A DNA stretch of 64,000 nucleotides from Oscillospiraceae bacterium (lineage in GTDB: Bacteria > Bacillota > Clostridia > Oscillospirales > CAG-272). The notes below the pieces were generated by a model, which was not told where the DNA came from, did not search any database, and worked only from the letters and a program-made list of their open reading frames with translations. The stretch covers positions 6,942-70,941 of the forward strand of contig SVSM01000003.1 in NCBI GenBank assembly GCA_015064295.1. Reading direction: 5' to 3'. Shown here in pieces: positions 1 through 64,000 of this stretch; the stretch's first letter is position 1; the number at the start of each line of letters is the position of its first letter. Both the position numbers and the translations under genes were made by a program.

Positions 1-1
1 G

Positions 2-928
2 AAGGTAGAGCTCAACATCTATAACGGCCTGCCCCACCTCTTGGTTCCCGTGGTGTCCGAGCCCAAGAAGGCCGCCGGCTCCCTCCAGTGGGCGGTGACC
101 GAAATGGAGCGCCGCTTCGCACTCATCGAGGAGGTAGGCGTCCGGGACGTGAAAATGTATAACACCGTCACCAAGGACGATCCCGAAAAGGAATTCCTCC
201 CCCAGATTGTCATCATCATCGACGAGCTTGCCGACCTGATGATGACGGCTCCCGACGACGTGGAGGATTCTATCTGCCGTCTGGCCCAGAAGGCCCGCGC
301 CGCCGGCATGCATCTCATCATCGGTACCCAGCGTCCCTCGGTGGACGTGATCACTGGCCTGATCAAGGCCAACGTGCCCTCCCGTATCGCCTTTACCGTA
401 GCCTCCCAGACCGACTCCCGCGTGGTGCTGGATATGGCAGGCGCCGAAAAGCTGATCGGACGAGGCGATATGCTCTACGCACCGGTCGGCGCCTCCAAGC
501 CCCGCCGTGTGCAGGGTGCTTTCGTCAGTGAGGTGGAGGTGGAGAACGTCGTGCGCTTCATCAAGGAACAAAACGGCGACGACGTGACCTATAGCTCCGA
601 GATCATGGACAGCATCGAGCGCGCCGCCGCGGCTTGCGGAAGCGGCAAGAAGGGCGGAGGCGGCATCGGCTCAGCCGACGGAGATCTGGACGACGGCGGC
701 GATTCCATGCTCCGTCCCGCCATCGAGCTGGCACTGGAGACCGGAAAGATCTCCACGTCCTTGATCCAAAGACGATTGTCTCTCGGCTACGGACGTGCCG
801 CCAAGCTCATCGATGAGATGGAAAAGCGCGGTATCGTGTCACCCCCCGAAGGGCAAAAGCCCCGCACCCTCCTGATCACCAAGCAACAGTATATGGAGAT
901 GGTGCTGAACCGCAGCGAGGAGCTGTGA
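2..928 (+). CDS. ftsK: DNA translocase FtsK/SpoIIIE, C-terminal part (5' truncated by window)
   Basis: Frame open from position 2 (KVELNIYNGLPHLL); IIIDELADLMM Walker B, RLAQKARAAGMHLIIGTQRPSVDVITGLIKAN, C-terminal gamma domain STSLIQRRLSLGYGRAAKLID. Confidence 0.97.
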   Translation, partial: KVELNIYNGLPHLLVPVVSEPKKAAGSLQWAVTEMERRFALIEEVGVRDVKMYNTVTKDDPEKEFLPQIVIIIDELADLMMTAPDDVEDSICRLAQKARAAGMHLIIGTQRPSVDVITGLIKANVPSRIAFTVASQTDSRVVLDMAGAEKLIGRGDMLYAPVGASKPRRVQGAFVSEVEVENVVRFIKEQNGDDVTYSSEIMDSIERAAAACGSGKKGGGGIGSADGDLDDGGDSMLRPAIELALETGKISTSLIQRRLSLGYGRAAKLIDEMEKRGIVSPPEGQKPRTLLITKQQYMEMVLNRSEEL

Positions 929-960
929 GACGCTCCTGCCACGGGATGCAACGCAAGAAA

Positions 961-996
961 AAAGGAGTGCCGCTGACGCGGCACTCCTTTCGTTTT
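961..996 (+). terminator. Intrinsic terminator after ftsK
   Basis: aaaggagtgccgc-tgac-gcggcactccttt followed by cgtttt. Confidence 0.85.
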
Positions 997-1122
997 GGTG
1001 AGGCAAGAGAGACGTGCTCGCCTTGCCGATGCTTGGCAACGCTTCCACAAAAAAGAGGGCCATTCTCTTGATTCCGTCATGAGAATGTGATACAATAAAA
1101 GAAAAAAACGATGGGGGATCTT

Positions 1123-2172
1123 ATGAGAGCAACGGAGATGGATATACAAAAGCTGGAGGAGCTCTACGCCGGCCGAAGGGCCTTTTTCGGCGACCTCCAC
1201 AACCACGCCGATACCTCGGATCGCAGCGACGGCAAGCGGCCCCTTTCCCATTGGCGGGGTGCCCTTGAGGCCTTGAAGATGGACTTTGCCGCCATCCTGG
1301 ACCACGGCCAGGTGGAGCATATGTATAAGCCCGAATGGGAGGACGGCCTGTTCGTGGGAGGCACCGAGCCGGGAACGAATATTTTAGACTTCAAGGGCGA
1401 ATCCGGTTATATGCATTACAACATGATCTTTGCCGATGCCAAGCCGCTGGAGGAGCTTTTGGAGGCGTTCCCCGAGTTTGAATTTACCGGAGGGATCTTC
1501 GGTCGGTTTCGCTATCCCGATTTCACCACCGAGCGTTTTGTGGAATTGGTGGATTACGTGTTGGCTCACGATGGCTTTTTCGTTCATCCCCATCCTGCAC
1601 AGCTGATGCGCTCCGAGGATCCTCGGGATTACGTGTTTCGGGAGCATACCGGTCTTGAGGTGTTTTACGGGAATCTGCGAAACGATTACACCAAGGCCAA
1701 CTATCAGCTTTGGCTGAGCATTTTGGCCTGCGGGCTGAAGGTCTACGCCACGGGCGGAAATGACAATCACGCCTGTGCGGCAGACACGGCGCTGACCTGC
1801 ATTTACGCCGAAGAAAAAAGCAACCGCGCCTATATCACCCGCTTGCGAGAGGGCGACGTGGTCTGTGGGTCGGTGGGGATCCGCATGGTCGTGAATGAGA
1901 CACGGATGGGCGGAACCTGCGATTTCCGCGGGGGACGGCTGGTATGGAGCGTGCAGGATTTTCATCCCAGCGTAAAGAACCCCGAGCACACCTACCGTGT
2001 GGAGCTTTGGGATCATAACGGTGTGGTGATGAGTCAAGAGATCCTCTGTGATCAGCCGTCATATTTTGCCGTCGATACCGATCCCAAAGCAAAATTTTAT
2101 CGGGTAGAGGTCATTGACGTAAACACCGGATACCGAATCGCATTGGGAAATCCCATTTGGAATCACGAGTAA
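1123..2172 (+). CDS. PHP-domain metallohydrolase (CehA/McbA-like)
   Basis: GDLHNH..SDG, LDH, GTE, HYN, HPHP, GGNDNH metal-ligand motifs; promoter ttgatt-17-tacaat at 1068-1096; start could be 1111 or 1138. Confidence 0.75.
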   Translation: MRATEMDIQKLEELYAGRRAFFGDLHNHADTSDRSDGKRPLSHWRGALEALKMDFAAILDHGQVEHMYKPEWEDGLFVGGTEPGTNILDFKGESGYMHYNMIFADAKPLEELLEAFPEFEFTGGIFGRFRYPDFTTERFVELVDYVLAHDGFFVHPHPAQLMRSEDPRDYVFREHTGLEVFYGNLRNDYTKANYQLWLSILACGLKVYATGGNDNHACAADTALTCIYAEEKSNRAYITRLREGDVVCGSVGIRMVVNETRMGGTCDFRGGRLVWSVQDFHPSVKNPEHTYRVELWDHNGVVMSQEILCDQPSYFAVDTDPKAKFYRVEVIDVNTGYRIALGNPIWNHE

Positions 2173-2181
2173 ACAAACAAC

Positions 2182-2216
2182 AAGAACCGTTGCGGGGACC
2201 GCAACGGTTCTTTCTT
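2182..2216. terminator. Bidirectional terminator between convergent genes
   Basis: aagaaccgttgcg-ggga-c-cgcaacggttctt with A-rich and T-rich flanks. Confidence 0.8.
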
Positions 2217-2256
2217 GTTGATTATATGATGCGCGTTTTCTGCGAAGAACAGGGCA

Positions 2257-4428
2257 TCAGCCTCTGTAATAATTGATCAGACAGCCGTCGAGGATGATCT
2301 GACGCTCGTCGTCGGTCATAGTGGGGATGGTAAGGGACATTTCCTTGGCAGAGCCGTCGGGCTTGATGACGTAGGCGGTGACGGTGGCGGTCTTGTCCTT
2401 TATAGCCGAGCGGACGCCGCGAACCAGCAGATAGTCGCCCACCGCAAAGTCGGGCTCATTTTCCACGGTGAAGGGGATCATGCCCCAGTTGATCAGATTG
2501 CTGCGGTAACGCTTGGTAGCGTATTCCAGAGCGATGTTGGCGGAGCCGCCGAGAACGCGCTGGCAGGAGGCGGCCTGCTCGCGGGCAGAGCCGTCGCCGG
2601 GCTTACGGGCGTAGATGACCGAGCCGATCTGGGGGAGAGCTTTGCTACCCGTCAGCTTTTCCAGGGTGTCGCAGACCGCCTCAAAGGGGGCGATAGCCAC
2701 GGCGGCCTTGGCACGCTCGACGTATGCGGGATCCTTGCGGGAGAGGGCAAATTCCGCCAGCTTCATGGGGTTGGAACGGTAGGAGGAGGTCTCACCCGAG
2801 GGGATCAGCTCGTCGGTAGTGGTGACGGGGTCGGTGATGTAGGAGCAGACCTTCATGAGGATGTCCTCACCGAGGGCAGGCATTTCGGGCCAATCGGCGA
2901 TGTTGGGGCCGAAGCGAAGCTCCACCGAGGGATCGGCCTTACCGAAGCTGTAGTAGACGCGGCTCTTGTAGGCGGCATCGTCGTAGACGTAATCGGGCTC
3001 GGAGTAGGTGATATCCAGGTCGGTGGCGGGGGTCAGAATACCGCCGTTTGCGGCGGTGGCGGCGATGGAGCGGGCGTCCATCAGGGCTACGAAGGCACTC
3101 TGGCCGTTACCGGGCTTGGAGCCCTCGCGGTTGGGGAAGTTACGGGTGGAATGACGGATGCTGAGGCAGCCGTTGGCGGGAACGTCGCCGGCACCGAAGC
3201 AGGGGCCGCAGAAGGCGGTACGAAGGGTGACGCCGGCATCCAGCAGGTCGGCGGCCACGCCGGTCCTCATGAGGCGGGTCATAACGGGCTGGCTTGCGGG
3301 ATAAGCCGAGAGGGCAAAGGCATCGTTACCGATGGACTTACCGCGGAGAATGTCGCCGGCAGCCACCAGGTTGTCGTAGATACCGCCGGCGCAGCCGGCC
3401 ATGACACCCTGATCGACGTGAAGATCACCGTTTTCGTCCACCTTGTCAAGAAGCTCGGTTAGGCCAAACTTCTCAAGGAGGCCCTTGGGATCGCGGCGGA
3501 ACTCGTTGATAGTAACGGCGTTGCTGGGATGGCAGGGCAGGGCGATCATACATTCCATTTTGGAGAGGTCGATGGTGACCATACCGTCGTAGTAGGCGAT
3601 AGGAGCCGGCTTCAGCTCCTGATAGTCCTCAGGACGGTTGTGGGTCTTGTAGTAGGCCTCGGTCTTGTCGTCGGTGACCCAAATGGAGGAGAGACAGGTG
3701 GTCTCGGTGGTCATGACGTCGATGCCGTTACGGAACTCGATGGGCAGATTCTTGACGCCCTCGCCCACGAACTCCAGCACCTTATTCTTGACGAAGCCGT
3801 TGGCAAAGACGGCGCCGATGAGGGCGATGGCCACGTCGTGAGGGCCGACGCCGGGACGGGGTGTGCCAACCAGATTGACGGCGATGACCTCCGGCATGGC
3901 GATGTCGTAGGTGCGGCAAAGGAGCTGCTTGACCAGCTCGGGGCCGCCCTCACCGATGGCCATGGTGCCGAGAGCACCGTAGCGGGTGTGGCTGTCGGAG
4001 CCAAGGATCATACGGCCGCAGGCGGTCATGGTCTCCCGCATATAGGAGTGAATGACCGACTGATGGGCGGGCACGTAAATGCCGCCGTACTTTTTGGCGG
4101 CCGAAAGACCGAAGAGATGGTCGTCCTCGTTGATGGTGCCGCCAACGGCGCAAAGGCTGTTGTGGCAGTTGGTGAGAACGTAGGGAATCGGGAACTTGGT
4201 GAGGCCGCTGGCGCGGGCGGTCTGGATGATGCCCACGTAGGTGATGTCGTGGGAGGCCATGGCGTCGAAGCGGATCTTGAGATCACGGTCGTTTCCCGAG
4301 GTATTATGGGAAGTGAGAATGGAGTAGGCAATGGTACCCTTTCTTGCTTCCTCGGGGGAAACGTCGCAGGTGTCGACAGGCTTAACGCCGTCGAGCAGAT
4401 ACACGCCGTGGTTGGTGAGCTGGATCAT
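2257..4428 (-). CDS. Aconitase-family hydratase (YbhJ-like, probable aconitate hydratase)
   Basis: GSDSHT, AGCAGG and FCGPCFG cluster cysteines, [28 protein letters not shown] swivel domain. Confidence 0.9.
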
Positions 4429-4557
4429 AGGGATCTCCTCCTGTCAGGTTCGCCGCTTCTCCCCGCAAAGAGAAAAGCGGTATGGAATAGAAAAGCGCCT
4501 CTTTTGGTATCAGAGGCGCTTCGGATTTCAAAATGGTTCCGTCAAGAACGCCCGAGA

Positions 4558-5016
4558 TCAGGCGGCAGAGGAGCTTTCGCCGGGCTCTTCCTCAGCAGAC
4601 TGGGAGTCGCTGTCGGCGGGCTCGTCAGCGGACTCGTCGGCAGAGCCGGAGGCGCTGTCGCTATCGGACTCGTCGCCCTCGCTTTCGGAGCCGGCGGCGC
4701 TGGATTCCTCGCTGGACTCAGCGGACTCGGATTCCGAATCGGTAGCGGTGAGCTCGTCGTAGATGTCGTCGAGGTCGGTGTCGTCCTGAATGATAAAGGA
4801 AACAAGAACCAGAACGGCAAACACGATGGCTACCACGGTGGTCACCTTAGGGAGCCAACCGTCAATACCCTTGCTCTTGTTCTTGCTGTAAAAGGTCTCG
4901 GCGGAGCCGCCGGCGATGGCGCCCGAGAGGTTCTTGTCCTTATCGGACTGAAGAAGAACCGCGATGATCAGAAAGATCGCGGCGATGATCAATAAAATGC
5001 CAATCGTAATATCCAT
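4558..5016 (-). CDS. secG: Preprotein translocase SecG with long acidic C-terminal tail
   Basis: Two TM helices flanking VLLQSDKDKNLSGAIAGG..ETF; GGAGG RBS upstream of ATG at 5016. Confidence 0.9.
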   Translation of the reverse strand: MDITIGILLIIAAIFLIIAVLLQSDKDKNLSGAIAGGSAETFYSKNKSKGIDGWLPKVTTVVAIVFAVLVLVSFIIQDDTDLDDIYDELTATDSESESAESSEESSAAGSESEGDESDSDSASGSADESADEPADSDSQSAEEEPGESSSAA

Positions 5017-5167
5017 GTTTATCCTCCAATATGTTCGTCGCCCGACCGCAAGAGGGCCGTATGGCAGCGACAATAACGGTATTTTATCAAAGCTTATCCA
5101 TTTTACCATACTTTTTCAAGAAATGCAAGAGCAAATACGGAATTTTCTGAAATTATTTTTGCAAATC

Positions 5168-5196
5168 TTGACAAAGCGGGGAGGGAGGTGTATAAT
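5168..5196 (+). promoter_or_regulatory. Sigma-A promoter for tRNA-Ser
   Basis: TTGACA-17-TATAAT with TG before the -10. Confidence 0.85.
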
Positions 5197-5283
5197 TTAT
5201 CTGTGTTTGTTCTTCGGAAGGCAAGGGCCGCCGAGACGAAAAACACAGAAAAACAGAAGTAGTGACTTTATAAAAGTAAATAC

Positions 5284-5372
5284 GGAGGGTTATCGAAGCG
5301 GTCATAACGAGGCGGTCTTGAAAACCGTTTGGGAGCAATCCCACGTGGGTTCGAATCCCACACCCTCCGCCA
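5284..5372 (+). tRNA. tRNA-Ser (anticodon TGA)
   Basis: Acceptor stem ggagggt/accctcc, anticodon arm gcggt-ctTGAaa-accgt, long variable arm, GTTCGAATC T-loop, encoded CCA. Confidence 0.97.
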
Positions 5373-5376
5373 AAGA

Positions 5377-5416
5377 ATAACCGTCATTCTGATACAACGG
5401 AATGACGGTTATTTTA
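5377..5416 (+). terminator. Terminator after tRNA-Ser
   Basis: ataaccgtcattc-tgatacaacg-gaatgacggttat followed by T run. Confidence 0.75.
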
Positions 5417-5697
5417 TACCCAAAATCAGCATTTTGCTAACTTTTAAACAGAGAAATTGATGAGCCGCCCGATTAGTGTCCTTCAAATCGTTGAAAGATT
5501 GATAATCGTTAAAATGTAGGCATAATTGATTTATAGGGCTATTCGTTGAAATGTAGCGCATATCGTTAAACGTACGGACATAGGACTAAAAATGGCGCAA
5601 ATTGCTGTGTCAACCAATAAGATACCACCAATGTTTTGTAAAACCATTGTCCAAAACAAAAGTTATGATATAATACCTACACAAGGAGGTGGTCCGT

Positions 5698-6375
5698 TTG
5701 GAAAAGATAGGCACCATTATACGAAATCATAGGATATCTAAAGGACTAACCCAAGAAGAGCTTGGAGCAAAAGTTTTTGTCAGCAAACAGGCTGTTTCAA
5801 AATGGGAAACAGGAAAAACACTCCCAGACATTGAAATGGTTAGAAAGCTATGTGATATTTTGGAAATAAGTAAAGACGAAATTTTAGGCGGCTCGATAGA
5901 AGAAACGAAGAAAAGTCGTAAATGGCTGAAAGTAGTTACCATTATTTCTGTAGTAAGTATTTTGGTTGCATTGTTTTTTGGATTGGGTGGATTTGACTAC
6001 ATTGATCGTCACACACAATCGGGAGTTGCGTATGTATCTGTATTTTGGGACGGCGAATTGCTCACAACCGACGAATACAGTATGACCAGCGATCTTGACT
6101 TTGAAGATTTCAAGAATGGCTATAAATCCGAGATCGACTACGGGGAAATCCGGGGAACAATAAACCTATCCCAAAAGTACGATATAGAGTTTGGTTTTGT
6201 AAATACAAATAATTGGCATAACGTTCACATTCGTTTAGATATAGAAAAGCAAAACGGTCAACTTGCAGTCAAGCAAACTATCAGTTACGAAACGGATAAC
6301 AAAGTTTATCAGGTTACAGTGACCGAGAATACTACAACTGACAATAAAGTGTCAGTTTACCGAGAAGGCGTATAG
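5698..6375 (+). CDS. XRE-family HTH regulator with one TM helix and C-terminal extracytoplasmic domain
   Basis: GLTQEELGAKVFVSKQAVSKWETGKTLPD HTH, hydrophobic VVTIISVVSILVALFFGLG; AGGAGG RBS before TTG 5698. Confidence 0.9.
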   Translation: MEKIGTIIRNHRISKGLTQEELGAKVFVSKQAVSKWETGKTLPDIEMVRKLCDILEISKDEILGGSIEETKKSRKWLKVVTIISVVSILVALFFGLGGFDYIDRHTQSGVAYVSVFWDGELLTTDEYSMTSDLDFEDFKNGYKSEIDYGEIRGTINLSQKYDIEFGFVNTNNWHNVHIRLDIEKQNGQLAVKQTISYETDNKVYQVTVTENTTTDNKVSVYREGV

Positions 6376-6376
6376 T

Positions 6377-6450
6377 TTTGCACCCCCCTGACCTAAAAAT
6401 GCACCCCCTGAAATGACTTTGCACCCCCTTACCTCAAAGGGGGTGCATTT
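6377..6450. repeat. Three direct and one inverted TGCACCCCC repeats
   Basis: ttttgcacccccct, aaatgcaccccct, tttgcaccccctt, then ggggggtgcattt. Confidence 0.85.
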
Positions 6451-6607
6451 GTATTAAAATTAGGCTTAGTCTTCAATAAAAAAGCCTTGAATTTTGGACG
6501 AACGACGCCAAAATCCGAGGCTTTTCCTCATTTTGAGGGAAGGAGTCTGAAGGAAGCGGCATACGGAAAGGAAGGGACGCATAGGATGTGGCGAAGGAGG
6601 TGTTCTT

Positions 6608-7084
6608 ATGTGGAATACGATAAAAACCTACGCCTATTCGATCGGGCTGGCGTTAGCGGTGGGCGGTTTATCGGCGTATCTGACGCGGAATAGCATGGAC
6701 GTGTATGCCGAGATCGTTCAGCCGCCGCTGGCGCCGCCCTCCATCCTCTTTCCCATCGTCTGGACGATCTTGTTCATTCTGATGGGAGTCAGCGCCGCGA
6801 TGGTGTATTTGAACCGAGATGCGGATCCCAAGGCAGCGGAAAAGGGGCTTTTGACCTATCTTGCCAGCCTGGCAGTCAACTTCAGCTGGAGCATTCTGTT
6901 TTTCCGTTACCGCGCGTATTTGTTTTGCTTTTTCTGGCTGTTGCTTCTCCTGCTGCTGATTTTCCGCACCATACGGTACTATCGGATGGTCAAGCCGCAG
7001 GCGGCCTGGCTTCAGATCCCCTACGCCTTGTGGGTGACCTTTGCCGGGTATTTGAATCTTGCCATCTGGTTTCTCAATCGGTAA
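6608..7084 (+). CDS. tspO: TspO/MBR tryptophan-rich sensory protein
   Basis: QPPLAPP..LFPIVWTILF, NFSWSILFF, LQIPYALWVTFAGYLN. Confidence 0.93.
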   Translation: MWNTIKTYAYSIGLALAVGGLSAYLTRNSMDVYAEIVQPPLAPPSILFPIVWTILFILMGVSAAMVYLNRDADPKAAEKGLLTYLASLAVNFSWSILFFRYRAYLFCFFWLLLLLLLIFRTIRYYRMVKPQAAWLQIPYALWVTFAGYLNLAIWFLNR

Positions 7085-7090
7085 ACAAAC

Positions 7091-7124
7091 AAAACCGCCG
7101 CCCTCAAGGGGGGTGGCGGTTTTA
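7091..7124. terminator. Bidirectional terminator
   Basis: aaaaccgccgccctc-aag-gggggtggcggtttt between convergent genes. Confidence 0.8.
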
Positions 7125-7143
7125 TCTCTTGGAGGAGACCCTA

Positions 7144-7953
7144 TCACGTGCTTTGGCGGGCGCTTGTGGGAGCAACGCCAAAGTGCTTGCGGAAGGCCTT
7201 GGCAAAGTAGCCGGGGTCGGTGTATCCGCAATGGGCGGCTACCTCCGAGATGGGGAGGGCGGTATGAGAAAGGAGCTTTTGGGCCTCTGTCATACGGATG
7301 CGGATCAGCGTCTGCCCCAGCGGCTCGCCGTAGCGGTCCCGATAGCGGTTCAAAAGGGCCGTACGGCTGATGGCAAAGCGGGCGCAGAGGGAGGCAATGG
7401 TAATGGGCTCGGCGTAGTGATCGGTCAGATAGGCCCTCACGTCGGAGGGGGTATCTCCCGACGGAGATTGCACGGCGTCGGTTAGCGTGATGTAGTCGGC
7501 AAAGACCGCCATGATCTCGGCACAGGCCTCGATCCTCTCGCGGGTATAGCCGGGAAGCTCGGTGAGCGCCTTTTTCAGCACGTCGGGATCACCGTGGCCT
7601 TCGGCCCGGCGCAGGGCCTCCTCCACGCCGACGCCGGCCTCGGGTACCTGTCCCATCATCAGAAAACCGGCGGGGGAGCCGTAGCGATAGAGCGGGCAGA
7701 CGGCCTCGTAGAGCCCGAAGGGACAGCGGTAGACGGTGAGAGTGCCGGTTTCGGCGGCCCGTCGGAAGGCCTCGCGGTCGCTTTCCTCGCAGCGGCGGCG
7801 GGAAAAGGCGTCCTGCTGGAGGCAGCGGCAGAAGGCGTGGGGACTTTCGGGGGAGGCGGCAAGCTCGCGGCCGTTTCGGTCGTGGATGGAAATACGAAAT
7901 CCTGTGACACGGTAAAGACGGTTTAGCAGCTCCTTCACATCGGGTTTGTTCAT
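7144..7953 (-). CDS. AraC-family regulator with N-terminal PocR sensor domain
   Basis: FC..L..RC..SD..YRCPFGLYEAVCP..GFLMMGQV (PocR); C-terminal ISEVAAHCGYTDPGYFAKAFRKHFG (AraC HTH). Confidence 0.92.
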   Translation of the reverse strand: MNKPDVKELLNRLYRVTGFRISIHDRNGRELAASPESPHAFCRCLQQDAFSRRRCEESDREAFRRAAETGTLTVYRCPFGLYEAVCPLYRYGSPAGFLMMGQVPEAGVGVEEALRRAEGHGDPDVLKKALTELPGYTRERIEACAEIMAVFADYITLTDAVQSPSGDTPSDVRAYLTDHYAEPITIASLCARFAISRTALLNRYRDRYGEPLGQTLIRIRMTEAQKLLSHTALPISEVAAHCGYTDPGYFAKAFRKHFGVAPTSARQST

Positions 7954-8094
7954 AGGTCCTCCGTGGGTAAAATCATGTTTCGGTACGATATTACCTATTA
8001 TTATACGATTTTTCCTTGAAAAGTCAAGGGCTTTACGCTATAATATTGTTAAATATACCATTTTTCCAACACGATGATCGGGAGGATTTTTACT

Positions 8095-8919
8095 ATGGCA
8101 AATGCAACGCTGGTCGTTATGGCCGCCGGTATGGGAAGCCGCTTTGGCGGCGTGAAGCAGCTGGAGCCCGTGGGAAAGCACGGCGAGGTGCTGCTGGACT
8201 ATTCGGTTTACGATGCGCTGAGAGCCGGCTTTGACAAGGTCGTCTTCATCATTAAGAAAGAGATCGAGGCCGATTTCAAGGCCCTGGCAGGAGACCGTAT
8301 CGCCCGCCACGTGGAGGTAGAGTACGTCTTCCAGACCACTCCTCCTCACCGCAAGAAGCCCTACGGCACCGGTGACGCCATCCTCTGCACCGAGAACGTA
8401 GTGGATTCTCCCTTCGCCGTCATCAACGCCGACGACTTCTACGGTGCCGATGCCTTCCGTCAGGTCTATCAGGGCCTTCAGAAGAAGGACGAATACTGCA
8501 TGGTTGGCTACCGTCTTGCCAATACCCTGTCGGAAAACGGCTCGGTGTCCCGCGGCGTCTGCGACATCAAGGACGGCTACCTTGCCAAGGTCACCGAGAT
8601 GACCGCCATCACCAAGGATACCGACCTGGATCCCGACACGGTGGTCTCCATGAATATGTGGGGCCTCCAGCCCGACATCTTCCCCGAGCTGAAGAGCCAG
8701 TTTGCCGAATTCCTTACCACTGCCGACATCACCAAGGATGAGTTCTACATTCCCTTCGTGGTGGACCGCGTGGTCAAGGAGGGCAAAAAGCAGGTGTCGG
8801 TCTACCGCACCTCGGCCGTCTGGTACGGCATGACCTACCGCGAGGATAAGGAAAAAGTAACGGAGGCCATCGCCAAGATGACCGCCGACGGGGAGTACCC
8901 GGAGGAGCTTTGGGGATAA
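8095..8919 (+). CDS. Sugar-phosphate nucleotidyltransferase
   Basis: LVVMAAGMGSRFGGVKQ, KPYGTGDA, INADDFYG; promoter ttgaaa-17-tataat at 8016-8044. Confidence 0.9.
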   Translation: MANATLVVMAAGMGSRFGGVKQLEPVGKHGEVLLDYSVYDALRAGFDKVVFIIKKEIEADFKALAGDRIARHVEVEYVFQTTPPHRKKPYGTGDAILCTENVVDSPFAVINADDFYGADAFRQVYQGLQKKDEYCMVGYRLANTLSENGSVSRGVCDIKDGYLAKVTEMTAITKDTDLDPDTVVSMNMWGLQPDIFPELKSQFAEFLTTADITKDEFYIPFVVDRVVKEGKKQVSVYRTSAVWYGMTYREDKEKVTEAIAKMTADGEYPEELWG

Positions 8920-10019
8920 TGGAACTGAATACGATCGTTTCGCATTTTGAAATCGACGGCCGCTTTTTGATGGGAGAGCCCTACGGCTGCGGTCATATCA
9001 ACAGCACCTACTGCCTCTACTTCGACAGAGAGAACCGTCCCCCCATGCGGGTGATCCTGCAGAAGATCAACACCGCGATCTTTCAGGATGCCGACGGCTT
9101 GATGAACAATATCACTCTGGTCACCGAACACATCCGCAAGAAGAACGCCGGCTCCCCCAACGCAGATCGCTGCACCCTGACGGTGATCCCCACGGTAGAC
9201 GGCGAGCCCTATTACCGTTCCGAGAACGGCGATTGCTACCGTGCTTACGTATTCGTAGAAAACAGCTTCAGCCTCCAGCAGGTGGAGAACGCTGACCAGT
9301 TTGAAAGCCTGGCCGCTACCTTCGGCAAGTTCCAGAATCAGCTGGCGGATTTCGACGCCTCCCAGCTGGTGGAGTCGATCCCCAACTTCCATAACACCGC
9401 CAAGCGCTTTGAGGCCTTCGAGCAGGCCGTGGAGGCCGACCTGGCCGGCCGTGCCGCAACGGTGGCCGATGAGATCGCCTTTGCTAAGGCCAGAAAAGAA
9501 GACGCCTCCCTCCTGCTGAACGAGCTTAGGGCAGGCAACCTGCCTCTGCGCGTGACCCATAACGACACCAAGCTGAACAACGTTCTCTTTGATGCCGACA
9601 GCAGTAAGGCCGTCTGCGTCATTGACCTGGATACCGTTATGCCGGGCCTCGTCCATTACGACTTCGGCGACAGCATCCGCTTCGGTGCCAGCACCGCCGC
9701 CGAGGACGAGAAGGATCTCTCCAAGGTAGAGATGGACCTCGGTCTGTTTGAGGCCTATACCCGCGGCTTTTTGGCTTCCTGCGGCAAGGCACTCACCGAG
9801 AAGGAGATCGAATATCTGCCCTTCAGTGCCAAGCTGATGACCTACGAATGCGGTATCCGCTTCTTAACCGACTATCTGAACGGCGATACCTATTTCAAGA
9901 TCCATTATCCCGATCAGAACCTCGACCGTTGCCGCACCCAGTTCAAGCTGGTGGCCGACATGGAGGAGAAGATGGAGGCCATGAAGGCCATCGTCAAGCG
10001 TCTCTGCCAAGCACAGTAA
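8919..10019 (+). CDS. APH/choline-kinase-fold sugar kinase (N-acetylhexosamine 1-kinase-like)
   Basis: YGCGHINST, LQKIN, THNDTKLNNVLFD, IDLDTVMPG, DFGD, RFLTDYLNGDTYFK; TAATG overlap with upstream gene. Confidence 0.85.
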   Translation: MELNTIVSHFEIDGRFLMGEPYGCGHINSTYCLYFDRENRPPMRVILQKINTAIFQDADGLMNNITLVTEHIRKKNAGSPNADRCTLTVIPTVDGEPYYRSENGDCYRAYVFVENSFSLQQVENADQFESLAATFGKFQNQLADFDASQLVESIPNFHNTAKRFEAFEQAVEADLAGRAATVADEIAFAKARKEDASLLLNELRAGNLPLRVTHNDTKLNNVLFDADSSKAVCVIDLDTVMPGLVHYDFGDSIRFGASTAAEDEKDLSKVEMDLGLFEAYTRGFLASCGKALTEKEIEYLPFSAKLMTYECGIRFLTDYLNGDTYFKIHYPDQNLDRCRTQFKLVADMEEKMEAMKAIVKRLCQAQ

Positions 10020-10023
10020 AACC

Positions 10024-10059
10024 AAAAGCCGAAAACCCGGGAGGGTTTTCGGCTTTTTC
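10024..10059 (+). terminator. Intrinsic terminator
   Basis: aaaagccgaaaaccc-ggga-gggttttcggcttttt. Confidence 0.85.
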
Positions 10060-10118
10060 TTGCTTTTGCGCTGAAAACGTGGTATAATAAGGGTAATACA
10101 CCGAAAAGGAGAACGAGG

Positions 10119-10421
10119 ATGAACGATGCTGTGATCCGCCTGTCAGAGGCCATTCGGGCCTTGGCCTGTCCCTGCGGGATCCTGCTCTACGGTGCCAAGC
10201 AGGACCTTCCCGCCGAAGGGGTACGGGAGGTCAATCTTTGCGTGATCGTAAGGGACGATCCGAAGGCGGTGGAACAGATGCTATACCGCTCGCTGGATAG
10301 CGAGCTTGCCTTCAATCTGCTGGTCTATCGGGAGGAGGACTGGTATCGCCTGACGGCGGATCCCACCAGCTACGCCTCCGGTATTGCACGAAAGGGGATC
10401 CTGCTCTATGGGAAGGCGTAG
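10119..10421 (+). CDS. Minimal nucleotidyltransferase (MNT)-like protein, degenerate catalytic motif
   Basis: ILLYG..EVNLCVIV, FNLLVY..E, C-terminal IARKGILLYG typical of MNT; adjacent to HEPN gene. Confidence 0.7.
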   Translation: MNDAVIRLSEAIRALACPCGILLYGAKQDLPAEGVREVNLCVIVRDDPKAVEQMLYRSLDSELAFNLLVYREEDWYRLTADPTSYASGIARKGILLYGKA

Positions 10422-10833
10422 AGGAGCACCCAACGACAGCCGCCGCTATTTCGACTGGCTGGAGCGAGCCGAGTGCGATCTTGACTCGGCAAGAATCTTA
10501 AAGGACCACGACGGCGACAACTGTAACGCCGCCTTTCACTGTCAGCAGTGCATCGAGAAGGCGCTGAAGGGCTATTTGCTCTATATGACGGGGCGTCACA
10601 CCGACGGCCATAACCTGACCTATCTTTGCCGTCAGGCCTGCCGTTACGACGGTACCTTTCAGGAGTGGCTGGACGAAAGCGCCTCCCTCAACCGCTTTTA
10701 CATCGAAACGCGGTACCCCACCGATATGGGCTTCGACGTGGAGGACGGTGAGCTGGAAAGGCTCTTTGCCATGGCGGAGAAGATGTACCGCTTTATTTTC
10801 GGGGTGATTTCTATGGACATAAGCGGTGCCTAA
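10408..10833 (+). CDS. HEPN-domain protein
   Basis: WLERAECDL..A, AAFHCQQCIEKALKGYL, GHNL..L, L..FYIETRYP; overlaps MNT stop. Confidence 0.9.
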   Translation: MGRRRGAPNDSRRYFDWLERAECDLDSARILKDHDGDNCNAAFHCQQCIEKALKGYLLYMTGRHTDGHNLTYLCRQACRYDGTFQEWLDESASLNRFYIETRYPTDMGFDVEDGELERLFAMAEKMYRFIFGVISMDISGA

Positions 10834-11038
10834 GGCAAACAAATACGCGGCGTTCCCGTGAAGGGAACGCCTTTTTTGCCGGAAAAATGCCCCAAAATCG
10901 GCCGAAAAACGCCTGTAAACGGCCCGATTATGCCCCAAAACGTCCCTGAAAACGGAAACCTCTTGCATTTTCCTTCAATTTGTGATAAAATATACCGAAT
11001 GAAACCCGAAAGGAACACGGAAGAAAGGAGATCCCCCG

Positions 11039-12454
11039 ATGTTTTGGAAAAAGCTCCAAGCAAAACGGAACGCCGTTGTGGCGGGCTGGGTGATGGCCTC
11101 TCTCCTTCTTTTGGCGGCAGGACTTTGTATCTACCACGTGTCCCACCGAGAGCTGTCGGTGATGCTTTGCGTGGACGGTCAGCCGCTCTGCCGGGTGGAA
11201 AGCCAATCGGTGGTGGATCACGCCCTTCTCCTGTTGGAGGAGAAGTTGATCGGCAGCGGGATCCGCGAGGAGACCGAGCGGAAGCTGTCCTACCGCTACG
11301 TATTGGCAGACCGAAGCACTGCGGCGGATGCCGAGACCTGTATGGAGCTTTTATTTGATCTAACCTCCGAACACTATTGCCGTGCCTATATGATCACGGT
11401 CAAGGGCAGGGAGATCGCCGCCTGCGCCACCTACGGTGAGGCAGAGAAGGTGGTAGAGGATTTCCGCACCTACGTGACTGAACGGGTGATGGCCTCCGAG
11501 AAGGAGGCGGACCTCGTCGAGCTCACCACGGATTTTGGGATCCGCAGCGTTTTCTGCCCTCGGGAGCGTATTGCCTCCGGCAAGGATATTCTTCGCCTTA
11601 TGATCGGCTCGGGTGACAGGTATGAGCCGGAAGATTCCGAACCGTCGTCAGACACCCGTGTCAACGCGCCCGGCAGCTCCTCCATCCTGTTTGCCGATAA
11701 AAACAAAGATTTCGGTCTGCTTCGCAATCCCGTCCTGCGGCCCAGCGGAGAGGATGGCTCTTCCTTCCACGTGAGCGGTCTTGGCTCGGTCATCGAGTAT
11801 CGGACGGTGTACGTGCAGACCTATTCCGAGATCGTCGGATACGACGTGGAATATGTCGAAAGCGACTCCCTGTACGTGGGGCAGACCGCCGTGGTCTTCG
11901 CGGGGGAGGAGGGCATCGCTGAAAACGTCTACCGGGTGGCTTATTCGGGCGGCGTGGAGGTTTCTCGCACGCTGGTATCTTCCAAGATCATCGTGGAGCC
12001 CAAGAACCGCGTGGAACGGATCGGCACCAAGGCCTATCCCTCGACGAACCCCACCGGCTCCTTTATTTGGCCTCTTTCCGATTGGCAGATCTCCTCGTAT
12101 TTCGGCTTATCCCGTCCGGGACTGGAGGGGAAGGGAGAGTACCATCTCGGCTTAGACCTGGCAGGGCCTAAGCTCGGCGAGCCGATTCTGGCGGCCGACG
12201 GCGGTGAAGTGATCTTTGCCGGCGACCGAGGCAGCTACGGCCTTTTGGTCAAGATCCGGCACGAGGACAACGTGGTGACCTATTACGCGCATATGAGCGC
12301 CATCACCGTGGAAAAAGGCGACCGTGTATATCAAGGCCAGAAGATCGGAGAGATCGGCCGTTCCGGTGTTGCCACCGGCGTACATCTTCACTTTGAGGTA
12401 CTCATTGACGATAAGCGGGTGGATCCCCTCAAGTATCTGCCGAAAACGGAATAA
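11039..12454 (+). CDS. Membrane-anchored M23 peptidoglycan endopeptidase with G5 domain
   Basis: N-terminal TM, G5-like GEEG..EP....RIGTK, M23 motifs HLGLD, YYAH, TGVHLHFEV. Confidence 0.9.
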   Translation: MFWKKLQAKRNAVVAGWVMASLLLLAAGLCIYHVSHRELSVMLCVDGQPLCRVESQSVVDHALLLLEEKLIGSGIREETERKLSYRYVLADRSTAADAETCMELLFDLTSEHYCRAYMITVKGREIAACATYGEAEKVVEDFRTYVTERVMASEKEADLVELTTDFGIRSVFCPRERIASGKDILRLMIGSGDRYEPEDSEPSSDTRVNAPGSSSILFADKNKDFGLLRNPVLRPSGEDGSSFHVSGLGSVIEYRTVYVQTYSEIVGYDVEYVESDSLYVGQTAVVFAGEEGIAENVYRVAYSGGVEVSRTLVSSKIIVEPKNRVERIGTKAYPSTNPTGSFIWPLSDWQISSYFGLSRPGLEGKGEYHLGLDLAGPKLGEPILAADGGEVIFAGDRGSYGLLVKIRHEDNVVTYYAHMSAITVEKGDRVYQGQKIGEIGRSGVATGVHLHFEVLIDDKRVDPLKYLPKTE

Positions 12455-12564
12455 GCAAGCCCGTGGCAAGGTTGAGGCTACGGCTACGAATAAAAAAGAA
12501 CACCCTCATCGCAGACGTTCATTTGCGATGGGGGCGTTTTTTGCTGCATGCCACCATTTGCCTC

Positions 12565-12619
12565 TTGACAGGAGATCGGGCTTATGATAAAATAACAATA
12601 GTTATATAACAAACGATAT
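12565..12619 (+). promoter_or_regulatory. Sigma-A promoter with tandem ATAAC-N4-GTTAT operators (probable TetR autoregulation)
   Basis: TTGACA-17-TAAAAT (12565-12593); ataacaatagttat 12592-12605 and ataacaaacgatat 12606-12619. Confidence 0.75.
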
Positions 12620-12636
12620 ATTAAGGAGACAAGCCG

Positions 12637-13206
12637 ATGCCCCCCAAGATTAAGATAACGAAGGAAGACGTTGTGACAACTGCCCTGGAGCTGGTACGGG
12701 CAAACGGAGAACAAGCCATCAATGCCCGAGCCGTCGCCGCATCTCTCGGCTGCTCTACCCAGCCGGTATTCTCCAATTTCACCACGATGGACGAGCTGCG
12801 GGATGCGGTCATCGTCGCCGCATACGAGCGTTATTTGGATTTTCTAAAAACCGAGGCGGAGCGGGGCGAGTATCCGCGATATAAGGCCTTTGGCATGGCC
12901 TACGTCCGCTTTGCCAAGGAAGAAAAAGAGCTGTTCAAGCTTTTGTTCCTGCGTGACCGAACCGGGGAGGATCTGTCGCCCTCTCCCGATTTTGAGGAGT
13001 CGGTGCAAATGATGATGGAAGCGAGCGGTGTGACCAAAGAAAAGGCAACACTCATGCACCTTGAGCTGTGGTCCTGTGTCCACGGCATCGGGACCATGCT
13101 GGCCACCTCGTTTTTGCCCCTTGACCGGGAGCAGATCAGCGATATGCTGACCGACGTGTACCAGGGAATACGGGCAAGACATGGATCGGAGGAAGAGGAA
13201 ACATGA
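12637..13206 (+). CDS. TetR/AcrR regulator (WHG-like C-terminus)
   Basis: INARAVAASLGCSTQPVFSNF HTH; LWSCVHGI. Confidence 0.93.
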   Translation: MPPKIKITKEDVVTTALELVRANGEQAINARAVAASLGCSTQPVFSNFTTMDELRDAVIVAAYERYLDFLKTEAERGEYPRYKAFGMAYVRFAKEEKELFKLLFLRDRTGEDLSPSPDFEESVQMMMEASGVTKEKATLMHLELWSCVHGIGTMLATSFLPLDREQISDMLTDVYQGIRARHGSEEEET

Positions 13207-13931
13207 ACGCAATCCGCATTGAAGGGCTGACCAAGCGGTACCGCGACGTTATCGCCGTTGACACCTTATCGCTTACTGTTGAGGAGGGAGAGGTCTTTGC
13301 TCTCCTTGGCATAAACGGCGCGGGAAAGACCACCACCATCAAAATGCTCTCCTGCCTCACCGAGCCAACGGAGGGGGACGCCTATTTGCTGGGAAAGAGC
13401 ATCCGTAGGGATACTGCCGACGTGAAGTCACTCATCGCCGTGTCACCCCAGGAAACCGCCGTTGCTCCGGGGCTTTCGGTGCGGGAAAACCTTGCGCTTA
13501 TGTGCGGCATCCACGGCTTTACGAAGGAGAAGCGGGAGGCCAAGATCACGGAGCTGACGGCACTGTTGGGACTGGAGAGCGTTATGGCACGAAGGGCGGG
13601 CAAGCTGTCGGGCGGCTGGCAGCGCCGTCTCAGCATTGCCATGGCGTTGATCTCCGAGCCAAGGATCCTCTTCCTTGACGAGCCGACCCTGGGGCTGGAC
13701 GTGATCGCCAGAAGTGAGCTTTGGGATATGATCCGTTCCCTTAAGGGAAGGGTGACCATTTTGTTGACGACTCACTATATGGAGGAGGCCGAGGCCCTCT
13801 CCGACCGGATTGCCATCATGAAGGACGGCAAGCTTCTTCTCTGTGATACGGCAGACGCTATCAAGGCGACCGCCGGGACGCAGAGCTTCGAGGAGGCCTT
13901 CGTCCGTATCGTAAAGGGGGTGGCCAAATGA
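13203..13931 (+). CDS. ABC exporter ATP-binding protein
   Basis: GINGAGKTT, LSGGWQRR, LFLDEPT, TTHYMEEA. Confidence 0.95.
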   Translation: MNAIRIEGLTKRYRDVIAVDTLSLTVEEGEVFALLGINGAGKTTTIKMLSCLTEPTEGDAYLLGKSIRRDTADVKSLIAVSPQETAVAPGLSVRENLALMCGIHGFTKEKREAKITELTALLGLESVMARRAGKLSGGWQRRLSIAMALISEPRILFLDEPTLGLDVIARSELWDMIRSLKGRVTILLTTHYMEEAEALSDRIAIMKDGKLLLCDTADAIKATAGTQSFEEAFVRIVKGVAK

Positions 13932-14659
13932 GAATGCTCACCTTTGCCAAGCGGAACGCCAAGGAGATCCTGCGCGACCCATTGACCGTCGCCTTTGGCC
14001 TGGGATTTCCCCTTGTTCTGATCCTGCTGTTAAGCGCCATTCAGGCCAACGTCCCCGTGCCACTCTTTGAGATCGAGCGGCTGGCTCCCGGCATTACGGT
14101 CTTCGGGCTCTCCTTTATGACGCTGTTTTCGGCAACGCTGATCGCCAAGGACCGGGGAAGCGCTCTTCTTCAGCGCTTGTATACGACACCGCTGAGGCCT
14201 CTTGACTTTATTCTCGGCTATACCGTGCCCATCCTTCCCTTTGCCGTAGCCCAAAGCGTTATCTGCTACGCCGTGGCCATTGCTCTTGGCCTGGACGTCA
14301 CGGTCAACATTCTGTTTGCCATTCTGTTCATGATCCCCGTCTCCGTCCTGTTCATTGCGCTGGGCCTGCTGTTCGGCAGTGTTCTCAGCGATAAGCAGGT
14401 GGGCGGCATTTGCGGAGCGCTGCTGACCAATCTCTCGGCGTGGCTGTCGGGCACTTGGTTTGAGCTGGAGCTTGTGGGGGGTGTGTTTCGAAAAATTGCC
14501 TACGCTCTCCCCTTCGTTCACGCCGTGGAGATGGAACGGGCGGTGATTGCGGGTAATTTCGCAGAGATATTCCCCCATTTGTGGTGGGTACTCGGCTACG
14601 CCGCAGCGGCCCTGATGCTTGCCGTTCTGTTGTTTTTGAGACAAATGAAAAAGCAATAA
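13928..14659 (+). CDS. ABC-2 type permease
   Basis: About six TM segments, RLYTTPL motif, ATGA overlap with the ATPase gene. Confidence 0.92.
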   Translation: MRMLTFAKRNAKEILRDPLTVAFGLGFPLVLILLLSAIQANVPVPLFEIERLAPGITVFGLSFMTLFSATLIAKDRGSALLQRLYTTPLRPLDFILGYTVPILPFAVAQSVICYAVAIALGLDVTVNILFAILFMIPVSVLFIALGLLFGSVLSDKQVGGICGALLTNLSAWLSGTWFELELVGGVFRKIAYALPFVHAVEMERAVIAGNFAEIFPHLWWVLGYAAAALMLAVLLFLRQMKKQ

Positions 14660-14668
14660 AGGGATAAC

Positions 14669-14698
14669 AAAAACCGCAGATCCGTATCTGCGGTTTTT
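14669..14698. terminator. Bidirectional terminator
   Basis: aaaaaccgcagat-ccgt-atctgcggttttt. Confidence 0.85.
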
Positions 14699-14710
14699 GC
14701 TGTGCCGATA

Positions 14711-15850
14711 TTAAGGCGTCGTCCTAACGATGGCTCCGCGGCGGAAGCAACGGGAGGTTGGCTCTCGACGAACCAGCGCCATCAGCTTATCGGAGCGGAG
14801 GGAGGCCTCAAACTGCCGTCCCGCTTCTCCTTCCAGGGCCAGCCCGTCGGCGGGCTTGGTAACGATGGGAAGAGAGGCGGTTTTTCGCACCGCCGACAGG
14901 TAGGCGCGGCCCTTTTCGTTAGCCGCCAGCAGTCGCGTAAAGCGGGGCGGTGCGTAGACCTGCTCGGGAGTATAGGATAAAACGGCGGAGAGGATTCCGC
15001 GGCGCAGGCGGGCGGCGGTAAACTTGCGGTTGGTGCAGAGGGCGATCAGCTCCTCTACGGTGGCTGCCTCCTCGGCGCCGTGCTTGAGCAGGCCCGCCAC
15101 GCCGCCGTTCATGGCGTAACGGGTTTCCAGGACGTCGGCGGAGGTGCTCCGCAGGGTGTGCAGGGCAATGGCGTCGTAGGGCTCGGCGGGTGTCAGAGAC
15201 GTCTTGGTGAAAATAGCCGAGGCCGCCTCCGGCAAAAGGGAGGAGGCATCGCCCCCCGCCGTCAGGACACGGCGGGCCTCCGAGGCGGAATAGCCGGCCT
15301 CACGGCGGTAGGTAAAGGGGGTGATGGTCGCCTGACAGGCCGAGAGGGCCGACAGGTATTCCACGCCCAGGATGTCGTTTGGCAGGGTAGGAAAGTCCTC
15401 CCCCCCAAGCGAACGGAAGACGGCCTCGGCGTTCCGCATATGGGATTCCTCCTCGGGGGCTTCCCGAAGGGCTTGTAAATACGCGGGGGAAGCCATAAGC
15501 TCGGCTGCCCTTGAAAGGGACGGCAGGTCACCGCTTTCACTGCCGAAGCAGAGAATGTCGATTCCTCCCAGCCCGTGAAGGATCCCCACGGCACCCCGGG
15601 CGAAGGCCTCGGCCGAGGAGCAGGCATAGGGGGCGGGCAGCTCCAGCACCAGGTCGGAGCCGCAGGCAAGGGCTGCCTCGGCCCTGACGTGCTTGGGATA
15701 AAGAGCCAGACGCCCACGCTGGACCAGGTCGCCGCTCATGAGGGAGACAACGGTGGCATCAGCCCCAAAGACGGCCCGAAGGGCTTCGATCTGAAGCCGA
15801 TGGCCCCGATGGAAGGGGTCGTATTCGCAAATGACGGCGACAGTTGTCAT
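14711..15850 (-). CDS. tmcAL: tRNA(Met) cytidine acetate ligase (HIGH nucleotidyltransferase, YlbM)
   Basis: ICEYDPFHRGH, MSGDLVQRG, DLVLELP, SAEAFARGAV, FGSESG, PNDILGVEY. Confidence 0.88.
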   Translation of the reverse strand: MTTVAVICEYDPFHRGHRLQIEALRAVFGADATVVSLMSGDLVQRGRLALYPKHVRAEAALACGSDLVLELPAPYACSSAEAFARGAVGILHGLGGIDILCFGSESGDLPSLSRAAELMASPAYLQALREAPEEESHMRNAEAVFRSLGGEDFPTLPNDILGVEYLSALSACQATITPFTYRREAGYSASEARRVLTAGGDASSLLPEAASAIFTKTSLTPAEPYDAIALHTLRSTSADVLETRYAMNGGVAGLLKHGAEEAATVEELIALCTNRKFTAARLRRGILSAVLSYTPEQVYAPPRFTRLLAANEKGRAYLSAVRKTASLPIVTKPADGLALEGEAGRQFEASLRSDKLMALVRREPTSRCFRRGAIVRTTP

Positions 15851-15992
15851 GATTCGCTCCTTTCAAAAGCGCGGTGGAAATGGCAGATTTTGAAAAAATC
15901 CGTCTTTTTTTGCCAAATCCCTTGTAATTGCCGTGGAAATCGTGTATAATCAATATGTTATGCTATCTAATATCAATCGGAGGTTATACATT

Positions 15993-17201
15993 ATGAAAGT
16001 TCTTGTTGTCAATGCAGGAAGCTCTTCTCTGAAGTATCAGCTTTTTGAGACCGAAACCGGTGACGTTCTCGCCAAGGGTATTTGCGAGAGAATCGGTATC
16101 GACGGTCTGATCGAGCACCGTCTCGGTGAGAACGGCGAAAAGACCAAGCGTGAGATGGCTATGCCCAACCACGCCGTTGCCATGAAGATCGTGGTCGATA
16201 CCCTGACCGATGCTACCCTCGGCTGTCTTTCCGACATGGCCGAGATCAAGGCGGTCGGTCACCGCGTGGTGCACGGCGGTCCTTACTTCTTCGAAAGCTG
16301 CCTCGTGACCCCTGAGGTTATCGAGAAGCTGAAGCTCTGTAACGACTTTGCTCCCCTTCACACCCCTGCCCACTTGATGGGCATCGAGGGCTGTACGGAG
16401 GTCATGCCCACCGTTCCCCAGGTCCTGGTATTCGATACCGCCTTCCATCAGACCATGCCCGACTATGCTTACACCTACGCTCTCCCCAAGGACATGATCG
16501 AGAAGGATCACATCCGTCGCTACGGTGCTCACGGCACCTCTCACCGCTTCGTCTCCATCGAGATGGCCAAGCTTCTTGACAAGCCCGTGGAAGAGACCAA
16601 GATCGTGACCTGTCACATCGGTAACGGTTCCTCCATTTCGGCCGTTAAGGGCGGTAAGTGCATTGACACCTCCATGGGCTTCACGCCTCTTGAGGGTGTG
16701 GAAATGGGTACCCGTTGCGGCTCCATCGACCCTGCTATCGTTACCTACATTATGAAGAAGTACGGCTATACCCCCGACGAGATGTCCAGCTTCATGAACA
16801 AGAAGTGCGGCTTCCTCGGTCTGTCGGGTATCTCCTCCGACTCCCGTGACATTGAGGCAGCGATCCTGAAGGGCGATAAGCAGGCCGAGCTGACCGCTAA
16901 CGTGCTGGCTTACCAGGTGAAGAAGTATATCGGCTCCTACGCCGCCGCTATGGACGGTCTGGATGCCATCGTCTTCACCGCCGGTATGGGTGAGAACAAC
17001 CCCGAGCTCCGCGAGAGAGTCTGCAAGGAGATGAAGTACTTCGGTGTTGAGATCGATATGGAGCTGAACGCCAAGACCCTCCGCCAGCCCAACATCGTTG
17101 AGCTGTCTACCCCCAACTCCAAGGTGAAGGTCTACGTGCTTCCCACCAACGAGGAGCTCATGATCGCCAAGGATACCGAGGCTATCGTAAGCAAGCTGTA
17201 A
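15993..17201 (+). CDS. ackA: Acetate kinase
   Basis: VLVVNAGSSSLKYQL, GHRVVHGG, FDTAFHQT, DTSMGFTPLEG, FTAGMGEN, PTNEEL. Confidence 0.98.
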   Translation: MKVLVVNAGSSSLKYQLFETETGDVLAKGICERIGIDGLIEHRLGENGEKTKREMAMPNHAVAMKIVVDTLTDATLGCLSDMAEIKAVGHRVVHGGPYFFESCLVTPEVIEKLKLCNDFAPLHTPAHLMGIEGCTEVMPTVPQVLVFDTAFHQTMPDYAYTYALPKDMIEKDHIRRYGAHGTSHRFVSIEMAKLLDKPVEETKIVTCHIGNGSSISAVKGGKCIDTSMGFTPLEGVEMGTRCGSIDPAIVTYIMKKYGYTPDEMSSFMNKKCGFLGLSGISSDSRDIEAAILKGDKQAELTANVLAYQVKKYIGSYAAAMDGLDAIVFTAGMGENNPELRERVCKEMKYFGVEIDMELNAKTLRQPNIVELSTPNSKVKVYVLPTNEELMIAKDTEAIVSKL

Positions 17202-17215
17202 GAGTACGGATCATA

Positions 17216-17312
17216 GCGGGGCTCTGCCCCGCACCCCGCGAGGAGAACTTCTTGAAAGAAGTTCTCCTCGACCTTTCAAGAACGTTTGATGGCCGAAAAC
17301 GGAGTTTTCGGC
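17216..17312 (+). repeat. Three-hairpin intergenic repeat, copy A
   Basis: gcggggc-tct-gccccgc, accccg, cgaggagaacttct-tgaa-agaagttctcctcg, ttcaagaac, gccgaaaac-gga-gttttcggc. Confidence 0.85.
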
Positions 17313-17332
17313 GAGAAGGATGAAGGATCTGC

Positions 17333-17357
17333 CCTCCCCGCAAGGGGAGGTTTTTTT
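17333..17357 (+). terminator. Terminator for ackA
   Basis: cctcccc-gcaa-ggggagg followed by 7 T. Confidence 0.85.
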
Positions 17358-18087
17358 ATATGGATTGCTGCCGGCAGGCAGCGTCCCTGCGGGAATAGGT
17401 GACGGTATAGCGGTTAGGCGTTTGAGGCTCTTGCATACGGATTTGGATGGGATCGGCGGTGCGGAGGTAGGCGGCGAGTGCTTTTCCGTCTCGGATGGTA
17501 TCGGGGATCTCAACGCCGCAGAAGGCACGGTAGCTATCGGCGTGATAGTCGCCGCCGCAGGTGAGGATCAGGCCGTTCTCCACGGCGAAATCCGATACCT
17601 CACGGTAGAAGGAGGCGAGATACCCGGGATGGCAGTTGATCTCCACGCCGTCAAGGACCGAGGGATCCTGCAGACGGTTTCCGCCTCGGAAGGGGTGGGC
17701 CTGGACGACGATGCCGCCCTGCTCGTGAGCCAGGCGGTAAAGCTCCTCCAGCGTCAGATCGTACAGGGTGGGGTGAGCAAGAGTAAAGTCCTCGTCCACA
17801 CCGTAGAGAAGCATATGCAGATTGCCGTGGCGTGCCATGGTGATCTCCATGCCGTAGAGCACGGTACAGCCGATGGCCTCCCCGCACTGCTTGGTGTAGC
17901 GGAACTCCTCGGTGTAGGCACGGGCAAAGGACTCGGCCTCACCGTTTCGAAATAAGGATCGGTCGTAATGATTGGTCAGCACGATGCCGTCAATGCCAAC
18001 CTTCTTGGCGGCGGCAACGATCTCGGGGGCGGGGGCGCGGCAGCAGGTGCTGATTCCCGACGTGTGGGCGTGTAGGTCGATCAACAT
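17356..18087 (-). CDS. PHP-domain phosphoesterase
   Basis: IDLHAHT, LTNHY, GME, HMLLYG, QAHPFR, GGDYH. Confidence 0.9.
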   Translation of the reverse strand: MLIDLHAHTSGISTCCRAPAPEIVAAAKKVGIDGIVLTNHYDRSLFRNGEAESFARAYTEEFRYTKQCGEAIGCTVLYGMEITMARHGNLHMLLYGVDEDFTLAHPTLYDLTLEELYRLAHEQGGIVVQAHPFRGGNRLQDPSVLDGVEINCHPGYLASFYREVSDFAVENGLILTCGGDYHADSYRAFCGVEIPDTIRDGKALAAYLRTADPIQIRMQEPQTPNRYTVTYSRRDAACRQQSI

Positions 18088-18162
18088 GATATCTTCCTCA
18101 TAAAAGCAAGGAGAAACGTCTCAAGATGAAGCTGACGTTCCTCCTTATCCTTCTTATTCTTC

Positions 18163-18894
18163 TTATTCTTCGTTGTTTTCCCAGTTGTGGTAGACGTTCT
18201 GAACGTCGTCGTTTTCATCCAGCTTTTCCAGGAGCAGGTTCATGTTCTTCACGTCGTCCTCATTTTCCAGCGTGATGTAGTTGGAGGGGATCTTGTCCTT
18301 CTCGGCAGAGGCGATCTTATAGCCCTTGCTCTCCAATTCCGCACGGACGGCAGAGAGATCCTCCGGCAGGGTGTAGATCTCGAAGGCCTCTTCCTCGGCC
18401 AGGAAATCCTCGGCGCCCGATTCCAGAGCGTCCTCCATCAGCTTATCCTCGTCCACCGAGCCGTCGTTCTCAATGACGATCACGCCCTTGTCGGTGAACA
18501 GGTAGCCCACGCATCCGCTGGTGCCCATGTTTCCGCCGTACTTATCAAAGAAGTGACGAACCTCGGCGGCGGTGCGGTTGCGGTTGTCGGTGGCGGTCTC
18601 TACGATGACGGCGACACCGGAGGGGCCGTAGCCCTCATAGGTGATCTCCTCGTAGACGGCGGCATCGGCGGCCGAGGCCTTCTTGATGGCGCGGTCAATG
18701 TTATCGTTGGGGACGTTGTTGTCCTTGGCCTTGGCGATCAGGTCGCGGAGGCGGGAGTTAGAGGCGGGATCGGGGCCGCCCTCTTTCACCGCGATGGCGA
18801 TCTCCTTGCCGATCTTGGTGAACACCGAAGCTCTTTGGGCGTCGGTCTTCTCCTTCTTGTGCATAATATTCTTCCATTTGCTATGTCCGGACAT
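18163..18894 (-). CDS. yebC: YebC/PmpR-family protein
   Basis: MSGHSKW start, YEGYGPSG, TDNRNRT, DDVQNVYHN. Confidence 0.96.
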   Translation of the reverse strand: MSGHSKWKNIMHKKEKTDAQRASVFTKIGKEIAIAVKEGGPDPASNSRLRDLIAKAKDNNVPNDNIDRAIKKASAADAAVYEEITYEGYGPSGVAVIVETATDNRNRTAAEVRHFFDKYGGNMGTSGCVGYLFTDKGVIVIENDGSVDEDKLMEDALESGAEDFLAEEEAFEIYTLPEDLSAVRAELESKGYKIASAEKDKIPSNYITLENEDDVKNMNLLLEKLDENDDVQNVYHNWENNEE

Positions 18895-18910
18895 GAGAAC
18901 GAATCCTTTC

Positions 18911-19152
18911 TTGGGGCTCTGCCCCAAACCCCGCTTAAAAACTTCTTGAAAGAAGTTTTTAAGAATTTCAAGAACCTTGAAATGTCGAAAACTTCGTTTT
19001 CGACGGGGTGTCATTGTTAGATTTTCTTGCCGAAAACGCAGTTTTCGGCCATTAAAAGTTTTTGAAGATTCCGCAGATAATTTGCGAAGCAAATTTTCTG
19101 CAGAAACATTTTTTCAAAAAATTTCTTTGGTGGGGTGCGGGGCAAAGCCCCG
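18911..19152. repeat. Inverted pair of three-hairpin repeats, copies B1 (+, 18911-19004) and B2 (-, 19029-19152)
   Basis: Same HP1-linker-HP2-HP3 layout as copy A; B2 carries an extra hairpin (19073-19101) and begins immediately after the argS stop codon. Confidence 0.85.
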
Positions 19153-20898
19153 TTATATTTTAGGCGTCTTCTTCAGACAGATCAGGCCGAAGGCGTTGCC
19201 GAGGACGGTCTTGGTGGCCTCGGTCAGCTCCACACGGAAGGCACGGGCCTCGGGGGATTCGGCGGTCACGATATGGCAATCGTGGTAGAAGCGGTTAAAG
19301 GCACCGCAGACATCGAGAATGAAGCGGGTGATCACCATGGGCTCGCTGTCGCGGATGGCGTCCTTGACCTTTTCTCCAAAGAGGGACAGGATACGGATGA
19401 GGGAGGACTCTGCCTCCACGGGAGCATACCCCTTCGAAGCACCTGCCGGGGGCAGACCGCCTGCCTTTTCGATGATGGAGCAGCAACGGGCATAGGTGTA
19501 CTGGGCGTAGGGGCCGGTATTGCCCTCAAAGGAGAGGGCGTCGTCAAGGGAGAAGTCGTTATCCTTGATACGGCTGTTGGTGAGGTAATAGAAGACGATG
19601 GCACCGACGCCGACGGCCTCGGCCACCTCCTCCTTGTTTTCCAGGTCGGGGTTCTTTTCCTCCATGATGGCCCGCACCTTATCGATGGCCATGGCAAAGA
19701 GGTCCTTCAGCAGGATGACGTTGCCGGTACGGGTGGCCAGCTTGGCGCCGCCGATGCTGACGGTTCCGTAGGGAATATGCACCAGCTCACCGTACCATTC
19801 GTAGCCCATGAGCTCCAGCACCTTGAACCACTGCTGGAAGTGTAGGATCTGCTGGTTGGAGGTGACGTACATACATTTATCGAATTGATAGGTCTCCTTG
19901 CGGTAGACGGCGGCGGCGATGTCACGGGTGGGGTAGAGGGTGGAGCCGTCCCGCTTCAGAATGAGGCAAGGGGGCATTTTATATTCCGACAGGTCTACGA
20001 TGGAGGCGCCGTCGTCGATCTTCAGAAGGTCGCGGTCACGCAGACGCTGTACCTGAGCCGGCATCTTATCGGTGTAGAAGCTCTCGCCGGCGTAGGAATC
20101 GAAGGTAATGCCGAGCTGCTTGTAGGTGCGCTCGTACTCCCGGAGACTGATCTCCACGAACCATTTCCAGAGGGCGATGTTCTCCTCGTCGCCGATCTCC
20201 ATCTTATGGAACTCGTCGCGGGACTGCTGGGCCAGATCGTCACGGGCGGGGATGCCCTTTTCCTCGTCGCCCTTGATTACGTTGTTGATGCGGACGTAAA
20301 GCTCCACCAGCTTATCGATGCCGCCCTCCTCGATCTGGGTCTTGTCCCCCCAGAGCTTGTAGGCCACGATGAGCTTACCGAACTGGGTACCCCAGTCGCC
20401 CAGGTGGTTGATGCCGACGGTCTTCCAACCGGTGTATTCGTGAAGCTTCTTCAAGGAATGGCCGATGACGGTGGTGCCGAGATGGCCGATGTGGAAGGGC
20501 TTGGCCACGTTGGGGGAGCTGTAATCGATGACGAAGGTCTTGCCGTCGCCGTCGTGGCTCTTTCCGTAGTCGTCGCCCTCGGCGAGGACCTGCTTCAGTA
20601 CCTTGTCGGTAAAATAGGTATCGTCGATGACGAAATTGAGATACCCGCCCGCCGTCTTGACCTCTTTAAGGTAAGGCACCTCGCCCAGCGTCTCGGAAAG
20701 AGAGGCGGCGATGGCAGGAGGCGCCTTGCGCAGGGCGCGGCTCAGCTTGAAGCAGGGGAAGGCCAGGTCTCCCATGGTCTTGTCGGGGGGATATTCCAGC
20801 ATCTCCCGCAGCTCGGTTGTATCGGGGGCCGTGCCGGGCGCCGTCTGCTCGATGGCGTCGCGGATGGCGTTTGCTAAGGTTTCTTTGAACTGTAACAC
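19153..20898 (-). CDS. argS: Arginine--tRNA ligase
   Basis: DYSSPNVAKPFHIGH, HLGDWGTQFG, KLATRTG, GNTGPYAQY; GGAGG RBS before GTG 20898. Confidence 0.97.
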   Translation of the reverse strand: MLQFKETLANAIRDAIEQTAPGTAPDTTELREMLEYPPDKTMGDLAFPCFKLSRALRKAPPAIAASLSETLGEVPYLKEVKTAGGYLNFVIDDTYFTDKVLKQVLAEGDDYGKSHDGDGKTFVIDYSSPNVAKPFHIGHLGTTVIGHSLKKLHEYTGWKTVGINHLGDWGTQFGKLIVAYKLWGDKTQIEEGGIDKLVELYVRINNVIKGDEEKGIPARDDLAQQSRDEFHKMEIGDEENIALWKWFVEISLREYERTYKQLGITFDSYAGESFYTDKMPAQVQRLRDRDLLKIDDGASIVDLSEYKMPPCLILKRDGSTLYPTRDIAAAVYRKETYQFDKCMYVTSNQQILHFQQWFKVLELMGYEWYGELVHIPYGTVSIGGAKLATRTGNVILLKDLFAMAIDKVRAIMEEKNPDLENKEEVAEAVGVGAIVFYYLTNSRIKDNDFSLDDALSFEGNTGPYAQYTYARCCSIIEKAGGLPPAGASKGYAPVEAESSLIRILSLFGEKVKDAIRDSEPMVITRFILDVCGAFNRFYHDCHIVTAESPEARAFRVELTEATKTVLGNAFGLICLKKTPKI

Positions 20899-21042
20899 TT
20901 TATACCTCCGTGTATAAGCACACTTATCTTTATTGTACCCCATTTTCTTCCTTTTGTCAAATGGTTTTTCGGGTTTTTCCCGAAGATTTTCCCGGCTTTT
21001 GGGGCATGGCGCGGAGGAGAATAAAATTTTTAAAAAATCCTC

Positions 21043-21094
21043 TTGACAAAGGGGGATGGTTCTGCTATAATGTGTAAGGCGTTTTGCTTTACAC
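21043..21094 (+). promoter_or_regulatory. Sigma-A promoter of ylxM-ffh with downstream palindrome
   Basis: TTGACA-17-TATAAT (21043-21071), then gtgtaaggc-gtttt-gctttacac. Confidence 0.8.
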
Positions 21095-21109
21095 CGTTTT
21101 CGGAGGCGC

Positions 21110-21448
21110 ATGATGGCGAAGGATCTTAGTATGTCGCTCCTTCTCGACTTCTACGGCGAGGTTCTGTCGGAGCCTCAGCGGGAGGCGATGGATCTTTTTT
21201 ACAACGGCGACCTCTCCCTTGCCGAGATCGCCGAGATCACCGGCATCACACGCCAGGGCGTGCGGGACCGCATCGTCAAGGGCGAGCAGATCGTCAGCGA
21301 GCTGGAGGCCAAGCTGGGCCTGGCGGGACGCTTCGGAAACGTGACCAAAACCGTGAACTACGTCGTCGAACGGCTGAACGACATCGAAAAGACCTATCAT
21401 CTGTCGGTGGACGACATCCGTGAGGCCGTCAAGGGTCTCGATACCTGA
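21110..21448 (+). CDS. ylxM: YlxM-family HTH protein
   Basis: LLLDFYGEVLSEPQ, DLSLAEIAE..GITRQGV.D; upstream of ffh. Confidence 0.92.
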   Translation: MMAKDLSMSLLLDFYGEVLSEPQREAMDLFYNGDLSLAEIAEITGITRQGVRDRIVKGEQIVSELEAKLGLAGRFGNVTKTVNYVVERLNDIEKTYHLSVDDIREAVKGLDT

Positions 21449-21476
21449 TACCAAGAAAAAAGGCAGGAGCTATCCC

Positions 21477-22823
21477 ATGCCCATGTTTCAGAACCTGACC
21501 GAAAAGATCAACGCGGCATTCAAAAAGTTTAAGAATAAAGGCAAGCTGACCGAGGAGGACGTCAAGGTCGGTATGCGGGAGATCAAGCTGGCGCTGCTGG
21601 AGGCAGACGTCAACTTCAAGGTCGTCCGCGACTTCATTAAGAAGGTCACCGAGCGCGCCGTCGGCACCGAGGTACTGGAAAGCCTGCTCCCGGCTCAGCA
21701 GATCGTCAAGATCGTAAACGAAGAGCTGACAGCCTTGATGGGCGGCGAGGGCGAGCGCATCCGCCTGGCCTCCCGTCCCCCCACGGTGATTATGATGGTG
21801 GGCCTGCAGGGCGCCGGTAAGACTACCCACTGCGGTAAGCTGGCCGGTATGTTCAAGAAGCAGGGCAGACGCCCGCTGCTCGTGGCCTGTGACGTCTACC
21901 GTCCCGCCGCTGTCAAGCAGCTGGAGGTGGTGGGCGGACAGCTGGAGATCCCGGTGTTCCAGATGGGCACCGAGGTGTCCCCCGTTACCATCGCCAAGGC
22001 GGGTATTGAGCACGCCAAGCAATACGGCCACGACGTGGTCTTTATCGATACCGCCGGTCGTCTCCACATCGATGAGACGATGATGGAGGAGCTGAAGACC
22101 ATCAAGGCCGAGGTAGAGCCCCAGGAGATCCTCCTGGTGGTGGACGCCATGCTGGGTCAGGACGCCGTCAACGTGGCCGAAAGCTTTAACGGCCTTCTTG
22201 ACATCACCGGCGTGGTGCTGACCAAGCTGGACGGCGATACCCGAGGCGGTGCCGCCCTGTCGGTGCGCTACGTCACCGGTAAGCCCATCAAGTACGTGGG
22301 CGTCGGGGAAAAGCTGGACGCCGTCGAGCCCTTCTATCCCGACCGTATGGCCTCCCGTATTCTCGGTATGGGCGATATGCTCTCCCTCATCGAAAAGGCC
22401 GAGGCCGCCTACGATGAAAAGCAGGCCAAGGAGCTGGAGGAAAAGATCCGCCGTTCCCAGTTTGATCTGGAGGATTTCCTCGACCAGTTTCGGCAGATCC
22501 GCAAAATGGGACCGCTGAAGGATATTCTGGCGTCGATCCCCGGCATGGATACCGCCGCCTTGCAGAACGCTCAGTTCGACGAGCACGCCATCGACCGCAT
22601 GGAAGCTATTATCCTCTCCATGACGCCGGAGGAGCGCCGTAAGCCCTCCCTCATCAACGTGCCCCGCAAGAAGCGGATCGCCGCCGGCTCGGGGAACAAG
22701 ATCGAGGACGTCAACCGTCTCCTTAAGCAGTTTGAACAGACCTGCAAGATGATGAAGGAAATGTCAAAGGGCCAGGTCAAGCGGATGATGAAGAACAAGG
22801 GCAAGCGCGGATTCCGCCGCTGA
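21477..22823 (+). CDS. ffh: Signal recognition particle protein
   Basis: ALLEADVN, GLQGAGKTT, DTAGR, TKLDGDTRGGAALS, M domain. Confidence 0.98.
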   Translation: MPMFQNLTEKINAAFKKFKNKGKLTEEDVKVGMREIKLALLEADVNFKVVRDFIKKVTERAVGTEVLESLLPAQQIVKIVNEELTALMGGEGERIRLASRPPTVIMMVGLQGAGKTTHCGKLAGMFKKQGRRPLLVACDVYRPAAVKQLEVVGGQLEIPVFQMGTEVSPVTIAKAGIEHAKQYGHDVVFIDTAGRLHIDETMMEELKTIKAEVEPQEILLVVDAMLGQDAVNVAESFNGLLDITGVVLTKLDGDTRGGAALSVRYVTGKPIKYVGVGEKLDAVEPFYPDRMASRILGMGDMLSLIEKAEAAYDEKQAKELEEKIRRSQFDLEDFLDQFRQIRKMGPLKDILASIPGMDTAALQNAQFDEHAIDRMEAIILSMTPEERRKPSLINVPRKKRIAAGSGNKIEDVNRLLKQFEQTCKMMKEMSKGQVKRMMKNKGKRGFRR

Positions 22824-22910
22824 TGCCGTCAAAAGGAAAACACAAGCGTCAAAACGCTTTTGTCTAAAATACAAAAAATAAACTATTTCAATTTTTGGAG
22901 GAAACAAATC

Positions 22911-23156
22911 ATGGCAGTAAAAATGAGACTCAGAAGAATGGGACAGAAGAAGGCTCCCTTCTACCGCATCGTTGTCGCCGATTCCCGTTCTCCCCGCGAC
23001 GGCCGCTTCATCGAGCAGATCGGACACTACAATCCCATGACCGATCCCGCTGAGGTCGTGATCGACGCCGAAAAGGCCACCAAGTGGATCAAGAACGGCG
23101 CTCAGCCTACCGATACCGTTCGCGCTCTTCTCAAGAAGCAGAACATCATCGGGTGA
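22911..23156 (+). CDS. rpsP: 30S ribosomal protein S16
   Basis: [35 protein letters not shown]. Confidence 0.98.
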
Positions 23157-23161
23157 TAAAA

Positions 23162-23401
23162 ATGCCGGACTTGAAGCAGCTTCTTGCGGATATGTCCCGT
23201 GCGATCGTCGATTATCCCGACAAGATCGCCATCGACGAGCAGGATGAGGGCGATACCGTCGTCTTTACCCTGACGGTGGCCGAATCGGATATGGGAAAGA
23301 TCATCGGCAAGCACGGCAAAAACGCGAGATCGATTCGCACCGTCATGAAGGCCGCCGCCAATACCGTCGGCAAAAAAGTCATCGTCGATATTGCGGAGTA
23401 A
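23162..23401 (+). CDS. khpA: KH-domain RNA-binding protein
   Basis: DMGKIIGKHGKNARSIRT GxxG KH motif; follows rpsP. Confidence 0.93.
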   Translation: MPDLKQLLADMSRAIVDYPDKIAIDEQDEGDTVVFTLTVAESDMGKIIGKHGKNARSIRTVMKAAANTVGKKVIVDIAE

Positions 23402-23418
23402 ATGCCGGTCAAAAAAAA

Positions 23419-23466
23419 CAGAAAACCCTTTCTTTACCGAAGCGTAAGGAAAGGGTTTTTTCTTGT
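23419..23466. terminator. Bidirectional terminator
   Basis: aaaaccctttctttac-cgaagc-gtaaggaaagggtttttt. Confidence 0.85.
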
Positions 23467-23468
23467 CT

Positions 23469-24212
23469 TCACATCCCCGCCACGAACAGGACGGCCAGAA
23501 GCAGCAGAGCGTCTCGGCAGTCGGTCTCGCCGTCGTCCTGCTCGTGAAGGAGAAAGAGGAGCAGGCCCAGGAGGAGCAGATCGTCCTGCCGCAGAGCAAG
23601 GATCGAAAAGGGCAGGGGGGAGTGGCTTTGGGTGCCGTCGGCGGATACGGCTTCGGAGGGTGCGGAATCGGGAAACGAGCGCGCAGCTCCTTCCGATGGC
23701 TCTTTTCCGTCAAGCAGATCGGTAAAAGCACCGAGGGGAGGGCTGCCGAGGCTACCGAGGGGAGGGTTGCCGGGACTGCCGAGGGGAGGGTTGCCAAGAC
23801 CGCCGAAGGGAGGGGCTCCCAGCGGATCCCGACGGTCATCGGGGGAGGGCTTGGCTTCCTCGGGACGGCGGGGATCGTAATCGGGCGGTGTCGGCATAGA
23901 GGGCGCCGTCATGACGGGATTCCGCCTGCCCGAGAAGCGAGGGCTGCTCGGTCTTGCCCGGCGAGGCGGACGGATCCCTTGGGGCGGTGCCTCTCCCGGA
24001 GAGGGCCGGCCGGCAGGAGGGCTCGGCGGCGTTGCGCCGGGCATGGGACTTTGCTCCGACGAGAGGGGCGGGGTGGGTACGACGGGCGGCTCGGGACGGG
24101 GCGGCGCAGGCTCCGGCTCGGGCTGGGGGATCACCAGGGCCGTTCCGCCGTAATCGGGGGGGATGGGGCGGGAGGTAATGCCGGGGCGGCTTCCGTAGCT
24201 TCGTGTGTACAT
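23469..24212 (-). CDS. Proline-rich hypothetical protein with hydrophobic C-terminus
   Basis: AAGGAG RBS, follows upstream stop by 4 nt; N-terminal IPPDYGGTA, C-terminal DDLLLLGLLLFLL..D..LLLLAVLF. Confidence 0.75.
   Translation of the reverse strand: MYTRSYGSRPGITSRPIPPDYGGTALVIPQPEPEPAPPRPEPPVVPTPPLSSEQSPMPGATPPSPPAGRPSPGEAPPQGIRPPRRARPSSPRFSGRRNPVMTAPSMPTPPDYDPRRPEEAKPSPDDRRDPLGAPPFGGLGNPPLGSPGNPPLGSLGSPPLGAFTDLLDGKEPSEGAARSFPDSAPSEAVSADGTQSHSPLPFSILALRQDDLLLLGLLLFLLHEQDDGETDCRDALLLLAVLFVAGM
23731..23820. repeat. In-frame 24-bp tandem repeat, about 3.7 units
   Basis: ccgaggggaggg(c/t)tgcc units at 23731, 23755, 23779, 23803; encodes GNPPLGSP-like octapeptides. Confidence 0.85.
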
Positions 24213-24216
24213 GCCA

Positions 24217-24588
24217 TCACTCCTTAAAGAGTTTATTCAGATCCGCCAGCTTCAGCATATTCAGCATCTTGACCAGACTGTCGGCGGTGCGGCGGCGTTC
24301 GGGGGAGAGATAGGGGCGAAGGGCCTTGATGAGAGCGATGCGCTCTCCGTTCCCCGACTGCAGAGAGGAGAGGGGCAGGGGGAAGGCCGATGCCTCCCGA
24401 CCCTCCCCTGCGGGGGCATCGGAGGCTCCGCTTCCCTTGGGGGCGGAAGCGGCCTCCCCGACGGCAGGCGGTACCTGTGGGGTCGGTGCTTGACCTCCCA
24501 TGAGGTTCTGCGCTACCCCCATCAATTTTTCCATGGCAGAGGGATCCGCCAGGACCCCCTGCAGCATTTCCGAAAGATTTCCTTCCAT
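24217..24588 (-). CDS. Hypothetical protein
   Basis: GGAGG RBS; VLADPSAMEKL and RIALIKALRPYLSPERR segments; operonic spacing. Confidence 0.8.
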   Translation of the reverse strand: MEGNLSEMLQGVLADPSAMEKLMGVAQNLMGGQAPTPQVPPAVGEAASAPKGSGASDAPAGEGREASAFPLPLSSLQSGNGERIALIKALRPYLSPERRRTADSLVKMLNMLKLADLNKLFKE

Positions 24589-24597
24589 GATGCCTCC

Positions 24598-24840
24598 TTA
24601 CAGCTTCAGCTTACTTAGCAGTTCTTTTTGCTTTTCGGGCGTGATGCCCTTTAACTGATTTTGCAGCTCGCTCTCCGACATCGCCGCAAATTTGCGGCGA
24701 ATGAGAGCCGCGTGATTCTGCGCCATGCGCTTTTGACTTTGGGAGGCGCCCAGGGCGTCTGCGATCTCCCCGATGGCGTAGCGGAGCTGGTCGGGGCTTA
24801 AGTTCTTTAACTTATCTACGGTTTCCTTATTGATTTCCAT
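24598..24840 (-). CDS. Small helical hypothetical protein
   Basis: GAAAGGA RBS; first of three tightly spaced minus-strand genes. Confidence 0.75.
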   Translation of the reverse strand: MEINKETVDKLKNLSPDQLRYAIGEIADALGASQSQKRMAQNHAALIRRKFAAMSESELQNQLKGITPEKQKELLSKLKL

Positions 24841-24951
24841 AGCGATATGCCGTTCCTTTCACATTGTTACCTGCAAATTTACAGAATTGACTGGTAATCG
24901 TTATCATTGTATGCTATAATGGAGGATAGGTGACAGACGGGAGGTGTGACG

Positions 24952-25455
24952 ATGCGGATTCTGGTCTTTTCCGACTCCCACGGGGAGGTTCGGCGCATGA
25001 AAAACCTGTTGGCGCGGGCCGAGGTGGATGCCGTCCTGTTTCTCGGAGACGGGATACGGGATTTTGAGGCCTTGCAGGAGGACTACCGCGGCAAGGCGGT
25101 GTTCCTGGCGGTGCGGGGCAACTGCGATTTCCTCTGCGATTATCCCGCCGAGCGCATCGTCTCCTACGAGGGCGTCCGCATTCTGATGCTGCACGGCCAC
25201 ACCCGAAACGTCAAGCACGGCACCGAGACGCTGGAGGCCTACGCCAGAGGACAGGGGATCGACCTGGTCCTCTACGGCCATACCCACCGTGCCGAGGACC
25301 GCTACCTTCCGCCGGAGAACGGAGAGGGGAAGCCCCTCCGGCTCTTTAACCCCGGGAGCATCGGCGCCTCTTACGGAGAAGGGCCGCGCTTTGGGTATCT
25401 GGATTTGCGAAACGGTCAGGTTGTCAGTAACGGCGCCGTTTATGAGGAGCTATGA
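24952..25455 (+). CDS. YfcE/MJ0936-family metallophosphoesterase
   Basis: SDSHG, GD, RGNCD, HGH, GHTH, NPGS. Confidence 0.93.
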   Translation: MRILVFSDSHGEVRRMKNLLARAEVDAVLFLGDGIRDFEALQEDYRGKAVFLAVRGNCDFLCDYPAERIVSYEGVRILMLHGHTRNVKHGTETLEAYARGQGIDLVLYGHTHRAEDRYLPPENGEGKPLRLFNPGSIGASYGEGPRFGYLDLRNGQVVSNGAVYEEL

Positions 25456-25456
25456 G

Positions 25457-25957
25457 ATGATATATCGTTCGGAACGAAAAAAAGGAACCGCCACGGTGCT
25501 GGCGGTCATGCTGCTTTTCATCGCCGCCGTCTGCGGGTGCTTCTCGGCCCTGGGATGGGGGCTTAAGGGTGTTTGGCAGATCGTCATGCTTCTCTGTGTC
25601 GTGACGGTCATTCAGATCGGCCAGCGTTATCTTCTGTCGGGATACGAGTACATCGTGGATCCCTTGGATGAGCTGTTATCCTACAACCGCCTGACGGTGA
25701 TCCGCACGGTGGGGCAGCGGCGGACGTCGGTCTTTACCGAGCCGCTGGGGGGCCTAACGCAGGTGATCCCCTACTGCAAGACCGGGGCCTTTATCGCCGC
25801 ATACGGCCGGCCTGTGCGACGGATGGATTTTTGCCCGGACCTGTTCCCCCGTGAATCCTATTTGCTTTTGTTTGAGGTCAACGGCGAGCTTTCGACGGTG
25901 CGGCTTCAATGCGACGCCGCCTTTGCCGAGGCTTTGCGGGAACGGGCGGGGGTATAA
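25457..25957 (+). CDS. Hypothetical membrane protein
   Basis: GAGGAG RBS, two N-terminal TM helices followed by YEYIV. Confidence 0.75.
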   Translation: MIYRSERKKGTATVLAVMLLFIAAVCGCFSALGWGLKGVWQIVMLLCVVTVIQIGQRYLLSGYEYIVDPLDELLSYNRLTVIRTVGQRRTSVFTEPLGGLTQVIPYCKTGAFIAAYGRPVRRMDFCPDLFPRESYLLLFEVNGELSTVRLQCDAAFAEALRERAGV

Positions 25958-26161
25958 GAGGCGTATTCTTCCCGAAAAACCGCCGTTTTTTCACAAAACC
26001 CGCCGAAAAACCCGCAAAAAGGGCTTGTCATGAGGGCGGTTTCTGTGATATACTGTAAAGAGATGCTTTTCCGTCGGTTTTCGACTGAAGGGCTTGTCAA
26101 CCGGGGGAAACTCCCGGTGACCGATCCCCAAACCATGAATTGCCGAAGAGGAGATGACCCT

Positions 26162-26650
26162 ATGGAACGCGTATCCAAGATCAACTACTATCTCGACATC
26201 GCCGAAACGGTTGCCAAGCGGTGCACCTGTCTGCGCCGTCATTTCGGTGCCATCATCGTCAAGGACGATTGCATCGTGTCTACCGGCTACAACGGCGCTC
26301 CCCGCGGTCGGAAGAACTGCTCCGACCTGAACTTCTGTATGCGGGACAAGCTCAATATCCCCCGTGGGGAACGGTATGAGATGTGCCGCTCCATCCACGC
26401 CGAGGCCAACGCCATTATTGCTGCCTCCCGGGAAGAGATGCTGGGGTCTACCCTGTATATGACCTGCGTCGATCCCAAGACGGGAGAGCCGGTGCCCGGC
26501 ACCTCCAGCTGTGCCATGTGCAAGCGCCAGGTCATCAACGCCGGCATCGCCCGGGTGGTGGTCCGTGATACCAAGGAGGACTACCGCATCATCGAGGTGT
26601 CCGACTGGATCGAAAACGACGACAGCTTAAGCGGCGAGTTCGGATATTAA
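26162..26650 (+). CDS. dCMP deaminase-family protein (ComEB-like)
   Basis: TCLRRHFGA, STGYNGAP, HAEANAI, SCAMC zinc motif. Confidence 0.93.
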   Translation: MERVSKINYYLDIAETVAKRCTCLRRHFGAIIVKDDCIVSTGYNGAPRGRKNCSDLNFCMRDKLNIPRGERYEMCRSIHAEANAIIAASREEMLGSTLYMTCVDPKTGEPVPGTSSCAMCKRQVINAGIARVVVRDTKEDYRIIEVSDWIENDDSLSGEFGY

Positions 26651-26661
26651 GAGGTCACATT

Positions 26662-27417
26662 TTGGGTAAAAAGAAGCGCAATCCGGCCAAAAAACAGGCC
26701 TTAAAGGAACAAAAACAGAAGAAAAAGGCCCGTGACCGTGCGGCTCTCCTGATCGTATCGGCGGCCACGCTCCTGGCGCTTGTCGCGGTGCTGATCGCGG
26801 CATCCCTGCCGCGTTACGTTAAAATCAAGCCTACCGAGGACGGGCGGTATTACGATACCGGGACGGGGCTCTATTATCTGGCTGCCCCCTCCAACTACGA
26901 GCCGGTCCGCTATTCCGTCTACAAGCCCTACGGAAAGGGCGGAGGAGATTTCTTCTATCCCATCACCGGACAGGATACCGCCAAGTGGCTGGCCCGTGAC
27001 GTCTACGGTATCTGCGAGGTGTATTATCAAGAGGATATTACCCTGCCCACCCTTGAGGTCTTCAAGCCCTCCACCATCCGCGTTTGCGTGGACGGGGAGA
27101 AGGTTGCCCAGGTGGTGGAGATCACCGATTCCGATCACGTAAAGCGGGTGGTGGACGCCGTGCTGAAAAACGAGGCGGTCACCCTTCCCACGGAAAGCAC
27201 GGCGGTCTATACCCTGCGGATCACGTCGTCGGAATATACCTGGCTCTATTACAACGTTGTATTCATGGTTACCAAAGACGGTAACTTCTACTACGACCGC
27301 AGCACCAAGAAGGCGGTAGCGGCCGGAACCCTGGTGGAGGAATACATCCAAAACGCCGTGAAGGAATACGAGACCGGAACGGATACCGGCTCCGGTACGG
27401 CGGAGGCGCCGACATGA
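26662..27417 (+). CDS. Hypothetical membrane-anchored protein
   Basis: GAGG RBS before TTG; basic N-terminus, one TM, host-like codon usage; overlaps rimI start. Confidence 0.75.
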   Translation: MGKKKRNPAKKQALKEQKQKKKARDRAALLIVSAATLLALVAVLIAASLPRYVKIKPTEDGRYYDTGTGLYYLAAPSNYEPVRYSVYKPYGKGGGDFFYPITGQDTAKWLARDVYGICEVYYQEDITLPTLEVFKPSTIRVCVDGEKVAQVVEITDSDHVKRVVDAVLKNEAVTLPTESTAVYTLRITSSEYTWLYYNVVFMVTKDGNFYYDRSTKKAVAAGTLVEEYIQNAVKEYETGTDTGSGTAEAPT

Positions 27418-27848
27418 CGCTCGTAACGCCCGCGGTTTCGCAGGCCTCCGAGCTTGCCAAGGTCGACGCGGTCTGCTTTACCGATCCCTGGAGCGAGACC
27501 TCCTTTCGGGAGGCCCTTGCGGGGGAGGGGTACACCTTTGTGGCGCTGGAGGAGGGGGGAGAGCTGATCGGCTATGCCGGTATGCTTACCGTCCTCGACG
27601 TGGCAGATGTGACTAACGTGGCCGTTCTGCCGGCCTTTCGGCGGCAGGGCCTGGCAAGACGTCTGCTGACGGCATTGACGGCTAAGGCAAGGGAACAAGG
27701 TGTTACCCGTCTTCAGCTGGAGGTCAGAGAATCCAATGTTGCCGCCCGTACCCTCTATGAATCCCTCGGCTTTACCGTCGACGGTAAGCGGAAGCGCTAT
27801 TACCGACGCCCCGATGAGGACGCCGTCCTCATGTCCCTTTCGCTGTGA
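27414..27848 (+). CDS. rimI: Ribosomal protein alanine N-acetyltransferase
   Basis: FTDPWS, NVAVLPAFRRQGLA, LEVRESN..A..LY, RKRYY..EDA. Confidence 0.93.
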   Translation: MTLVTPAVSQASELAKVDAVCFTDPWSETSFREALAGEGYTFVALEEGGELIGYAGMLTVLDVADVTNVAVLPAFRRQGLARRLLTALTAKAREQGVTRLQLEVRESNVAARTLYESLGFTVDGKRKRYYRRPDEDAVLMSLSL

Positions 27849-27893
27849 TCGTTGCTTCGCTACACCAAGGACGATTTCCTTTCGATTCCATCC

Positions 27894-27988
27894 GCAAAAA
27901 ACGCCGTTTTTGCCATCCAAAGTTTTTGAATGATCAAAGAAAACTTTTTTCAAAAAGTTTTCTTTGCGGGTGCAGGGCAGCGCCCTGC
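27894..27988 (-). repeat. Three-hairpin intergenic repeat, copy C
   Basis: Minus strand: gcagggc-gct-gccctgc, acccgc, aaagaaaactttt-tgaa-aaaagttttcttt, ttcaaaaac, gcaaaaac-ggc-gttttttgc. Confidence 0.85.
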
Positions 27989-28000
27989 TATGTAATGCTT

Positions 28001-29005
28001 ATGAAAATACTATCCATCGAAAGCTCCTGCGACGAGACCTCGGCGGCTGTCGTCGAGATGGGCGGGGAGCGCAAGATCCTATCGAACATCGTGGCTTCCC
28101 AGATCGAGACTCACGCCCTTTACGGCGGCGTGGTGCCGGAGATCGCCAGCCGCGCCCATATTGAAGCCATATCGGGCATTACCTACGAGGCATTATCCCG
28201 GGCGGGGGTCACCCTTGACGAGATCGACGCCATCGGTGTGACCAACCGTCCCGGACTCATCGGGGCACTTCTGGTAGGAGTCAATTTTGCCAAATCCTTG
28301 GCGGTTTCAAGAGGGATCCCTCTGGTACCTGTCCACCACATCCGCGGCCATATCGCCGCCAATTATCTCGCCTATCCCGACCTGAAACCGCCCTTCCTGG
28401 CTTTGGTTGCCTCGGGCGGGCATACCTCGCTGATTGAGGTGAGGAGCTATACCGACATGGAAACGGTGGGACGCACCCGTGACGACGCCATGGGCGAGGC
28501 CTTTGACAAGGTGGCCCGCGTCATGGGCATCCCCTATCCCGGCGGTGCCGAAATGGACCGTCTGGCCCATCTCGGCGACCCCAAGGCCTTTGCCTTCCCC
28601 TCGGCCGCACTGAACGACGGCACTCTTGACTTCTCCTTCAGCGGTCTGAAGACCCATATCATCAATCTTCTCCACCGCATGGAGCAGAAGGGCGAGCCCT
28701 ATCCCATGGAGGATATTGCCGCCTCCTTTACCGCTACCGTGGTCTCCTCGGTGGTGAAAAAGCTGGAGACGGCGCTGGAGCGCTATCCTCACGAGCGCCT
28801 GGTGCTGGCGGGAGGCGTTTCGGCCAACTCCCATCTGCGAGAGGCCCTGCAGGCCTTTGCCGACAAGCGGGGACTGACCTTCTACGTACCCCCTCGCGCC
28901 CTTTGCGGCGACAACGCCGCCATGATCGGCGCCCAGGCCTATTACGAGTACGAGGCGGGGGTGCGGGGCGATGCCTCCCTGAACGCCTTTGCCTGTGGAG
29001 AATGA
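28001..29005 (+). CDS. tsaD: tRNA N6-adenosine threonylcarbamoyltransferase
   Basis: SIESSCDETS, GGVVPEIASRAH, HHIRGH, SGGHT, DDAMGEAFDK, FSFSGLKT, DNAAMIG. Confidence 0.98.
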   Translation: MKILSIESSCDETSAAVVEMGGERKILSNIVASQIETHALYGGVVPEIASRAHIEAISGITYEALSRAGVTLDEIDAIGVTNRPGLIGALLVGVNFAKSLAVSRGIPLVPVHHIRGHIAANYLAYPDLKPPFLALVASGGHTSLIEVRSYTDMETVGRTRDDAMGEAFDKVARVMGIPYPGGAEMDRLAHLGDPKAFAFPSAALNDGTLDFSFSGLKTHIINLLHRMEQKGEPYPMEDIAASFTATVVSSVVKKLETALERYPHERLVLAGGVSANSHLREALQAFADKRGLTFYVPPRALCGDNAAMIGAQAYYEYEAGVRGDASLNAFACGE

Positions 29006-29145
29006 ATCCACAGCTGTGGAAAACCTGCGGGGAATCCCTGTAGAATCGACAAATTTGTCACATAACCGCGCTTGCTTCTGTGGAAAATCCTGTGGAAAGC
29101 GTGGAAAGATAACGCGGCGGCTGACCGGCGGCTGACTGCGGAAAA
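28994..29145. promoter_or_regulatory. Cluster of DnaA-box-like 9-mers
   Basis: tgtggagaa 28994, gaatccaca 29004, tgtggaaaa 29015 and 29079, tgtggaaag 29091, cgtggaaag 29100, tgcggaaaa 29137. Confidence 0.6.
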
Positions 29146-29172
29146 TCCCTTTGCCGGAGAAAGTACAGGACT

Positions 29173-30342
29173 ATGGCAAACTACGAAAACGAGATCCAAA
29201 GCGCGGTCGAAAAATACGAGGCGCTTCTTCGCTCCCAGCTGGAACGGGTGGAAAAGATCAACGCGGCAGGTGACGCTGTGGATTACAGCAAGATGGACAA
29301 GATCGTCATCGGCGTCTGCGGCGGCGACGGCATCGGCCCCATCATTACCGAGGCCTCCCGCAAGGTGCTGGACTATCTCCTTGCCGATGACGTCAAGAGC
29401 GGTAAGATCGAATTTAAGATCATCGACGGTCTGACCATTGAGAACCGTGCGAAGCATATGCAGGCCATTCCTGACGACGTCATGGAGGAGCTTTACGCCT
29501 GCGACGTCATTCTGAAGGGCCCCACCACCACTCCCCGCGCCGGCGATCCCTGGCCCAACATCGAGTCTGCCAACGTGGCCATGAGAAAGAAGCTGGACCT
29601 CTTTGCCAATGTCCGTCCCGTTAAGGTTCCCGACAAGGGCATCGACTGGACCTTCTTCCGTGAGAACACCGAGGGTAGCTACGCCGTGGGTAGCCAGGGT
29701 GTCAACGTGACCGACGACCTGGCCCTGGACTTCTGCGTGACTACCACCGAGGGTTGCAACCGCATCGCCCGTCTGGCCTACGAGTATGCCAGAAAGAACG
29801 GCAAGAACCGCGTGTCCATCGTGACCAAGGCCAACATCATCAAGACCACCGACGGTAAGTTCCTCCGTCTCTGCGAGGAGGTCGGTAAGGAATATCCCGA
29901 GATCGAGACCGATAACTGGTTCATCGACATCATGACCGCCAAGCTGGTGGACGAAAAGCGCCGTACCGGCTTCCAGGTCTTCATCCTGCCCAACCTCTAC
30001 GGTGACATCATCACCGACGAGGCCGCCGAGTTCCAGGGCGGTGTCGGTACCGCCGGCTCGGCCAACATCGGTAAGAAGTACGCCATGTTTGAGGCCATTC
30101 ACGGCTCGGCACCCCGTATGATCACTGAGGGGCGCGGTCAGTACGCCGATCCCTGCTCCATGCTTCGCGCCACGGTCATGCTGCTGTCCCACATCGGCTA
30201 TCAGGCCGAGTCGGATCGCCTGGCCCGGGCCCTTGACATCTGTATGTTCGAGGAGAAGAAGCTGGTGGTGACGGGACGCGACACCGGCGCTACCTGTGAC
30301 GAGTTCACCGCTTACGTAAACGAAACGCTGAAGAGACTGTAA
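29173..30342 (+). CDS. Isocitrate/isopropylmalate-family dehydrogenase (probably isocitrate dehydrogenase)
   Basis: GDGIGP, LKGPTTTP, SANVAMRKKLDLFANVRP, RENTEG, KANIIK, NLYGDIITD, EAIHGSAP. Confidence 0.92.
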   Translation: MANYENEIQSAVEKYEALLRSQLERVEKINAAGDAVDYSKMDKIVIGVCGGDGIGPIITEASRKVLDYLLADDVKSGKIEFKIIDGLTIENRAKHMQAIPDDVMEELYACDVILKGPTTTPRAGDPWPNIESANVAMRKKLDLFANVRPVKVPDKGIDWTFFRENTEGSYAVGSQGVNVTDDLALDFCVTTTEGCNRIARLAYEYARKNGKNRVSIVTKANIIKTTDGKFLRLCEEVGKEYPEIETDNWFIDIMTAKLVDEKRRTGFQVFILPNLYGDIITDEAAEFQGGVGTAGSANIGKKYAMFEAIHGSAPRMITEGRGQYADPCSMLRATVMLLSHIGYQAESDRLARALDICMFEEKKLVVTGRDTGATCDEFTAYVNETLKRL

Positions 30343-30352
30343 GAGGGGGAGA

Positions 30353-30436
30353 CGTGCGGGGGAAAACTTTCCCCAAAAAGTTTTCCCCCACGCCCCCTTT
30401 CAAAAACTTTGGACGGCCGAAAACTTCGTTTTCGGC
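30353..30436 (+). repeat. Three-hairpin repeat variant, copy D (HP1 missing)
   Basis: gggggaaaacttt-ccccaa-aaagttttccccc, ttcaaaaactttggacg, gccgaaaac-ttc-gttttcggc, then ggggtg as in copy B1. Confidence 0.75.
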
Positions 30437-30441
30437 GGGGT

Positions 30442-30594
30442 GGGCGGACGGAGGCTCATCGGGCGGACGGAGGCTCATCGGGCGGACGGAGGCTCATCGG
30501 GCGGACGAAGGCTCATCGGGCGGACAGAGCGCTCGCCATGCGGATGGAGGTTCGTCAGGCAGACGAAGGTTTGCCATGCGGACGGAGGTTCGCG
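30442..30594 (+). repeat. 19-bp tandem repeat, about 8 units, degenerating toward the 3' end
   Basis: gggcggacggaggctcatc exact at 30442, 30461, 30480; one mismatch at 30499; degenerate units at 30518, 30538, 30557, 30576. Confidence 0.9.
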
Positions 30595-30618
30595 GATATT
30601 TTGGAATCGGAGATTCTC

Positions 30619-31257
30619 ATGAGCAGACAAAACTACGGTTTTATATACGGAAGCGCGGGGAAACGGTATCCCCGTTATTTCCGCTGCTTACGAGCGCTTC
30701 TGATGAACGGTATTATGAAGATCAGCTCGGCGGAGCTGGCCGAACGGTTGGGATTGACGCCCTCCCAGGTGCGGGCCGACCTGAACGGATTCGGCGGCGC
30801 CGGTCAGCAGGGCTACGGCTACCACGTCAAGACCCTCTACACCGAGATCAGCCGTGAGCTGGGGGCAGGAGACCGCATGACGGCGGTGATCCTGGGCGGT
30901 GAGCCGTCCACGGTGTCCTATCTTGCCGAACGGTTTGAGGGACGGGGCGTGACGGCGGTGGCCCACGTGACCTCCCTCGCGGGCGAGGGATCGGTACCGA
31001 AGGTGTTGCCCTCGGAGCTGACGGCCTATTTGGAAAAAGAAACCGTCGATCTTGCGGTGGTGGTGGAGAACGTGACGGGGGAGGCACCGCTTGCCCCTCT
31101 GCTGGTTTCCCACGGCATCCGCGGGATCTGGAACATGACCCAGCAGGATATGGAGGCGGAGATCCCGGTCCTCAATCTGCCTGTGGGGGATATTATGATG
31201 AGTCTTTGCTGTGACGTGCGTCACGCAAAAGACGAGAAAGGAGGAAAGACGTCATGA
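30619..31257 (+). CDS. Rex-like winged-helix regulator with degenerate dinucleotide-binding domain
   Basis: KRYPRY, ISSAELA..LGLTPSQVRADL..FG..GQQGYGY (Rex N-terminal); GIRGIWN near C-terminus; no GxGxxG. Confidence 0.85.
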   Translation: MSRQNYGFIYGSAGKRYPRYFRCLRALLMNGIMKISSAELAERLGLTPSQVRADLNGFGGAGQQGYGYHVKTLYTEISRELGAGDRMTAVILGGEPSTVSYLAERFEGRGVTAVAHVTSLAGEGSVPKVLPSELTAYLEKETVDLAVVVENVTGEAPLAPLLVSHGIRGIWNMTQQDMEAEIPVLNLPVGDIMMSLCCDVRHAKDEKGGKTS

Positions 31258-32213
31258 AGTACAACGTCATATTCAAGGACGGCGCGGTGTGTCTGCCGGC
31301 GGCGGCTCTGGAGCTGGACGGTGACCTGACGGCCATACGGCTTCTGATGCTCCTTTCCTACGACCGCGCCATGGGTGATGCCGACGAGGCCTTTTTAGCC
31401 GAGCAGCTTGGCTGTACGGTGGAGAAGCTGTCCGAAACGGTCGACAAGCTGCGGGAGGCCGGGCTTCTCGAGCCCGAAAGGAAGCGCAAGCCCTCGGCTT
31501 CGGGTAAGAATCTCACCGGTCGGGAGATGGCGTCGGTCATCGAGGCCGACGAGAGCATGAAGCAGCTCATCGAGGAATGCCAGGGACTCTGCGGCAAGGT
31601 CTTTACCCCCACCGACGTATCCAAGGTGGTGGCGTTGAAGCAGGAGCTTGGCTTCAGCTGTGAGACGATCTTACTGCTCTTCTTCTACTATTTTGAAAAG
31701 CTGGACGCCGTGGGACGAAAGCTGACGGTAAGCTACGTGGAAAAGAGCGCCTACGGCCTATATAACCAGGGCATTCGCACGGCGGAGGCCTTACAGGATT
31801 ACATTAAGCAGGTGGAGATGCGGAACAGCAATCAATACCGCCTGCGGAAGCTCTTCGGTATGGGGGAGCGCGCCTTTACCAAGAAGGAGAAGGGCTTCTT
31901 CGACAAATGGTTTGGGGAGTGGGGCCTGTCCTTTGAGCTGGTGGAGCACGCCTTTGATCTGGCGGTGGACCGCACCGGCAAGGCGGGGCTGGAGTATATG
32001 TCAAAGATCCTCTCCGACTGGCACACGAGCGGCATCGCTACCGTGGAGCAGGCCGAAAAGGCGTCTGCCGACTATCGCAGCTCCTCGGCATACAAGAAGA
32101 AGTTCAAGGAGGCCGAACGGGGGGAAGAGCCCTCGTCCAGCTTCAATACCGACGCGTTTTTTGAAAAGGCGCTGAAGCGCAGCTACGCTATGATGAACGG
32201 AGGTGGGGAATAA
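31254..32213 (+). CDS. DnaD-domain replication protein
   Basis: Two DnaD-like repeats (SYVEKSAY.LY..GI.T and EYMSKILSDW...GI.TVEQA). Confidence 0.85.
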   Translation: MKYNVIFKDGAVCLPAAALELDGDLTAIRLLMLLSYDRAMGDADEAFLAEQLGCTVEKLSETVDKLREAGLLEPERKRKPSASGKNLTGREMASVIEADESMKQLIEECQGLCGKVFTPTDVSKVVALKQELGFSCETILLLFFYYFEKLDAVGRKLTVSYVEKSAYGLYNQGIRTAEALQDYIKQVEMRNSNQYRLRKLFGMGERAFTKKEKGFFDKWFGEWGLSFELVEHAFDLAVDRTGKAGLEYMSKILSDWHTSGIATVEQAEKASADYRSSSAYKKKFKEAERGEEPSSSFNTDAFFEKALKRSYAMMNGGGE

Positions 32214-33200
32214 ATGGGATTTAACCGTGAAAACTACCGTCGGATCAAACGGGAATACGACGGAAAGAATCTCCGAGCCAAGGAGGAGGCAGAACGCCGC
32301 CGCGAGGAGCTCCACGCTCGCTTTCCCGAGATCAAGGAGATCGACGACGCCCTGTCGATGACGGGGCTTGCGGTGCTGGAGGCATCCTCCCGCTATGCGG
32401 GGGCGCGTCTTGAGGACGAGATCGCCGGGCTTAAGCGTCAGAATCAGACGCTGCTGGCGGATCGTGCCAATTGTCTTGCCTTCCACGGGCTTCCCGCCGA
32501 TTATTCCGACGTCAAGTACGAGTGTCCCGACTGCATGGACACCGGCTTTGCCGGTCTTGCCATGTGCCGCTGTATGAAGGAAAAGCTGGTGCTGGCGGGC
32601 TATGAAAGCTCGGGGATCGGTACGCTGATCCGCACCAAGACCTTTGATAATTTCGATCCCGACTATCAGAAGCAGGAGGGCAAGGCGGCGGAGAATAACC
32701 GTCTGGTCTATCAGTTTTGTCAGAAATACGCCGAGCAGTTTGACGACCTCGGCTCTCCCAATCTTCTGTTCATCGGCGCCACCGGCCTGGGCAAAACGCA
32801 CCTGTCCGCCGCCATTGCAGGACGCATCATCAACCGTGGGTACGACGCGGTCTGCGAGACGGCCCAGAATTTCTTTGCCGATTTCGAATTTGAACGCTTT
32901 AACCGCCCCTACGGCGGCCGCGATGCGGGAGAGGAGAGTAAGACCGATAAATATTTCGATTGCGATCTTCTGATCCTCGACGACCTGGGAACCGAGATGA
33001 CCAATCAGTTTACCGTCTCGTGCCTCTATAACATCATCAACACCCGCCTCAACCGCGGACGGTCGATGATCATCAACACCAATTTAACCCGCGACGAGCT
33101 GAAAAAGCGGTATGCCGACCGCATCACCTCCCGCCTGTTCGGTGAGTTTTTACCCATGATCTTCCTGGGCCGCGATATGCGGGAGCTGCGGCTGGATTAA
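32214..33200 (+). CDS. DnaC/DnaI-like helicase-loader ATPase
   Basis: YECPDCMDTG..CRC zinc site, GATGLGKTHLS, LLILDDLGTE, RITSRL. Confidence 0.9.
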   Translation: MGFNRENYRRIKREYDGKNLRAKEEAERRREELHARFPEIKEIDDALSMTGLAVLEASSRYAGARLEDEIAGLKRQNQTLLADRANCLAFHGLPADYSDVKYECPDCMDTGFAGLAMCRCMKEKLVLAGYESSGIGTLIRTKTFDNFDPDYQKQEGKAAENNRLVYQFCQKYAEQFDDLGSPNLLFIGATGLGKTHLSAAIAGRIINRGYDAVCETAQNFFADFEFERFNRPYGGRDAGEESKTDKYFDCDLLILDDLGTEMTNQFTVSCLYNIINTRLNRGRSMIINTNLTRDELKKRYADRITSRLFGEFLPMIFLGRDMRELRLD

Positions 33201-33221
33201 CGTGAAGAAAGGATTCCTGTC

Positions 33222-33983
33222 ATGAAAATTGCCATTGTTACCGGCGCCTCCTCGGGACTGGGTGAGGAATACGTCCGCTGTCTTGCTGAGGGCTACGATG
33301 AGATCGAAGCCATTTGGGTCATCGCCCGCCGTGAGGATCGGCTGAATCGGTTAAAGGAGGCCTACCCCGGGAAGACCGTGGTACCGATGCCCCTGGATCT
33401 GACGCTGAACGAAAGCTACGCCGCCTTCCGTGACAGACTGGAGGCCGAAAAGCCCGAGATCGTGGCGCTGATCAACAACGCCGGCTTCGGCACCCTCGGA
33501 AACTTTGACGAGATGGAGCTGTTCTCCCAAACCCGCATGGTGGATCTCAACAACCGTGCCATGACGGCTATGACGTCGGCCGCGCTGCCCTATATGAAGA
33601 AGGGAAGCTTTATCATCAACGTTTGCTCCATCGCTTCCTTTGCCCCCAATCCCCGCATGACGGTCTACTGCTCTACCAAGGCCTACGTGCTCAGCTTCTC
33701 CAAGTCGCTGCGGTTCGAGCTGAAGGGAAGGGGCATTAACGTCCTGGCCCTCTGTCCCGGGCCGATGGATACCGAATTCCTGCCGGCGGCAGGTATTGAA
33801 AAGGGCTCGTCCCATACCTTCGATACCTTGCCTCGGGTGAATCCTGCCATGGCTGCCGAGCGCTCCCTGCGCCACGCCGCCAAGGGACACGGTATCTACA
33901 CCCCTCGCCTTTTCTTCAAGTTCTATCGGCTGCTGGCCAAGCTTTTGCCTCACGGAATCGTGATGCATATGAGCAAGACCTGA
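33222..33983 (+). CDS. SDR-family oxidoreductase
   Basis: TGASSGLG, NNAGFG, YCSTK, CPGPMDT. Confidence 0.95.
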   Translation: MKIAIVTGASSGLGEEYVRCLAEGYDEIEAIWVIARREDRLNRLKEAYPGKTVVPMPLDLTLNESYAAFRDRLEAEKPEIVALINNAGFGTLGNFDEMELFSQTRMVDLNNRAMTAMTSAALPYMKKGSFIINVCSIASFAPNPRMTVYCSTKAYVLSFSKSLRFELKGRGINVLALCPGPMDTEFLPAAGIEKGSSHTFDTLPRVNPAMAAERSLRHAAKGHGIYTPRLFFKFYRLLAKLLPHGIVMHMSKT

Positions 33984-34103
33984 CGGACTTGTCGGACTTT
34001 GACGGAAAATTCTTTTGCAAAACGATTGACATTTCGCGCAGAATCGTATAAAATAGAGATAGTGAAGCCGACCGAACGGTCGGAACGAAAGGAGGCCGTG
34101 ATC

Positions 34104-34394
34104 ATGGCTGACGAACTTTTTAGCGAGGAAGTATTTACCCTCACCGACGAAGAAGGAAACGAAAAACAGTTTGAGCTTCTCGGAAGCCAGGAGATGGACG
34201 GCAATACCTATCTGGCCCTGGTTCCCATCGAGGATAACGAAAACGACGAGTACGTGATCCTCAAGGTGGAGGAGGACGAGAGCGGCGAAGAGATCCTTGT
34301 CACCATCGACGACGACGATGAGTTCAACCGTGTCGCCGAAAGCTTTGACGAGGAACTGTTCGGTGAGATCGATTACGACGAGGCCGATCAGTAA
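34104..34394 (+). CDS. DUF1292-family acidic protein
   Basis: FTLTDEEGNEKQFELL..YLALVP..I.DDDEF..V; promoter TTGACA-17-TAAAAT at 34026-34054. Confidence 0.88.
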   Translation: MADELFSEEVFTLTDEEGNEKQFELLGSQEMDGNTYLALVPIEDNENDEYVILKVEEDESGEEILVTIDDDDEFNRVAESFDEELFGEIDYDEADQ

Positions 34395-34420
34395 TCGGAA
34401 ATTTTCCTGCTTAGTGCGTG

Positions 34421-34606
34421 ATAGAGTGGCCGTTAAAACCTACAAGAGATGAATGGAGTCCGGCCTTCGCGCTCAGGGTATGCAGACCTCCCCGCCCGCC
34501 TGCTTATGTCACGCGGTCAACGGGATGCTGGGAGCACAAGCGACGCGAGAGGACACCTACCTGCTATGGCGGGTTTCTCAATGGCTGTCTACACGGCTCG
34601 GCGGGG
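34421..34606 (+). ncRNA. ssrS: 6S RNA
   Basis: About 185 nt; 5' gagtggccgt pairs with 3' acggctc; gggagc and ggacacctacctgc..gcgggtt motifs as recalled for clostridial 6S; terminator follows. Confidence 0.7.
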
Positions 34607-34621
34607 CCTTTTGAACGGAAT

Positions 34622-34653
34622 AAAAAAGATGCCTTTTGCGGGCATCTTTTTTT
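34622..34653 (+). terminator. Terminator after putative 6S RNA
   Basis: aaaaagatgcct-tttg-cgggcatcttttttt. Confidence 0.85.
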
Positions 34654-34663
34654 GCGGCGAGGG

Positions 34664-34715
34664 GGAGGAGGCCGTGTCAAGGGACTTGACACGGCCTCCT
34701 CCTTTGGTATATAAT
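34664..34715 (+). promoter_or_regulatory. Sigma-A promoter whose -35 lies in a perfect 18-bp inverted repeat
   Basis: ggaggaggccgtgtcaag-gga-cTTGACAcggcctcctcc; TATAAT at 34710-34715. Confidence 0.75.
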
Positions 34716-34724
34716 ATGTCTGTC

Positions 34725-34940
34725 TTACCGAGGGGCAACGCCGAAAGCGTTTCAATAAGGAATCCCGGTGAAAATCCGGAGCGAGCCCGTCGCCGTGAGC
34801 AGGGAACAAGGAAGACTGCCGTCCTCCTCCGCAGGGAGGGCGGGACAAGCCATTGCGTCTGCCCGTTTTAAGGCAAGCGTGAGAAGGTGTCTTTCTCCGC
34901 GTAAGCGTCACCTGCGCAGTCGGAAGACTTACCCCGAAGA
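34725..34940 (+). ncRNA. Cobalamin riboswitch
   Basis: aaggaatcccggtgaaaatccggagcgagcccgtcgccgtga, gccattg, gagaagg, B12-box-like agtcggaagactta; upstream of B12-uptake-type genes. Confidence 0.88.
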
Positions 34941-35035
34941 CCGCAGAAGCCGCGATGTCCGGCGCCGAAGGGATGCGGAAACGGCAGGACAAATGAAAAA
35001 ATGGGGATTTCCCCAACATGAAAGGAACATATGAC

Positions 35036-35542
35036 ATGAAACAAATGAAACGCTTTCTGTCGCTTCTCCTTGTCATGGCCTTGACTGCGGCAACGGCACT
35101 GACTCTTGGATCCTGCGACAAACCGAACGTCGGAGACAACTCCGGCCACCACTCAAATGCTGTCAGCGACAGCACCCCTGAATCCCAGGGAACACCGAGC
35201 ACGGACGAATCGTCCGGCTCCTCCGAGGGCAGCCAGGAGATGCCTGAGGGACAGAAGACCATTACCGTCACCGTGACCGACGATAAGGGTCAGGATACCG
35301 TCTTTACCATCACCACCACCGCCGAATATCTCCGCGGTGCGCTGGAGCAAGAGAGTTTGGTAGAGGGTGAGGAAAGCGAGTTCGGCCTTTACATCAAGGT
35401 GGTCAACGGTCTCCGTGCTGACTACGATTTAGACAGGGCATACTGGAACCTCTTGAAGGGCGGCGCGTACCTGATGACCGGTGCCGACACCACGCCCATC
35501 GCCGACGGCGACGCCTTTGAGCTGGTCTACACCAAGGGATGA
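35036..35542 (+). CDS. DUF4430 (transcobalamin C-terminal-like) lipoprotein
   Basis: Lipobox LGSC, Ser/Glu linker, GLYIKVVNG..AYWNLLKGG..MTGAD..I.DGD. Confidence 0.85.
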   Translation: MKQMKRFLSLLLVMALTAATALTLGSCDKPNVGDNSGHHSNAVSDSTPESQGTPSTDESSGSSEGSQEMPEGQKTITVTVTDDKGQDTVFTITTTAEYLRGALEQESLVEGEESEFGLYIKVVNGLRADYDLDRAYWNLLKGGAYLMTGADTTPIADGDAFELVYTKG

Positions 35543-36111
35543 GTAAGTATCGCAAAAGCCTGCTCTGGGTGCGGGAGCTGGTGCTGTTTGCTCTGTTCGG
35601 CGCCATTCTCTTTTTGACGGCGCAGATCGACCTGATCCCCAACGTCCACCAAATGGCGCTGTTTATTGCCGGCTTTACGGCGGTCTACGGCGGGAAGGGG
35701 CTGATCCCCGTGATGCTTTACGTGTTTCTTGAGGGCCTCTTCGGCGGATTTGGCCTTTGGTGGGTGCCGTATCTCTATGCATGGCCGATCCTTTGGCTTT
35801 TGTTCTTCCTGATCCCAAGAAAGCAAAAGCTGAACGAGGTGACGGCGGGGGTTCTCATGTCCGTCGTCTCGGCCCTTCACGGCTTGGGCTTCGGCTTGCT
35901 TTACGCGCCCTTCCAGTGCTACGTCCTGTTTAAGGGAAATTGGGAAGCCACCCGGATCTGGTGGCTCTACGGCCTTCCCTTTGACCTGTCCCATATGCTG
36001 GGTAATCTTGTGGCGTCGCTTTTGGCCATTCCCTTTATTCGGCTTCTTTGCCGATTGGAGGGGAAGCCCTATCCCTATCGAAGGATCGGGGAAGGGAAGC
36101 GGACGGCCTGA
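35539..36111 (+). CDS. Membrane protein, probable cobalamin ECF S-component (CbrT/BtuM-like)
   Basis: IPNVH, GFGLWW, GLPFDLSH..GN; about six TM; under B12 riboswitch. Confidence 0.75.
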   Translation: MSKYRKSLLWVRELVLFALFGAILFLTAQIDLIPNVHQMALFIAGFTAVYGGKGLIPVMLYVFLEGLFGGFGLWWVPYLYAWPILWLLFFLIPRKQKLNEVTAGVLMSVVSALHGLGFGLLYAPFQCYVLFKGNWEATRIWWLYGLPFDLSHMLGNLVASLLAIPFIRLLCRLEGKPYPYRRIGEGKRTA

Positions 36112-36282
36112 TACGATCCTTGAGAGGCAATCGCTGTACGTGCGATTGCCTCTTTCTTTTTTGGTGGCCGTTTTGCCACAAGTTAAATTTATGTGTCTTT
36201 TTTGTAAGAAAACAGGACGAACTATGGACATTGAGGCAAAAACATACTATAATAGTACTGAATATCATGATGGGAGACGGCT

Positions 36283-37122
36283 ATGTTCGGCTACGTAACG
36301 CCTCTGACCGAGGAGCTGAAGGTCAAGGAGCATATCCTCTACAAGAGTATATACTGCGGTCTCTGCCGTGCCATGGGCAAGCGTGTCTGCGGAGAATCGC
36401 GGATGACGCTGAGCTACGACATGGTGTTTCTGGTGCTGATCCGCCTAAGGCTTTCGGGAGAGAAGGTCTCCTTCATCACCTCCCGTTGCGCCGCCTCTCC
36501 CTTCAAGAAAAAGCCCATGATGGAGCGCAACGAAGCCCTGGATTACTGCGGGGCGGCGGGCTCGCTTCTGGCCTATCACAAGCTTGCCGACGACGCGTCG
36601 GACAAGAAGGGCTTCCGCCGAGCGATCGCCCTGCTCCTGCGGTCGATGGCAGGGCGAATGAGAAGGAAGGCCGCCCTTCCCGCGCTGGACACCGTGTTGA
36701 GTGGAAAAATGGAGGAGCTGTCCTCCCTTGAGCAAGCCGAAGGCACCACGGTCGACGAGCTGGCCCACGTGTTTGGCGAGCTGCTGGCCGCCGTATTCGG
36801 TTGGGGTCTTGAGGGAAGCGACAAGCGGCTTTCCGAGGAGCTTGGCTATCACGTTGGCAAGTGGATCTACCTCCTGGACGCCGCCGATGACTACGAAGCC
36901 GATCGCAAGCGAGGGGAATACAACCCCTTGCCAAGCCGGGATCGGGAATCCCTTGCCTGTGCTCTGAATCTGGAGCTGGAGGCGGCGTCCCGCGCCATGG
37001 ACCTGATGGCGGGGGAGGATCCCGGCATCAAACGCATCACGGAAAATATCCTGTATCAAGGGATGCCCGCACGGATGGAAAAGATCCTGTCCCGCCATGC
37101 CGACGGGGCATCTGCTACATAA
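36283..37122 (+). CDS. DUF5685-like protein with two aspartate-rich motifs
   Basis: MFGYV..YCGLC..LSYD; KLADDASD; GKWIYLLDAADDYEAD..YNP. Confidence 0.82.
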   Translation: MFGYVTPLTEELKVKEHILYKSIYCGLCRAMGKRVCGESRMTLSYDMVFLVLIRLRLSGEKVSFITSRCAASPFKKKPMMERNEALDYCGAAGSLLAYHKLADDASDKKGFRRAIALLLRSMAGRMRRKAALPALDTVLSGKMEELSSLEQAEGTTVDELAHVFGELLAAVFGWGLEGSDKRLSEELGYHVGKWIYLLDAADDYEADRKRGEYNPLPSRDRESLACALNLELEAASRAMDLMAGEDPGIKRITENILYQGMPARMEKILSRHADGASAT

Positions 37123-37137
37123 GAAAGGACTGTCACC

Positions 37138-37776
37138 ATGACCGACCCATACAAGATCCTGGGCGTCTCCCGCGACGCCTCGGACGACGAGATCAAAAAG
37201 GCCTACCGCGAGCTGGCAAGAAAGTATCATCCCGACAACTACGCGGGAAGCCCTCTTGCCGATCTGGCGGGGGAAAAGATGAAGGAGATCAATACCGCTT
37301 ACGCCGATATTCAGAAGGCCCGCGCCGAGGCCCAGAGCGGAGAGCAGACGGGTGAGGACGGCTATACCGAGTACACCTACGGCGGCAGTACCTATACGGG
37401 GGAAAACGCCGAGAGCTTCAAGACCATTCGGGAGTATATCAACGCCGGACGGTTTTCGGATGCCGATCTTTTGCTGAACTCGCTGTCCGCCTCGGCCCGT
37501 AACGCCGAGTGGAATTTCTTAAAGGGCTGCGTGCTGGCCCAGAAGGGCTGGTTTTACGACGCCCAGCGGTATTTTGAAACGGCCTGCTATATGGCGCCCG
37601 ACAATCAGGAATACCGTGGGGCTCTTAATAACATCCGTATGCGCGCCAACGCCTACGGCAGGGGCTACCGCACCGCCGAAAACGGCGGATCCGGCGCCTG
37701 CGATCTCTGCACGGGACTCATGTGCGCCGATTGCTGCTGCGAGTGCTGCGGCGGCGACCTGATCCGGTGCTGCTGA
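37138..37776 (+). CDS. J-domain protein with TPR-like helices and C-terminal cysteine string
   Basis: [24 protein letters not shown]; C-terminus [25 protein letters not shown]. Confidence 0.9.
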
Positions 37777-38324
37777 TGGCGGCCAAACGAGGGGGCGCCA
37801 AGCTCGGTACCCGAAAGCTGGCGGTGGCCGCCATGCTTTGTGCTCTCGGCGTAGTATTCCTCTACGTCGGCGCAGTGATCGAGGTCCTGGACCTGACGAT
37901 GGTGGCGGTGGCATCTCTTTTCATTTTCTTTGCGGTGATGGAGATGGGAGGGGCCTATCCCTATCTCATTTATCTCGTCACGGCGGTGCTGTCCCTGCTT
38001 CTTCTGCCGTCGAAATTCGCGGCGGGAGCCTATCTGCTGTTCGGCGGGATCTATCCGGTGCTGAAGCTTTTCTTTGAAAAGCTTCCTACCGTCCTGGGAT
38101 GGGCCATGAAGCTGCTCTACTGCAACGCCATCGTGTCACTTCTTCTGTGGGTGTCCCTTTTTCTCCTTCACATTGAGGATCCCGATCTGGGCTTCAACCT
38201 CTTGACCTACGGTCTTTTCAACGTGACCTTCGTTCTTTACGACGTGGCGGCCACGCAGCTGGTGACGCTGTACCTTGTGCGGCTGCGTAAGCGTCTCCGG
38301 ATCGAAAGGTTTTTCGAGAAATAA
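37776..38324 (+). CDS. Hypothetical multi-pass membrane protein
   Basis: TGATG overlap with the J-domain gene; about six hydrophobic segments. Confidence 0.82.
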   Translation: MAAKRGGAKLGTRKLAVAAMLCALGVVFLYVGAVIEVLDLTMVAVASLFIFFAVMEMGGAYPYLIYLVTAVLSLLLLPSKFAAGAYLLFGGIYPVLKLFFEKLPTVLGWAMKLLYCNAIVSLLLWVSLFLLHIEDPDLGFNLLTYGLFNVTFVLYDVAATQLVTLYLVRLRKRLRIERFFEK

Positions 38325-38423
38325 CGCCTTAAATCTTGACAAATCCTGCCAAAAAGTGTACAATAGACTATATATTTCCGAGCATCCGCAGAGCGCGGAG
38401 CTTGGTGTTTTGAAGAGAGTATC

Positions 38424-39311
38424 ATGATCAAAAGTATGACTGCCTTCGGGCGTGCCGTCGGTTCGGGCAGCGGAAAGAATTTCGTCTGCGAGATCCGTTC
38501 GGTCAACAATCGTTATTTGGATTGCTCGGTCAAGCTTCCCCGTTCCTACGGCTTTCTTGAGGAAAAGGTGATCGCCTTTATCCGCGGAAGCGGGATCACA
38601 CGGGGTAAGGTCGAGGTGTATATCGGCATTGAGGTCACCGAAACGGTGGGGGCCGACGTGGAGCTGGACCGCGGTTACGCGGCGGGCTATCTTGCCGCCC
38701 TCAAGTCCCTGCGGGACGAGTTCGGTCTGGTGGACGACATCAGTACCATGTCGGTAGCGGCCAACCGGGACCTGTTCCTGGTGAAAAAGCCTACCGAGGA
38801 TGCCGACCGCGACTGGGCGGAGCTTCTCCCGGTCCTCGGCGAGGCCCTGGCGGTCTACAATCGGGCAAGAGAGGCCGAGGGTGCTAACCTGCGCCGCGAT
38901 CTTCTGGCTAAGCGTCACCATCTTGAGGAGCTGGCCGACCGCATCGGCGTCCTTTCCGCCGAGAATACCGTTGGCTATCGGGCGCGACTGGAGGCCCGTC
39001 TCCGTCAGACGCTGGAGACTCTCAACATGGAGTTCGATTCCCAAAGAATCCTCACCGAGTGTGCCATTTTTGCCGACAAGATCGCCGTGGACGAGGAGCT
39101 GGTCCGCCTGAAGAGCCATTTTGTTGCCTTTGACGAGGCTATGGACTCCGATCAGCCGGTGGGACGCCGCCTGGATTTCCTTCTTCAGGAAATGAACCGC
39201 GAGGTCAATACCACGGGCTCTAAGTCCAACGACAGCACCATCGCTGCTCTGGTGGTGGACGCCAAGTGCGAGCTGGAAAAGATCCGCGAGCAGATTCAGA
39301 ACCTGGAATAA
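38424..39311 (+). CDS. yloC: YicC/YloC endoribonuclease
   Basis: [60 protein letters not shown]; promoter TTGACA-17-TACAAT at 38336-38364. Confidence 0.95.
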
Positions 39312-39333
39312 GCAGACAGAAAAGGATGTTACT

Positions 39334-39603
39334 ATGAAATTTATCAGCATCGGGTTCGGGAATATGGTCTCCTCGGGCCGCGTGGTTACCCTGGTCAGCC
39401 CCGATTCGGCGCCTATGAAGCGTCTGATCCAGGATGCCAGAGAGGCGGGGCGCGTCATCGACGTGACCTGCGGCCGTCGTACCCGCTCGGTGATTATTAC
39501 CGACAGCGACCACGTGATCCTCTCGGCCATCCAGACCGAGACCATCTGCAACCGACTGAACGGTGAGGGAGCCGACGCTTCCGACGAGAACGACGAGGTG
39601 TAA
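39334..39603 (+). CDS. remA: RemA/DUF370-family protein
   Basis: [41 protein letters not shown]. Confidence 0.93.
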
Positions 39604-39609
39604 GGCGCT

Positions 39610-40239
39610 ATGACCACCTTAGAATCTCCCAAGGGCATTCTTCTCGTGGTTTCGGGAGCCGCCGGTACCGGAAAGGGTACCGTCAATGCCATCCTGATGA
39701 AGGAGCACGACGATTTCGTTTTCTCGGTGTCCGCCACTACCCGTGCCCCACGTCCTGGTGAGGTGGACGGCAGAGAATACCATTTTATGACCAAGGAGCA
39801 GTTTGAGGAGCAGATCCGCCTGGGCGGTGTGATCGAGTATACGCAGTACTGCGGGAACTACTACGGCACCTTAAAGAGCGAGCTTCGCAAGCTGGACGAG
39901 GGGAAAAACCTGATCCTGGAGATCGAGGTGGAGGGTGCCATGAATATCAAGCGCCTCTTTCCCGACAGCGTGGCCGTCTTCATTCTTCCTCCCGATGCCG
40001 TTACCCTGCGGAACCGTCTCGTCAACCGCGGCACCAACACCGCCGACGATATCGAAAACCGTATGAAACGAGCGCTGGATGAGTTTTCCCTGGTAGAGCA
40101 TTACGACTACGCAGTGGTCAATCACGACGGAAGAGCCAAGGAAGCCGCCGACGCGATCTACGCCATCGTGAAAAGCGAGCAACACAAAGCAAGCCGCGCC
40201 GAAGGCGCCATGAACCGCTTGTTTTTCAATCAAGAATAA
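39610..40239 (+). CDS. gmk: Guanylate kinase
   Basis: SGAAGTGKGT, SATTRAPRPGEVDGREYHF, YYGT. Confidence 0.96.
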   Translation: MTTLESPKGILLVVSGAAGTGKGTVNAILMKEHDDFVFSVSATTRAPRPGEVDGREYHFMTKEQFEEQIRLGGVIEYTQYCGNYYGTLKSELRKLDEGKNLILEIEVEGAMNIKRLFPDSVAVFILPPDAVTLRNRLVNRGTNTADDIENRMKRALDEFSLVEHYDYAVVNHDGRAKEAADAIYAIVKSEQHKASRAEGAMNRLFFNQE

Positions 40240-40277
40240 CGCCAATCGATACCCATCAAAAGGAAGGACAGAATATT

Positions 40278-40568
40278 ATGAAGATGATCGCCCCCTCTGT
40301 GGATGAACTGACCCACCAGAATCAATACAACCGTTATACCCTGGTCATTGCCGTGGCCAAGTGCGCCAGAATGGTGACCGACGAGTACGTCAGCCAGCGT
40401 GAGACGGCAGAACGGATGCTGGCCAACAAGGAGACCGACAAGAGTCTGGCTGCTCTGATCAAGAAGGACTTCCGCGACGAAAAGGCCGTCCGGATCGGTA
40501 TCAACCGTCTGCACAGCGGTGAGTACCGCATTGACGATAACTCCATCGATACCACCATCAGTTATTGA
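40278..40568 (+). CDS. rpoZ: RNA polymerase omega subunit
   Basis: PSVDEL..NRYTLVIAVAKCAR; position after gmk. Confidence 0.85.
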   Translation: MKMIAPSVDELTHQNQYNRYTLVIAVAKCARMVTDEYVSQRETAERMLANKETDKSLAALIKKDFRDEKAVRIGINRLHSGEYRIDDNSIDTTISY

Positions 40569-40581
40569 CGGGAGAAGGACA

Positions 40582-43044
40582 ATGGAAGCTTCGGTAGCGC
40601 GGGTCTATCTGCTTGACGCACCGTACCACATTGACAAACTGTACGATTATTATATCCCCGAGGAGCTGAGAGGCACCTTGACCGTCGGCGGCTTCGCCGC
40701 GGTGCCTTTCGGCGGGGGGAATCGCAAGCAGCTCGCTCTCGTTGGCGGGCTTGCTTCTGCTTCTGAGTATACGGCTCTCAAGCCGATCTTGGCTCCCGCC
40801 TGCGGCAGCTTGACGCTGAGCGAGGAGATGATTGGGCTTTGTCTGTATATGAAGGAGCATTTTTTGTGCACCGTGGGAGCCGCCGTCAAGGCCATCCTGC
40901 CTGCGGCGGCGCTGACCAAGGTCAAGGACTGCTATACGGTAAAAGAGGAGGTTTCGGATTTTTCCTCTCTCTCCCCTAAGCAGGAGGCCCTTTGCCGTTA
41001 TATCCGGGCAAAGGGCAGGGTACAGGAGGCGGCCGCCGTCAAGGAGTACGGCCCCTCGGTCACCGCCATGCTGGCCAAGCTGACGGCCATGGGGATCCTG
41101 AACCGGGAGGCGGAATTTGCCGAAAGCCGCTCGGTGGTGGTCGAAACGGCCTACCTGAGCAAGGAATACGAGGAGATGGAGCCCGAGGCCTTACTCAAAA
41201 CCGTGCGGGGAGACAAGCAGAAGGCTGCTCTCCGCGCGCTGGCGCTTTGCGGTTCTCTGTCTCTTAACGAGCTGCGAGACCGGTACGACGTGGAGCGTCC
41301 CATCGTCAAATCTCTTGTCAGCAAGGGCCTGGTGACGATGGAGAGCGAGGACGTTTTCCGCGATCCCTACAAGGGACGTCACCTTCCTGCCGATTCGGAG
41401 CTGATCCTTTCGGAGGAGCAGGAGGCGGCAAGAAGGACGCTGTCAGATCTTGCCGACAGCGGCGAGCCCAAGGCGGCGCTGCTCTACGGTGTGACGGGAA
41501 GCGGGAAAACGGGGGTGATCCGCGCCGTCATGGATGACGTGATCGCCAAGGGGCGCTCGGTGATCCTACTGGTACCTGAAATCGCCTTAACGCCCCAAAC
41601 CGTTGCTATTTTCCGCGCCCATTACGGCGACCGCACGGCGGTGATCCACTCGGGTCTCTCACGAGGAGAGCGCTGGGATGCCTGGCGGAAGATCGCAAAC
41701 GGTGAGGCCGACGTCTGCATCGGTACCCGTTCGGCTATTTTTGCCCCCTTCTCCAACCTGGGCCTCATCGTCATGGACGAGGAGCAGGAGCATACCTACA
41801 AGTCGGATATGGATCCCAAATACCATGCCCGCGATATTGCCCGTTACCGCTGCGCCAAGCAAAACGCCATGATGCTGTTGGCTTCGGCAACGCCGTCGGT
41901 GGAGAGCTTTCACAAGGCGGAGGAAGGGAAGTACACCCTGGTGCGTCTGCCTCACCGCTACGGAGGCGCCGTCCTCCCCGATACCGTCATCACCGACCGC
42001 CGCCCCGACAGTAAGGCAGGCAATACCTCCCCCATCGGTGCTGAGCTGGCCGCCCGCTTGCAGGAGACGCTTGACAAAAAGGAGCAGGCCATTCTCTTCA
42101 TCAATCAGCGGGGCTATCATCGGTTCCTCACCTGTCCCCTCTGCGGTCAGGTGCTGATGTGTCCCCATTGCAGCGTGTCCTATACCTATCATACCCGTCC
42201 GGGAGGAGGCGGCTATCTGTTCTGCCATTACTGCGGAAGCAAGGAGGCCGTCCCCCACAAGTGTCCCCAGTGCGGAAACGAGACCATGAAGCACGTTGGC
42301 TTCGGTACCCAGATGGTGGAGGAGGAGCTGGCAAGACGCTTCCCGACCGCCTGCGTCATGCGGATGGACGCCGATACCACATCCACCAAGTTTTCTTACG
42401 ATAAGCTCCTCGGCAGCTTCCGCGAGGGAGAGGCCGATATTCTCATCGGCACCCAAATGGTGACCAAGGGCCACGATTTTCCCAACGTTACCCTGGTAGG
42501 TGTCATCAACGCCGATTCCTCCCTCTACTTAAGCGATTTTAAGGCCAACGAGCGTACCTTCGGGCTTCTCACCCAGGTCATCGGCCGCGCGGGGAGAGGG
42601 GAGAAGAAGGGCTGTGCTCTGATCCAGACCTACAATCCCGGGCATCCCGTGCTGGCGCTTTCCTCGGCCCAGGACTACGAGCGGATGTATCGGGAGGAGA
42701 TTGCCCTCAGGCGGTCTCTCGTTTTCCCGCCCTTCTGCGATATGGTGCTCTTTACCCTGTCCTCCGAATCGGAGACTGAGCTTGTGGCGGCCGCAAGCGG
42801 TTTTGCTGCCCTTTTCCGTCAGCTGAATCAAGACAAGCATCCTACCGTGCAAACGGTGATCTTTGGCCCCATGGAGGCCCCCATCTATAAGCTGAACGGC
42901 ATCTATCGGATGCGGCTGGTCATCAAGTGCCGCTTCAACGCCGCGACACGGAGGCTGATCGCCGAGGCCTACGCCGAGATCGGCCGCAAGGTCGGGCGGA
43001 AGATCGGCATTTCCGCCGACGTCAATCCCACGAATTTGTCATAA
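40582..43044 (+). CDS. priA: Primosomal protein N'
   Basis: GVTGSGKT, VPEIALTPQ, DEEQE, four CxxC, GTQMVTKGHDFPNV, QVIGRAGR. Confidence 0.97.
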   Translation: MEASVARVYLLDAPYHIDKLYDYYIPEELRGTLTVGGFAAVPFGGGNRKQLALVGGLASASEYTALKPILAPACGSLTLSEEMIGLCLYMKEHFLCTVGAAVKAILPAAALTKVKDCYTVKEEVSDFSSLSPKQEALCRYIRAKGRVQEAAAVKEYGPSVTAMLAKLTAMGILNREAEFAESRSVVVETAYLSKEYEEMEPEALLKTVRGDKQKAALRALALCGSLSLNELRDRYDVERPIVKSLVSKGLVTMESEDVFRDPYKGRHLPADSELILSEEQEAARRTLSDLADSGEPKAALLYGVTGSGKTGVIRAVMDDVIAKGRSVILLVPEIALTPQTVAIFRAHYGDRTAVIHSGLSRGERWDAWRKIANGEADVCIGTRSAIFAPFSNLGLIVMDEEQEHTYKSDMDPKYHARDIARYRCAKQNAMMLLASATPSVESFHKAEEGKYTLVRLPHRYGGAVLPDTVITDRRPDSKAGNTSPIGAELAARLQETLDKKEQAILFINQRGYHRFLTCPLCGQVLMCPHCSVSYTYHTRPGGGGYLFCHYCGSKEAVPHKCPQCGNETMKHVGFGTQMVEEELARRFPTACVMRMDADTTSTKFSYDKLLGSFREGEADILIGTQMVTKGHDFPNVTLVGVINADSSLYLSDFKANERTFGLLTQVIGRAGRGEKKGCALIQTYNPGHPVLALSSAQDYERMYREEIALRRSLVFPPFCDMVLFTLSSESETELVAAASGFAALFRQLNQDKHPTVQTVIFGPMEAPIYKLNGIYRMRLVIKCRFNAATRRLIAEAYAEIGRKVGRKIGISADVNPTNLS

Positions 43045-43073
43045 TACGTTCCCAATCTGGAAAGGATAACAAC

Positions 43074-43547
43074 ATGGCTATCTTAAAGATCATTACCAAG
43101 GAGGATCCGATCCTTCGAAAGACCAGCCGTCCCGTGGAGGAGATCACCCCTCGCATCCTTCGTCTTCTCGACGATATGAGGGATACCCTCCATAAGGCCG
43201 AGGGTGCCGGCCTTGCCGCACCGCAGGTGGGGGTTCTCCGCCGCGTAGTGCTGGTGGAGACCGAGCCCGGCGAGCTTCTTGAGCTGATCAATCCCGAGAT
43301 CGTGTCGGTGTCGGAGGAGCGTCAGGAGGATATTGAGGGCTGTCTCTCGGTGCCCGGTGAATGGGGGATTACCGACCGTCCCATGACGGTGACCGTCCGT
43401 GCCCAGGATCGTAACGGCGCTTGGTTTGAGGCCACTGGCAGCGGTCTGAAGGCCCGTTGCTTCTGCCATGAGCTTGACCACCTGGACGGCGTCCTCTATA
43501 CCGATAAGGTCATCCGTATGCTGACCGACGAGGATTTTGAGGATTAA
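43074..43547 (+). CDS. def: Peptide deformylase
   Basis: GAGLAAPQVG, EGCLSVP, HELDHLDG. Confidence 0.98.
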   Translation: MAILKIITKEDPILRKTSRPVEEITPRILRLLDDMRDTLHKAEGAGLAAPQVGVLRRVVLVETEPGELLELINPEIVSVSEERQEDIEGCLSVPGEWGITDRPMTVTVRAQDRNGAWFEATGSGLKARCFCHELDHLDGVLYTDKVIRMLTDEDFED

Positions 43548-43561
43548 ATCGGGGAGAACGC

Positions 43562-43883
43562 CAAAGGGCTCTGCCCTTTGAGAACCCGCTTCTTTCTAAG
43601 TTAGAAAGAAGCAAAGACCGCTGTTGCGAAAAACGCCGTTTTTCGCGATGAATCGATAACGAAAGCGGTAATGCGATCGATTGGCGAAGTCGTAAGATTC
43701 TTCCCATTTGCCCAAAACGGAGTTTTGGGCCGATCAAGGTTTTTGAGGTCAAGGAACTTTTTTCAAAAAGTTCCTTGCGGGTGCAGGGCAGAGCCCTGCG
43801 CGCCTTCCCGCTTTTTCCGATGCAGGGCAGAGCCCTGCTCACCATCTTATAAAAAGGGGTTTGGGGAAAACCGGTTTCCCCAA
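43562..43883. repeat. Inverted pair of three-hairpin repeats, copies E1 (+, 43562-43646) and E2 (-, 43710-43799), plus extra HP1-like hairpins
   Basis: Same layout as copies A-C; duplicated gcagggc-aga-gccctgc at 43783 and 43822; ttggggaaaaccggtttccccaa at about 43861-43883. Confidence 0.85.
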
Positions 43884-43893
43884 GACATAACCA

Positions 43894-44823
43894 ATGCGTA
43901 TTCTGTTCATGGGAACACCCGATTTTGCGGTCAGCTCCCTAAAAGCACTGTATGAAAGCGGTGAGCACCAGATCACCGTCATTACCCAGCCCGACAAGCC
44001 GAAGGGCAGGGGCTACACCTTAACGCCTCCCGAGGTCAAGGTCTACGCCGAGAGCGTGGGCTTATCGGTCTATCAGCCCGCTACCCTGCGGAACGAGGCC
44101 TTTGCGGCGCTGCTTCGCGAGCTGGATCCCGAGATGATCGTGGTGGCGGCTTACGGTAAAATTTTGCCCAAGAACGTATTGGATTATCCGAAATACGGAT
44201 GCATCAACGTCCACGGCTCCCTTCTCCCCCGGTATCGCGGTGCTGCTCCCATACAGCGGGCGCTGATCGACGGCGAAACCGAGACCGGCGTGACCATTAT
44301 GTACATGGCCGAGGGATTGGACACTGGCGATATGCTGTACAAGACGGTAGTGCCCATTACCGAGGACGACAACTTTGAGACGCTGTTTGACAAGATGGCG
44401 GCGGCAGGCGCCGAGGCACTGTTGCAGGCTATTCCCTCCATTGTGGACGGTACCGTGGTGCCCGAAAAGCAGGACGACCGACTTTCCACCTACGCTGTCA
44501 AGATCGAGAAGGCCGACTGCACGTTGGACTTTTCCCGATCGGCCCGCGAGGTACACAATCGCATCCGCGGTCTCTCGCCCTTTCCGCTGTCCGCTACGGT
44601 ACGGGGCAGCACCGTTCTTAAGCTTGTGCGCTCCCGTCTCAGCGACCGCACGGAAAGCTCCGAGGCGGGGACGCTGATCGCTGACGGCGGACGGCTTTAC
44701 GTGGTCTGCGGCGACGGCCGATGCCTTGAGATCCTGGAGCTGCTCCCCGCCGGAAAAAAGCGGATGAGCGCCGCCGATTATCTCCGCGGTAATCGTCTGA
44801 GTGACGGTGAGCGACTGGGATAA
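43894..44823 (+). CDS. fmt: Methionyl-tRNA formyltransferase
   Basis: FMGTPDFA, TQPDKPKGRG, INVHGSLLPRYRGAAPI, LDTGD. Confidence 0.98.
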   Translation: MRILFMGTPDFAVSSLKALYESGEHQITVITQPDKPKGRGYTLTPPEVKVYAESVGLSVYQPATLRNEAFAALLRELDPEMIVVAAYGKILPKNVLDYPKYGCINVHGSLLPRYRGAAPIQRALIDGETETGVTIMYMAEGLDTGDMLYKTVVPITEDDNFETLFDKMAAAGAEALLQAIPSIVDGTVVPEKQDDRLSTYAVKIEKADCTLDFSRSAREVHNRIRGLSPFPLSATVRGSTVLKLVRSRLSDRTESSEAGTLIADGGRLYVVCGDGRCLEILELLPAGKKRMSAADYLRGNRLSDGERLG

Positions 44824-44854
44824 CGTTACATTTTCCGAAAGGTAAGGAGTTATC

Positions 44855-45538
44855 ATGTATTTCGACTGGACTTATCTGGTGCTGGTGCTTCCCATGCTGA
44901 TCATCACGATGATCGCCCAGGGAAAGGTCACCTCCACCTACAACAAATACAGTAAGGTCATCAGCCGTCGGGGCTGGACCGCTGAGCAGGCCGTCCGTCA
45001 GATTTTGGCGGCAAACGGCCTTCACGACGTGACCATCACCCGCGTGGCGGGGAATCTGACCGATCACTACGATCCCCGCACCAACAGCATTGCCCTGTCC
45101 GATACGGTCTACGGAAGCCGTTCCATCGCGGCCATCGGCGTGGCGGCTCACGAAGCGGGGCACGCCATCCAGCATGCGGTGGGATATTTCCCCATCAAGG
45201 TTCGCACGGCCATCGTGCCCCTTACCCAATTCGGCTCCCGCCTGTCTACCCCTTTGTTGATTTTGGGGCTTTTGCTGGGCTTTTATCCCCTGGCCTACTC
45301 CGGGATCCTCTTGTTCGGTGTGACGACCGTCTTTCAGCTGGTCACTCTGCCCACCGAGTACAACGCCAGCCGTCGAGCTCTTGAGGCCCTTGAGGGCGGC
45401 TATCTGGATGAAGACGAGCTGAAGGGAACCAAGAAGGTGCTGTCCGCTGCGGCCTCCACCTACCTTGCCGCCCTGTTCGTCTCCCTTGCCTCGCTGCTCC
45501 GTCTGATCCTCATCGTGAACGGCAGACGCCGCGACTGA
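44855..45538 (+). CDS. Membrane zinc metallopeptidase (YugP-like)
   Basis: GNLTDHYDP, VAAHEAGHAIQ, VTLPTEYNASRRA. Confidence 0.93.
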   Translation: MYFDWTYLVLVLPMLIITMIAQGKVTSTYNKYSKVISRRGWTAEQAVRQILAANGLHDVTITRVAGNLTDHYDPRTNSIALSDTVYGSRSIAAIGVAAHEAGHAIQHAVGYFPIKVRTAIVPLTQFGSRLSTPLLILGLLLGFYPLAYSGILLFGVTTVFQLVTLPTEYNASRRALEALEGGYLDEDELKGTKKVLSAAASTYLAALFVSLASLLRLILIVNGRRRD

Positions 45539-45561
45539 CCACCAACCGAAAGGAGGCCGCC

Positions 45562-46866
45562 ATGGACGTAAGAGAAGCGGCTTTTCTCTCCCTGATTCGC
45601 TGTGAGAACGGCGGCAAATATTCCAATTTAGAGGTGGACTCCGCCATCAAAAAGCACGGCTTTACCGGAGCCGACCGGGCCTTCTTCACGGCCTTGGTCT
45701 ACGGAGTGATCGAAAAACAGATCACCTTAGACTACCTGCTCGGAAGACTTGCCTCAAAGCCCTGGGAGAAGATCGAGCCCAAGATCCGGACGCTCCTGCG
45801 CCTCGGTGCCTACCAGATCCTGTTTCTTGACCGTATCCCCGACAGCGCCGCCTGCAACGAGAGCGTGGAGCTGGCCAAGCTCCATACCCACAAGGGCACC
45901 TCGGGCTTTGTCAACGGTATTTTGCGGAATCTGGCCAGAAGAAAGAACGACCTGCCCTATCCCGAGAAGGGAAGCGACGAGTACCGTTCGGTGCGGTACG
46001 CCTGCCCTCTGTGGCTCTGTCGCCTTTGGCGGGAGCAATACGGCGAGGAGGTCTGTGAGGCCTTACTTGACGCCGTCAACCGTAACCCCCGCATTACCCT
46101 GCGGGTCAATACCCTGAAAACTACCCGCGAAGAGCTGATGGCGCGTTTACGCGATCTCGGTATTGCCTGCGAGCCGACGCTCCTCTCCCCTTACGGGATC
46201 CTGCTGGACGAATATACCCCCGTCAGCGACATAACTCCTCTTGCCGAAGGGCTTTGCTTCGTGCAGGACGAGGCCTCCCAGCTCTGCGCCGCAGCCCTCG
46301 GCGCCAAGCCCGGCGAGAGGGTACTGGATACCTGCTCCTGCCCCGGCGGCAAGAGCTTTGGCATCGCCATGGCCATGCAAAACGAAGGCTCCCTGCTCAG
46401 CATGGACCTTCACGAGAGCAAGCTTTCCTTGGTGGAAAGCGGCGCTGCCCGCCTTGGCATCACCTGTCTTGCTGCGGCGGTACAGAACGGCACCAAGCGT
46501 CGGGAGGAGCTTTTGGAATCCGCCGATCGGGTGCTGTGTGACGTTCCCTGCTCGGGGCTCGGCGTCATCGCCAAAAAGCCGGATCTCCGCCATAAGTCCC
46601 CCGAGGATATGGAACGCCTTCCTGCCGTTCAGTACGCCATTCTGGAGAACGGAGCCGCCTACGTGAAGACCGGCGGGACGCTGCTCTATTCCACCTGCAC
46701 CTTGAACAAAAAGGAAAACGAGGAGATCGTGGCACGCTTTCTTACCGAGCATCCGGAATTTGTGCTCTCCTCCGAGGATATGCCCTTCGGGGAAGCCACG
46801 GTGACGTTTTTTCCTCACCTGCAGGGCACCGACGGCTTCTTCTTAGCAAAATTCCGAAAATCCTGA
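45562..46866 (+). CDS. rsmB: 16S rRNA m5C967 methyltransferase
   Basis: NusB-like N-terminus, VQDEASQ, CSCPGGKS, DVPCSGLG, YSTCT, DGFF. Confidence 0.96.
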   Translation: MDVREAAFLSLIRCENGGKYSNLEVDSAIKKHGFTGADRAFFTALVYGVIEKQITLDYLLGRLASKPWEKIEPKIRTLLRLGAYQILFLDRIPDSAACNESVELAKLHTHKGTSGFVNGILRNLARRKNDLPYPEKGSDEYRSVRYACPLWLCRLWREQYGEEVCEALLDAVNRNPRITLRVNTLKTTREELMARLRDLGIACEPTLLSPYGILLDEYTPVSDITPLAEGLCFVQDEASQLCAAALGAKPGERVLDTCSCPGGKSFGIAMAMQNEGSLLSMDLHESKLSLVESGAARLGITCLAAAVQNGTKRREELLESADRVLCDVPCSGLGVIAKKPDLRHKSPEDMERLPAVQYAILENGAAYVKTGGTLLYSTCTLNKKENEEIVARFLTEHPEFVLSSEDMPFGEATVTFFPHLQGTDGFFLAKFRKS

Positions 46867-46871
46867 TTTTG

Positions 46872-46910
46872 AAGGGGGCCTTCGACCGAAAGGCCCCCTT
46901 ATTTTTTTTT
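46872..46910 (+). terminator. Terminator after rsmB
   Basis: aagggggcctt-cgaccga-aaggccccctt followed by long T run. Confidence 0.88.
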
Positions 46911-47079
46911 GCCAAAATTTTCCGAAAATCCGATAAAATAAAAATAAAAACGTCGGAATCCCTTGCGAAACGGGAAAAAATATGGTATAATACAAAGGAT
47001 TACGGGAGAAACCAAACCGATCAATCTAATTATGAGCCGGAAAGGAGAGTCCGCACTCCCGGCGGACGAGAAATTTCGG

Positions 47080-48201
47080 ATGGAACATACCTACTACGGT
47101 CAGCTTTCAGTCATCGGTATGCCGGGCTGTGAGAAATTTGTGGAGGAGGTAGACAGCTACCTTCACGAGTGGAGAGGCAGCCGTGCAAGCGAGACCTTTA
47201 TCGTTACCCCCGATTGCAAGCGCTTCGGAAACGGCGAGGGCAAGGCAGTCCTCCATGAATCCCTGCGGGGCCATGACGTATACATCATCGCCGATATGTA
47301 TAATTACGGGGTCAAGTACAAGATGTACGGTCAGGAATATCCCATGAGCCCCGACAACCATTTTGCCGACCTTAAGCGCGTCATCAACGCCATCGCCGGT
47401 AAGGCACGTCGCATTACCGTCATCATGCCCATGCTTTACGAAAGCCGTCAGGATAAGCGCCACGTTCGCGAGTCCCTGGACTGTGCCGTGGCTCTCCAGG
47501 AGCTGGAGAACATGGGCGTCACGAATATCGTGACCTTTGACGTGCATAATATCGGTATACAGAACGCCGTGCCGCTGATCGGCTTCGATAACGTTCAGTG
47601 CGCCTATCAGATGATCAAGGCCCTGATCAATCAGGTCCACGACATTCAGCTGGACAAGGATCACGTCATGATGATCTCCCCCGACGAGGGCGGTATGAAC
47701 CGTTGTATGTACTATTCCTCCCTTCTGTCGCTGGATCTCGGTATGTTCTATAAGCGCCGTGACTACACGGTAGTGGTCAACGGCAAGAACCCCATCATCG
47801 CGCACGAGTACCTCGGCCGCTCGGTCAAGGGCAAGGACGTGATCATCGTGGACGACATCATCTCCTCCGGCCAGTCGATCCTTGACGTGGCCTCCAGCCT
47901 GAAGGAGAGAGGCGCCAAGCGCATCTTTGCCTTTGCTTCCTTCGGCCTCTTTAACGAGGGCCTTGAGAATATCGACAAGGCCTACGCTGACGGCGTGATC
48001 ACCAAGATCTTTACCACCAATCTAATCTACCGCTCGCCTGAGCTTCTGAAGCGGGAGTGGTACACGGAGGTAGATCTGGGCAAGTACGTGGCGCTTCTCA
48101 TCGATACGCTGAACCGTGACGAGTCCATCAGCCACCTGCTGAAGCCCGCCGAGCGCATTAAGGCGCTGCTTGCCAAGGTTCAGGGTACCGACGCAACCTA
48201 A
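47080..48201 (+). CDS. prs: Ribose-phosphate pyrophosphokinase
   Basis: RFGNGEG, YESRQDK, SPDEGG, YKRR, IIVDDIISSG; start may be 47032; promoter TTGCGA-17-TATAAT at 46963-46991. Confidence 0.93.
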   Translation: MEHTYYGQLSVIGMPGCEKFVEEVDSYLHEWRGSRASETFIVTPDCKRFGNGEGKAVLHESLRGHDVYIIADMYNYGVKYKMYGQEYPMSPDNHFADLKRVINAIAGKARRITVIMPMLYESRQDKRHVRESLDCAVALQELENMGVTNIVTFDVHNIGIQNAVPLIGFDNVQCAYQMIKALINQVHDIQLDKDHVMMISPDEGGMNRCMYYSSLLSLDLGMFYKRRDYTVVVNGKNPIIAHEYLGRSVKGKDVIIVDDIISSGQSILDVASSLKERGAKRIFAFASFGLFNEGLENIDKAYADGVITKIFTTNLIYRSPELLKREWYTEVDLGKYVALLIDTLNRDESISHLLKPAERIKALLAKVQGTDAT

Positions 48202-48276
48202 TGAACTACCAAACGAGACGGGGCTGCCGCATTTGCGGCAACCCCGTTTGCTCAAAAAGCGAAAGGAATGACGGAT

Positions 48277-48456
48277 ATGGAGAATCGAGAATGCTGGCAG
48301 GGCTTTTACGCCCTGTTTGAAAAGGCCTCCATTACCGAGCTGGAGGAGATGCTTGCTTTGGCCGAAAGCCGGGAAGAAAAGATCCTCTGGCGGGCGCTGA
48401 TCAATCTGAAGCTCCAGCTGAAGCAAGAGGCCATCGTCGGGGAGATCCTGCTATGA
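48277..48456 (+). CDS. Small helical hypothetical protein (candidate antitoxin)
   Basis: AAAGGA RBS 9 nt before ATG 48277; ATGA overlap with next gene. Confidence 0.7.
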   Translation: MENRECWQGFYALFEKASITELEEMLALAESREEKILWRALINLKLQLKQEAIVGEILL

Positions 48457-49034
48457 GTGAGGCCCCTGTCTTTACCATTATCGCCGGCATTAACGGGGCG
48501 GGGAAGACCTCCTTATATCACGTTCTAAAGGATAGCGAGGATCTTGGCGAGCGTATCAACATCGACGAGCTGGCCAAGGAGGAGGGCGATTGGCGGGATC
48601 CGCGGGCGCAAATTCATGCGGGACGTACCGCTATGGCCATGATTGCCGAATATATTGAGGCGGGCCGCTCCTTTCATATGGAAACGACCCTGCCGGGAAC
48701 CGCCATCGTCAAGCAGATCCGTGAGGCCAAGGCCCACGGCTTTTCGGTCTGCCTCTATTTCGTGGGTGTGGACGACGTGAAGGTGGCCATCGAACGGGTG
48801 CATCAGCGCATGGCTCACGGGGGTCACGGCATCGGTGATAAGTTCATTTTGAAGCGCTATTACCAGCTCAATAACAATCTGCGGCGGGTGCTGCCCCTCT
48901 GCGATGCGGCGATCCTCTTTGACAATACCGTCAGGTTCCGTCAGGTGGCCATTTTGGAGGACAAGCGGCTGATCGACTGCGACCGCGATCTGCCCTATTG
49001 GTTCATCGATCTCATTGACGAGCTTCCCGATTGA
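48453..49034 (+). CDS. Zeta-toxin-like P-loop kinase/ATPase
   Basis: IIAGINGAGKTS, INIDE, SFHMETTL, RVHQRMAHGGHGI, LFDNT. Confidence 0.85.
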   Translation: MSEAPVFTIIAGINGAGKTSLYHVLKDSEDLGERINIDELAKEEGDWRDPRAQIHAGRTAMAMIAEYIEAGRSFHMETTLPGTAIVKQIREAKAHGFSVCLYFVGVDDVKVAIERVHQRMAHGGHGIGDKFILKRYYQLNNNLRRVLPLCDAAILFDNTVRFRQVAILEDKRLIDCDRDLPYWFIDLIDELPD

Positions 49035-49047
49035 CGAAAGGAATCTT

Positions 49048-49710
49048 ATGTATACGGCACATCGACACTTTATTTTTGACCTTGACGGTACCTTGGCCTA
49101 TACCATCGGGGATCTGCGCTCCGCCATGAACGGGATGCTCCGCCACTTCGGATGGCGGGAGATCTCCGAGGAGGAGGCACTGCAAAACATCAACTTCGGC
49201 GCCCGACAGTTCGTGCGGGGCTGTATGCCGGAGGCGTATCGGGAGGACGAGGGCATGGTTGACCGTGCCTTTGCCAAATATTCCGAATGCTACGCCAAGG
49301 AGTACCTGAAGACCACCTGCCTTTACCCCGGCGTCGGGGAGGGCATCGCTTACTTAAAGGCGCAGGGGGCACGGATGGCCGTTTTCTCCAACAAGCAGGA
49401 TGCCCAGACCAAGGCCATTTGCGAGAAGCTCTTTCCTGCCGATACCTTTGCCATCGTGCTGGGGAACAACGGCGTCTTTCCGCATAAGCCATCCCCCGAA
49501 GGGGCGCTGTACGTGGCAGAGGTTCTGGGAGCCTGTCCCGAGGACATTGTTTTCGTGGGGGATTCCGACGTGGATATGAAGACCGCCGCCAATGCGGGAA
49601 TGCATCCCGTTGGCGTTTCCTGGGGCTACCGCCCCAAGGAGCTGCTTCTGTCCCTCGGGGCAGAGACGATCTTGACCTCGCTTGAGGATATCGAGAATCT
49701 GATAAAATGA
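49048..49710 (+). CDS. HAD-family hydrolase (phosphoglycolate-phosphatase-like)
   Basis: FDLDGTL, SNK, KPSP, VGDSDVD. Confidence 0.93.
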   Translation: MYTAHRHFIFDLDGTLAYTIGDLRSAMNGMLRHFGWREISEEEALQNINFGARQFVRGCMPEAYREDEGMVDRAFAKYSECYAKEYLKTTCLYPGVGEGIAYLKAQGARMAVFSNKQDAQTKAICEKLFPADTFAIVLGNNGVFPHKPSPEGALYVAEVLGACPEDIVFVGDSDVDMKTAANAGMHPVGVSWGYRPKELLLSLGAETILTSLEDIENLIK

Positions 49711-49728
49711 ACCGATTACGATAAAAGA

Positions 49729-49763
49729 AAAAACGCATTCATGTGTCATGAATGCGTTTTTTG
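49729..49763. terminator. Bidirectional terminator
   Basis: aaaaacgcattcatg-tgt-catgaatgcgttttt. Confidence 0.85.
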
Positions 49764-50519
49764 TTATCCCAGTAAGACGTCCGACACCAGCATGACACAG
49801 AAGCCCACCAGAAGGGCGTAGGTCGCTCCCCGCTGGCTGCCGTGGGCATGGGTCTCGGGGATCATTTCATCGCTGATGACGTAGAGCATGGTGCCGCCTG
49901 CAAAGGCAAGAGCAAAGGGAAGAATGGCCGAGGCGATACTCACGGCGAAATAGCCGAGCAGGGTTCCCACCACCTCAACCAGGCCGGTAATCAGGGCGGC
50001 GACAAAGGTCTTTCTTGGGGAGATCCCGGCGGCCAGCATGGGGCCGATGATGACCATGCCCTCGGGGATATTCTGAAGAGCAATACCGCCTGCAATGAGG
50101 AGGGCCTCCGACACGTTGCCCGATCCGAAGCCCACGCCGGCGGCGATGCCCTCGGGGAGGTTATGGATGGCAATGGCCGTGACGAAGAGGAGCACCTTGC
50201 TCAGGTTGGCGTTACCCCGGTGATGCTCGTCTTCGACACCCATCAGGCGGTGCAGATGGGGGACCACCTTATCGATGACGTTGAGGCAGAGGGCGCCGCA
50301 GAAGATGCCCGCCACCGTGATCAGAAGGCCGAGCTTACCACCGTATTCCACCGATGGGAGGATCAGGCCCAGCACCGCGGCGGCCAACATGACGCCGGCG
50401 GCAAAGGCCAATACGATGTCGCTGAATTTGTGGGAGATCTTTTTGAAGCAAAAGCCGATGATCGAGCCGATCACCGTGGCGCCCCCTACACCGAGGGCAG
50501 TCAAAAGTACCATGTCCAT
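49764..50519 (-). CDS. ZIP-family metal transporter (ZupT/GufA-like)
   Basis: AFAAGVML, HNLPEG, QNIPEG, AGGTMLYV..EMIPE. Confidence 0.93.
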   Translation of the reverse strand: MDMVLLTALGVGGATVIGSIIGFCFKKISHKFSDIVLAFAAGVMLAAAVLGLILPSVEYGGKLGLLITVAGIFCGALCLNVIDKVVPHLHRLMGVEDEHHRGNANLSKVLLFVTAIAIHNLPEGIAAGVGFGSGNVSEALLIAGGIALQNIPEGMVIIGPMLAAGISPRKTFVAALITGLVEVVGTLLGYFAVSIASAILPFALAFAGGTMLYVISDEMIPETHAHGSQRGATYALLVGFCVMLVSDVLLG

Positions 50520-50534
50520 AAGAGACTCCTTTCG

Positions 50535-52817
50535 TCAGGAAGGTTTTTGAAAGAGAATGAGACGGTAAAAGCGTTCCTCGGTCCGTACCCTGTCGTAGGC
50601 GGTGCCGTAGGCCTCGTTTCCTTCGCTATTGGAGACCAGAACGGTGCCGCCGGGCGGGGAGGCAAGAGGAACCTTGACGTTGGGGCCGTGGATGCCCAGC
50701 AGGGTTAGATCGGCAGAATCGGCGGTGGGTAGCACTTGCTCCCACAGCGGCGATTCGGTCATGCCGGCACCCAGATAGACGAGGGTGCCGTTTCCCTTCA
50801 CGGTAAGGGAGCAGAGGGGCTGAACCGATCGATCCAAAAAGCCGATTGGCGTCGTGGTGAGGGTAAAGCCCCCGAAGGCAATGACACCGCCGGCCTCGGA
50901 GGAATAGGGGATCACCGTGACGCCCCGCTTCTCGGCCTCACGGGTGAGGGCCTCGGCCACCTCGTCGGTGGTTTCGTCGTAAGGGGAGGGAAAAAGAAGA
51001 TAGGAGAGGCGGTGATTGTCGGCCAAACGGACAAAGGAATTGATATGCTTGCGGTGCAGGTGCGTTAAGAATAGCCCGTCGGGGGAGCTGTCGTTCAGGA
51101 CTGCCGAGGAGAGAGCGGCGGCACTCTTCAGGTTGGAGTAGCTTCCGTCCGACATATCGCATAGCAGGGTCTTGCCGTTTTCGTGGAGGAGTAGATAGTC
51201 GTTCTTCAGGATATTGACGGCGACGATGCTTTGCGCGCCGTGGGTTTGGTGGCGGTAGAGAGCGTAGCTCCCGCCGAACACCGCCGAAAAGACCACAATG
51301 GGCACAAGAAGCGTCACCAGACGCTTCTTTCCCAGCAGGAATAGCATGAGAAAGGCAAGCGCCGACAGGAAAAAGGCAAACAGGGTAAAGGTAAACCGCA
51401 GGCTGATGGGTTCGATGACCCGTGCGGCCAGCTTCTCTGCCATGTGGAGCAGCAGCCCCGCCAGATCTCCCGTCGAGGCGGCAAACAGGCCGGCAAGAGG
51501 CGTGCCGTAAAGGAGAAGCGTCAACAGGGCAAGAAGGAGCATCGTACCGGTCAGGGGCAAAAACAACAGGTTACTGAAGGGCGAAACGAGACTGCATTCC
51601 CCAAAGTACCAGGCCGAAAAGGGGAGAGTAAAGAAGACGGCCGACACCGTAACGGCCATGGCGGCCAGCGCTTTTCCCAGCAGCTTGATGGGGAAAGGAC
51701 TTTTGGCCGTCTTTTTCAATAGGAAGGAGGCCAGGGGACTGCCGAGAGCGATGATGCCCGCCGTAGCGGAGACTGAAAGAAGAAAGCCCACGTCGGTGAC
51801 GGCGTTGGGAGATAGGAGAAGAATGAGTGCCGCTGCCAGTGCAAGGGCCGTCGGAGGGTCGTAGCGCTCTCCCGTGATAAAGGCCACCAGCGTCAGAAAC
51901 AGCATAATACCCGAACGCAGGACAGAGGCGGGAAAGCCGGTAAGAGCAGCGAAAAAGACGATCATGACCGAGGCGCTCAGCAGCTGGAGCCACGGAGGTG
52001 CTCGGAAAATACGGATGAAGATCAGCAGGCCACCCACTAAAACCGACAGATGCAGACCGCTGACGGCAAGGATGTGGGAGAGGCCGAGGAAGCGGAAGTC
52101 CCGCTTGACGTTGTCGGTGACATCGTCCCTTCTGCCCAGCAGGATGCCGGAAAGGAAGCCGCCCCTTTCCTCATCGAACAGCAGCCGGAGCCGTGCCGAT
52201 AGAGCGCTTGACAGGCGGGAGAGACGGGAGGCGATACCCCCATTCCCCGGCGTGACGGCGACCTCGCCCTCCTCATCTCCCGTAGCCACGAGAAAAATGC
52301 CGTCGGAGGCGTAGTAGCTTCGGGTAGGGAAGCCGTTATCCTCTTCGGGTGGCAGGGACAGCGTCACTGACAGGGTGATGAGATCGCCCACCTCGGCGTC
52401 GCAGTCCCTCGGGATCTCAAGCAGCACCGAAAAGGAGACCGCCTCACCCTTCCACTCCTCGGCCTTGGCGGTATAGAGCGACAGATAGTCGCTGGTGTAG
52501 GTGACGTCGGTGACGGTGGCGGTCAGCGTCCCCTGTTCTCCGTCACGGGCGGTCATGTCGGCCACGTGCACGTCGAACCAGAGCCACGAGGACAGACAAC
52601 CGGCAAACAGCCCAATCAAAATGGGCAGGACGGGAGAGAGGGATGGCTTTCGCCCGGGACGGAGCAGCGTGCGGAGCAGGATCAGTGCGGCGGCTGACAC
52701 CGCAAACAGCAGAAGACATATGAGCTTCCCCCAAGCGGAAAGCAGCCGTAGACAAAATGCCGCTCCCGCAAAGCAGGTGCAGACGGTCAGAAGCGGTCGG
52801 TGTTTTAGGTATTCCAT
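50535..52817 (-). CDS. comEC: ComEC/Rec2 DNA-uptake channel protein
   Basis: GLSHILAVSGLH, SVLRSGIM, GFLLS..AT, C-terminal MBL-like THLHRKH; promoter TTGCAA-17-TATAAT on minus strand at 52845-52873. Confidence 0.92.
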   Translation of the reverse strand: MEYLKHRPLLTVCTCFAGAAFCLRLLSAWGKLICLLLFAVSAAALILLRTLLRPGRKPSLSPVLPILIGLFAGCLSSWLWFDVHVADMTARDGEQGTLTATVTDVTYTSDYLSLYTAKAEEWKGEAVSFSVLLEIPRDCDAEVGDLITLSVTLSLPPEEDNGFPTRSYYASDGIFLVATGDEEGEVAVTPGNGGIASRLSRLSSALSARLRLLFDEERGGFLSGILLGRRDDVTDNVKRDFRFLGLSHILAVSGLHLSVLVGGLLIFIRIFRAPPWLQLLSASVMIVFFAALTGFPASVLRSGIMLFLTLVAFITGERYDPPTALALAAALILLLSPNAVTDVGFLLSVSATAGIIALGSPLASFLLKKTAKSPFPIKLLGKALAAMAVTVSAVFFTLPFSAWYFGECSLVSPFSNLLFLPLTGTMLLLALLTLLLYGTPLAGLFAASTGDLAGLLLHMAEKLAARVIEPISLRFTFTLFAFFLSALAFLMLFLLGKKRLVTLLVPIVVFSAVFGGSYALYRHQTHGAQSIVAVNILKNDYLLLHENGKTLLCDMSDGSYSNLKSAAALSSAVLNDSSPDGLFLTHLHRKHINSFVRLADNHRLSYLLFPSPYDETTDEVAEALTREAEKRGVTVIPYSSEAGGVIAFGGFTLTTTPIGFLDRSVQPLCSLTVKGNGTLVYLGAGMTESPLWEQVLPTADSADLTLLGIHGPNVKVPLASPPGGTVLVSNSEGNEAYGTAYDRVRTEERFYRLILFQKPS

Positions 52818-52932
52818 GGATTCCTCGGAAAAGGTTGTCACACCATTATAGCACAGTTTGCACGCCGTTGCAAGGAATAACGGCAAATAATCCGTCAACA
52901 CTCCCTTATAACACCGAAAGACGGAGGGTATT

Positions 52933-53238
52933 ATGCAGATCCATCGCTATCTCAACGGAAAACCGATCACCAGAAAGGAATTATCCCACCTGGAGCTTCA
53001 GACCGACGCGCTGAAAAGCGCCGTGCTTGACGCCAGAAGGCGGGTAGAGCAGGGGATGAACGGGGTGGGGGCCTCCGGCGCGACGGAAGGGCAAGTTCTT
53101 TTCGCTGTCCCCGGGGAGGAACGGAGGCTTTTCTCCGGTGCGCCAGAGGCACAGGAGGGTTCCTCTGTCACAGGGGAGAGGCAGGGACTTTTTTCTGCGG
53201 CGGGAGGAGAACGCTCCCCCATGCAGCATGAGGCGTGA
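52933..53238 (+). CDS. Small hypothetical protein upstream of recombinase
   Basis: GGAGG RBS; stop overlaps recombinase start (GTGATG). Confidence 0.7.
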   Translation: MQIHRYLNGKPITRKELSHLELQTDALKSAVLDARRRVEQGMNGVGASGATEGQVLFAVPGEERRLFSGAPEAQEGSSVTGERQGLFSAAGGERSPMQHEA

Positions 53239-54629
53239 TGACGAAGGAGCGTAAGAGCGCCGCCCTTTATGTCCGCGTCTCCACCGATGCCCAGCGGGAG
53301 GAGGGCTACTCCATTGAGGCCCAACAGGAAATGTTGATTGCCTACTGCGTCAGCCGCGGCATCGCCGATTACCGCCTCTATATCGACGGCGGCTTCAGCG
53401 GCAGCAACATCGAGCGTCCCGAAATGACCCGCCTGATCGCCGACATTCGTTTGGGACGGATCAGCCATGTCATCGTTTACAAGCTGGACCGCCTCTCCCG
53501 CAGTCAGAAGGACACCCTGTACCTCATTGAGGACATTCTCATTCCCCACGGTGTCAGCTTCGTGTCGCTGAACGAGAACATGGACACCGCCACCCCCATC
53601 GGCCGTGCCATGCTGGGCATCATGTCGGCCTTTGCCCAGCTGGAGCGGGAGACCATCCGCGAGCGTACCCGTATGGGGATGAAGGAACGGGTGAAAAGCG
53701 GTCTGTGGCCGGGGGGCGGGAAGGTTCCCTTCGGTTATGATTACGATGCGGCGCAGGGGATTTTAGTGCCCAATGCCGATGCCGATACCGTGCGGCTGAT
53801 GTACGACCTCTACCGCAAGGGATGGTCGATGATGGCCATTGCCCGCTATACGGGGCTGAAATACGAGCGTCTGGCCGAGCAGATCCTCCGCCGCAAGACC
53901 AACGCCGGCTACATCGTTTACAACGGCGTTGAATACAAGGGTAAGCACGAGGGGCTCATCTCCGAAACGGAATACGAGGAGACCATGCGGCTGATGGCCG
54001 AGCGTGCCCGGGGGAGCCGGGGAGGGGCCAAGCACCTCCTGGCAGGGCTGGTGGAATGCGGCGTCTGCGGGGCCAAGATGCGGTATCAGAAGTGGGGAAA
54101 GGCGGGGTACAAGATCTACTGCTATTCTCAAGACAAGGGAAAGCCCCATCTTGCCAAATCCGATCACTGCAACAATCGGAAGCTGTGGGCCGAGGAGCTG
54201 GAGGAGGCGGTGATCGCCGACCTCTTTGCCATGTCCTCCCGCAAGCTGGGAGAGGATACGGGGGAGGAACGTCGGGGCAAGGGGCTGGACGAGCTGTTGC
54301 GGGGGCAGATCGACCGTCTTGAACGGAAGCTGAAAAACCTCTATCATCTCTACGGTGACAGCGGGGACGAGACCCTGGAGGAGACCATTGCCGACACCCG
54401 AAAGGAGCTGTCGGAGACAAAGGAGCGTCTTTCTGCCCTGCTTTCCGAGGCCGGAGACGCAAGGCGTCAGCAGGCTCTTTGGCAGGAGATCCGATCGGCC
54501 GAGGAGGCCTGGGATTTCATGACGCAGACCGAAAAGCAGAGCGTCCTGCGGAGCTGTATTGAGAAGATCGTCGTCACCTACGACCGCACCGATCTCTATT
54601 ACAAGGTCTTGACAGAACAGAGCCCATAG
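53238..54629 (+). CDS. Large serine recombinase (resolvase, recombinase, zinc-ribbon and coiled-coil domains)
   Basis: YVRVSTDAQ catalytic Ser, YKLDRLSR, AQLERETIRER, PFGY, LLAGLVECGVCG..C..C; start 53235 or 53238. Confidence 0.95.
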   Translation: MTKERKSAALYVRVSTDAQREEGYSIEAQQEMLIAYCVSRGIADYRLYIDGGFSGSNIERPEMTRLIADIRLGRISHVIVYKLDRLSRSQKDTLYLIEDILIPHGVSFVSLNENMDTATPIGRAMLGIMSAFAQLERETIRERTRMGMKERVKSGLWPGGGKVPFGYDYDAAQGILVPNADADTVRLMYDLYRKGWSMMAIARYTGLKYERLAEQILRRKTNAGYIVYNGVEYKGKHEGLISETEYEETMRLMAERARGSRGGAKHLLAGLVECGVCGAKMRYQKWGKAGYKIYCYSQDKGKPHLAKSDHCNNRKLWAEELEEAVIADLFAMSSRKLGEDTGEERRGKGLDELLRGQIDRLERKLKNLYHLYGDSGDETLEETIADTRKELSETKERLSALLSEAGDARRQQALWQEIRSAEEAWDFMTQTEKQSVLRSCIEKIVVTYDRTDLYYKVLTEQSP

Positions 54630-54637
54630 GGTATAAT
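54609..54637 (+). promoter_or_regulatory. Sigma-A promoter overlapping the recombinase 3' end
   Basis: TTGACA (54609)-17-TATAAT (54632). Confidence 0.85.
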
Positions 54638-54670
54638 AAAAACAAGACTTGCCGCAATAAGGAGACCGAT

Positions 54671-55441
54671 ATGGGACGCTTTGGAAGCCCGACTCTCGGC
54701 TATCACGCCGAGGCCGATGAAAACGATATTCCCGAACTGAATAAATGTCCGTCCTGCGGCGCGTTTTTTGACGGTGACGTCTGCCCCATCTGCAAAACGG
54801 TCTGCCCCGAAGAGATGAAGGCGGGAAACCGCGCCAAGTTCAAAAAGAAAAAGAAAAAAGAAAAGCCGGTGGGCTACAAGGTGCCTCCGGTGTGGTATCT
54901 TCAGACCTGGTTTATCCTGTTGGTCCTCTGTGTATCCCAGTTCATCGGCGTCATCTTGGTATGGCTGAGCGACTGGAAAAAGTGGGTCAAGGTCACCGTC
55001 ACGGTGTTGGCCTTGGGCGGCGGATATCTCGTCGGCTTGTTGTACTTCCCGCTGTTCCAGCTATTCCAAAAGCCCCCGGAATACGTGAATTACGATTTGC
55101 CCGAGAGCGAATACCGCGAGCAGTGCGACCCCCTGGACTACGAGAGTCTCATGCGGGAGCCGGAGGACTATATCGATCGGTATATGGTTTTGACCCTGAC
55201 GGTGGAGTCGGTCAAGTACGTGGACGGCTATGATATGTCCTTTACCGGGGACGTGATCCTTGCCCTTGACGGAGAGGGACACTCCTATCTCGTCTACGAT
55301 TGCCGCAAGGACGGTAAGAACATTCTTACGGGGGATACCGTTACCGTTTTTGGCCAGTTCGGCGGCGTGGACGTGGAAACGGCCTTTGACTACTACGTGA
55401 GATACCCGATCGTGTACGGTGCGTACCTTGACATTGGGTAA
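54671..55441 (+). CDS. Hypothetical membrane protein with N-terminal zinc ribbon and C-terminal OB-fold-like domain
   Basis: CPSC..CPIC, WYLQTWF TM region, YESLMREPEDY..ILTGDTVTVFG; AAGGAG RBS. Confidence 0.8.
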   Translation: MGRFGSPTLGYHAEADENDIPELNKCPSCGAFFDGDVCPICKTVCPEEMKAGNRAKFKKKKKKEKPVGYKVPPVWYLQTWFILLVLCVSQFIGVILVWLSDWKKWVKVTVTVLALGGGYLVGLLYFPLFQLFQKPPEYVNYDLPESEYREQCDPLDYESLMREPEDYIDRYMVLTLTVESVKYVDGYDMSFTGDVILALDGEGHSYLVYDCRKDGKNILTGDTVTVFGQFGGVDVETAFDYYVRYPIVYGAYLDIG

Positions 55442-55446
55442 TGTAT

Positions 55447-55487
55447 GAAAAAAGACAGAGAACGCGACGTTCTCTGTCTTTTTTGTG
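55447..55487. terminator. Bidirectional terminator
   Basis: aaaaaagacagagaacg-cga-cgttctctgtctttttt. Confidence 0.85.
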
Positions 55488-55492
55488 TTTTC

Positions 55493-55828
55493 TTAGGCCA
55501 TGGTCTCGGTCATGGCACGGCCGCCGAGAATGTGGAAGTGAAGATGAGGCACCGACTGACAGGCGTCGGGGCCGCAGTTGGAGATCAGGCGATAGCCGTT
55601 GGTGAGGCCGGCCTCTCTTGCGATCTGTGGGATGGTTTCAAAAAGATGAGCGATCAGGGCACCGTGCTCGGCGGTCACGCCGTCAAGAGAGGGAATGTGA
55701 GCCTTGGGGATCACCAGAAGGTGAACCGGCGCCTGGGGGTTGATGTCGCGGAAGGCCAGAATGGTGTCGTCCTCGTAGACCTTGGAGGAGGGAATTTCGC
55801 CTGAGGCGATCTTGCAGAAAAGGCACAT
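55493..55828 (-). CDS. Histidine triad nucleotide-binding protein
   Basis: MCLFCKI, AFRDINPQAPVH, QSVPHLHFH. Confidence 0.95.
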   Translation of the reverse strand: MCLFCKIASGEIPSSKVYEDDTILAFRDINPQAPVHLLVIPKAHIPSLDGVTAEHGALIAHLFETIPQIAREAGLTNGYRLISNCGPDACQSVPHLHFHILGGRAMTETMA

Positions 55829-55966
55829 CGTGAAGTACCGTCCTTTCGGGTAAAACGCACGTCCTTTGTCGGTGATTTCCATGGAAAAAACTTGACAAAC
55901 CGGTTACGGTGCGGTATAATGTAAATACTAATATAGATATTATAGCAAAACGGAGGAAATCTGTCA

Positions 55967-56167
55967 ATGGTCGTAACGAAAGATTCGATTATCGGTGACG
56001 TTCTGGATCACGATGCCGGCACCGCGAAATTCTTTTTTGAGATCGGTATGCACTGTCTTGGCTGTCCCGCCTCCCGGGGTGAGAGCATCGAGGCCGCCTG
56101 TGCCGTTCACGGAACCGATGCCGATGCGCTGATCACCAAGATCAACGATTATCTCAGCACGAAGTAA
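55967..56167 (+). CDS. DUF1858-family small protein
   Basis: GMHCLGCPAS..ESIEAAC.VHG; promoter TTGACA-17-TATAAT at 55892-55920. Confidence 0.9.
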   Translation: MVVTKDSIIGDVLDHDAGTAKFFFEIGMHCLGCPASRGESIEAACAVHGTDADALITKINDYLSTK

Positions 56168-56218
56168 AACGAAGGGCTGTAACTTCCGGGTTACGGCCTT
56201 TGTTTATCGAGGAACGCC

Positions 56219-56917
56219 ATGACGTATCGAAACATTCGGCTTGACGCTCGTCTGTCTGCCGTGGCAGAGCAGGTGAGGTCGGGCGTAACCCTGTATGACG
56301 TGGGAACCGACCACGCCTATCTCCCCGTTTTTCTCATGCAACAGGGGAGGATCTCCCGTGCCATCGCTTCCGACGTGGCGGAGGGGCCTCTCGCCTCGGC
56401 TCAGGAGACGGTTCGGGAGGCAGGCCTTGCCGATCGGATCGAAACCGTCCTGTCGGACGGTCTTCGGAGCGTGACGCTTCTCCCGCCCTGCGACGTCACA
56501 ATTGCCGGTATGGGAGGCGATCTCATCGCGCGGATCCTGTCGGATCAGCCTGCGGTCAGGCAGGAGGACGTTCGTCTCATTCTCCAGCCTATGACCAAGC
56601 AGGAGCATCTAAGGCGGTACCTGTCGGAAAACGGCTTCCTGATCGACACCGAGCTGACGGCGGAGGAGGGGAAGCTGTACGAGATCCTCGTCTGCCGGTA
56701 TACCGGTACGCCCTATGTCCTGACCGAGGCCGAGCTTTTGATCGGCCGCCGGGAAGCAAGGCGGGAGGACGGTCTTTTTTACCGCATGGTGGAGAAGAAG
56801 CGTCGGGCCCTTGCCCGGGCTATGGAAGGAAAACGCCGGGGCGGTGAGCCGACCTTGGCCGAGGAGGCGCTTATTGCGGCACTTGACAAAATTCTGACAC
56901 AAGGAGAACGATCATGA
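56219..56917 (+). CDS. trmK: tRNA (adenine22-N1)-methyltransferase
   Basis: DVGTDHAYLP, SDV..GP, SDGL, IAGMGG, ILQPM. Confidence 0.93.
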   Translation: MTYRNIRLDARLSAVAEQVRSGVTLYDVGTDHAYLPVFLMQQGRISRAIASDVAEGPLASAQETVREAGLADRIETVLSDGLRSVTLLPPCDVTIAGMGGDLIARILSDQPAVRQEDVRLILQPMTKQEHLRRYLSENGFLIDTELTAEEGKLYEILVCRYTGTPYVLTEAELLIGRREARREDGLFYRMVEKKRRALARAMEGKRRGGEPTLAEEALIAALDKILTQGERS

Positions 56918-57660
56918 CAGTTGCCAAGCTGTACGAACGGCTGGAGGAGCTCCTCCCCCGTTCCTTGTCCTGCGAATGGGATAACGACGGGCTGATGTGT
57001 TGTCCCGATCCCGACGCCGAGGTCAAGCGGGTTCTTTTCACCCTTGACGTGACGGCACAGGCGGTGGACTACGCGGTGGCGGGGGGATTTGATCTGATCC
57101 TCTCCCATCACCCTATGATCTTCCGTCCCTTAACGGGGATCACCGATCCCAGATTTATCAAGCTGATCCAAAACGGCGTGTCGGTCATGTCCTTTCATAC
57201 GCGGCTGGACGCCAAGGAGGGGGGCGTGAACCACGTGCTTGCCGAGCTTTTGGGCCTTGAGGACGTGGTGCGTCTCGGAGAGGGAGGCGTCGGCGTTGTG
57301 GGCAATCTGCCACGGGCCATGAAGCCCGATGCGTTTGCCGCTTTGGTGAAACGGGCTTTGAAGTCGCCGAAATTGGAGGTCGTCCTCACCGACCGTCCCT
57401 GTCAGCGGGTTGCGGTCGTGGGCGGTGACGGTAAGGACTTTCTCGGCGATGCTGCCGCCATCGGTGCCGATACCTATCTGACGGGCAGCCTCAGCTATAA
57501 CAGTATGACCGACGGCGAGGCCCTGGGCATGAATCTCCTGGTTGCGGGCCACTATGAGACCGAGCAGCCGGTGCTGACCTACCTTGCCAAGACGGTACAG
57601 ACCTTGACCGGCGGGGTGGACTGCGAGATCTTCCCCTGTAACCGGATTCGCGTCATGTGA
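56914..57660 (+). CDS. Nif3-like dinuclear metal centre protein
   Basis: WDNDGL, SHHPMIF, HTRLD, GHYETE. Confidence 0.93.
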   Translation: MTVAKLYERLEELLPRSLSCEWDNDGLMCCPDPDAEVKRVLFTLDVTAQAVDYAVAGGFDLILSHHPMIFRPLTGITDPRFIKLIQNGVSVMSFHTRLDAKEGGVNHVLAELLGLEDVVRLGEGGVGVVGNLPRAMKPDAFAALVKRALKSPKLEVVLTDRPCQRVAVVGGDGKDFLGDAAAIGADTYLTGSLSYNSMTDGEALGMNLLVAGHYETEQPVLTYLAKTVQTLTGGVDCEIFPCNRIRVM

Positions 57661-57683
57661 CAGTTTGTCGGAAAGGAAACCAT

Positions 57684-59444
57684 ATGAGAAAAACAAAAAT
57701 TATCTGCACCCTCGGCCCCGCGTCGGAGAGTGAAGAGGTGATCCGCGAGCTGATCCTGGCCGGTATGGACGTGGCCAGAATCAACTTTTCCCACGGTGCT
57801 TACCCCGACCATAAGGCCAAGGCCGATCTGGTCAAAAAGCTTCGCGCCGAGCTTGGAGTACATACGGCACTGCTTCTCGATACCAAGGGGCCTGAGGTCC
57901 GCTTAAAAACCTTTGAGGCGGGGCAGGTCCTTCTGAAGACCGGTCAGACCTTCACCCTGTATATGGAGGATCATCCGGGAGATGAGTCGGGAGTGGCCAT
58001 TACCTACGGCGGCCTGTGGCGGGACGTGACGGTGGGAAGCCGGATCCTGGTGGACGATGGCCTCATTGAGCTGGCCGTTGAGGCGGTGGATGAGCACGCC
58101 ATTCGCTGTAAGATCCTCAACGGCGGGCCTCTGTCCGATCGCAAGGGCATCAACGTGCCGGGGGTTCGCCTTTCCATTCCCTTTTTGAGCGAAAAGGACA
58201 AGGCCGATATTGCCTTTGGCGTTAAGGAGGGCTTTGACTTCATTGCCGCCTCCTTCACCCAGAGCGCCGAGGATATTCGCAAGATCCGCGAGGAGCTGGA
58301 CCGCCACGACTGTCACAGCATCCGTATCATTGCCAAGATCGAGAACTGCGCCGGTGTGGAGAACATCGACGAGATCTTGAATGAGGCCGACGGGATCATG
58401 GTGGCCAGAGGCGATCTGGGCGCCGAGGTGCCCATGGAGAACATTCCGATCCTGCAGAAGCAGCTCATCGCCAAGTGCTATCTGGCGGGTAAGCAGGTCA
58501 TCACCGCTACCCAGATGCTGGAGAGTATGACGAAGAATCCCCGTCCCACCCGTGCCGAGATCACCGACGTGGCCAATGCCATCTACGACGGCACCAGCGC
58601 TACCATGCTGTCGGGAGAGACAGCCATGGGTAAATACCCCGTGGAGGCTGTCAAGCGGATGGCAAAGATCGCCACCCGTACCGAGGCGGATATTGATTAC
58701 AAGAAACGGTTCTTTGATAACCGTTACGGCGGCTTTACCAACGTGACCGACGCCATTTCCCACGCCACCTGTACCACGGCCCACGACCTTGGCGCCAAGG
58801 CCATTATCACGGTGACGACCTCGGGCTTTACGGCAAGACTTCTCAGCCGCTTCCGCCCCCAGACCGACATCATCGCCTGCTCGCCCTCCCCCGAGGCCTG
58901 CCGCCACATGAATATGTCCTGGGGCGTTATTCCTCTGCTTGTGGACAAGGTGGCCGAGAGCTCCGAGGAGCTTCTGACCATGGCGGTGGATGAAGTCTAC
59001 GAGTCCAAATACGTCGGCTACGGCGACCTGGTCGTGATCACGGCGGGCCTGCCTCTCGGCGTTCCCGGTACCACCAATATGCTGAAGGTGCAGATGGTGG
59101 GCGACGTGCTTCTGGCCGGAAACGGTATCGTCAACGAGTCGGTCTGCGGTCAGCTTTGCGTCTGCGCGACCGACGAGGAGGCCTTGACGAAGTTCCGAAG
59201 CGGCGACATCCTCGTGATTCCGTCGGCGTCGGACAGCATCATCCGCGTCCTTCGCCACGCCTCGGCTATCATCTGCGAACGGGGCGGAGAGGATTCCTAC
59301 GCCGCCATCGTGGGAAAGACTCTGAATATTCCCGTTATCGTTGGGGCCGAAAATGCCACCAAAATCTTGCGAAGCGGCATGACCGTTACGGTGGACGGGA
59401 AGCGCGGCATGGTCTATTGTAACGAGAAGCACCCGGAGGCCTGA
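57684..59444 (+). CDS. pyk: Pyruvate kinase with C-terminal PEP-utiliser domain
   Basis: RKTKIICTLGP, ARINFSHG, DTKGPE, IIAKIE, MVARGDLG, ATQMLESM, MLSGETA. Confidence 0.98.
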   Translation: MRKTKIICTLGPASESEEVIRELILAGMDVARINFSHGAYPDHKAKADLVKKLRAELGVHTALLLDTKGPEVRLKTFEAGQVLLKTGQTFTLYMEDHPGDESGVAITYGGLWRDVTVGSRILVDDGLIELAVEAVDEHAIRCKILNGGPLSDRKGINVPGVRLSIPFLSEKDKADIAFGVKEGFDFIAASFTQSAEDIRKIREELDRHDCHSIRIIAKIENCAGVENIDEILNEADGIMVARGDLGAEVPMENIPILQKQLIAKCYLAGKQVITATQMLESMTKNPRPTRAEITDVANAIYDGTSATMLSGETAMGKYPVEAVKRMAKIATRTEADIDYKKRFFDNRYGGFTNVTDAISHATCTTAHDLGAKAIITVTTSGFTARLLSRFRPQTDIIACSPSPEACRHMNMSWGVIPLLVDKVAESSEELLTMAVDEVYESKYVGYGDLVVITAGLPLGVPGTTNMLKVQMVGDVLLAGNGIVNESVCGQLCVCATDEEALTKFRSGDILVIPSASDSIIRVLRHASAIICERGGEDSYAAIVGKTLNIPVIVGAENATKILRSGMTVTVDGKRGMVYCNEKHPEA

Positions 59445-59492
59445 TAACAGAAAAACGGGACGGCAAAAGAAGCCGTCCCCAACGGAGCTCCT

Positions 59493-59912
59493 ATGGAATT
59501 ACAGTCATCAAAGCGGACGGCGAAGATCACCGGTACGGCAGGGGAAAACGCCGCCTGTGACTTTCTTGTCCAAAACGGATACCGGATCCTGCACCGAAAC
59601 TATCGCGTGAGCCACGACGAGATCGACATAATTGCCGAGAACGACCAATATATTGTCTTCGTAGAAGTCAAGACCAGAACCCAGGTGGCCAACCCCGCCT
59701 ACGGACGTCCCGCCGCAGCGGTGACGGCCAAGAAGCGCTTCCACCTTGCCCGGGCGGCGGAGGCCTATATCAAGGCCCACAAGTCCGACAAGTTCTACCG
59801 TTTCGACGTGATCGAGGTGCTTCTCTGCCATGACCGTGTGACGGGGGCAGGGCGCTATCGGCTCAATCACATGAAGGGCGTCTTCGGCGCCAAGGGCAGG
59901 ATCTGGGTCTGA
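59493..59912 (+). CDS. yraN: YraN-family nuclease-like protein
   Basis: GE..A..FL..GY.I..NY..EIDII..VFVEVKTR..RFDVI. Confidence 0.92.
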   Translation: MELQSSKRTAKITGTAGENAACDFLVQNGYRILHRNYRVSHDEIDIIAENDQYIVFVEVKTRTQVANPAYGRPAAAVTAKKRFHLARAAEAYIKAHKSDKFYRFDVIEVLLCHDRVTGAGRYRLNHMKGVFGAKGRIWV

Positions 59913-59928
59913 CGGAAAAGGAGCCAAG

Positions 59929-60804
59929 ATGAAACTCTTTGATCTGCACTGCGATACCGTGACCGAGCTGCGAAAGCGGGGCGAAACGCTTCTTCAAAAC
60001 ACCGCCCAGGTGTCTCTTGAGCAGGCACTCGGCGTCTTTGAGGACTACTCCCAGGTCTTTGCCTTCTGGAGTGAGGACGACGTTGACGGGGAAGAAAACT
60101 ACCGCTTATTTCACGAAACGCTTCGATACGTAAGCCCCATGCTGACCGAGAGCGACCGCTTTCACCCCGTTTTGGCGGTGGAGGGAGGAAAGCTCCTCGG
60201 CGGAGATCTTTCGCGGCTGGATGTCCTTCACGCCTGCGGGGTGAAGATTTTGACCTTGGTTTGGAAGGACGTCTGCTGTGTAGGCGGGGCATACAATACG
60301 GAGGAGGGGCTGACGCCCTTCGGACAGCAGGTGGTGGAGCGTTGCTACGACCTTGGTATCGTCCCCGACCTTTCTCACGCCTCCGACAAAATGGCCTACG
60401 AGGTCTTTGCCATCGCCGAGCGGCGGGGCGGTACCGTGATGGCCAGCCATTCCTGCTCCCGTGCCCTCTGTCCGCACCCGCGGAACCTTACCGACGACAT
60501 GGCAAAACGGATCGCGTCGCTGGGCGGCGTGATCGGAGTGAACCTGGTCCCCGAGCATCTGGGAGGGGATACGGTGGAGGACGTCTGCCGCCATATATGG
60601 CATCTTGCCGAGGTGGTGGGGGAGGACCGTGTGGCGCTGGGCTGTGACCTTGACGGCACGTCGGAATTGCCCCGTGGTATCGCTGCGGTAGGCGACCTTC
60701 CCAAAATCGCCGAGCGTCTCCGTAAAAATCCCTATCCCGAGGGCTTTGCCGAAAAGATTTTTTATTCAAACGCACAAACTTTTGCAAAAGCGCATTTTTT
60801 CTGA
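59929..60804 (+). CDS. M19-family (renal-type) dipeptidase
   Basis: DLHCDT, AVEGG, DLSH, ASHS, RNLTD, GCDLDG. Confidence 0.9.
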   Translation: MKLFDLHCDTVTELRKRGETLLQNTAQVSLEQALGVFEDYSQVFAFWSEDDVDGEENYRLFHETLRYVSPMLTESDRFHPVLAVEGGKLLGGDLSRLDVLHACGVKILTLVWKDVCCVGGAYNTEEGLTPFGQQVVERCYDLGIVPDLSHASDKMAYEVFAIAERRGGTVMASHSCSRALCPHPRNLTDDMAKRIASLGGVIGVNLVPEHLGGDTVEDVCRHIWHLAEVVGEDRVALGCDLDGTSELPRGIAAVGDLPKIAERLRKNPYPEGFAEKIFYSNAQTFAKAHFF

Positions 60805-60876
60805 TGACTTTTTGGGAAAATGCGGTATAATAGATAAGAGAGACATAACGTTTTTGTTTCCGAAAGGACGTAAAAA

Positions 60877-62367
60877 ATGAAGTATATCAGCACAAGAGGG
60901 AAGAGCGCTCCCGTCACCTCTGCCGAAGCCATCAAAAAGGGCCTTGCCGAGGACGGAGGTCTGTATTTTCCCGATGAAATGCCCCTTCTGACCGCTGAGG
61001 ATCTGAAGGAGCTTTGCTGCGCGGATTATCCCACCCGTGCCGCCAAAATTATGTATTCGTTCCTGTGCGACGAATATACCTACGAGGAGCTCCTCGACGA
61101 GTGCCGTCAGGCCTACCGTGAGGAAAGCTTCCCCGGCGGCGCCGCCCCCGTGACCAAGCTGGGAGACACCCTTCGGGTGCTGGAGCTGTGGCACGGTCCC
61201 ACGGCGGCCTTCAAGGATATGGCGCTGCAGATCATGCCCCGCCTCTTCGTCCGGGCCGTGAAAAAGACCGGCGACGCCCGCAGGGCGCTGATTCTGGTCG
61301 CCACCTCGGGCGATACCGGAAAGGCAGCCCTTGAGGGCTACCGCGACGTGGAGGGCGTAGGGATTTCGGTCTTCTATCCCGTAAACGGCGTCAGCCGTGT
61401 GCAGAAGCTGCAGATGGCTACCCAGGAGGGTAAGAACGTGGAGGTCCACTCGGTCATCGGCAATTTCGATGACGCACAGAACGGCGTGAAGCAGATCTTC
61501 GGTGATGCCGAAATCGCCGCCAGGCTGAACGAGCAGGGCGTTTTCCTCTCCTCCGCCAACTCCATCAACTGGGGACGTCTGGTGCCTCAGGTGGTGTATT
61601 ACGTATCGGCCTACTGCGATCTGGTTGCCTGCGGTGACATTGCCCTGGGCGAGGAGATCAACGTCTGCGTGCCCACCGGTAACTTCGGAAATATCCTGGC
61701 GGCCTATATTGCCAAGAATATGGGCCTTCCCATTCACAGCTTCGTCTGCGCCTCCAATCAGAATAACGTGTTGACCGACTTCTTTGAAAGCGGCACCTAC
61801 GATCGGAACCGCAGCTTCTTTACCACCACGTCTCCTTCGATGGACATTCTGATCTCCAGCAACCTGGAGCGTCTGCTTTTCCTTGCCTGCGGCAGTGAAA
61901 AGACGGCCGCCTATATGGAGGAGCTGAAGACCACCGGACGCTATACCGTATCGGCCGAGATCAAGCGCCAGCTGGATCACGCCTTTACCGGCGGTTGCTG
62001 CGATGAGGAGCAGACGGCCGAGGAGATCCGCCATATCTACGATACCTACGGGTATCTCTGCGATACCCATACGGCTGTCGGCCTGTATTGCGCCGAGCGT
62101 TACGTGAACACGGTGGACGGTCAGCGGAAGATGGTGGCAGTGTCCACTGCCTCCCCTTACAAATTCTCTCCCGCCGTCCTGAAGGCCCTGACCGGCGAGG
62201 TACCGGAAAACGAGCTGGACGCGATGGCGCTTCTCGAAAGCAAGACCGGCGTTACGATCCCCGCACCCCTTGCCGGTATTGCCGGCAGAACCGTCCGCTT
62301 TGACCCCGATGACGCGATCAAAGCGGAAGCCATGCCGGAGTCGGTTCTGGCCTTTCAGCGGTTTTAA
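60877..62367 (+). CDS. thrC: Threonine synthase
   Basis: YISTRG, GLAEDGGL, ELWHGPTAAFKD, ATSGDTG, NSINWGR, PTGNFGN, SPSMDI. Confidence 0.97.
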   Translation: MKYISTRGKSAPVTSAEAIKKGLAEDGGLYFPDEMPLLTAEDLKELCCADYPTRAAKIMYSFLCDEYTYEELLDECRQAYREESFPGGAAPVTKLGDTLRVLELWHGPTAAFKDMALQIMPRLFVRAVKKTGDARRALILVATSGDTGKAALEGYRDVEGVGISVFYPVNGVSRVQKLQMATQEGKNVEVHSVIGNFDDAQNGVKQIFGDAEIAARLNEQGVFLSSANSINWGRLVPQVVYYVSAYCDLVACGDIALGEEINVCVPTGNFGNILAAYIAKNMGLPIHSFVCASNQNNVLTDFFESGTYDRNRSFFTTTSPSMDILISSNLERLLFLACGSEKTAAYMEELKTTGRYTVSAEIKRQLDHAFTGGCCDEEQTAEEIRHIYDTYGYLCDTHTAVGLYCAERYVNTVDGQRKMVAVSTASPYKFSPAVLKALTGEVPENELDAMALLESKTGVTIPAPLAGIAGRTVRFDPDDAIKAEAMPESVLAFQRF

Positions 62368-62391
62368 GCGGTTGCCGATGGGAGCCTGCGA

Positions 62392-62604
62392 TCAGAGGTG
62401 CTGGTTGCGAGGCTTAAAGGTCGCGCAGACGGTGTCGGCGCAGGAGGTAGCAAAGCTGGGCCCGACGGCGATCTTGTCGGCGGTGCAGTAATTATCTCCG
62501 TCGTGATAGGAGCAGTTGTGCACGTCACACACGATGCCCTTGATGTGATGGGGCGCCTTCGGACGGTTTTCTCTGACGTCTTCGTAATTGTCAAACAGAG
62601 CCAT
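62392..62604 (-). CDS. DUF1540-family cysteine-rich small protein
   Basis: IVCDVHNCSYH..CTADKIAV..TVCATF; AAAGGA RBS. Confidence 0.88.
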   Translation of the reverse strand: MALFDNYEDVRENRPKAPHHIKGIVCDVHNCSYHDGDNYCTADKIAVGPSFATSCADTVCATFKPRNQHL

Positions 62605-62665
62605 GGCTGTATCCTTTCTGTGCTGAGAAACGGAAGGAATCCGTTCCTGCAATGAGATTTGCCTT

Positions 62666-62695
62666 TAGTATGTCCCGCCCTGCCGTCCCTTATTC
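62666..62695 (-). promoter_or_regulatory. Sigma-G-type promoter for the DUF1540 gene
   Basis: Minus strand GAATA-18 nt-CATACTA, matching the SigG consensus. Confidence 0.75.
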
Positions 62696-62718
62696 CACCA
62701 AACGAAAGGAGCTCCCGT

Positions 62719-63429
62719 ATGGCGTTATACTGTCTTGCCGATACCCATTTTTCGGAATCGGTGCCGAAGCCCATGGACGTCTTCGGCCATCGCTGGGCCG
62801 ACTATACCGCCAAGCTGATCCACAACTGGAACGCCGTGGTACGGGACGAGGATACCGTGATCCTGCCGGGCGATATTTCCTGGGGCCTTACCATGGAGGA
62901 GGCAGCGGAGGACCTGAAGCTGCTGCATTCCTTGAACGGACGGAAGATCATCGGGAAGGGCAACCACGATCTTTGGTGGCAGTCGGAGAAAAAGGTGAAG
63001 GATTTCTTTGTCGCAAACGGCATTGATAGCATTTCCCTCCTTCATAACAACGCCTATTCCTTAGAAGGGAAGCGTATCTGTGGCTCCCGCGGCTGGTATT
63101 ACGATCCCAAGCAATCTCCCGAAGGGGCCGATCCCGAAAAGATCGCCGCCCGCGAGGTGATCCGCACCGAGCTGAGCATCAAGGCGGCTCTCGCCTTGCC
63201 CGAGGGGCAGGAGGACGAGCTGATCGCCTTCTTTCATTTCCCGCCGGTCTATCGGGATTTCGTCTCCCGGGGTATCGTGGACCTGATGAAGCAGTACGGC
63301 ATTACCCGCTGTTATTACGGCCACATTCACGGCGTTTACGACCTGCCGCCTACCGTGGAATTTGAGGGCATCACCATGTCCTGTGTCTCGGCGGACTATC
63401 TCCGTTTTACCCCCCTTCTCGTCTCTTAA
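62719..63429 (+). CDS. Calcineurin-like metallophosphoesterase
   Basis: ADTH, PGDISW, GNHD, HFPP, YGHIH. Confidence 0.9.
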   Translation: MALYCLADTHFSESVPKPMDVFGHRWADYTAKLIHNWNAVVRDEDTVILPGDISWGLTMEEAAEDLKLLHSLNGRKIIGKGNHDLWWQSEKKVKDFFVANGIDSISLLHNNAYSLEGKRICGSRGWYYDPKQSPEGADPEKIAAREVIRTELSIKAALALPEGQEDELIAFFHFPPVYRDFVSRGIVDLMKQYGITRCYYGHIHGVYDLPPTVEFEGITMSCVSADYLRFTPLLVS

Positions 63430-63542
63430 AAAACGGCAAAATGTGTGAATTTTTCATATTTCCCTTGACATTGCGGCAGAATCTGCTACAATAATATAGT
63501 ATGGCTATAATTTATTGATATACATTCGGAGGAAGTATCAAA

Positions 63543-64000
63543 ATGAGTTTGAAAAGCATGAATAAGCCCACCGGTAACACCGTGGAGTTGGAAATTTCCA
63601 TCGACAAGGCAAGCTTTGACAAGGCAACCGAGGCCGCTTACCGCAGAAACGTAGCGAAGATGAACGTGCCCGGCTTCCGTAAGGGCAAGGCTCCCCGCGC
63701 CATCGTCGAAAAGATGTACGGCAAGGCCGTGTTTTACGATGAGGCTATCAACGCGCTGCTCCCCGAGGCCTATGAGGCCGCTCTGAAGGAGTGCGGTGAG
63801 GAGCCCGTCGGCCAGGCCGATTTTGATATTGTGTCCATTGAGGAAGATGTGGTCATCAAGGCCACCTTCCCCGTGAAGCCCGAGGTTACCGTGAAGGAAT
63901 ATAAGGGCTATACCGTGGAGCGCACCGTGGCTCCCACCACCGACGAGGAAGTGGACAACGAGATTGCACAGGTCCGCGCCCGCAACTCCCGTACCGTTGA
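63543..64000 (+). CDS. tig: Trigger factor (3' truncated by window)
   Basis: Not in the ORF track; reads MSLKSMNKPTGNTVELEISID..NVPGFRKGKAPR; GGAGG RBS; promoter TTGACA-16-TACAAT at 63465-63492. Confidence 0.96.
   Translation, partial: MSLKSMNKPTGNTVELEISIDKASFDKATEAAYRRNVAKMNVPGFRKGKAPRAIVEKMYGKAVFYDEAINALLPEAYEAALKECGEEPVGQADFDIVSIEEDVVIKATFPVKPEVTVKEYKGYTVERTVAPTTDEEVDNEIAQVRARNSRTV

Follow-up and report, generated by a model that had tools for sequence, protein, structure and literature searches.

What are the repeated segments that lie between genes in this part of an Oscillospiraceae chromosome, and in which molecule do they fold? The window, a 64,000 nt stretch of contig SVSM01000003.1 (GCA_015064295.1), was originally predicted to hold seven copies of a possibly undescribed element built of three hairpins (HP1, HP2 and HP3) joined by linkers. 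We confirmed that observation, and the interpretation placed on it, a REP/MITE-like family acting as single-stranded DNA or RNA with a mobiliser elsewhere, was partly supported.

Seven copies in the window

A covariance model trained on 60 genomic copies returned exactly seven matches in the window, each with an E-value of 6.6e-07 or lower, and these are the seven copies that had been predicted. Copy 1 (full; 17216–17315, + strand, 91.7 bits) begins 15 nt 3′ of the ackA stop codon (17201) and precedes the ackA intrinsic terminator (17333–17357, +), which a terminator scan places outside the repeat. Its HP1 (17216–17232, +), as judged from DNA folding and pair counts, has a G-run arm, a 3 nt loop, a C-run arm and a 2 bp outer extension, and is followed by a further C-run (17234–17237, +) equal in length to the G-run and C-run of the stem. 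HP2 (17239–17270, +), also identified by DNA folding, has a conserved inner core between a 5′ arm rich in purines and a 3′ arm rich in pyrimidines. The tract behind it (17272–17283, +), recognised by parallel-register covariation, mirrors the 3′ arm and comprises a pyrimidine part, a junction C, an A-run and a C. HP3 (17292–17312, +) is a 9 bp hairpin with a 3 nt loop, supported by DNA folding and loop statistics.

Copies 2 (18911–19007, +) and 3 (19026–19153, −), both full, are the left and right halves of a tail-to-tail pair, with HP1 of copy 2 towards the yebC start and HP1 of copy 3 adjoining the argS stop codon. HP2 of copy 3 is interrupted by a palindromic module of approximately 31 nt (19071–19103, no strand assigned) with a GCGAAGC mini-hairpin at its centre. 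This is the extra hairpin of the original prediction, and it is one of seven genomic copies of a separate module, all within or abutting elements at varying positions. Copy 4 (full; 27891–27988, −) lies between rimI and tsaD, with HP1 12 nt from the tsaD start (28001). Copy 5 (30353–30439, +; model match 30357–30439), which lacks HP1 and has a long HP2, is 10 nt 3′ of the stop codon of an isocitrate/isopropylmalate dehydrogenase family gene. Copy 6 (43562–43649, +; model match 43563–43649), found behind the def stop codon, has a divergent HP2 whose 5′ arm is pyrimidine. It forms the left half, and the full copy 7 (43707–43799, −; also a model match) the right half, of a def–fmt pair that is orthologous in the congener G005, and a solo HP1-like hairpin read from the sequence (43822–43838, no strand assigned) lies between copy 7 and fmt. 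With DNA parameters every window copy folded into three hairpins on either strand (z −3.75 to −9.63), and in all 14 folds (seven copies, both strands) 0/200 shuffles folded as well.

A family maintained by structure

The 1.36 Mb assembly (G000, 78.5% complete) contains at least 107–111 copies of this non-coding element of approximately 97 nt. An nhmmer profile (E<1e-5) found 107, made up of 81 full copies, 15 without HP1 and 11 partial, and the covariance model found 111; a strict HP2 core pattern occurred 36 times, against 0 for the reversed control. Sixteen of the 18 congeners searched carry the family, very unevenly (1 to approximately 100 copies per genome), and G005 and G012 contain mosaic tandem arrays. 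It was also found in many metagenome-assembled genomes (MAGs) of gut Clostridia. As Rfam gave no match at gathering scores, nor any at E≤1 beyond noise, and the core strings were not found in the literature searched, the family is previously undescribed as far as we could search.

In an alignment of 111 copies, 97.9% of stem cells are paired (79.6% in shuffles), including 97.3% in the variable outer stems, and compensatory changes occur at 24/24 stem pairs, among them all 11 of HP2. Cells changed on both sides numbered 493 where 124 ± 17.5 were expected, a count reached in 0/500 shuffles. The HP2 inner core and the linker motif are near-invariant across distant MAG records, while their surroundings vary. 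The hairpin stems covary strongly, and the family is maintained by structure, as had been proposed.

The linkers are third tracts

While the three hairpins of the predicted layout stand, the sequences behind HP1 and HP2 are not spacers. They are third tracts: each repeats the 3′ arm in mirror image and hence is the parallel complement of the 5′ arm. Among 60 unique haplotypes from G000, the parallel rule gave a z-score of 9.8 (0/1000 permutations as high) and the antiparallel reading 5.0, values that overstate independence because the copies share descent; treating the tract as a direct or reversed copy gave no signal. The mutual-information matrix is diagonal. In parallel register 91.2% of 411 cells are complementary (73.5 ± 1.2 in shuffles) and 125 are altered on both sides (44 expected; reached in 0/500 shuffles); in antiparallel register the figure is 79.1% complementary, against 72.0% in shuffles. 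At one column set the triads are G-C-C in 63 cases, A-T-T in 33 and other in nine (n = 105), and the HP2 inner triad is T-A-A in 67 of 111 rows, C-G-G in 31 and other in 13, five of them gapped. Usually the arm exceeds the third tract by 1 nt, and non-canonical triads make up 9–25% per column.

Run lengths agree as well. Of 94 unique elements, 87 have an HP2 T-run as long as the linker A-run, five of them at 6/6, and congeners contain five 4/4 cases. In HP1 the three runs agree in 66/85 parsable copies (46 at 4/4/4, ten at 5/5/5 and ten at 3/3/3). The parallel rule was replicated in 49 congener haplotypes (z 9.4) and in 54 haplotypes from diverse MAG records (z 10.8), 23 of which contain an exact 4-mer match where 3.2 were expected. 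A copy behind argG has been kept in at least 10 species, among which the two arms and the third tract change together between four states. For HP1 and HP2 alike, the third tract covaries in parallel register with its stem, and the resulting purine/pyrimidine/third-tract layout is that of the BoxC/PIT/TMECO intrastrand triplex repeats. As the linkers are mirror third tracts, the closest resemblance is to these elements rather than to REP.

Insertion without a detectable mobiliser

The family does have the REP/MITE-like habit that was predicted: its members are intergenic, are inserted relative to congeners and often form inverted pairs, the halves of which are separated by unrelated spacers that often contain terminators. 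HP1 always points towards a gene. Usually it stands approximately 12 nt 3′ of the stop codon and ahead of the terminator; the other arrangement is the tail-to-tail pair. Elements occupy 25/165 convergent, 42/759 co-directional and 2/161 divergent spacers. Between gyrB and gyrA, the two halves of one pair lie on either side of a DnaA-box-like cluster. Comparison with congeners shows that the elements are insertions. The def–fmt spacer is 346 nt here and ≤33 nt in 16 of 17 congeners, and G001 and/or G016 lack an element at the yebC–argS, rimI–tsaD and ackA sites; in both of these genomes the ackA terminator is directly 3′ of the stop codon, and rimI and tsaD overlap (ATGA). No target duplication was seen at the empty and filled sites compared.

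REP, BIME and REPIN elements go with RAYT (Y1 HUH) transposases, and a mobiliser of the HUH (TnpA/RAYT) type had been proposed here. The search did not bear this out. PF01797 had 0 matches in this genome (78.5% complete) or in the high-copy congeners G012 (98% complete), G013 (99%) and G016 (89%), and a single weak partial match in G005 (E 4e-6). Strong matches (E≤3e-22) were located in six low-copy congeners, and no element adjoins any of the six Y1 genes examined. In these incomplete MAGs, Y1, TnpB, IS110, RT and DUF559 genes neither track copy number nor neighbour elements.

These results bear on whether the repeat is simply a REP/MITE-like mobile element, with three hairpins as single-stranded DNA substrates of some transposase and mirror tracts that are alternative Watson–Crick partners of the 5′ arms or have hitch-hiked with subfamilies. 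The copy numbers, the empty sites, the inverted pairs and the arrays in G005 and G012 would all suit such an element, and either C-run can pair with the G-run, just as TTYTTGAA can pair with TTCAARAA. As the HP1 third tract is a homopolymer, an alternative Watson–Crick partner explains it equally well, and the covariation of the HP2 inner T-run and A-run also fits an alternative helix of 8–10 bp. The outer HP2 third tract, however, tracks the stem in parallel, not antiparallel, register. The non-monotonic sets GGAG/CTCC/CCTC and GAGA/TCTC/CTCT are inexplicable by any Watson–Crick pairing, and the alternative helix is broken in precisely these variants. With the parallel rule holding in three data sets and at one orthologous locus, no candidate gene tracking or adjoining the elements and no target duplication seen, we consider a hairpin-only element unlikely.

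The probable folded strand

Two asymmetries mark out the complement of the orientation in which the original prediction was written. The first is in the 40 unique mismatches of the HP2 outer stem, 28 of which are A(5′)–C(3′), three G–T, one T–G and eight other. The pattern is alike in stop-adjacent (five in 66 copies) and start-adjacent (four in 26 copies) elements. At A–C mismatches the third tract agrees with the 3′ arm in 13 cases and with the 5′ arm in two, with six ties. G–U/G–T pairs are no more frequent than other mismatches, and the 111-copy alignment and stem mismatch counts showed no such asymmetry in HP1 or HP3. The second asymmetry is in the HP3 loops, five of which had been described in the window as C-GNA-G; one of these is on the written strand and four are on the complement, and the remaining two copies have it on neither. 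C(GNA)G triloops are on the complement in 60/89 HP3 hairpins of this genome and 57/76 of congeners, and on the written strand in 7/89 and 4/76 (in total 117 against 11 of 165). DNA mini-hairpins are much more stable than their RNA counterparts (PMC13037366). Together the asymmetries point to DNA over RNA; of the predicted action as single-stranded DNA or RNA, it is the former that the same-strand loops favour.

To our knowledge, no process exposes the complementary strand specifically, and placement would suit an RNA role. The majority of copies are in transcribed 3′ UTRs in sense orientation: 75/106 are sense and 3′ of a stop codon (median approximately 12 nt), and the ackA copy, lying between stop codon and terminator, is transcribed. 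As RNA, the hairpins would shield the upstream message from 3′ exonucleases, inverted pairs would also guard the downstream cistron against 5′ decay, and the hairpins would perhaps be locked by a pyrimidine-motif U.A-U/C+.G-C triple helix. ENE/MALAT1-type elements are a precedent for an RNA triple helix, and the enrichment at gene 3′ ends fits. According to Holder et al. 2015 (PMC4666352), pyrimidine-motif intrastrand triplexes are possible in RNA, but purine-motif triplexes do not form in it, and a strand of class I/II has a partner strand of class III/IV. The mismatch type is also wrong for sense RNA, with A–C at 28 and G–U type at three, G–U pairs are not favoured above other mismatches, and the A–C excess is independent of whether a copy is sense or antisense to its neighbour gene. 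Of the copies, 31/106 are antisense, as is one half of every within-operon pair, and the stable GNA triloop is on the antisense strand in 117/165 HP3 hairpins. A 3′ UTR or intercistronic RNA element therefore seems improbable to us.

A candidate folded form and its relatives

The best explanation as a whole, which we hold at even confidence, is that selection acts on the complementary strand as folded DNA with triplex-type modules, and that the element spreads without a gene of its own. Triplex formation we infer from sequence. The element has three modules: HP1 with its C-run third tract, HP2 with the third tract mirroring its 3′ arm, and HP3, in which the complementary strand mostly has a d(C-GNA-G) triloop as cap. 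The purine tracts (G-run; GGAAA-type), Watson–Crick paired to the pyrimidine arm, would take up a purine third tract as a class I purine-motif G.G-C/A.A-T triplex, which may continue as a pyrimidine-motif segment across the HP2 inner T-run/A-run. The triplex could arise within single-stranded DNA, or supercoiled duplex could adopt it as H-DNA. Such a compact, SSB-resistant fold might be recognised by copying or host DNA enzymes and spread as REP and BoxC/PIT repeats do, in a niche that would tolerate approximately 100 nt, either the gap between stop codon and terminator or between cistrons.

REP/BIME elements bind gyrase and IHF, and an array of duplex-DNA binding sites for a conserved protein of nucleoid, topoisomerase or recombinase type, with the palindromic HP2 core as two inverted half-sites and the linker as a third, near-direct one, could account for the near-invariant core and linker motif and for the pair between gyrB and gyrA, but is very unlikely, as it needs neither paired variable outer stems, nor the mirror relation of 3′ arm and linker, nor strand-specific mismatch tolerance or GNA loops.

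With this folded-DNA reading, the family of approximately 100-base repeats behind genes extends a little-understood class of bacterial repeats. BoxC/PIT (potential intrastrand triplex)/TMECO elements, known from E. coli, other Proteobacteria and Cyanobacteria (Holder et al. 2015, PMC4666352; Hoyne et al. 2000, as cited there), share with it a dispersed intergenic habit, three consecutive tracts in triplex register, a short second loop (approximately 3 nt), coupled purine and pyrimidine motifs on opposite strands, inverted-pair configurations, drastically different copy numbers between close relatives and the lack of a known associated gene or function; their in vivo footprint was negative (PMC4666352). 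The sequences are unrelated, however, and our family fails the TMECO consensus. Its hosts are Clostridia, which the main text of PMC4666352 does not mention, and its elements have two triplex modules and a third hairpin, a conserved inner hairpin bridging the HP2 purine and pyrimidine arms, and an HP2 third tract that switches motif at the purine/pyrimidine junction. The tracts are short (4–7 nt outer, 5–6 nt inner) and differ from copy to copy with three-way covariation, whereas the BoxC sequence is conserved; Holder et al. 2015 use neither the word covariation nor compensatory.

H-DNA-forming homopurine/homopyrimidine mirror repeats (PMC4666352; PMC11667243) are matched by the 3′ arm, 3–4 nt spacer (approximately) and third tract, a pyrimidine mirror repeat with a purine one on the opposite strand. 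Here the halves are short, the mirror crosses a purine/pyrimidine switch, and the 5′ arm is conserved too, as an inverted-repeat partner. Mini-hairpin initiation signals on single-stranded DNA, which comprise the complementary-strand origins of phages G4, St-1 and alpha3, RSF1010 ssiA and the N4 early promoters (PMC13037366), keep SSB off and are recognised by primases or polymerases. Like HP3 and the nested 31 nt module, they are strand-specific folded DNA with d(C-GNA-G)-type loops. The copies here differ in being chromosomal, in numbering approximately one hundred and in having triplex-type modules, and no replication-strand bias emerged among single copies (nine against five, with 23 more without a call).

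REP/BIME/REPIN elements, as defined in PMC4666352, are likewise palindromic repeats of intergenic DNA, placed at the 3′ ends of genes or inside operons and present as singles, inverted pairs and mosaic tandem clusters (here in G005 and G012) at approximately 100 copies per genome. Ours are approximately 97 nt with three hairpins and mirror third tracts rather than a 20–40 bp palindrome, their pairs are split by unrelated spacers, often with terminators, and a RAYT gene was absent from G000, G012, G013 and G016, with the one weak partial match in G005. Another comparison is with integrons, in which attC sites vary in sequence but keep their structure as imperfect palindromes behind ORFs, and work as a single folded strand of DNA. 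The present repeats share this form and their place directly 3′ of ORFs, but they lie next to core housekeeping genes whose synteny is conserved, their sites are empty in congeners without gene gain, and they occur in both orientations and as inverted pairs.

Composition and distribution of the repeat family

All seven of the three-hairpin copies that the original prediction claimed are present, and a covariance model matched exactly those seven in the window. The element, of about 97 nt, consists of HP1 (a hairpin of a G-run and a C-run), a C-run linker, the long hairpin HP2, a linker of the ..TCAARAAC type and HP3, a hairpin with an A4–5/T4–5 core. The outer 5′ arm of HP2 is variable and purine-rich, and its inner core is nearly invariant.

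The assembly that holds the window, G000, is 1,355,953 bp in 46 contigs, is 78.5% complete and has a G+C content of 56%. A strict HP2 core pattern was found 36 times in G000, compared with 0 for a reversed control, and an nhmmer profile (E<1e-5) found 107 copies, of which 81 were full, 15 lacked HP1 and 11 were partial. The covariance model, trained on 60 copies, returned 111 across the G000 loci that hold elements. It also matched 23 of 40 relatives (24/41 genomes counting G000), including 16 of 18 congeners, where copy number was very uneven: at least 95 in G005, at least 99 in G012, at least 68 in G013, 23 in G016 and 1–11 in each of the remaining 12. Five other families of the same order gave weaker matches.

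When the exact HP2 core and linker were used to scan one genome per species, at least 124 loci were returned. Nearly all of those among the matches listed are in animal-gut MAG records titled Clostridia, Oscillospiraceae or Eubacteriales, and in many only the HP2 module is recognisable. Exact matches with consistent mirror tracts (see below) were also seen at loci L149, L154 and L203 (Desulfovibrionaceae MAG), L141 and L186 (record titled Verrucomicrobia bacterium UBA1183) and L163 (Acidocella facilis ATCC 35904). Such matches in records lacking a Clostridia label could be due to transfer, mislabelling or contamination. The element was not found in the phage and plasmid collections searched, and 2.9 million viral contigs yielded only three loci. 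Contigs assembled from public runs (Logan) break at elements, and in the single RNA run (word share 0.05) neither ends nor strand are visible. In practice, MAG assemblies from these gut bacteria are broken up by the elements.

In G005 and G012, the element forms part of larger tandem units (period 230, 3.7 copies at one locus). These composite units, seen at L076 (G005:C97:1-850), L077–L095 and L086–L091 (G012), include extra hairpins and have periods of 230 in G005 and approximately 265–305 in G012. The variants of HP2 and its third tract differ between adjoining units and are consistent within each. A palindromic module of approximately 31 nt, with a GNA-type mini-hairpin at its centre, occurs seven times in G000 (19071–19103 in the window, and C17:~1697, C46:~2820, C18:~25665, C5:~31575, C5:~56519 and C10:~44904), always within or abutting the main element. 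It lies variously within HP2 or behind it, in the loop of HP3, or between HP1 and HP2, and it looks like a smaller, nested repeat.

The three hairpins covary between copies

Folding with DNA parameters gave the hairpins in all seven window copies on either strand (z −3.75 to −9.63), and 0/200 shuffles folded equally well in each of the 14 folds. In an alignment of 111 copies, which leans towards structure because it was fitted to the covariance model, 97.9% of 2574 cells were standard pairs, compared with 79.6 ± 0.4% after shuffling. All 24 pairs included two-sided changes, which accounted for 493 cells against 124 ± 17.5 expected, a number reached by 0/500 shuffles. Shifting the partner by one column reduced pairing to 67–70%. 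An independent MAFFT alignment of 60 copies contained compensatory changes in 14 of the 24 pairs. The claim that the stems differ between copies and still pair was thus borne out. A linker hairpin, TCAAA-AAC-TTTGA, was present in the folds, but no consistent compensatory change was seen in it by eye.

A third tract mirrors the 3′ arm

The tract 3′ of HP2 follows its stem. When the 5′ and 3′ arms are GGAAAA and TTTTCC, the tract is CCTTT; GGAG and CTCC are followed by CCTC, and GGGGG and CCCCC by CCCCC. The tract, typically one base short of the arm, is therefore a mirror of the 3′ arm and the parallel complement of the 5′ arm, and it is the Watson–Crick partner of nothing within the element. 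By permutation, which overstates independence because the copies share descent, the 60 unique (arm, tract) haplotypes in G000 had a parallel-complement score of 1.72 compared with −0.56 ± 0.23 (z 9.8, with 0/1000 permutations as high), the reverse complement had z 5.0, direct and reversed copies were without signal, and the parallel rule had z 9.4 in 49 haplotypes from congeners and z 10.8 in 54 from diverse MAG records. In 23 of these 54 MAG haplotypes the tract 4-mer was present exactly in the parallel complement, where chance would give 3.2; in the reverse complement it was present in 12.

The mutual-information matrix of arm against tract was diagonal, indicating a parallel register. Column counts, made by treating columns of the 5′ arm and of the tract as four crossing ‘pairs’, agreed. 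In the parallel register, 91.2% of 411 arm/tract cells were complementary (73.5 ± 1.2% when shuffled), and 125 had changed on both sides against 44 ± 12 expected, which 0/500 shuffles reached. The corresponding figures for complementarity in the antiparallel register were 79.1% and 72.0%. At the best column set the outer triads were G-C-C in 63, A-T-T in 33 and other in nine (n=105), and 75–80% were canonical at three other column sets. The inner HP2 triads were T-A-A in 67, C-G-G in 31 and other in 13, five of these with gaps (n=111 rows). In the homopolymer parts, where parallel and antiparallel are indistinguishable, lengths agree: among 94 unique elements the arm T-run equals the tract A-run in 87, five of them 6/6, congeners include five cases of 4/4, and the G-run, C-run and downstream C-run of HP1 are equally long in 66 of 85 parsed copies (4/4/4 in 46, 5/5/5 in 10 and 3/3/3 in 10).

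Coordinated change was also found at a single locus. A copy without HP1 located 3′ of argG is orthologous in G000, G001, G002, G003, G005, G007, G009, G010, G014 and G015, and has four coordinated states of 5′ arm, 3′ arm and tract: G4A4/T4C4/C4T3, G5A2/T2C5/C5T1 (with T4 and A4 runs), G3A3/T3C3/C3T2 and G5/C5/C5. An alternative Watson–Crick helix, in which the linker would pair with the 5′ arm of HP2, fits the invariant inner part only and is broken by the variants. No third tract was found for HP3, as by eye the length of the preceding T-run does not track the HP3 A-run.

Triplex-type layout and the strand that may fold

An intrastrand triplex motif has been described as a purine arm, a pyrimidine arm and a third tract that is parallel to the purine tract (Y motif) or antiparallel to it (R motif), with four classes recognised (PMC4666352). 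Three consecutive tracts in triplex register, the third after a loop of approximately 3 nt, were found here in three data sets and in the column counts. The written strand, in the orientation used here, has a class III layout in HP1 and outer HP2 and class II in inner HP2; its complement has classes I and IV. A design in which one unbroken third tract switches motif at the point where the purine tract crosses to the other strand is called an alternate-strand triplex. A purine-motif class (I or II) on one strand implies a pyrimidine-motif class (III or IV) on its complement (Holder et al. 2015, PMC4666352). Viewed as duplex, the 3′ arm, spacer and tract together are a mirror repeat of pyrimidines, which is the motif of classical H-DNA (PMC4666352).

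In the outer stem of HP2, mismatches were asymmetric. Among unique sequences from the three data sets, 28 of 40 were A(5′)-C(3′), three were G-T, one was T-G and eight were other. Neutral transitions are expected to produce A-C and G-T in equal number, and each A-C of the written strand corresponds to a G-T wobble in the complement. As the excess of A-C was seen alike in stop-adjacent copies (5 mismatches in 66 copies) and start-adjacent copies (4 in 26), it follows the element and not the direction of transcription. Where the mismatch is A-C, the third tract matches the 3′ arm in 13 cases and the 5′ arm in two, with six ties; the purine arm of the written strand is thus free to drift. This arm is the would-be central strand of any triplex on the written strand. 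On the complement, the central purine strand and the third tract remain matched and the Watson–Crick partner alone wobbles. The asymmetry was not found in the HP1 and HP3 stems. No preference for G-T/G-U pairs over other mismatches was seen (they were 11 of 60 in one count, and approximately 1.4% of cells in the 111-copy alignment); typical structured RNAs differ in this.

The pointer to single-stranded DNA that the original prediction saw in GNA loops extends to the whole family. Read on the complement, 60 of 89 HP3 triloops in G000 and 57 of 76 in congeners are C(GNA)G; read on the written strand, only seven and four are, respectively. Closed by C-G, d(GNA) loops are reported to form extraordinarily stable DNA mini-hairpins, the RNA versions being considerably less stable, and natural examples occur at single-strand DNA priming sites (PMC13037366; PMC3201870). 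Together, the A-C excess, the GNA loops and the lack of a G-T/G-U preference favour DNA, folded on the complementary strand into a form that would contain purine-motif triads. We infer that a triple helix would form in DNA on this strand and would underlie the role of the element, and we give this DNA-triplex reading about an even chance.

The other explanations are weaker. A role at the RNA level would draw on the pyrimidine-motif class III of the written strand, and pyrimidine-motif triplexes form in RNA where purine-motif triplexes do not (PMC4666352); set beside the mismatches and loops, such a role is unlikely. Similarly improbable is a mobile element that depends on its hairpins alone, which would suit the insertions described below and would leave the third tract without a part in a triplex. 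It is very improbable that the element is simply an array of protein-binding sites in duplex DNA.

Relationship to BoxC, PIT and TMECO

The closest known kind of repeat is the BoxC/PIT/TMECO intrastrand triplex repeat. Both have the same layout, are patchy in copy number, occur in inverted configurations and come without an associated gene. The family differs in sequence and host group, in having two modules plus a hairpin, in an HP2 module that is hairpin-bridged and motif-switching, and in its three-way covariation. While the BoxC sequence is conserved, the family includes dozens of natural variants in which both arms and the third tract have changed together. The TMECO consensus is a 9-nt C-rich stem, a 3–6 nt loop and two 9-nt G-rich stems (PMC4666352). 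A 9-nt tract of this pattern is absent from the elements, in which HP1 runs are 3–5 nt of G/C and HP2 tracts are mixed A/G, so the family is not a TMECO member. No paper was found to contain any of four core strings of the family, and the best 12 of 1369 matches by subject included no published description of it. The main text of the triplex survey mentions neither Clostridia, Firmicutes, covariation nor compensatory changes (PMC4666352); motifs from cultured Clostridia might be among those in its tables or in the ITxF database.

Ever since BoxC/PIT was described, it has been asked whether bacterial cells form intrastrand triplexes or H-DNA and whether these matter there. The best-studied BoxC/PIT case folds in the test tube and is without an in vivo footprint (PMC4666352). 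The three-way variants reported here are evolutionary evidence for a three-stranded register, and a ready set of natural compensatory mutants for biophysics. We propose, tentatively and with more doubt than confidence, that a purine-motif DNA triplex (intrastrand or H-DNA) has been selectively kept at approximately 100 loci per genome in a clade of gut Clostridia, via many independent three-way compensations. If so, this would be the first comparative-genomic proof of triplexes as a functional DNA structure in living bacteria, and the triplexes would be gene-end punctuation read by some replication, repair or recombination enzyme.

Genomic position and insertion

With gene calls from a crude custom caller, the HP1 end faced a gene in all 106 copies that have a neighbour, a same-strand stop codon in 75 (median distance approximately 12 nt) and the start codon of a divergent gene in 31. 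The HP3 end faced an inverted partner in 70 of 107 copies, making 35 tail-to-tail pairs; head-to-head or tandem arrangements were never seen in G000. Elements were carried by 25 of 165 convergent spacers, 42 of 759 co-directional spacers and 2 of 161 divergent spacers. Of the single copies, nine were on the leading template and five on the lagging, with 23 unassigned, and GC skew and gene-strand bias agree poorly (r 0.23).

In the window the elements adjoin housekeeping genes (ackA, yebC, argS, rimI, tsaD, an isocitrate/isopropylmalate dehydrogenase family gene, def and fmt), and elsewhere in G000 their neighbours include argG and gyrA/B. Relative to congeners, the elements are insertions. Empty sites, to which the original prediction had looked, were found in congeners at def-fmt, yebC-argS, rimI-tsaD and ackA. 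Of the 17 congeners in which both def and fmt were identified, 16 have a spacer of at most 33 nt or overlapping genes. The spacer measures 346 nt in G000 and 253 nt in G005, which bears an orthologous pair. The yebC-argS spacer is 18 nt in G001, and G016 retains one full and one truncated element there. In G001 and G016, rimI and tsaD overlap by ATGA, and a terminator lies immediately 3′ of the ackA stop codon. In G000 the element is located between this stop codon and the terminator (17333–17350 plus a T-run). No target-site duplication was discernible in the four filled/empty comparisons, in which divergence was limiting.

The spacers within pairs are unrelated in sequence and often have terminators inside. 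Because of this, and of the full and truncated halves in G016, a pair is unlikely to be one transposing unit. The 311 bp pair spacer from the gyrB stop codon to the gyrA start codon (C41:7020-7330, L043:496-800) includes about six DnaA-box-like 9-mers of the TTTTCCACA type.

The element is not an intrinsic terminator, as purines and not a T-run are found 3′ of HP3 and the real terminators are farther downstream. The TTGAAA core was also rejected as a promoter: a scan of 2.2 kb returned one promoter-like site, as many as shuffled sequence gave on average. The positional habit (behind stop codons, 5′ of terminators, and inside the otherwise overlapping def-fmt and rimI-tsaD) is clean, and effects on transcription, replication and operon expression are thus directly testable.

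Candidate mobilisers and known repeat families

The Y1 HUH (TnpA/RAYT) mobiliser that had been proposed was not recovered. PF01797 matches numbered 0 in G000 (78.5% complete), G012 (98%), G013 (99%) and G016 (89%), and there was one weak partial match (E 4e-6) in G005 (82%), yet these five genomes hold 23 to about 100 copies. Strong matches (E <= 3e-22) were confined to six low-copy congeners (8/19 genomes at E<=0.001), and the element was absent from the six Y1 loci scanned with the covariance model. Neither TnpB (PF07282, 3/19 genomes), IS110 (PF01548, 4/19) nor reverse transcriptase (PF00078, 5/19) tracks copy number, and nor does DUF559 (PF04480, 11/19), which is confined to low-copy genomes except for G016 with 23 copies. 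The 19 loci around candidate mobiliser genes included one weak covariance-model match (E 0.0019). MAGs often lack insertion sequences, so these counts do not prove that a mobiliser gene is absent.

The DUF559 genes of low-copy congeners (L264–L275) are flanked by a different, BoxC-like module, in the order CCTCCC-type tract, GGGAGG-type tract, small GAA-looped hairpin and mirror GGAGGG-type tract. In G000, a reverse-transcriptase domain (PF00078, E 7.6e-21) is present in a 308-aa open frame at C39:15627-16181 (L263), without an element.

A RAYT gene flanked by the repeats, the defining feature of REP/REPIN, was not found at the Y1 loci. REPs are short imperfect palindromes of 20–40 bp, often in inverted doublets; inverted tail-to-tail pairs are common here (70/107 copies), but the unit has three hairpins in approximately 97 nt and the pair spacers are unrelated and frequently terminator-bearing. 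Nor does the family fit a MITE, a non-autonomous IS derivative with terminal inverted repeats, target-site duplication and a related autonomous element: no target-site duplication was visible in the four comparisons, where divergence was limiting, and no Y1, TnpB, IS110, RT or DUF559 gene is linked to it. Integron attC sites lie behind mobile promoterless cassettes, in one orientation, beside an integron integrase; the housekeeping neighbours, conserved synteny, empty sites in congeners and both orientations seen here argue, by context, against this identity. The proposal that the family was possibly undescribed held with respect to Rfam, as no match to the elements was found at gathering scores in the window, and at E<=1 in ten element loci the best overlap was sub-threshold noise (32.7 bits against a gathering score of 46).

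Other features in and near the window

The only Rfam matches in the window at gathering scores were a tRNA (5284–5369, 55 bits) and a cobalamin riboswitch (34714–34950, 48.7 bits). Directly 3′ of copy 5, at the dehydrogenase gene, 30437–30600 contains head-to-tail units of approximately 19 nt (GGCGGACGGAGGCTCATCG-like) that decay 3′-ward. At the corresponding locus in G005 (L127, G005:C99:1960-2180) there is only a minimal hairpin, GGGGAAAGC / GCTTTCCCC, with CCCCTTTTT 6 nt further on, making up a hairpin and mirror tract that run into a T-run. Between copy 7 and the fmt start codon are a solo HP1-like hairpin (43822–43838) and a GGGGAAAAC / GTTTCCCC hairpin (43862–43880).
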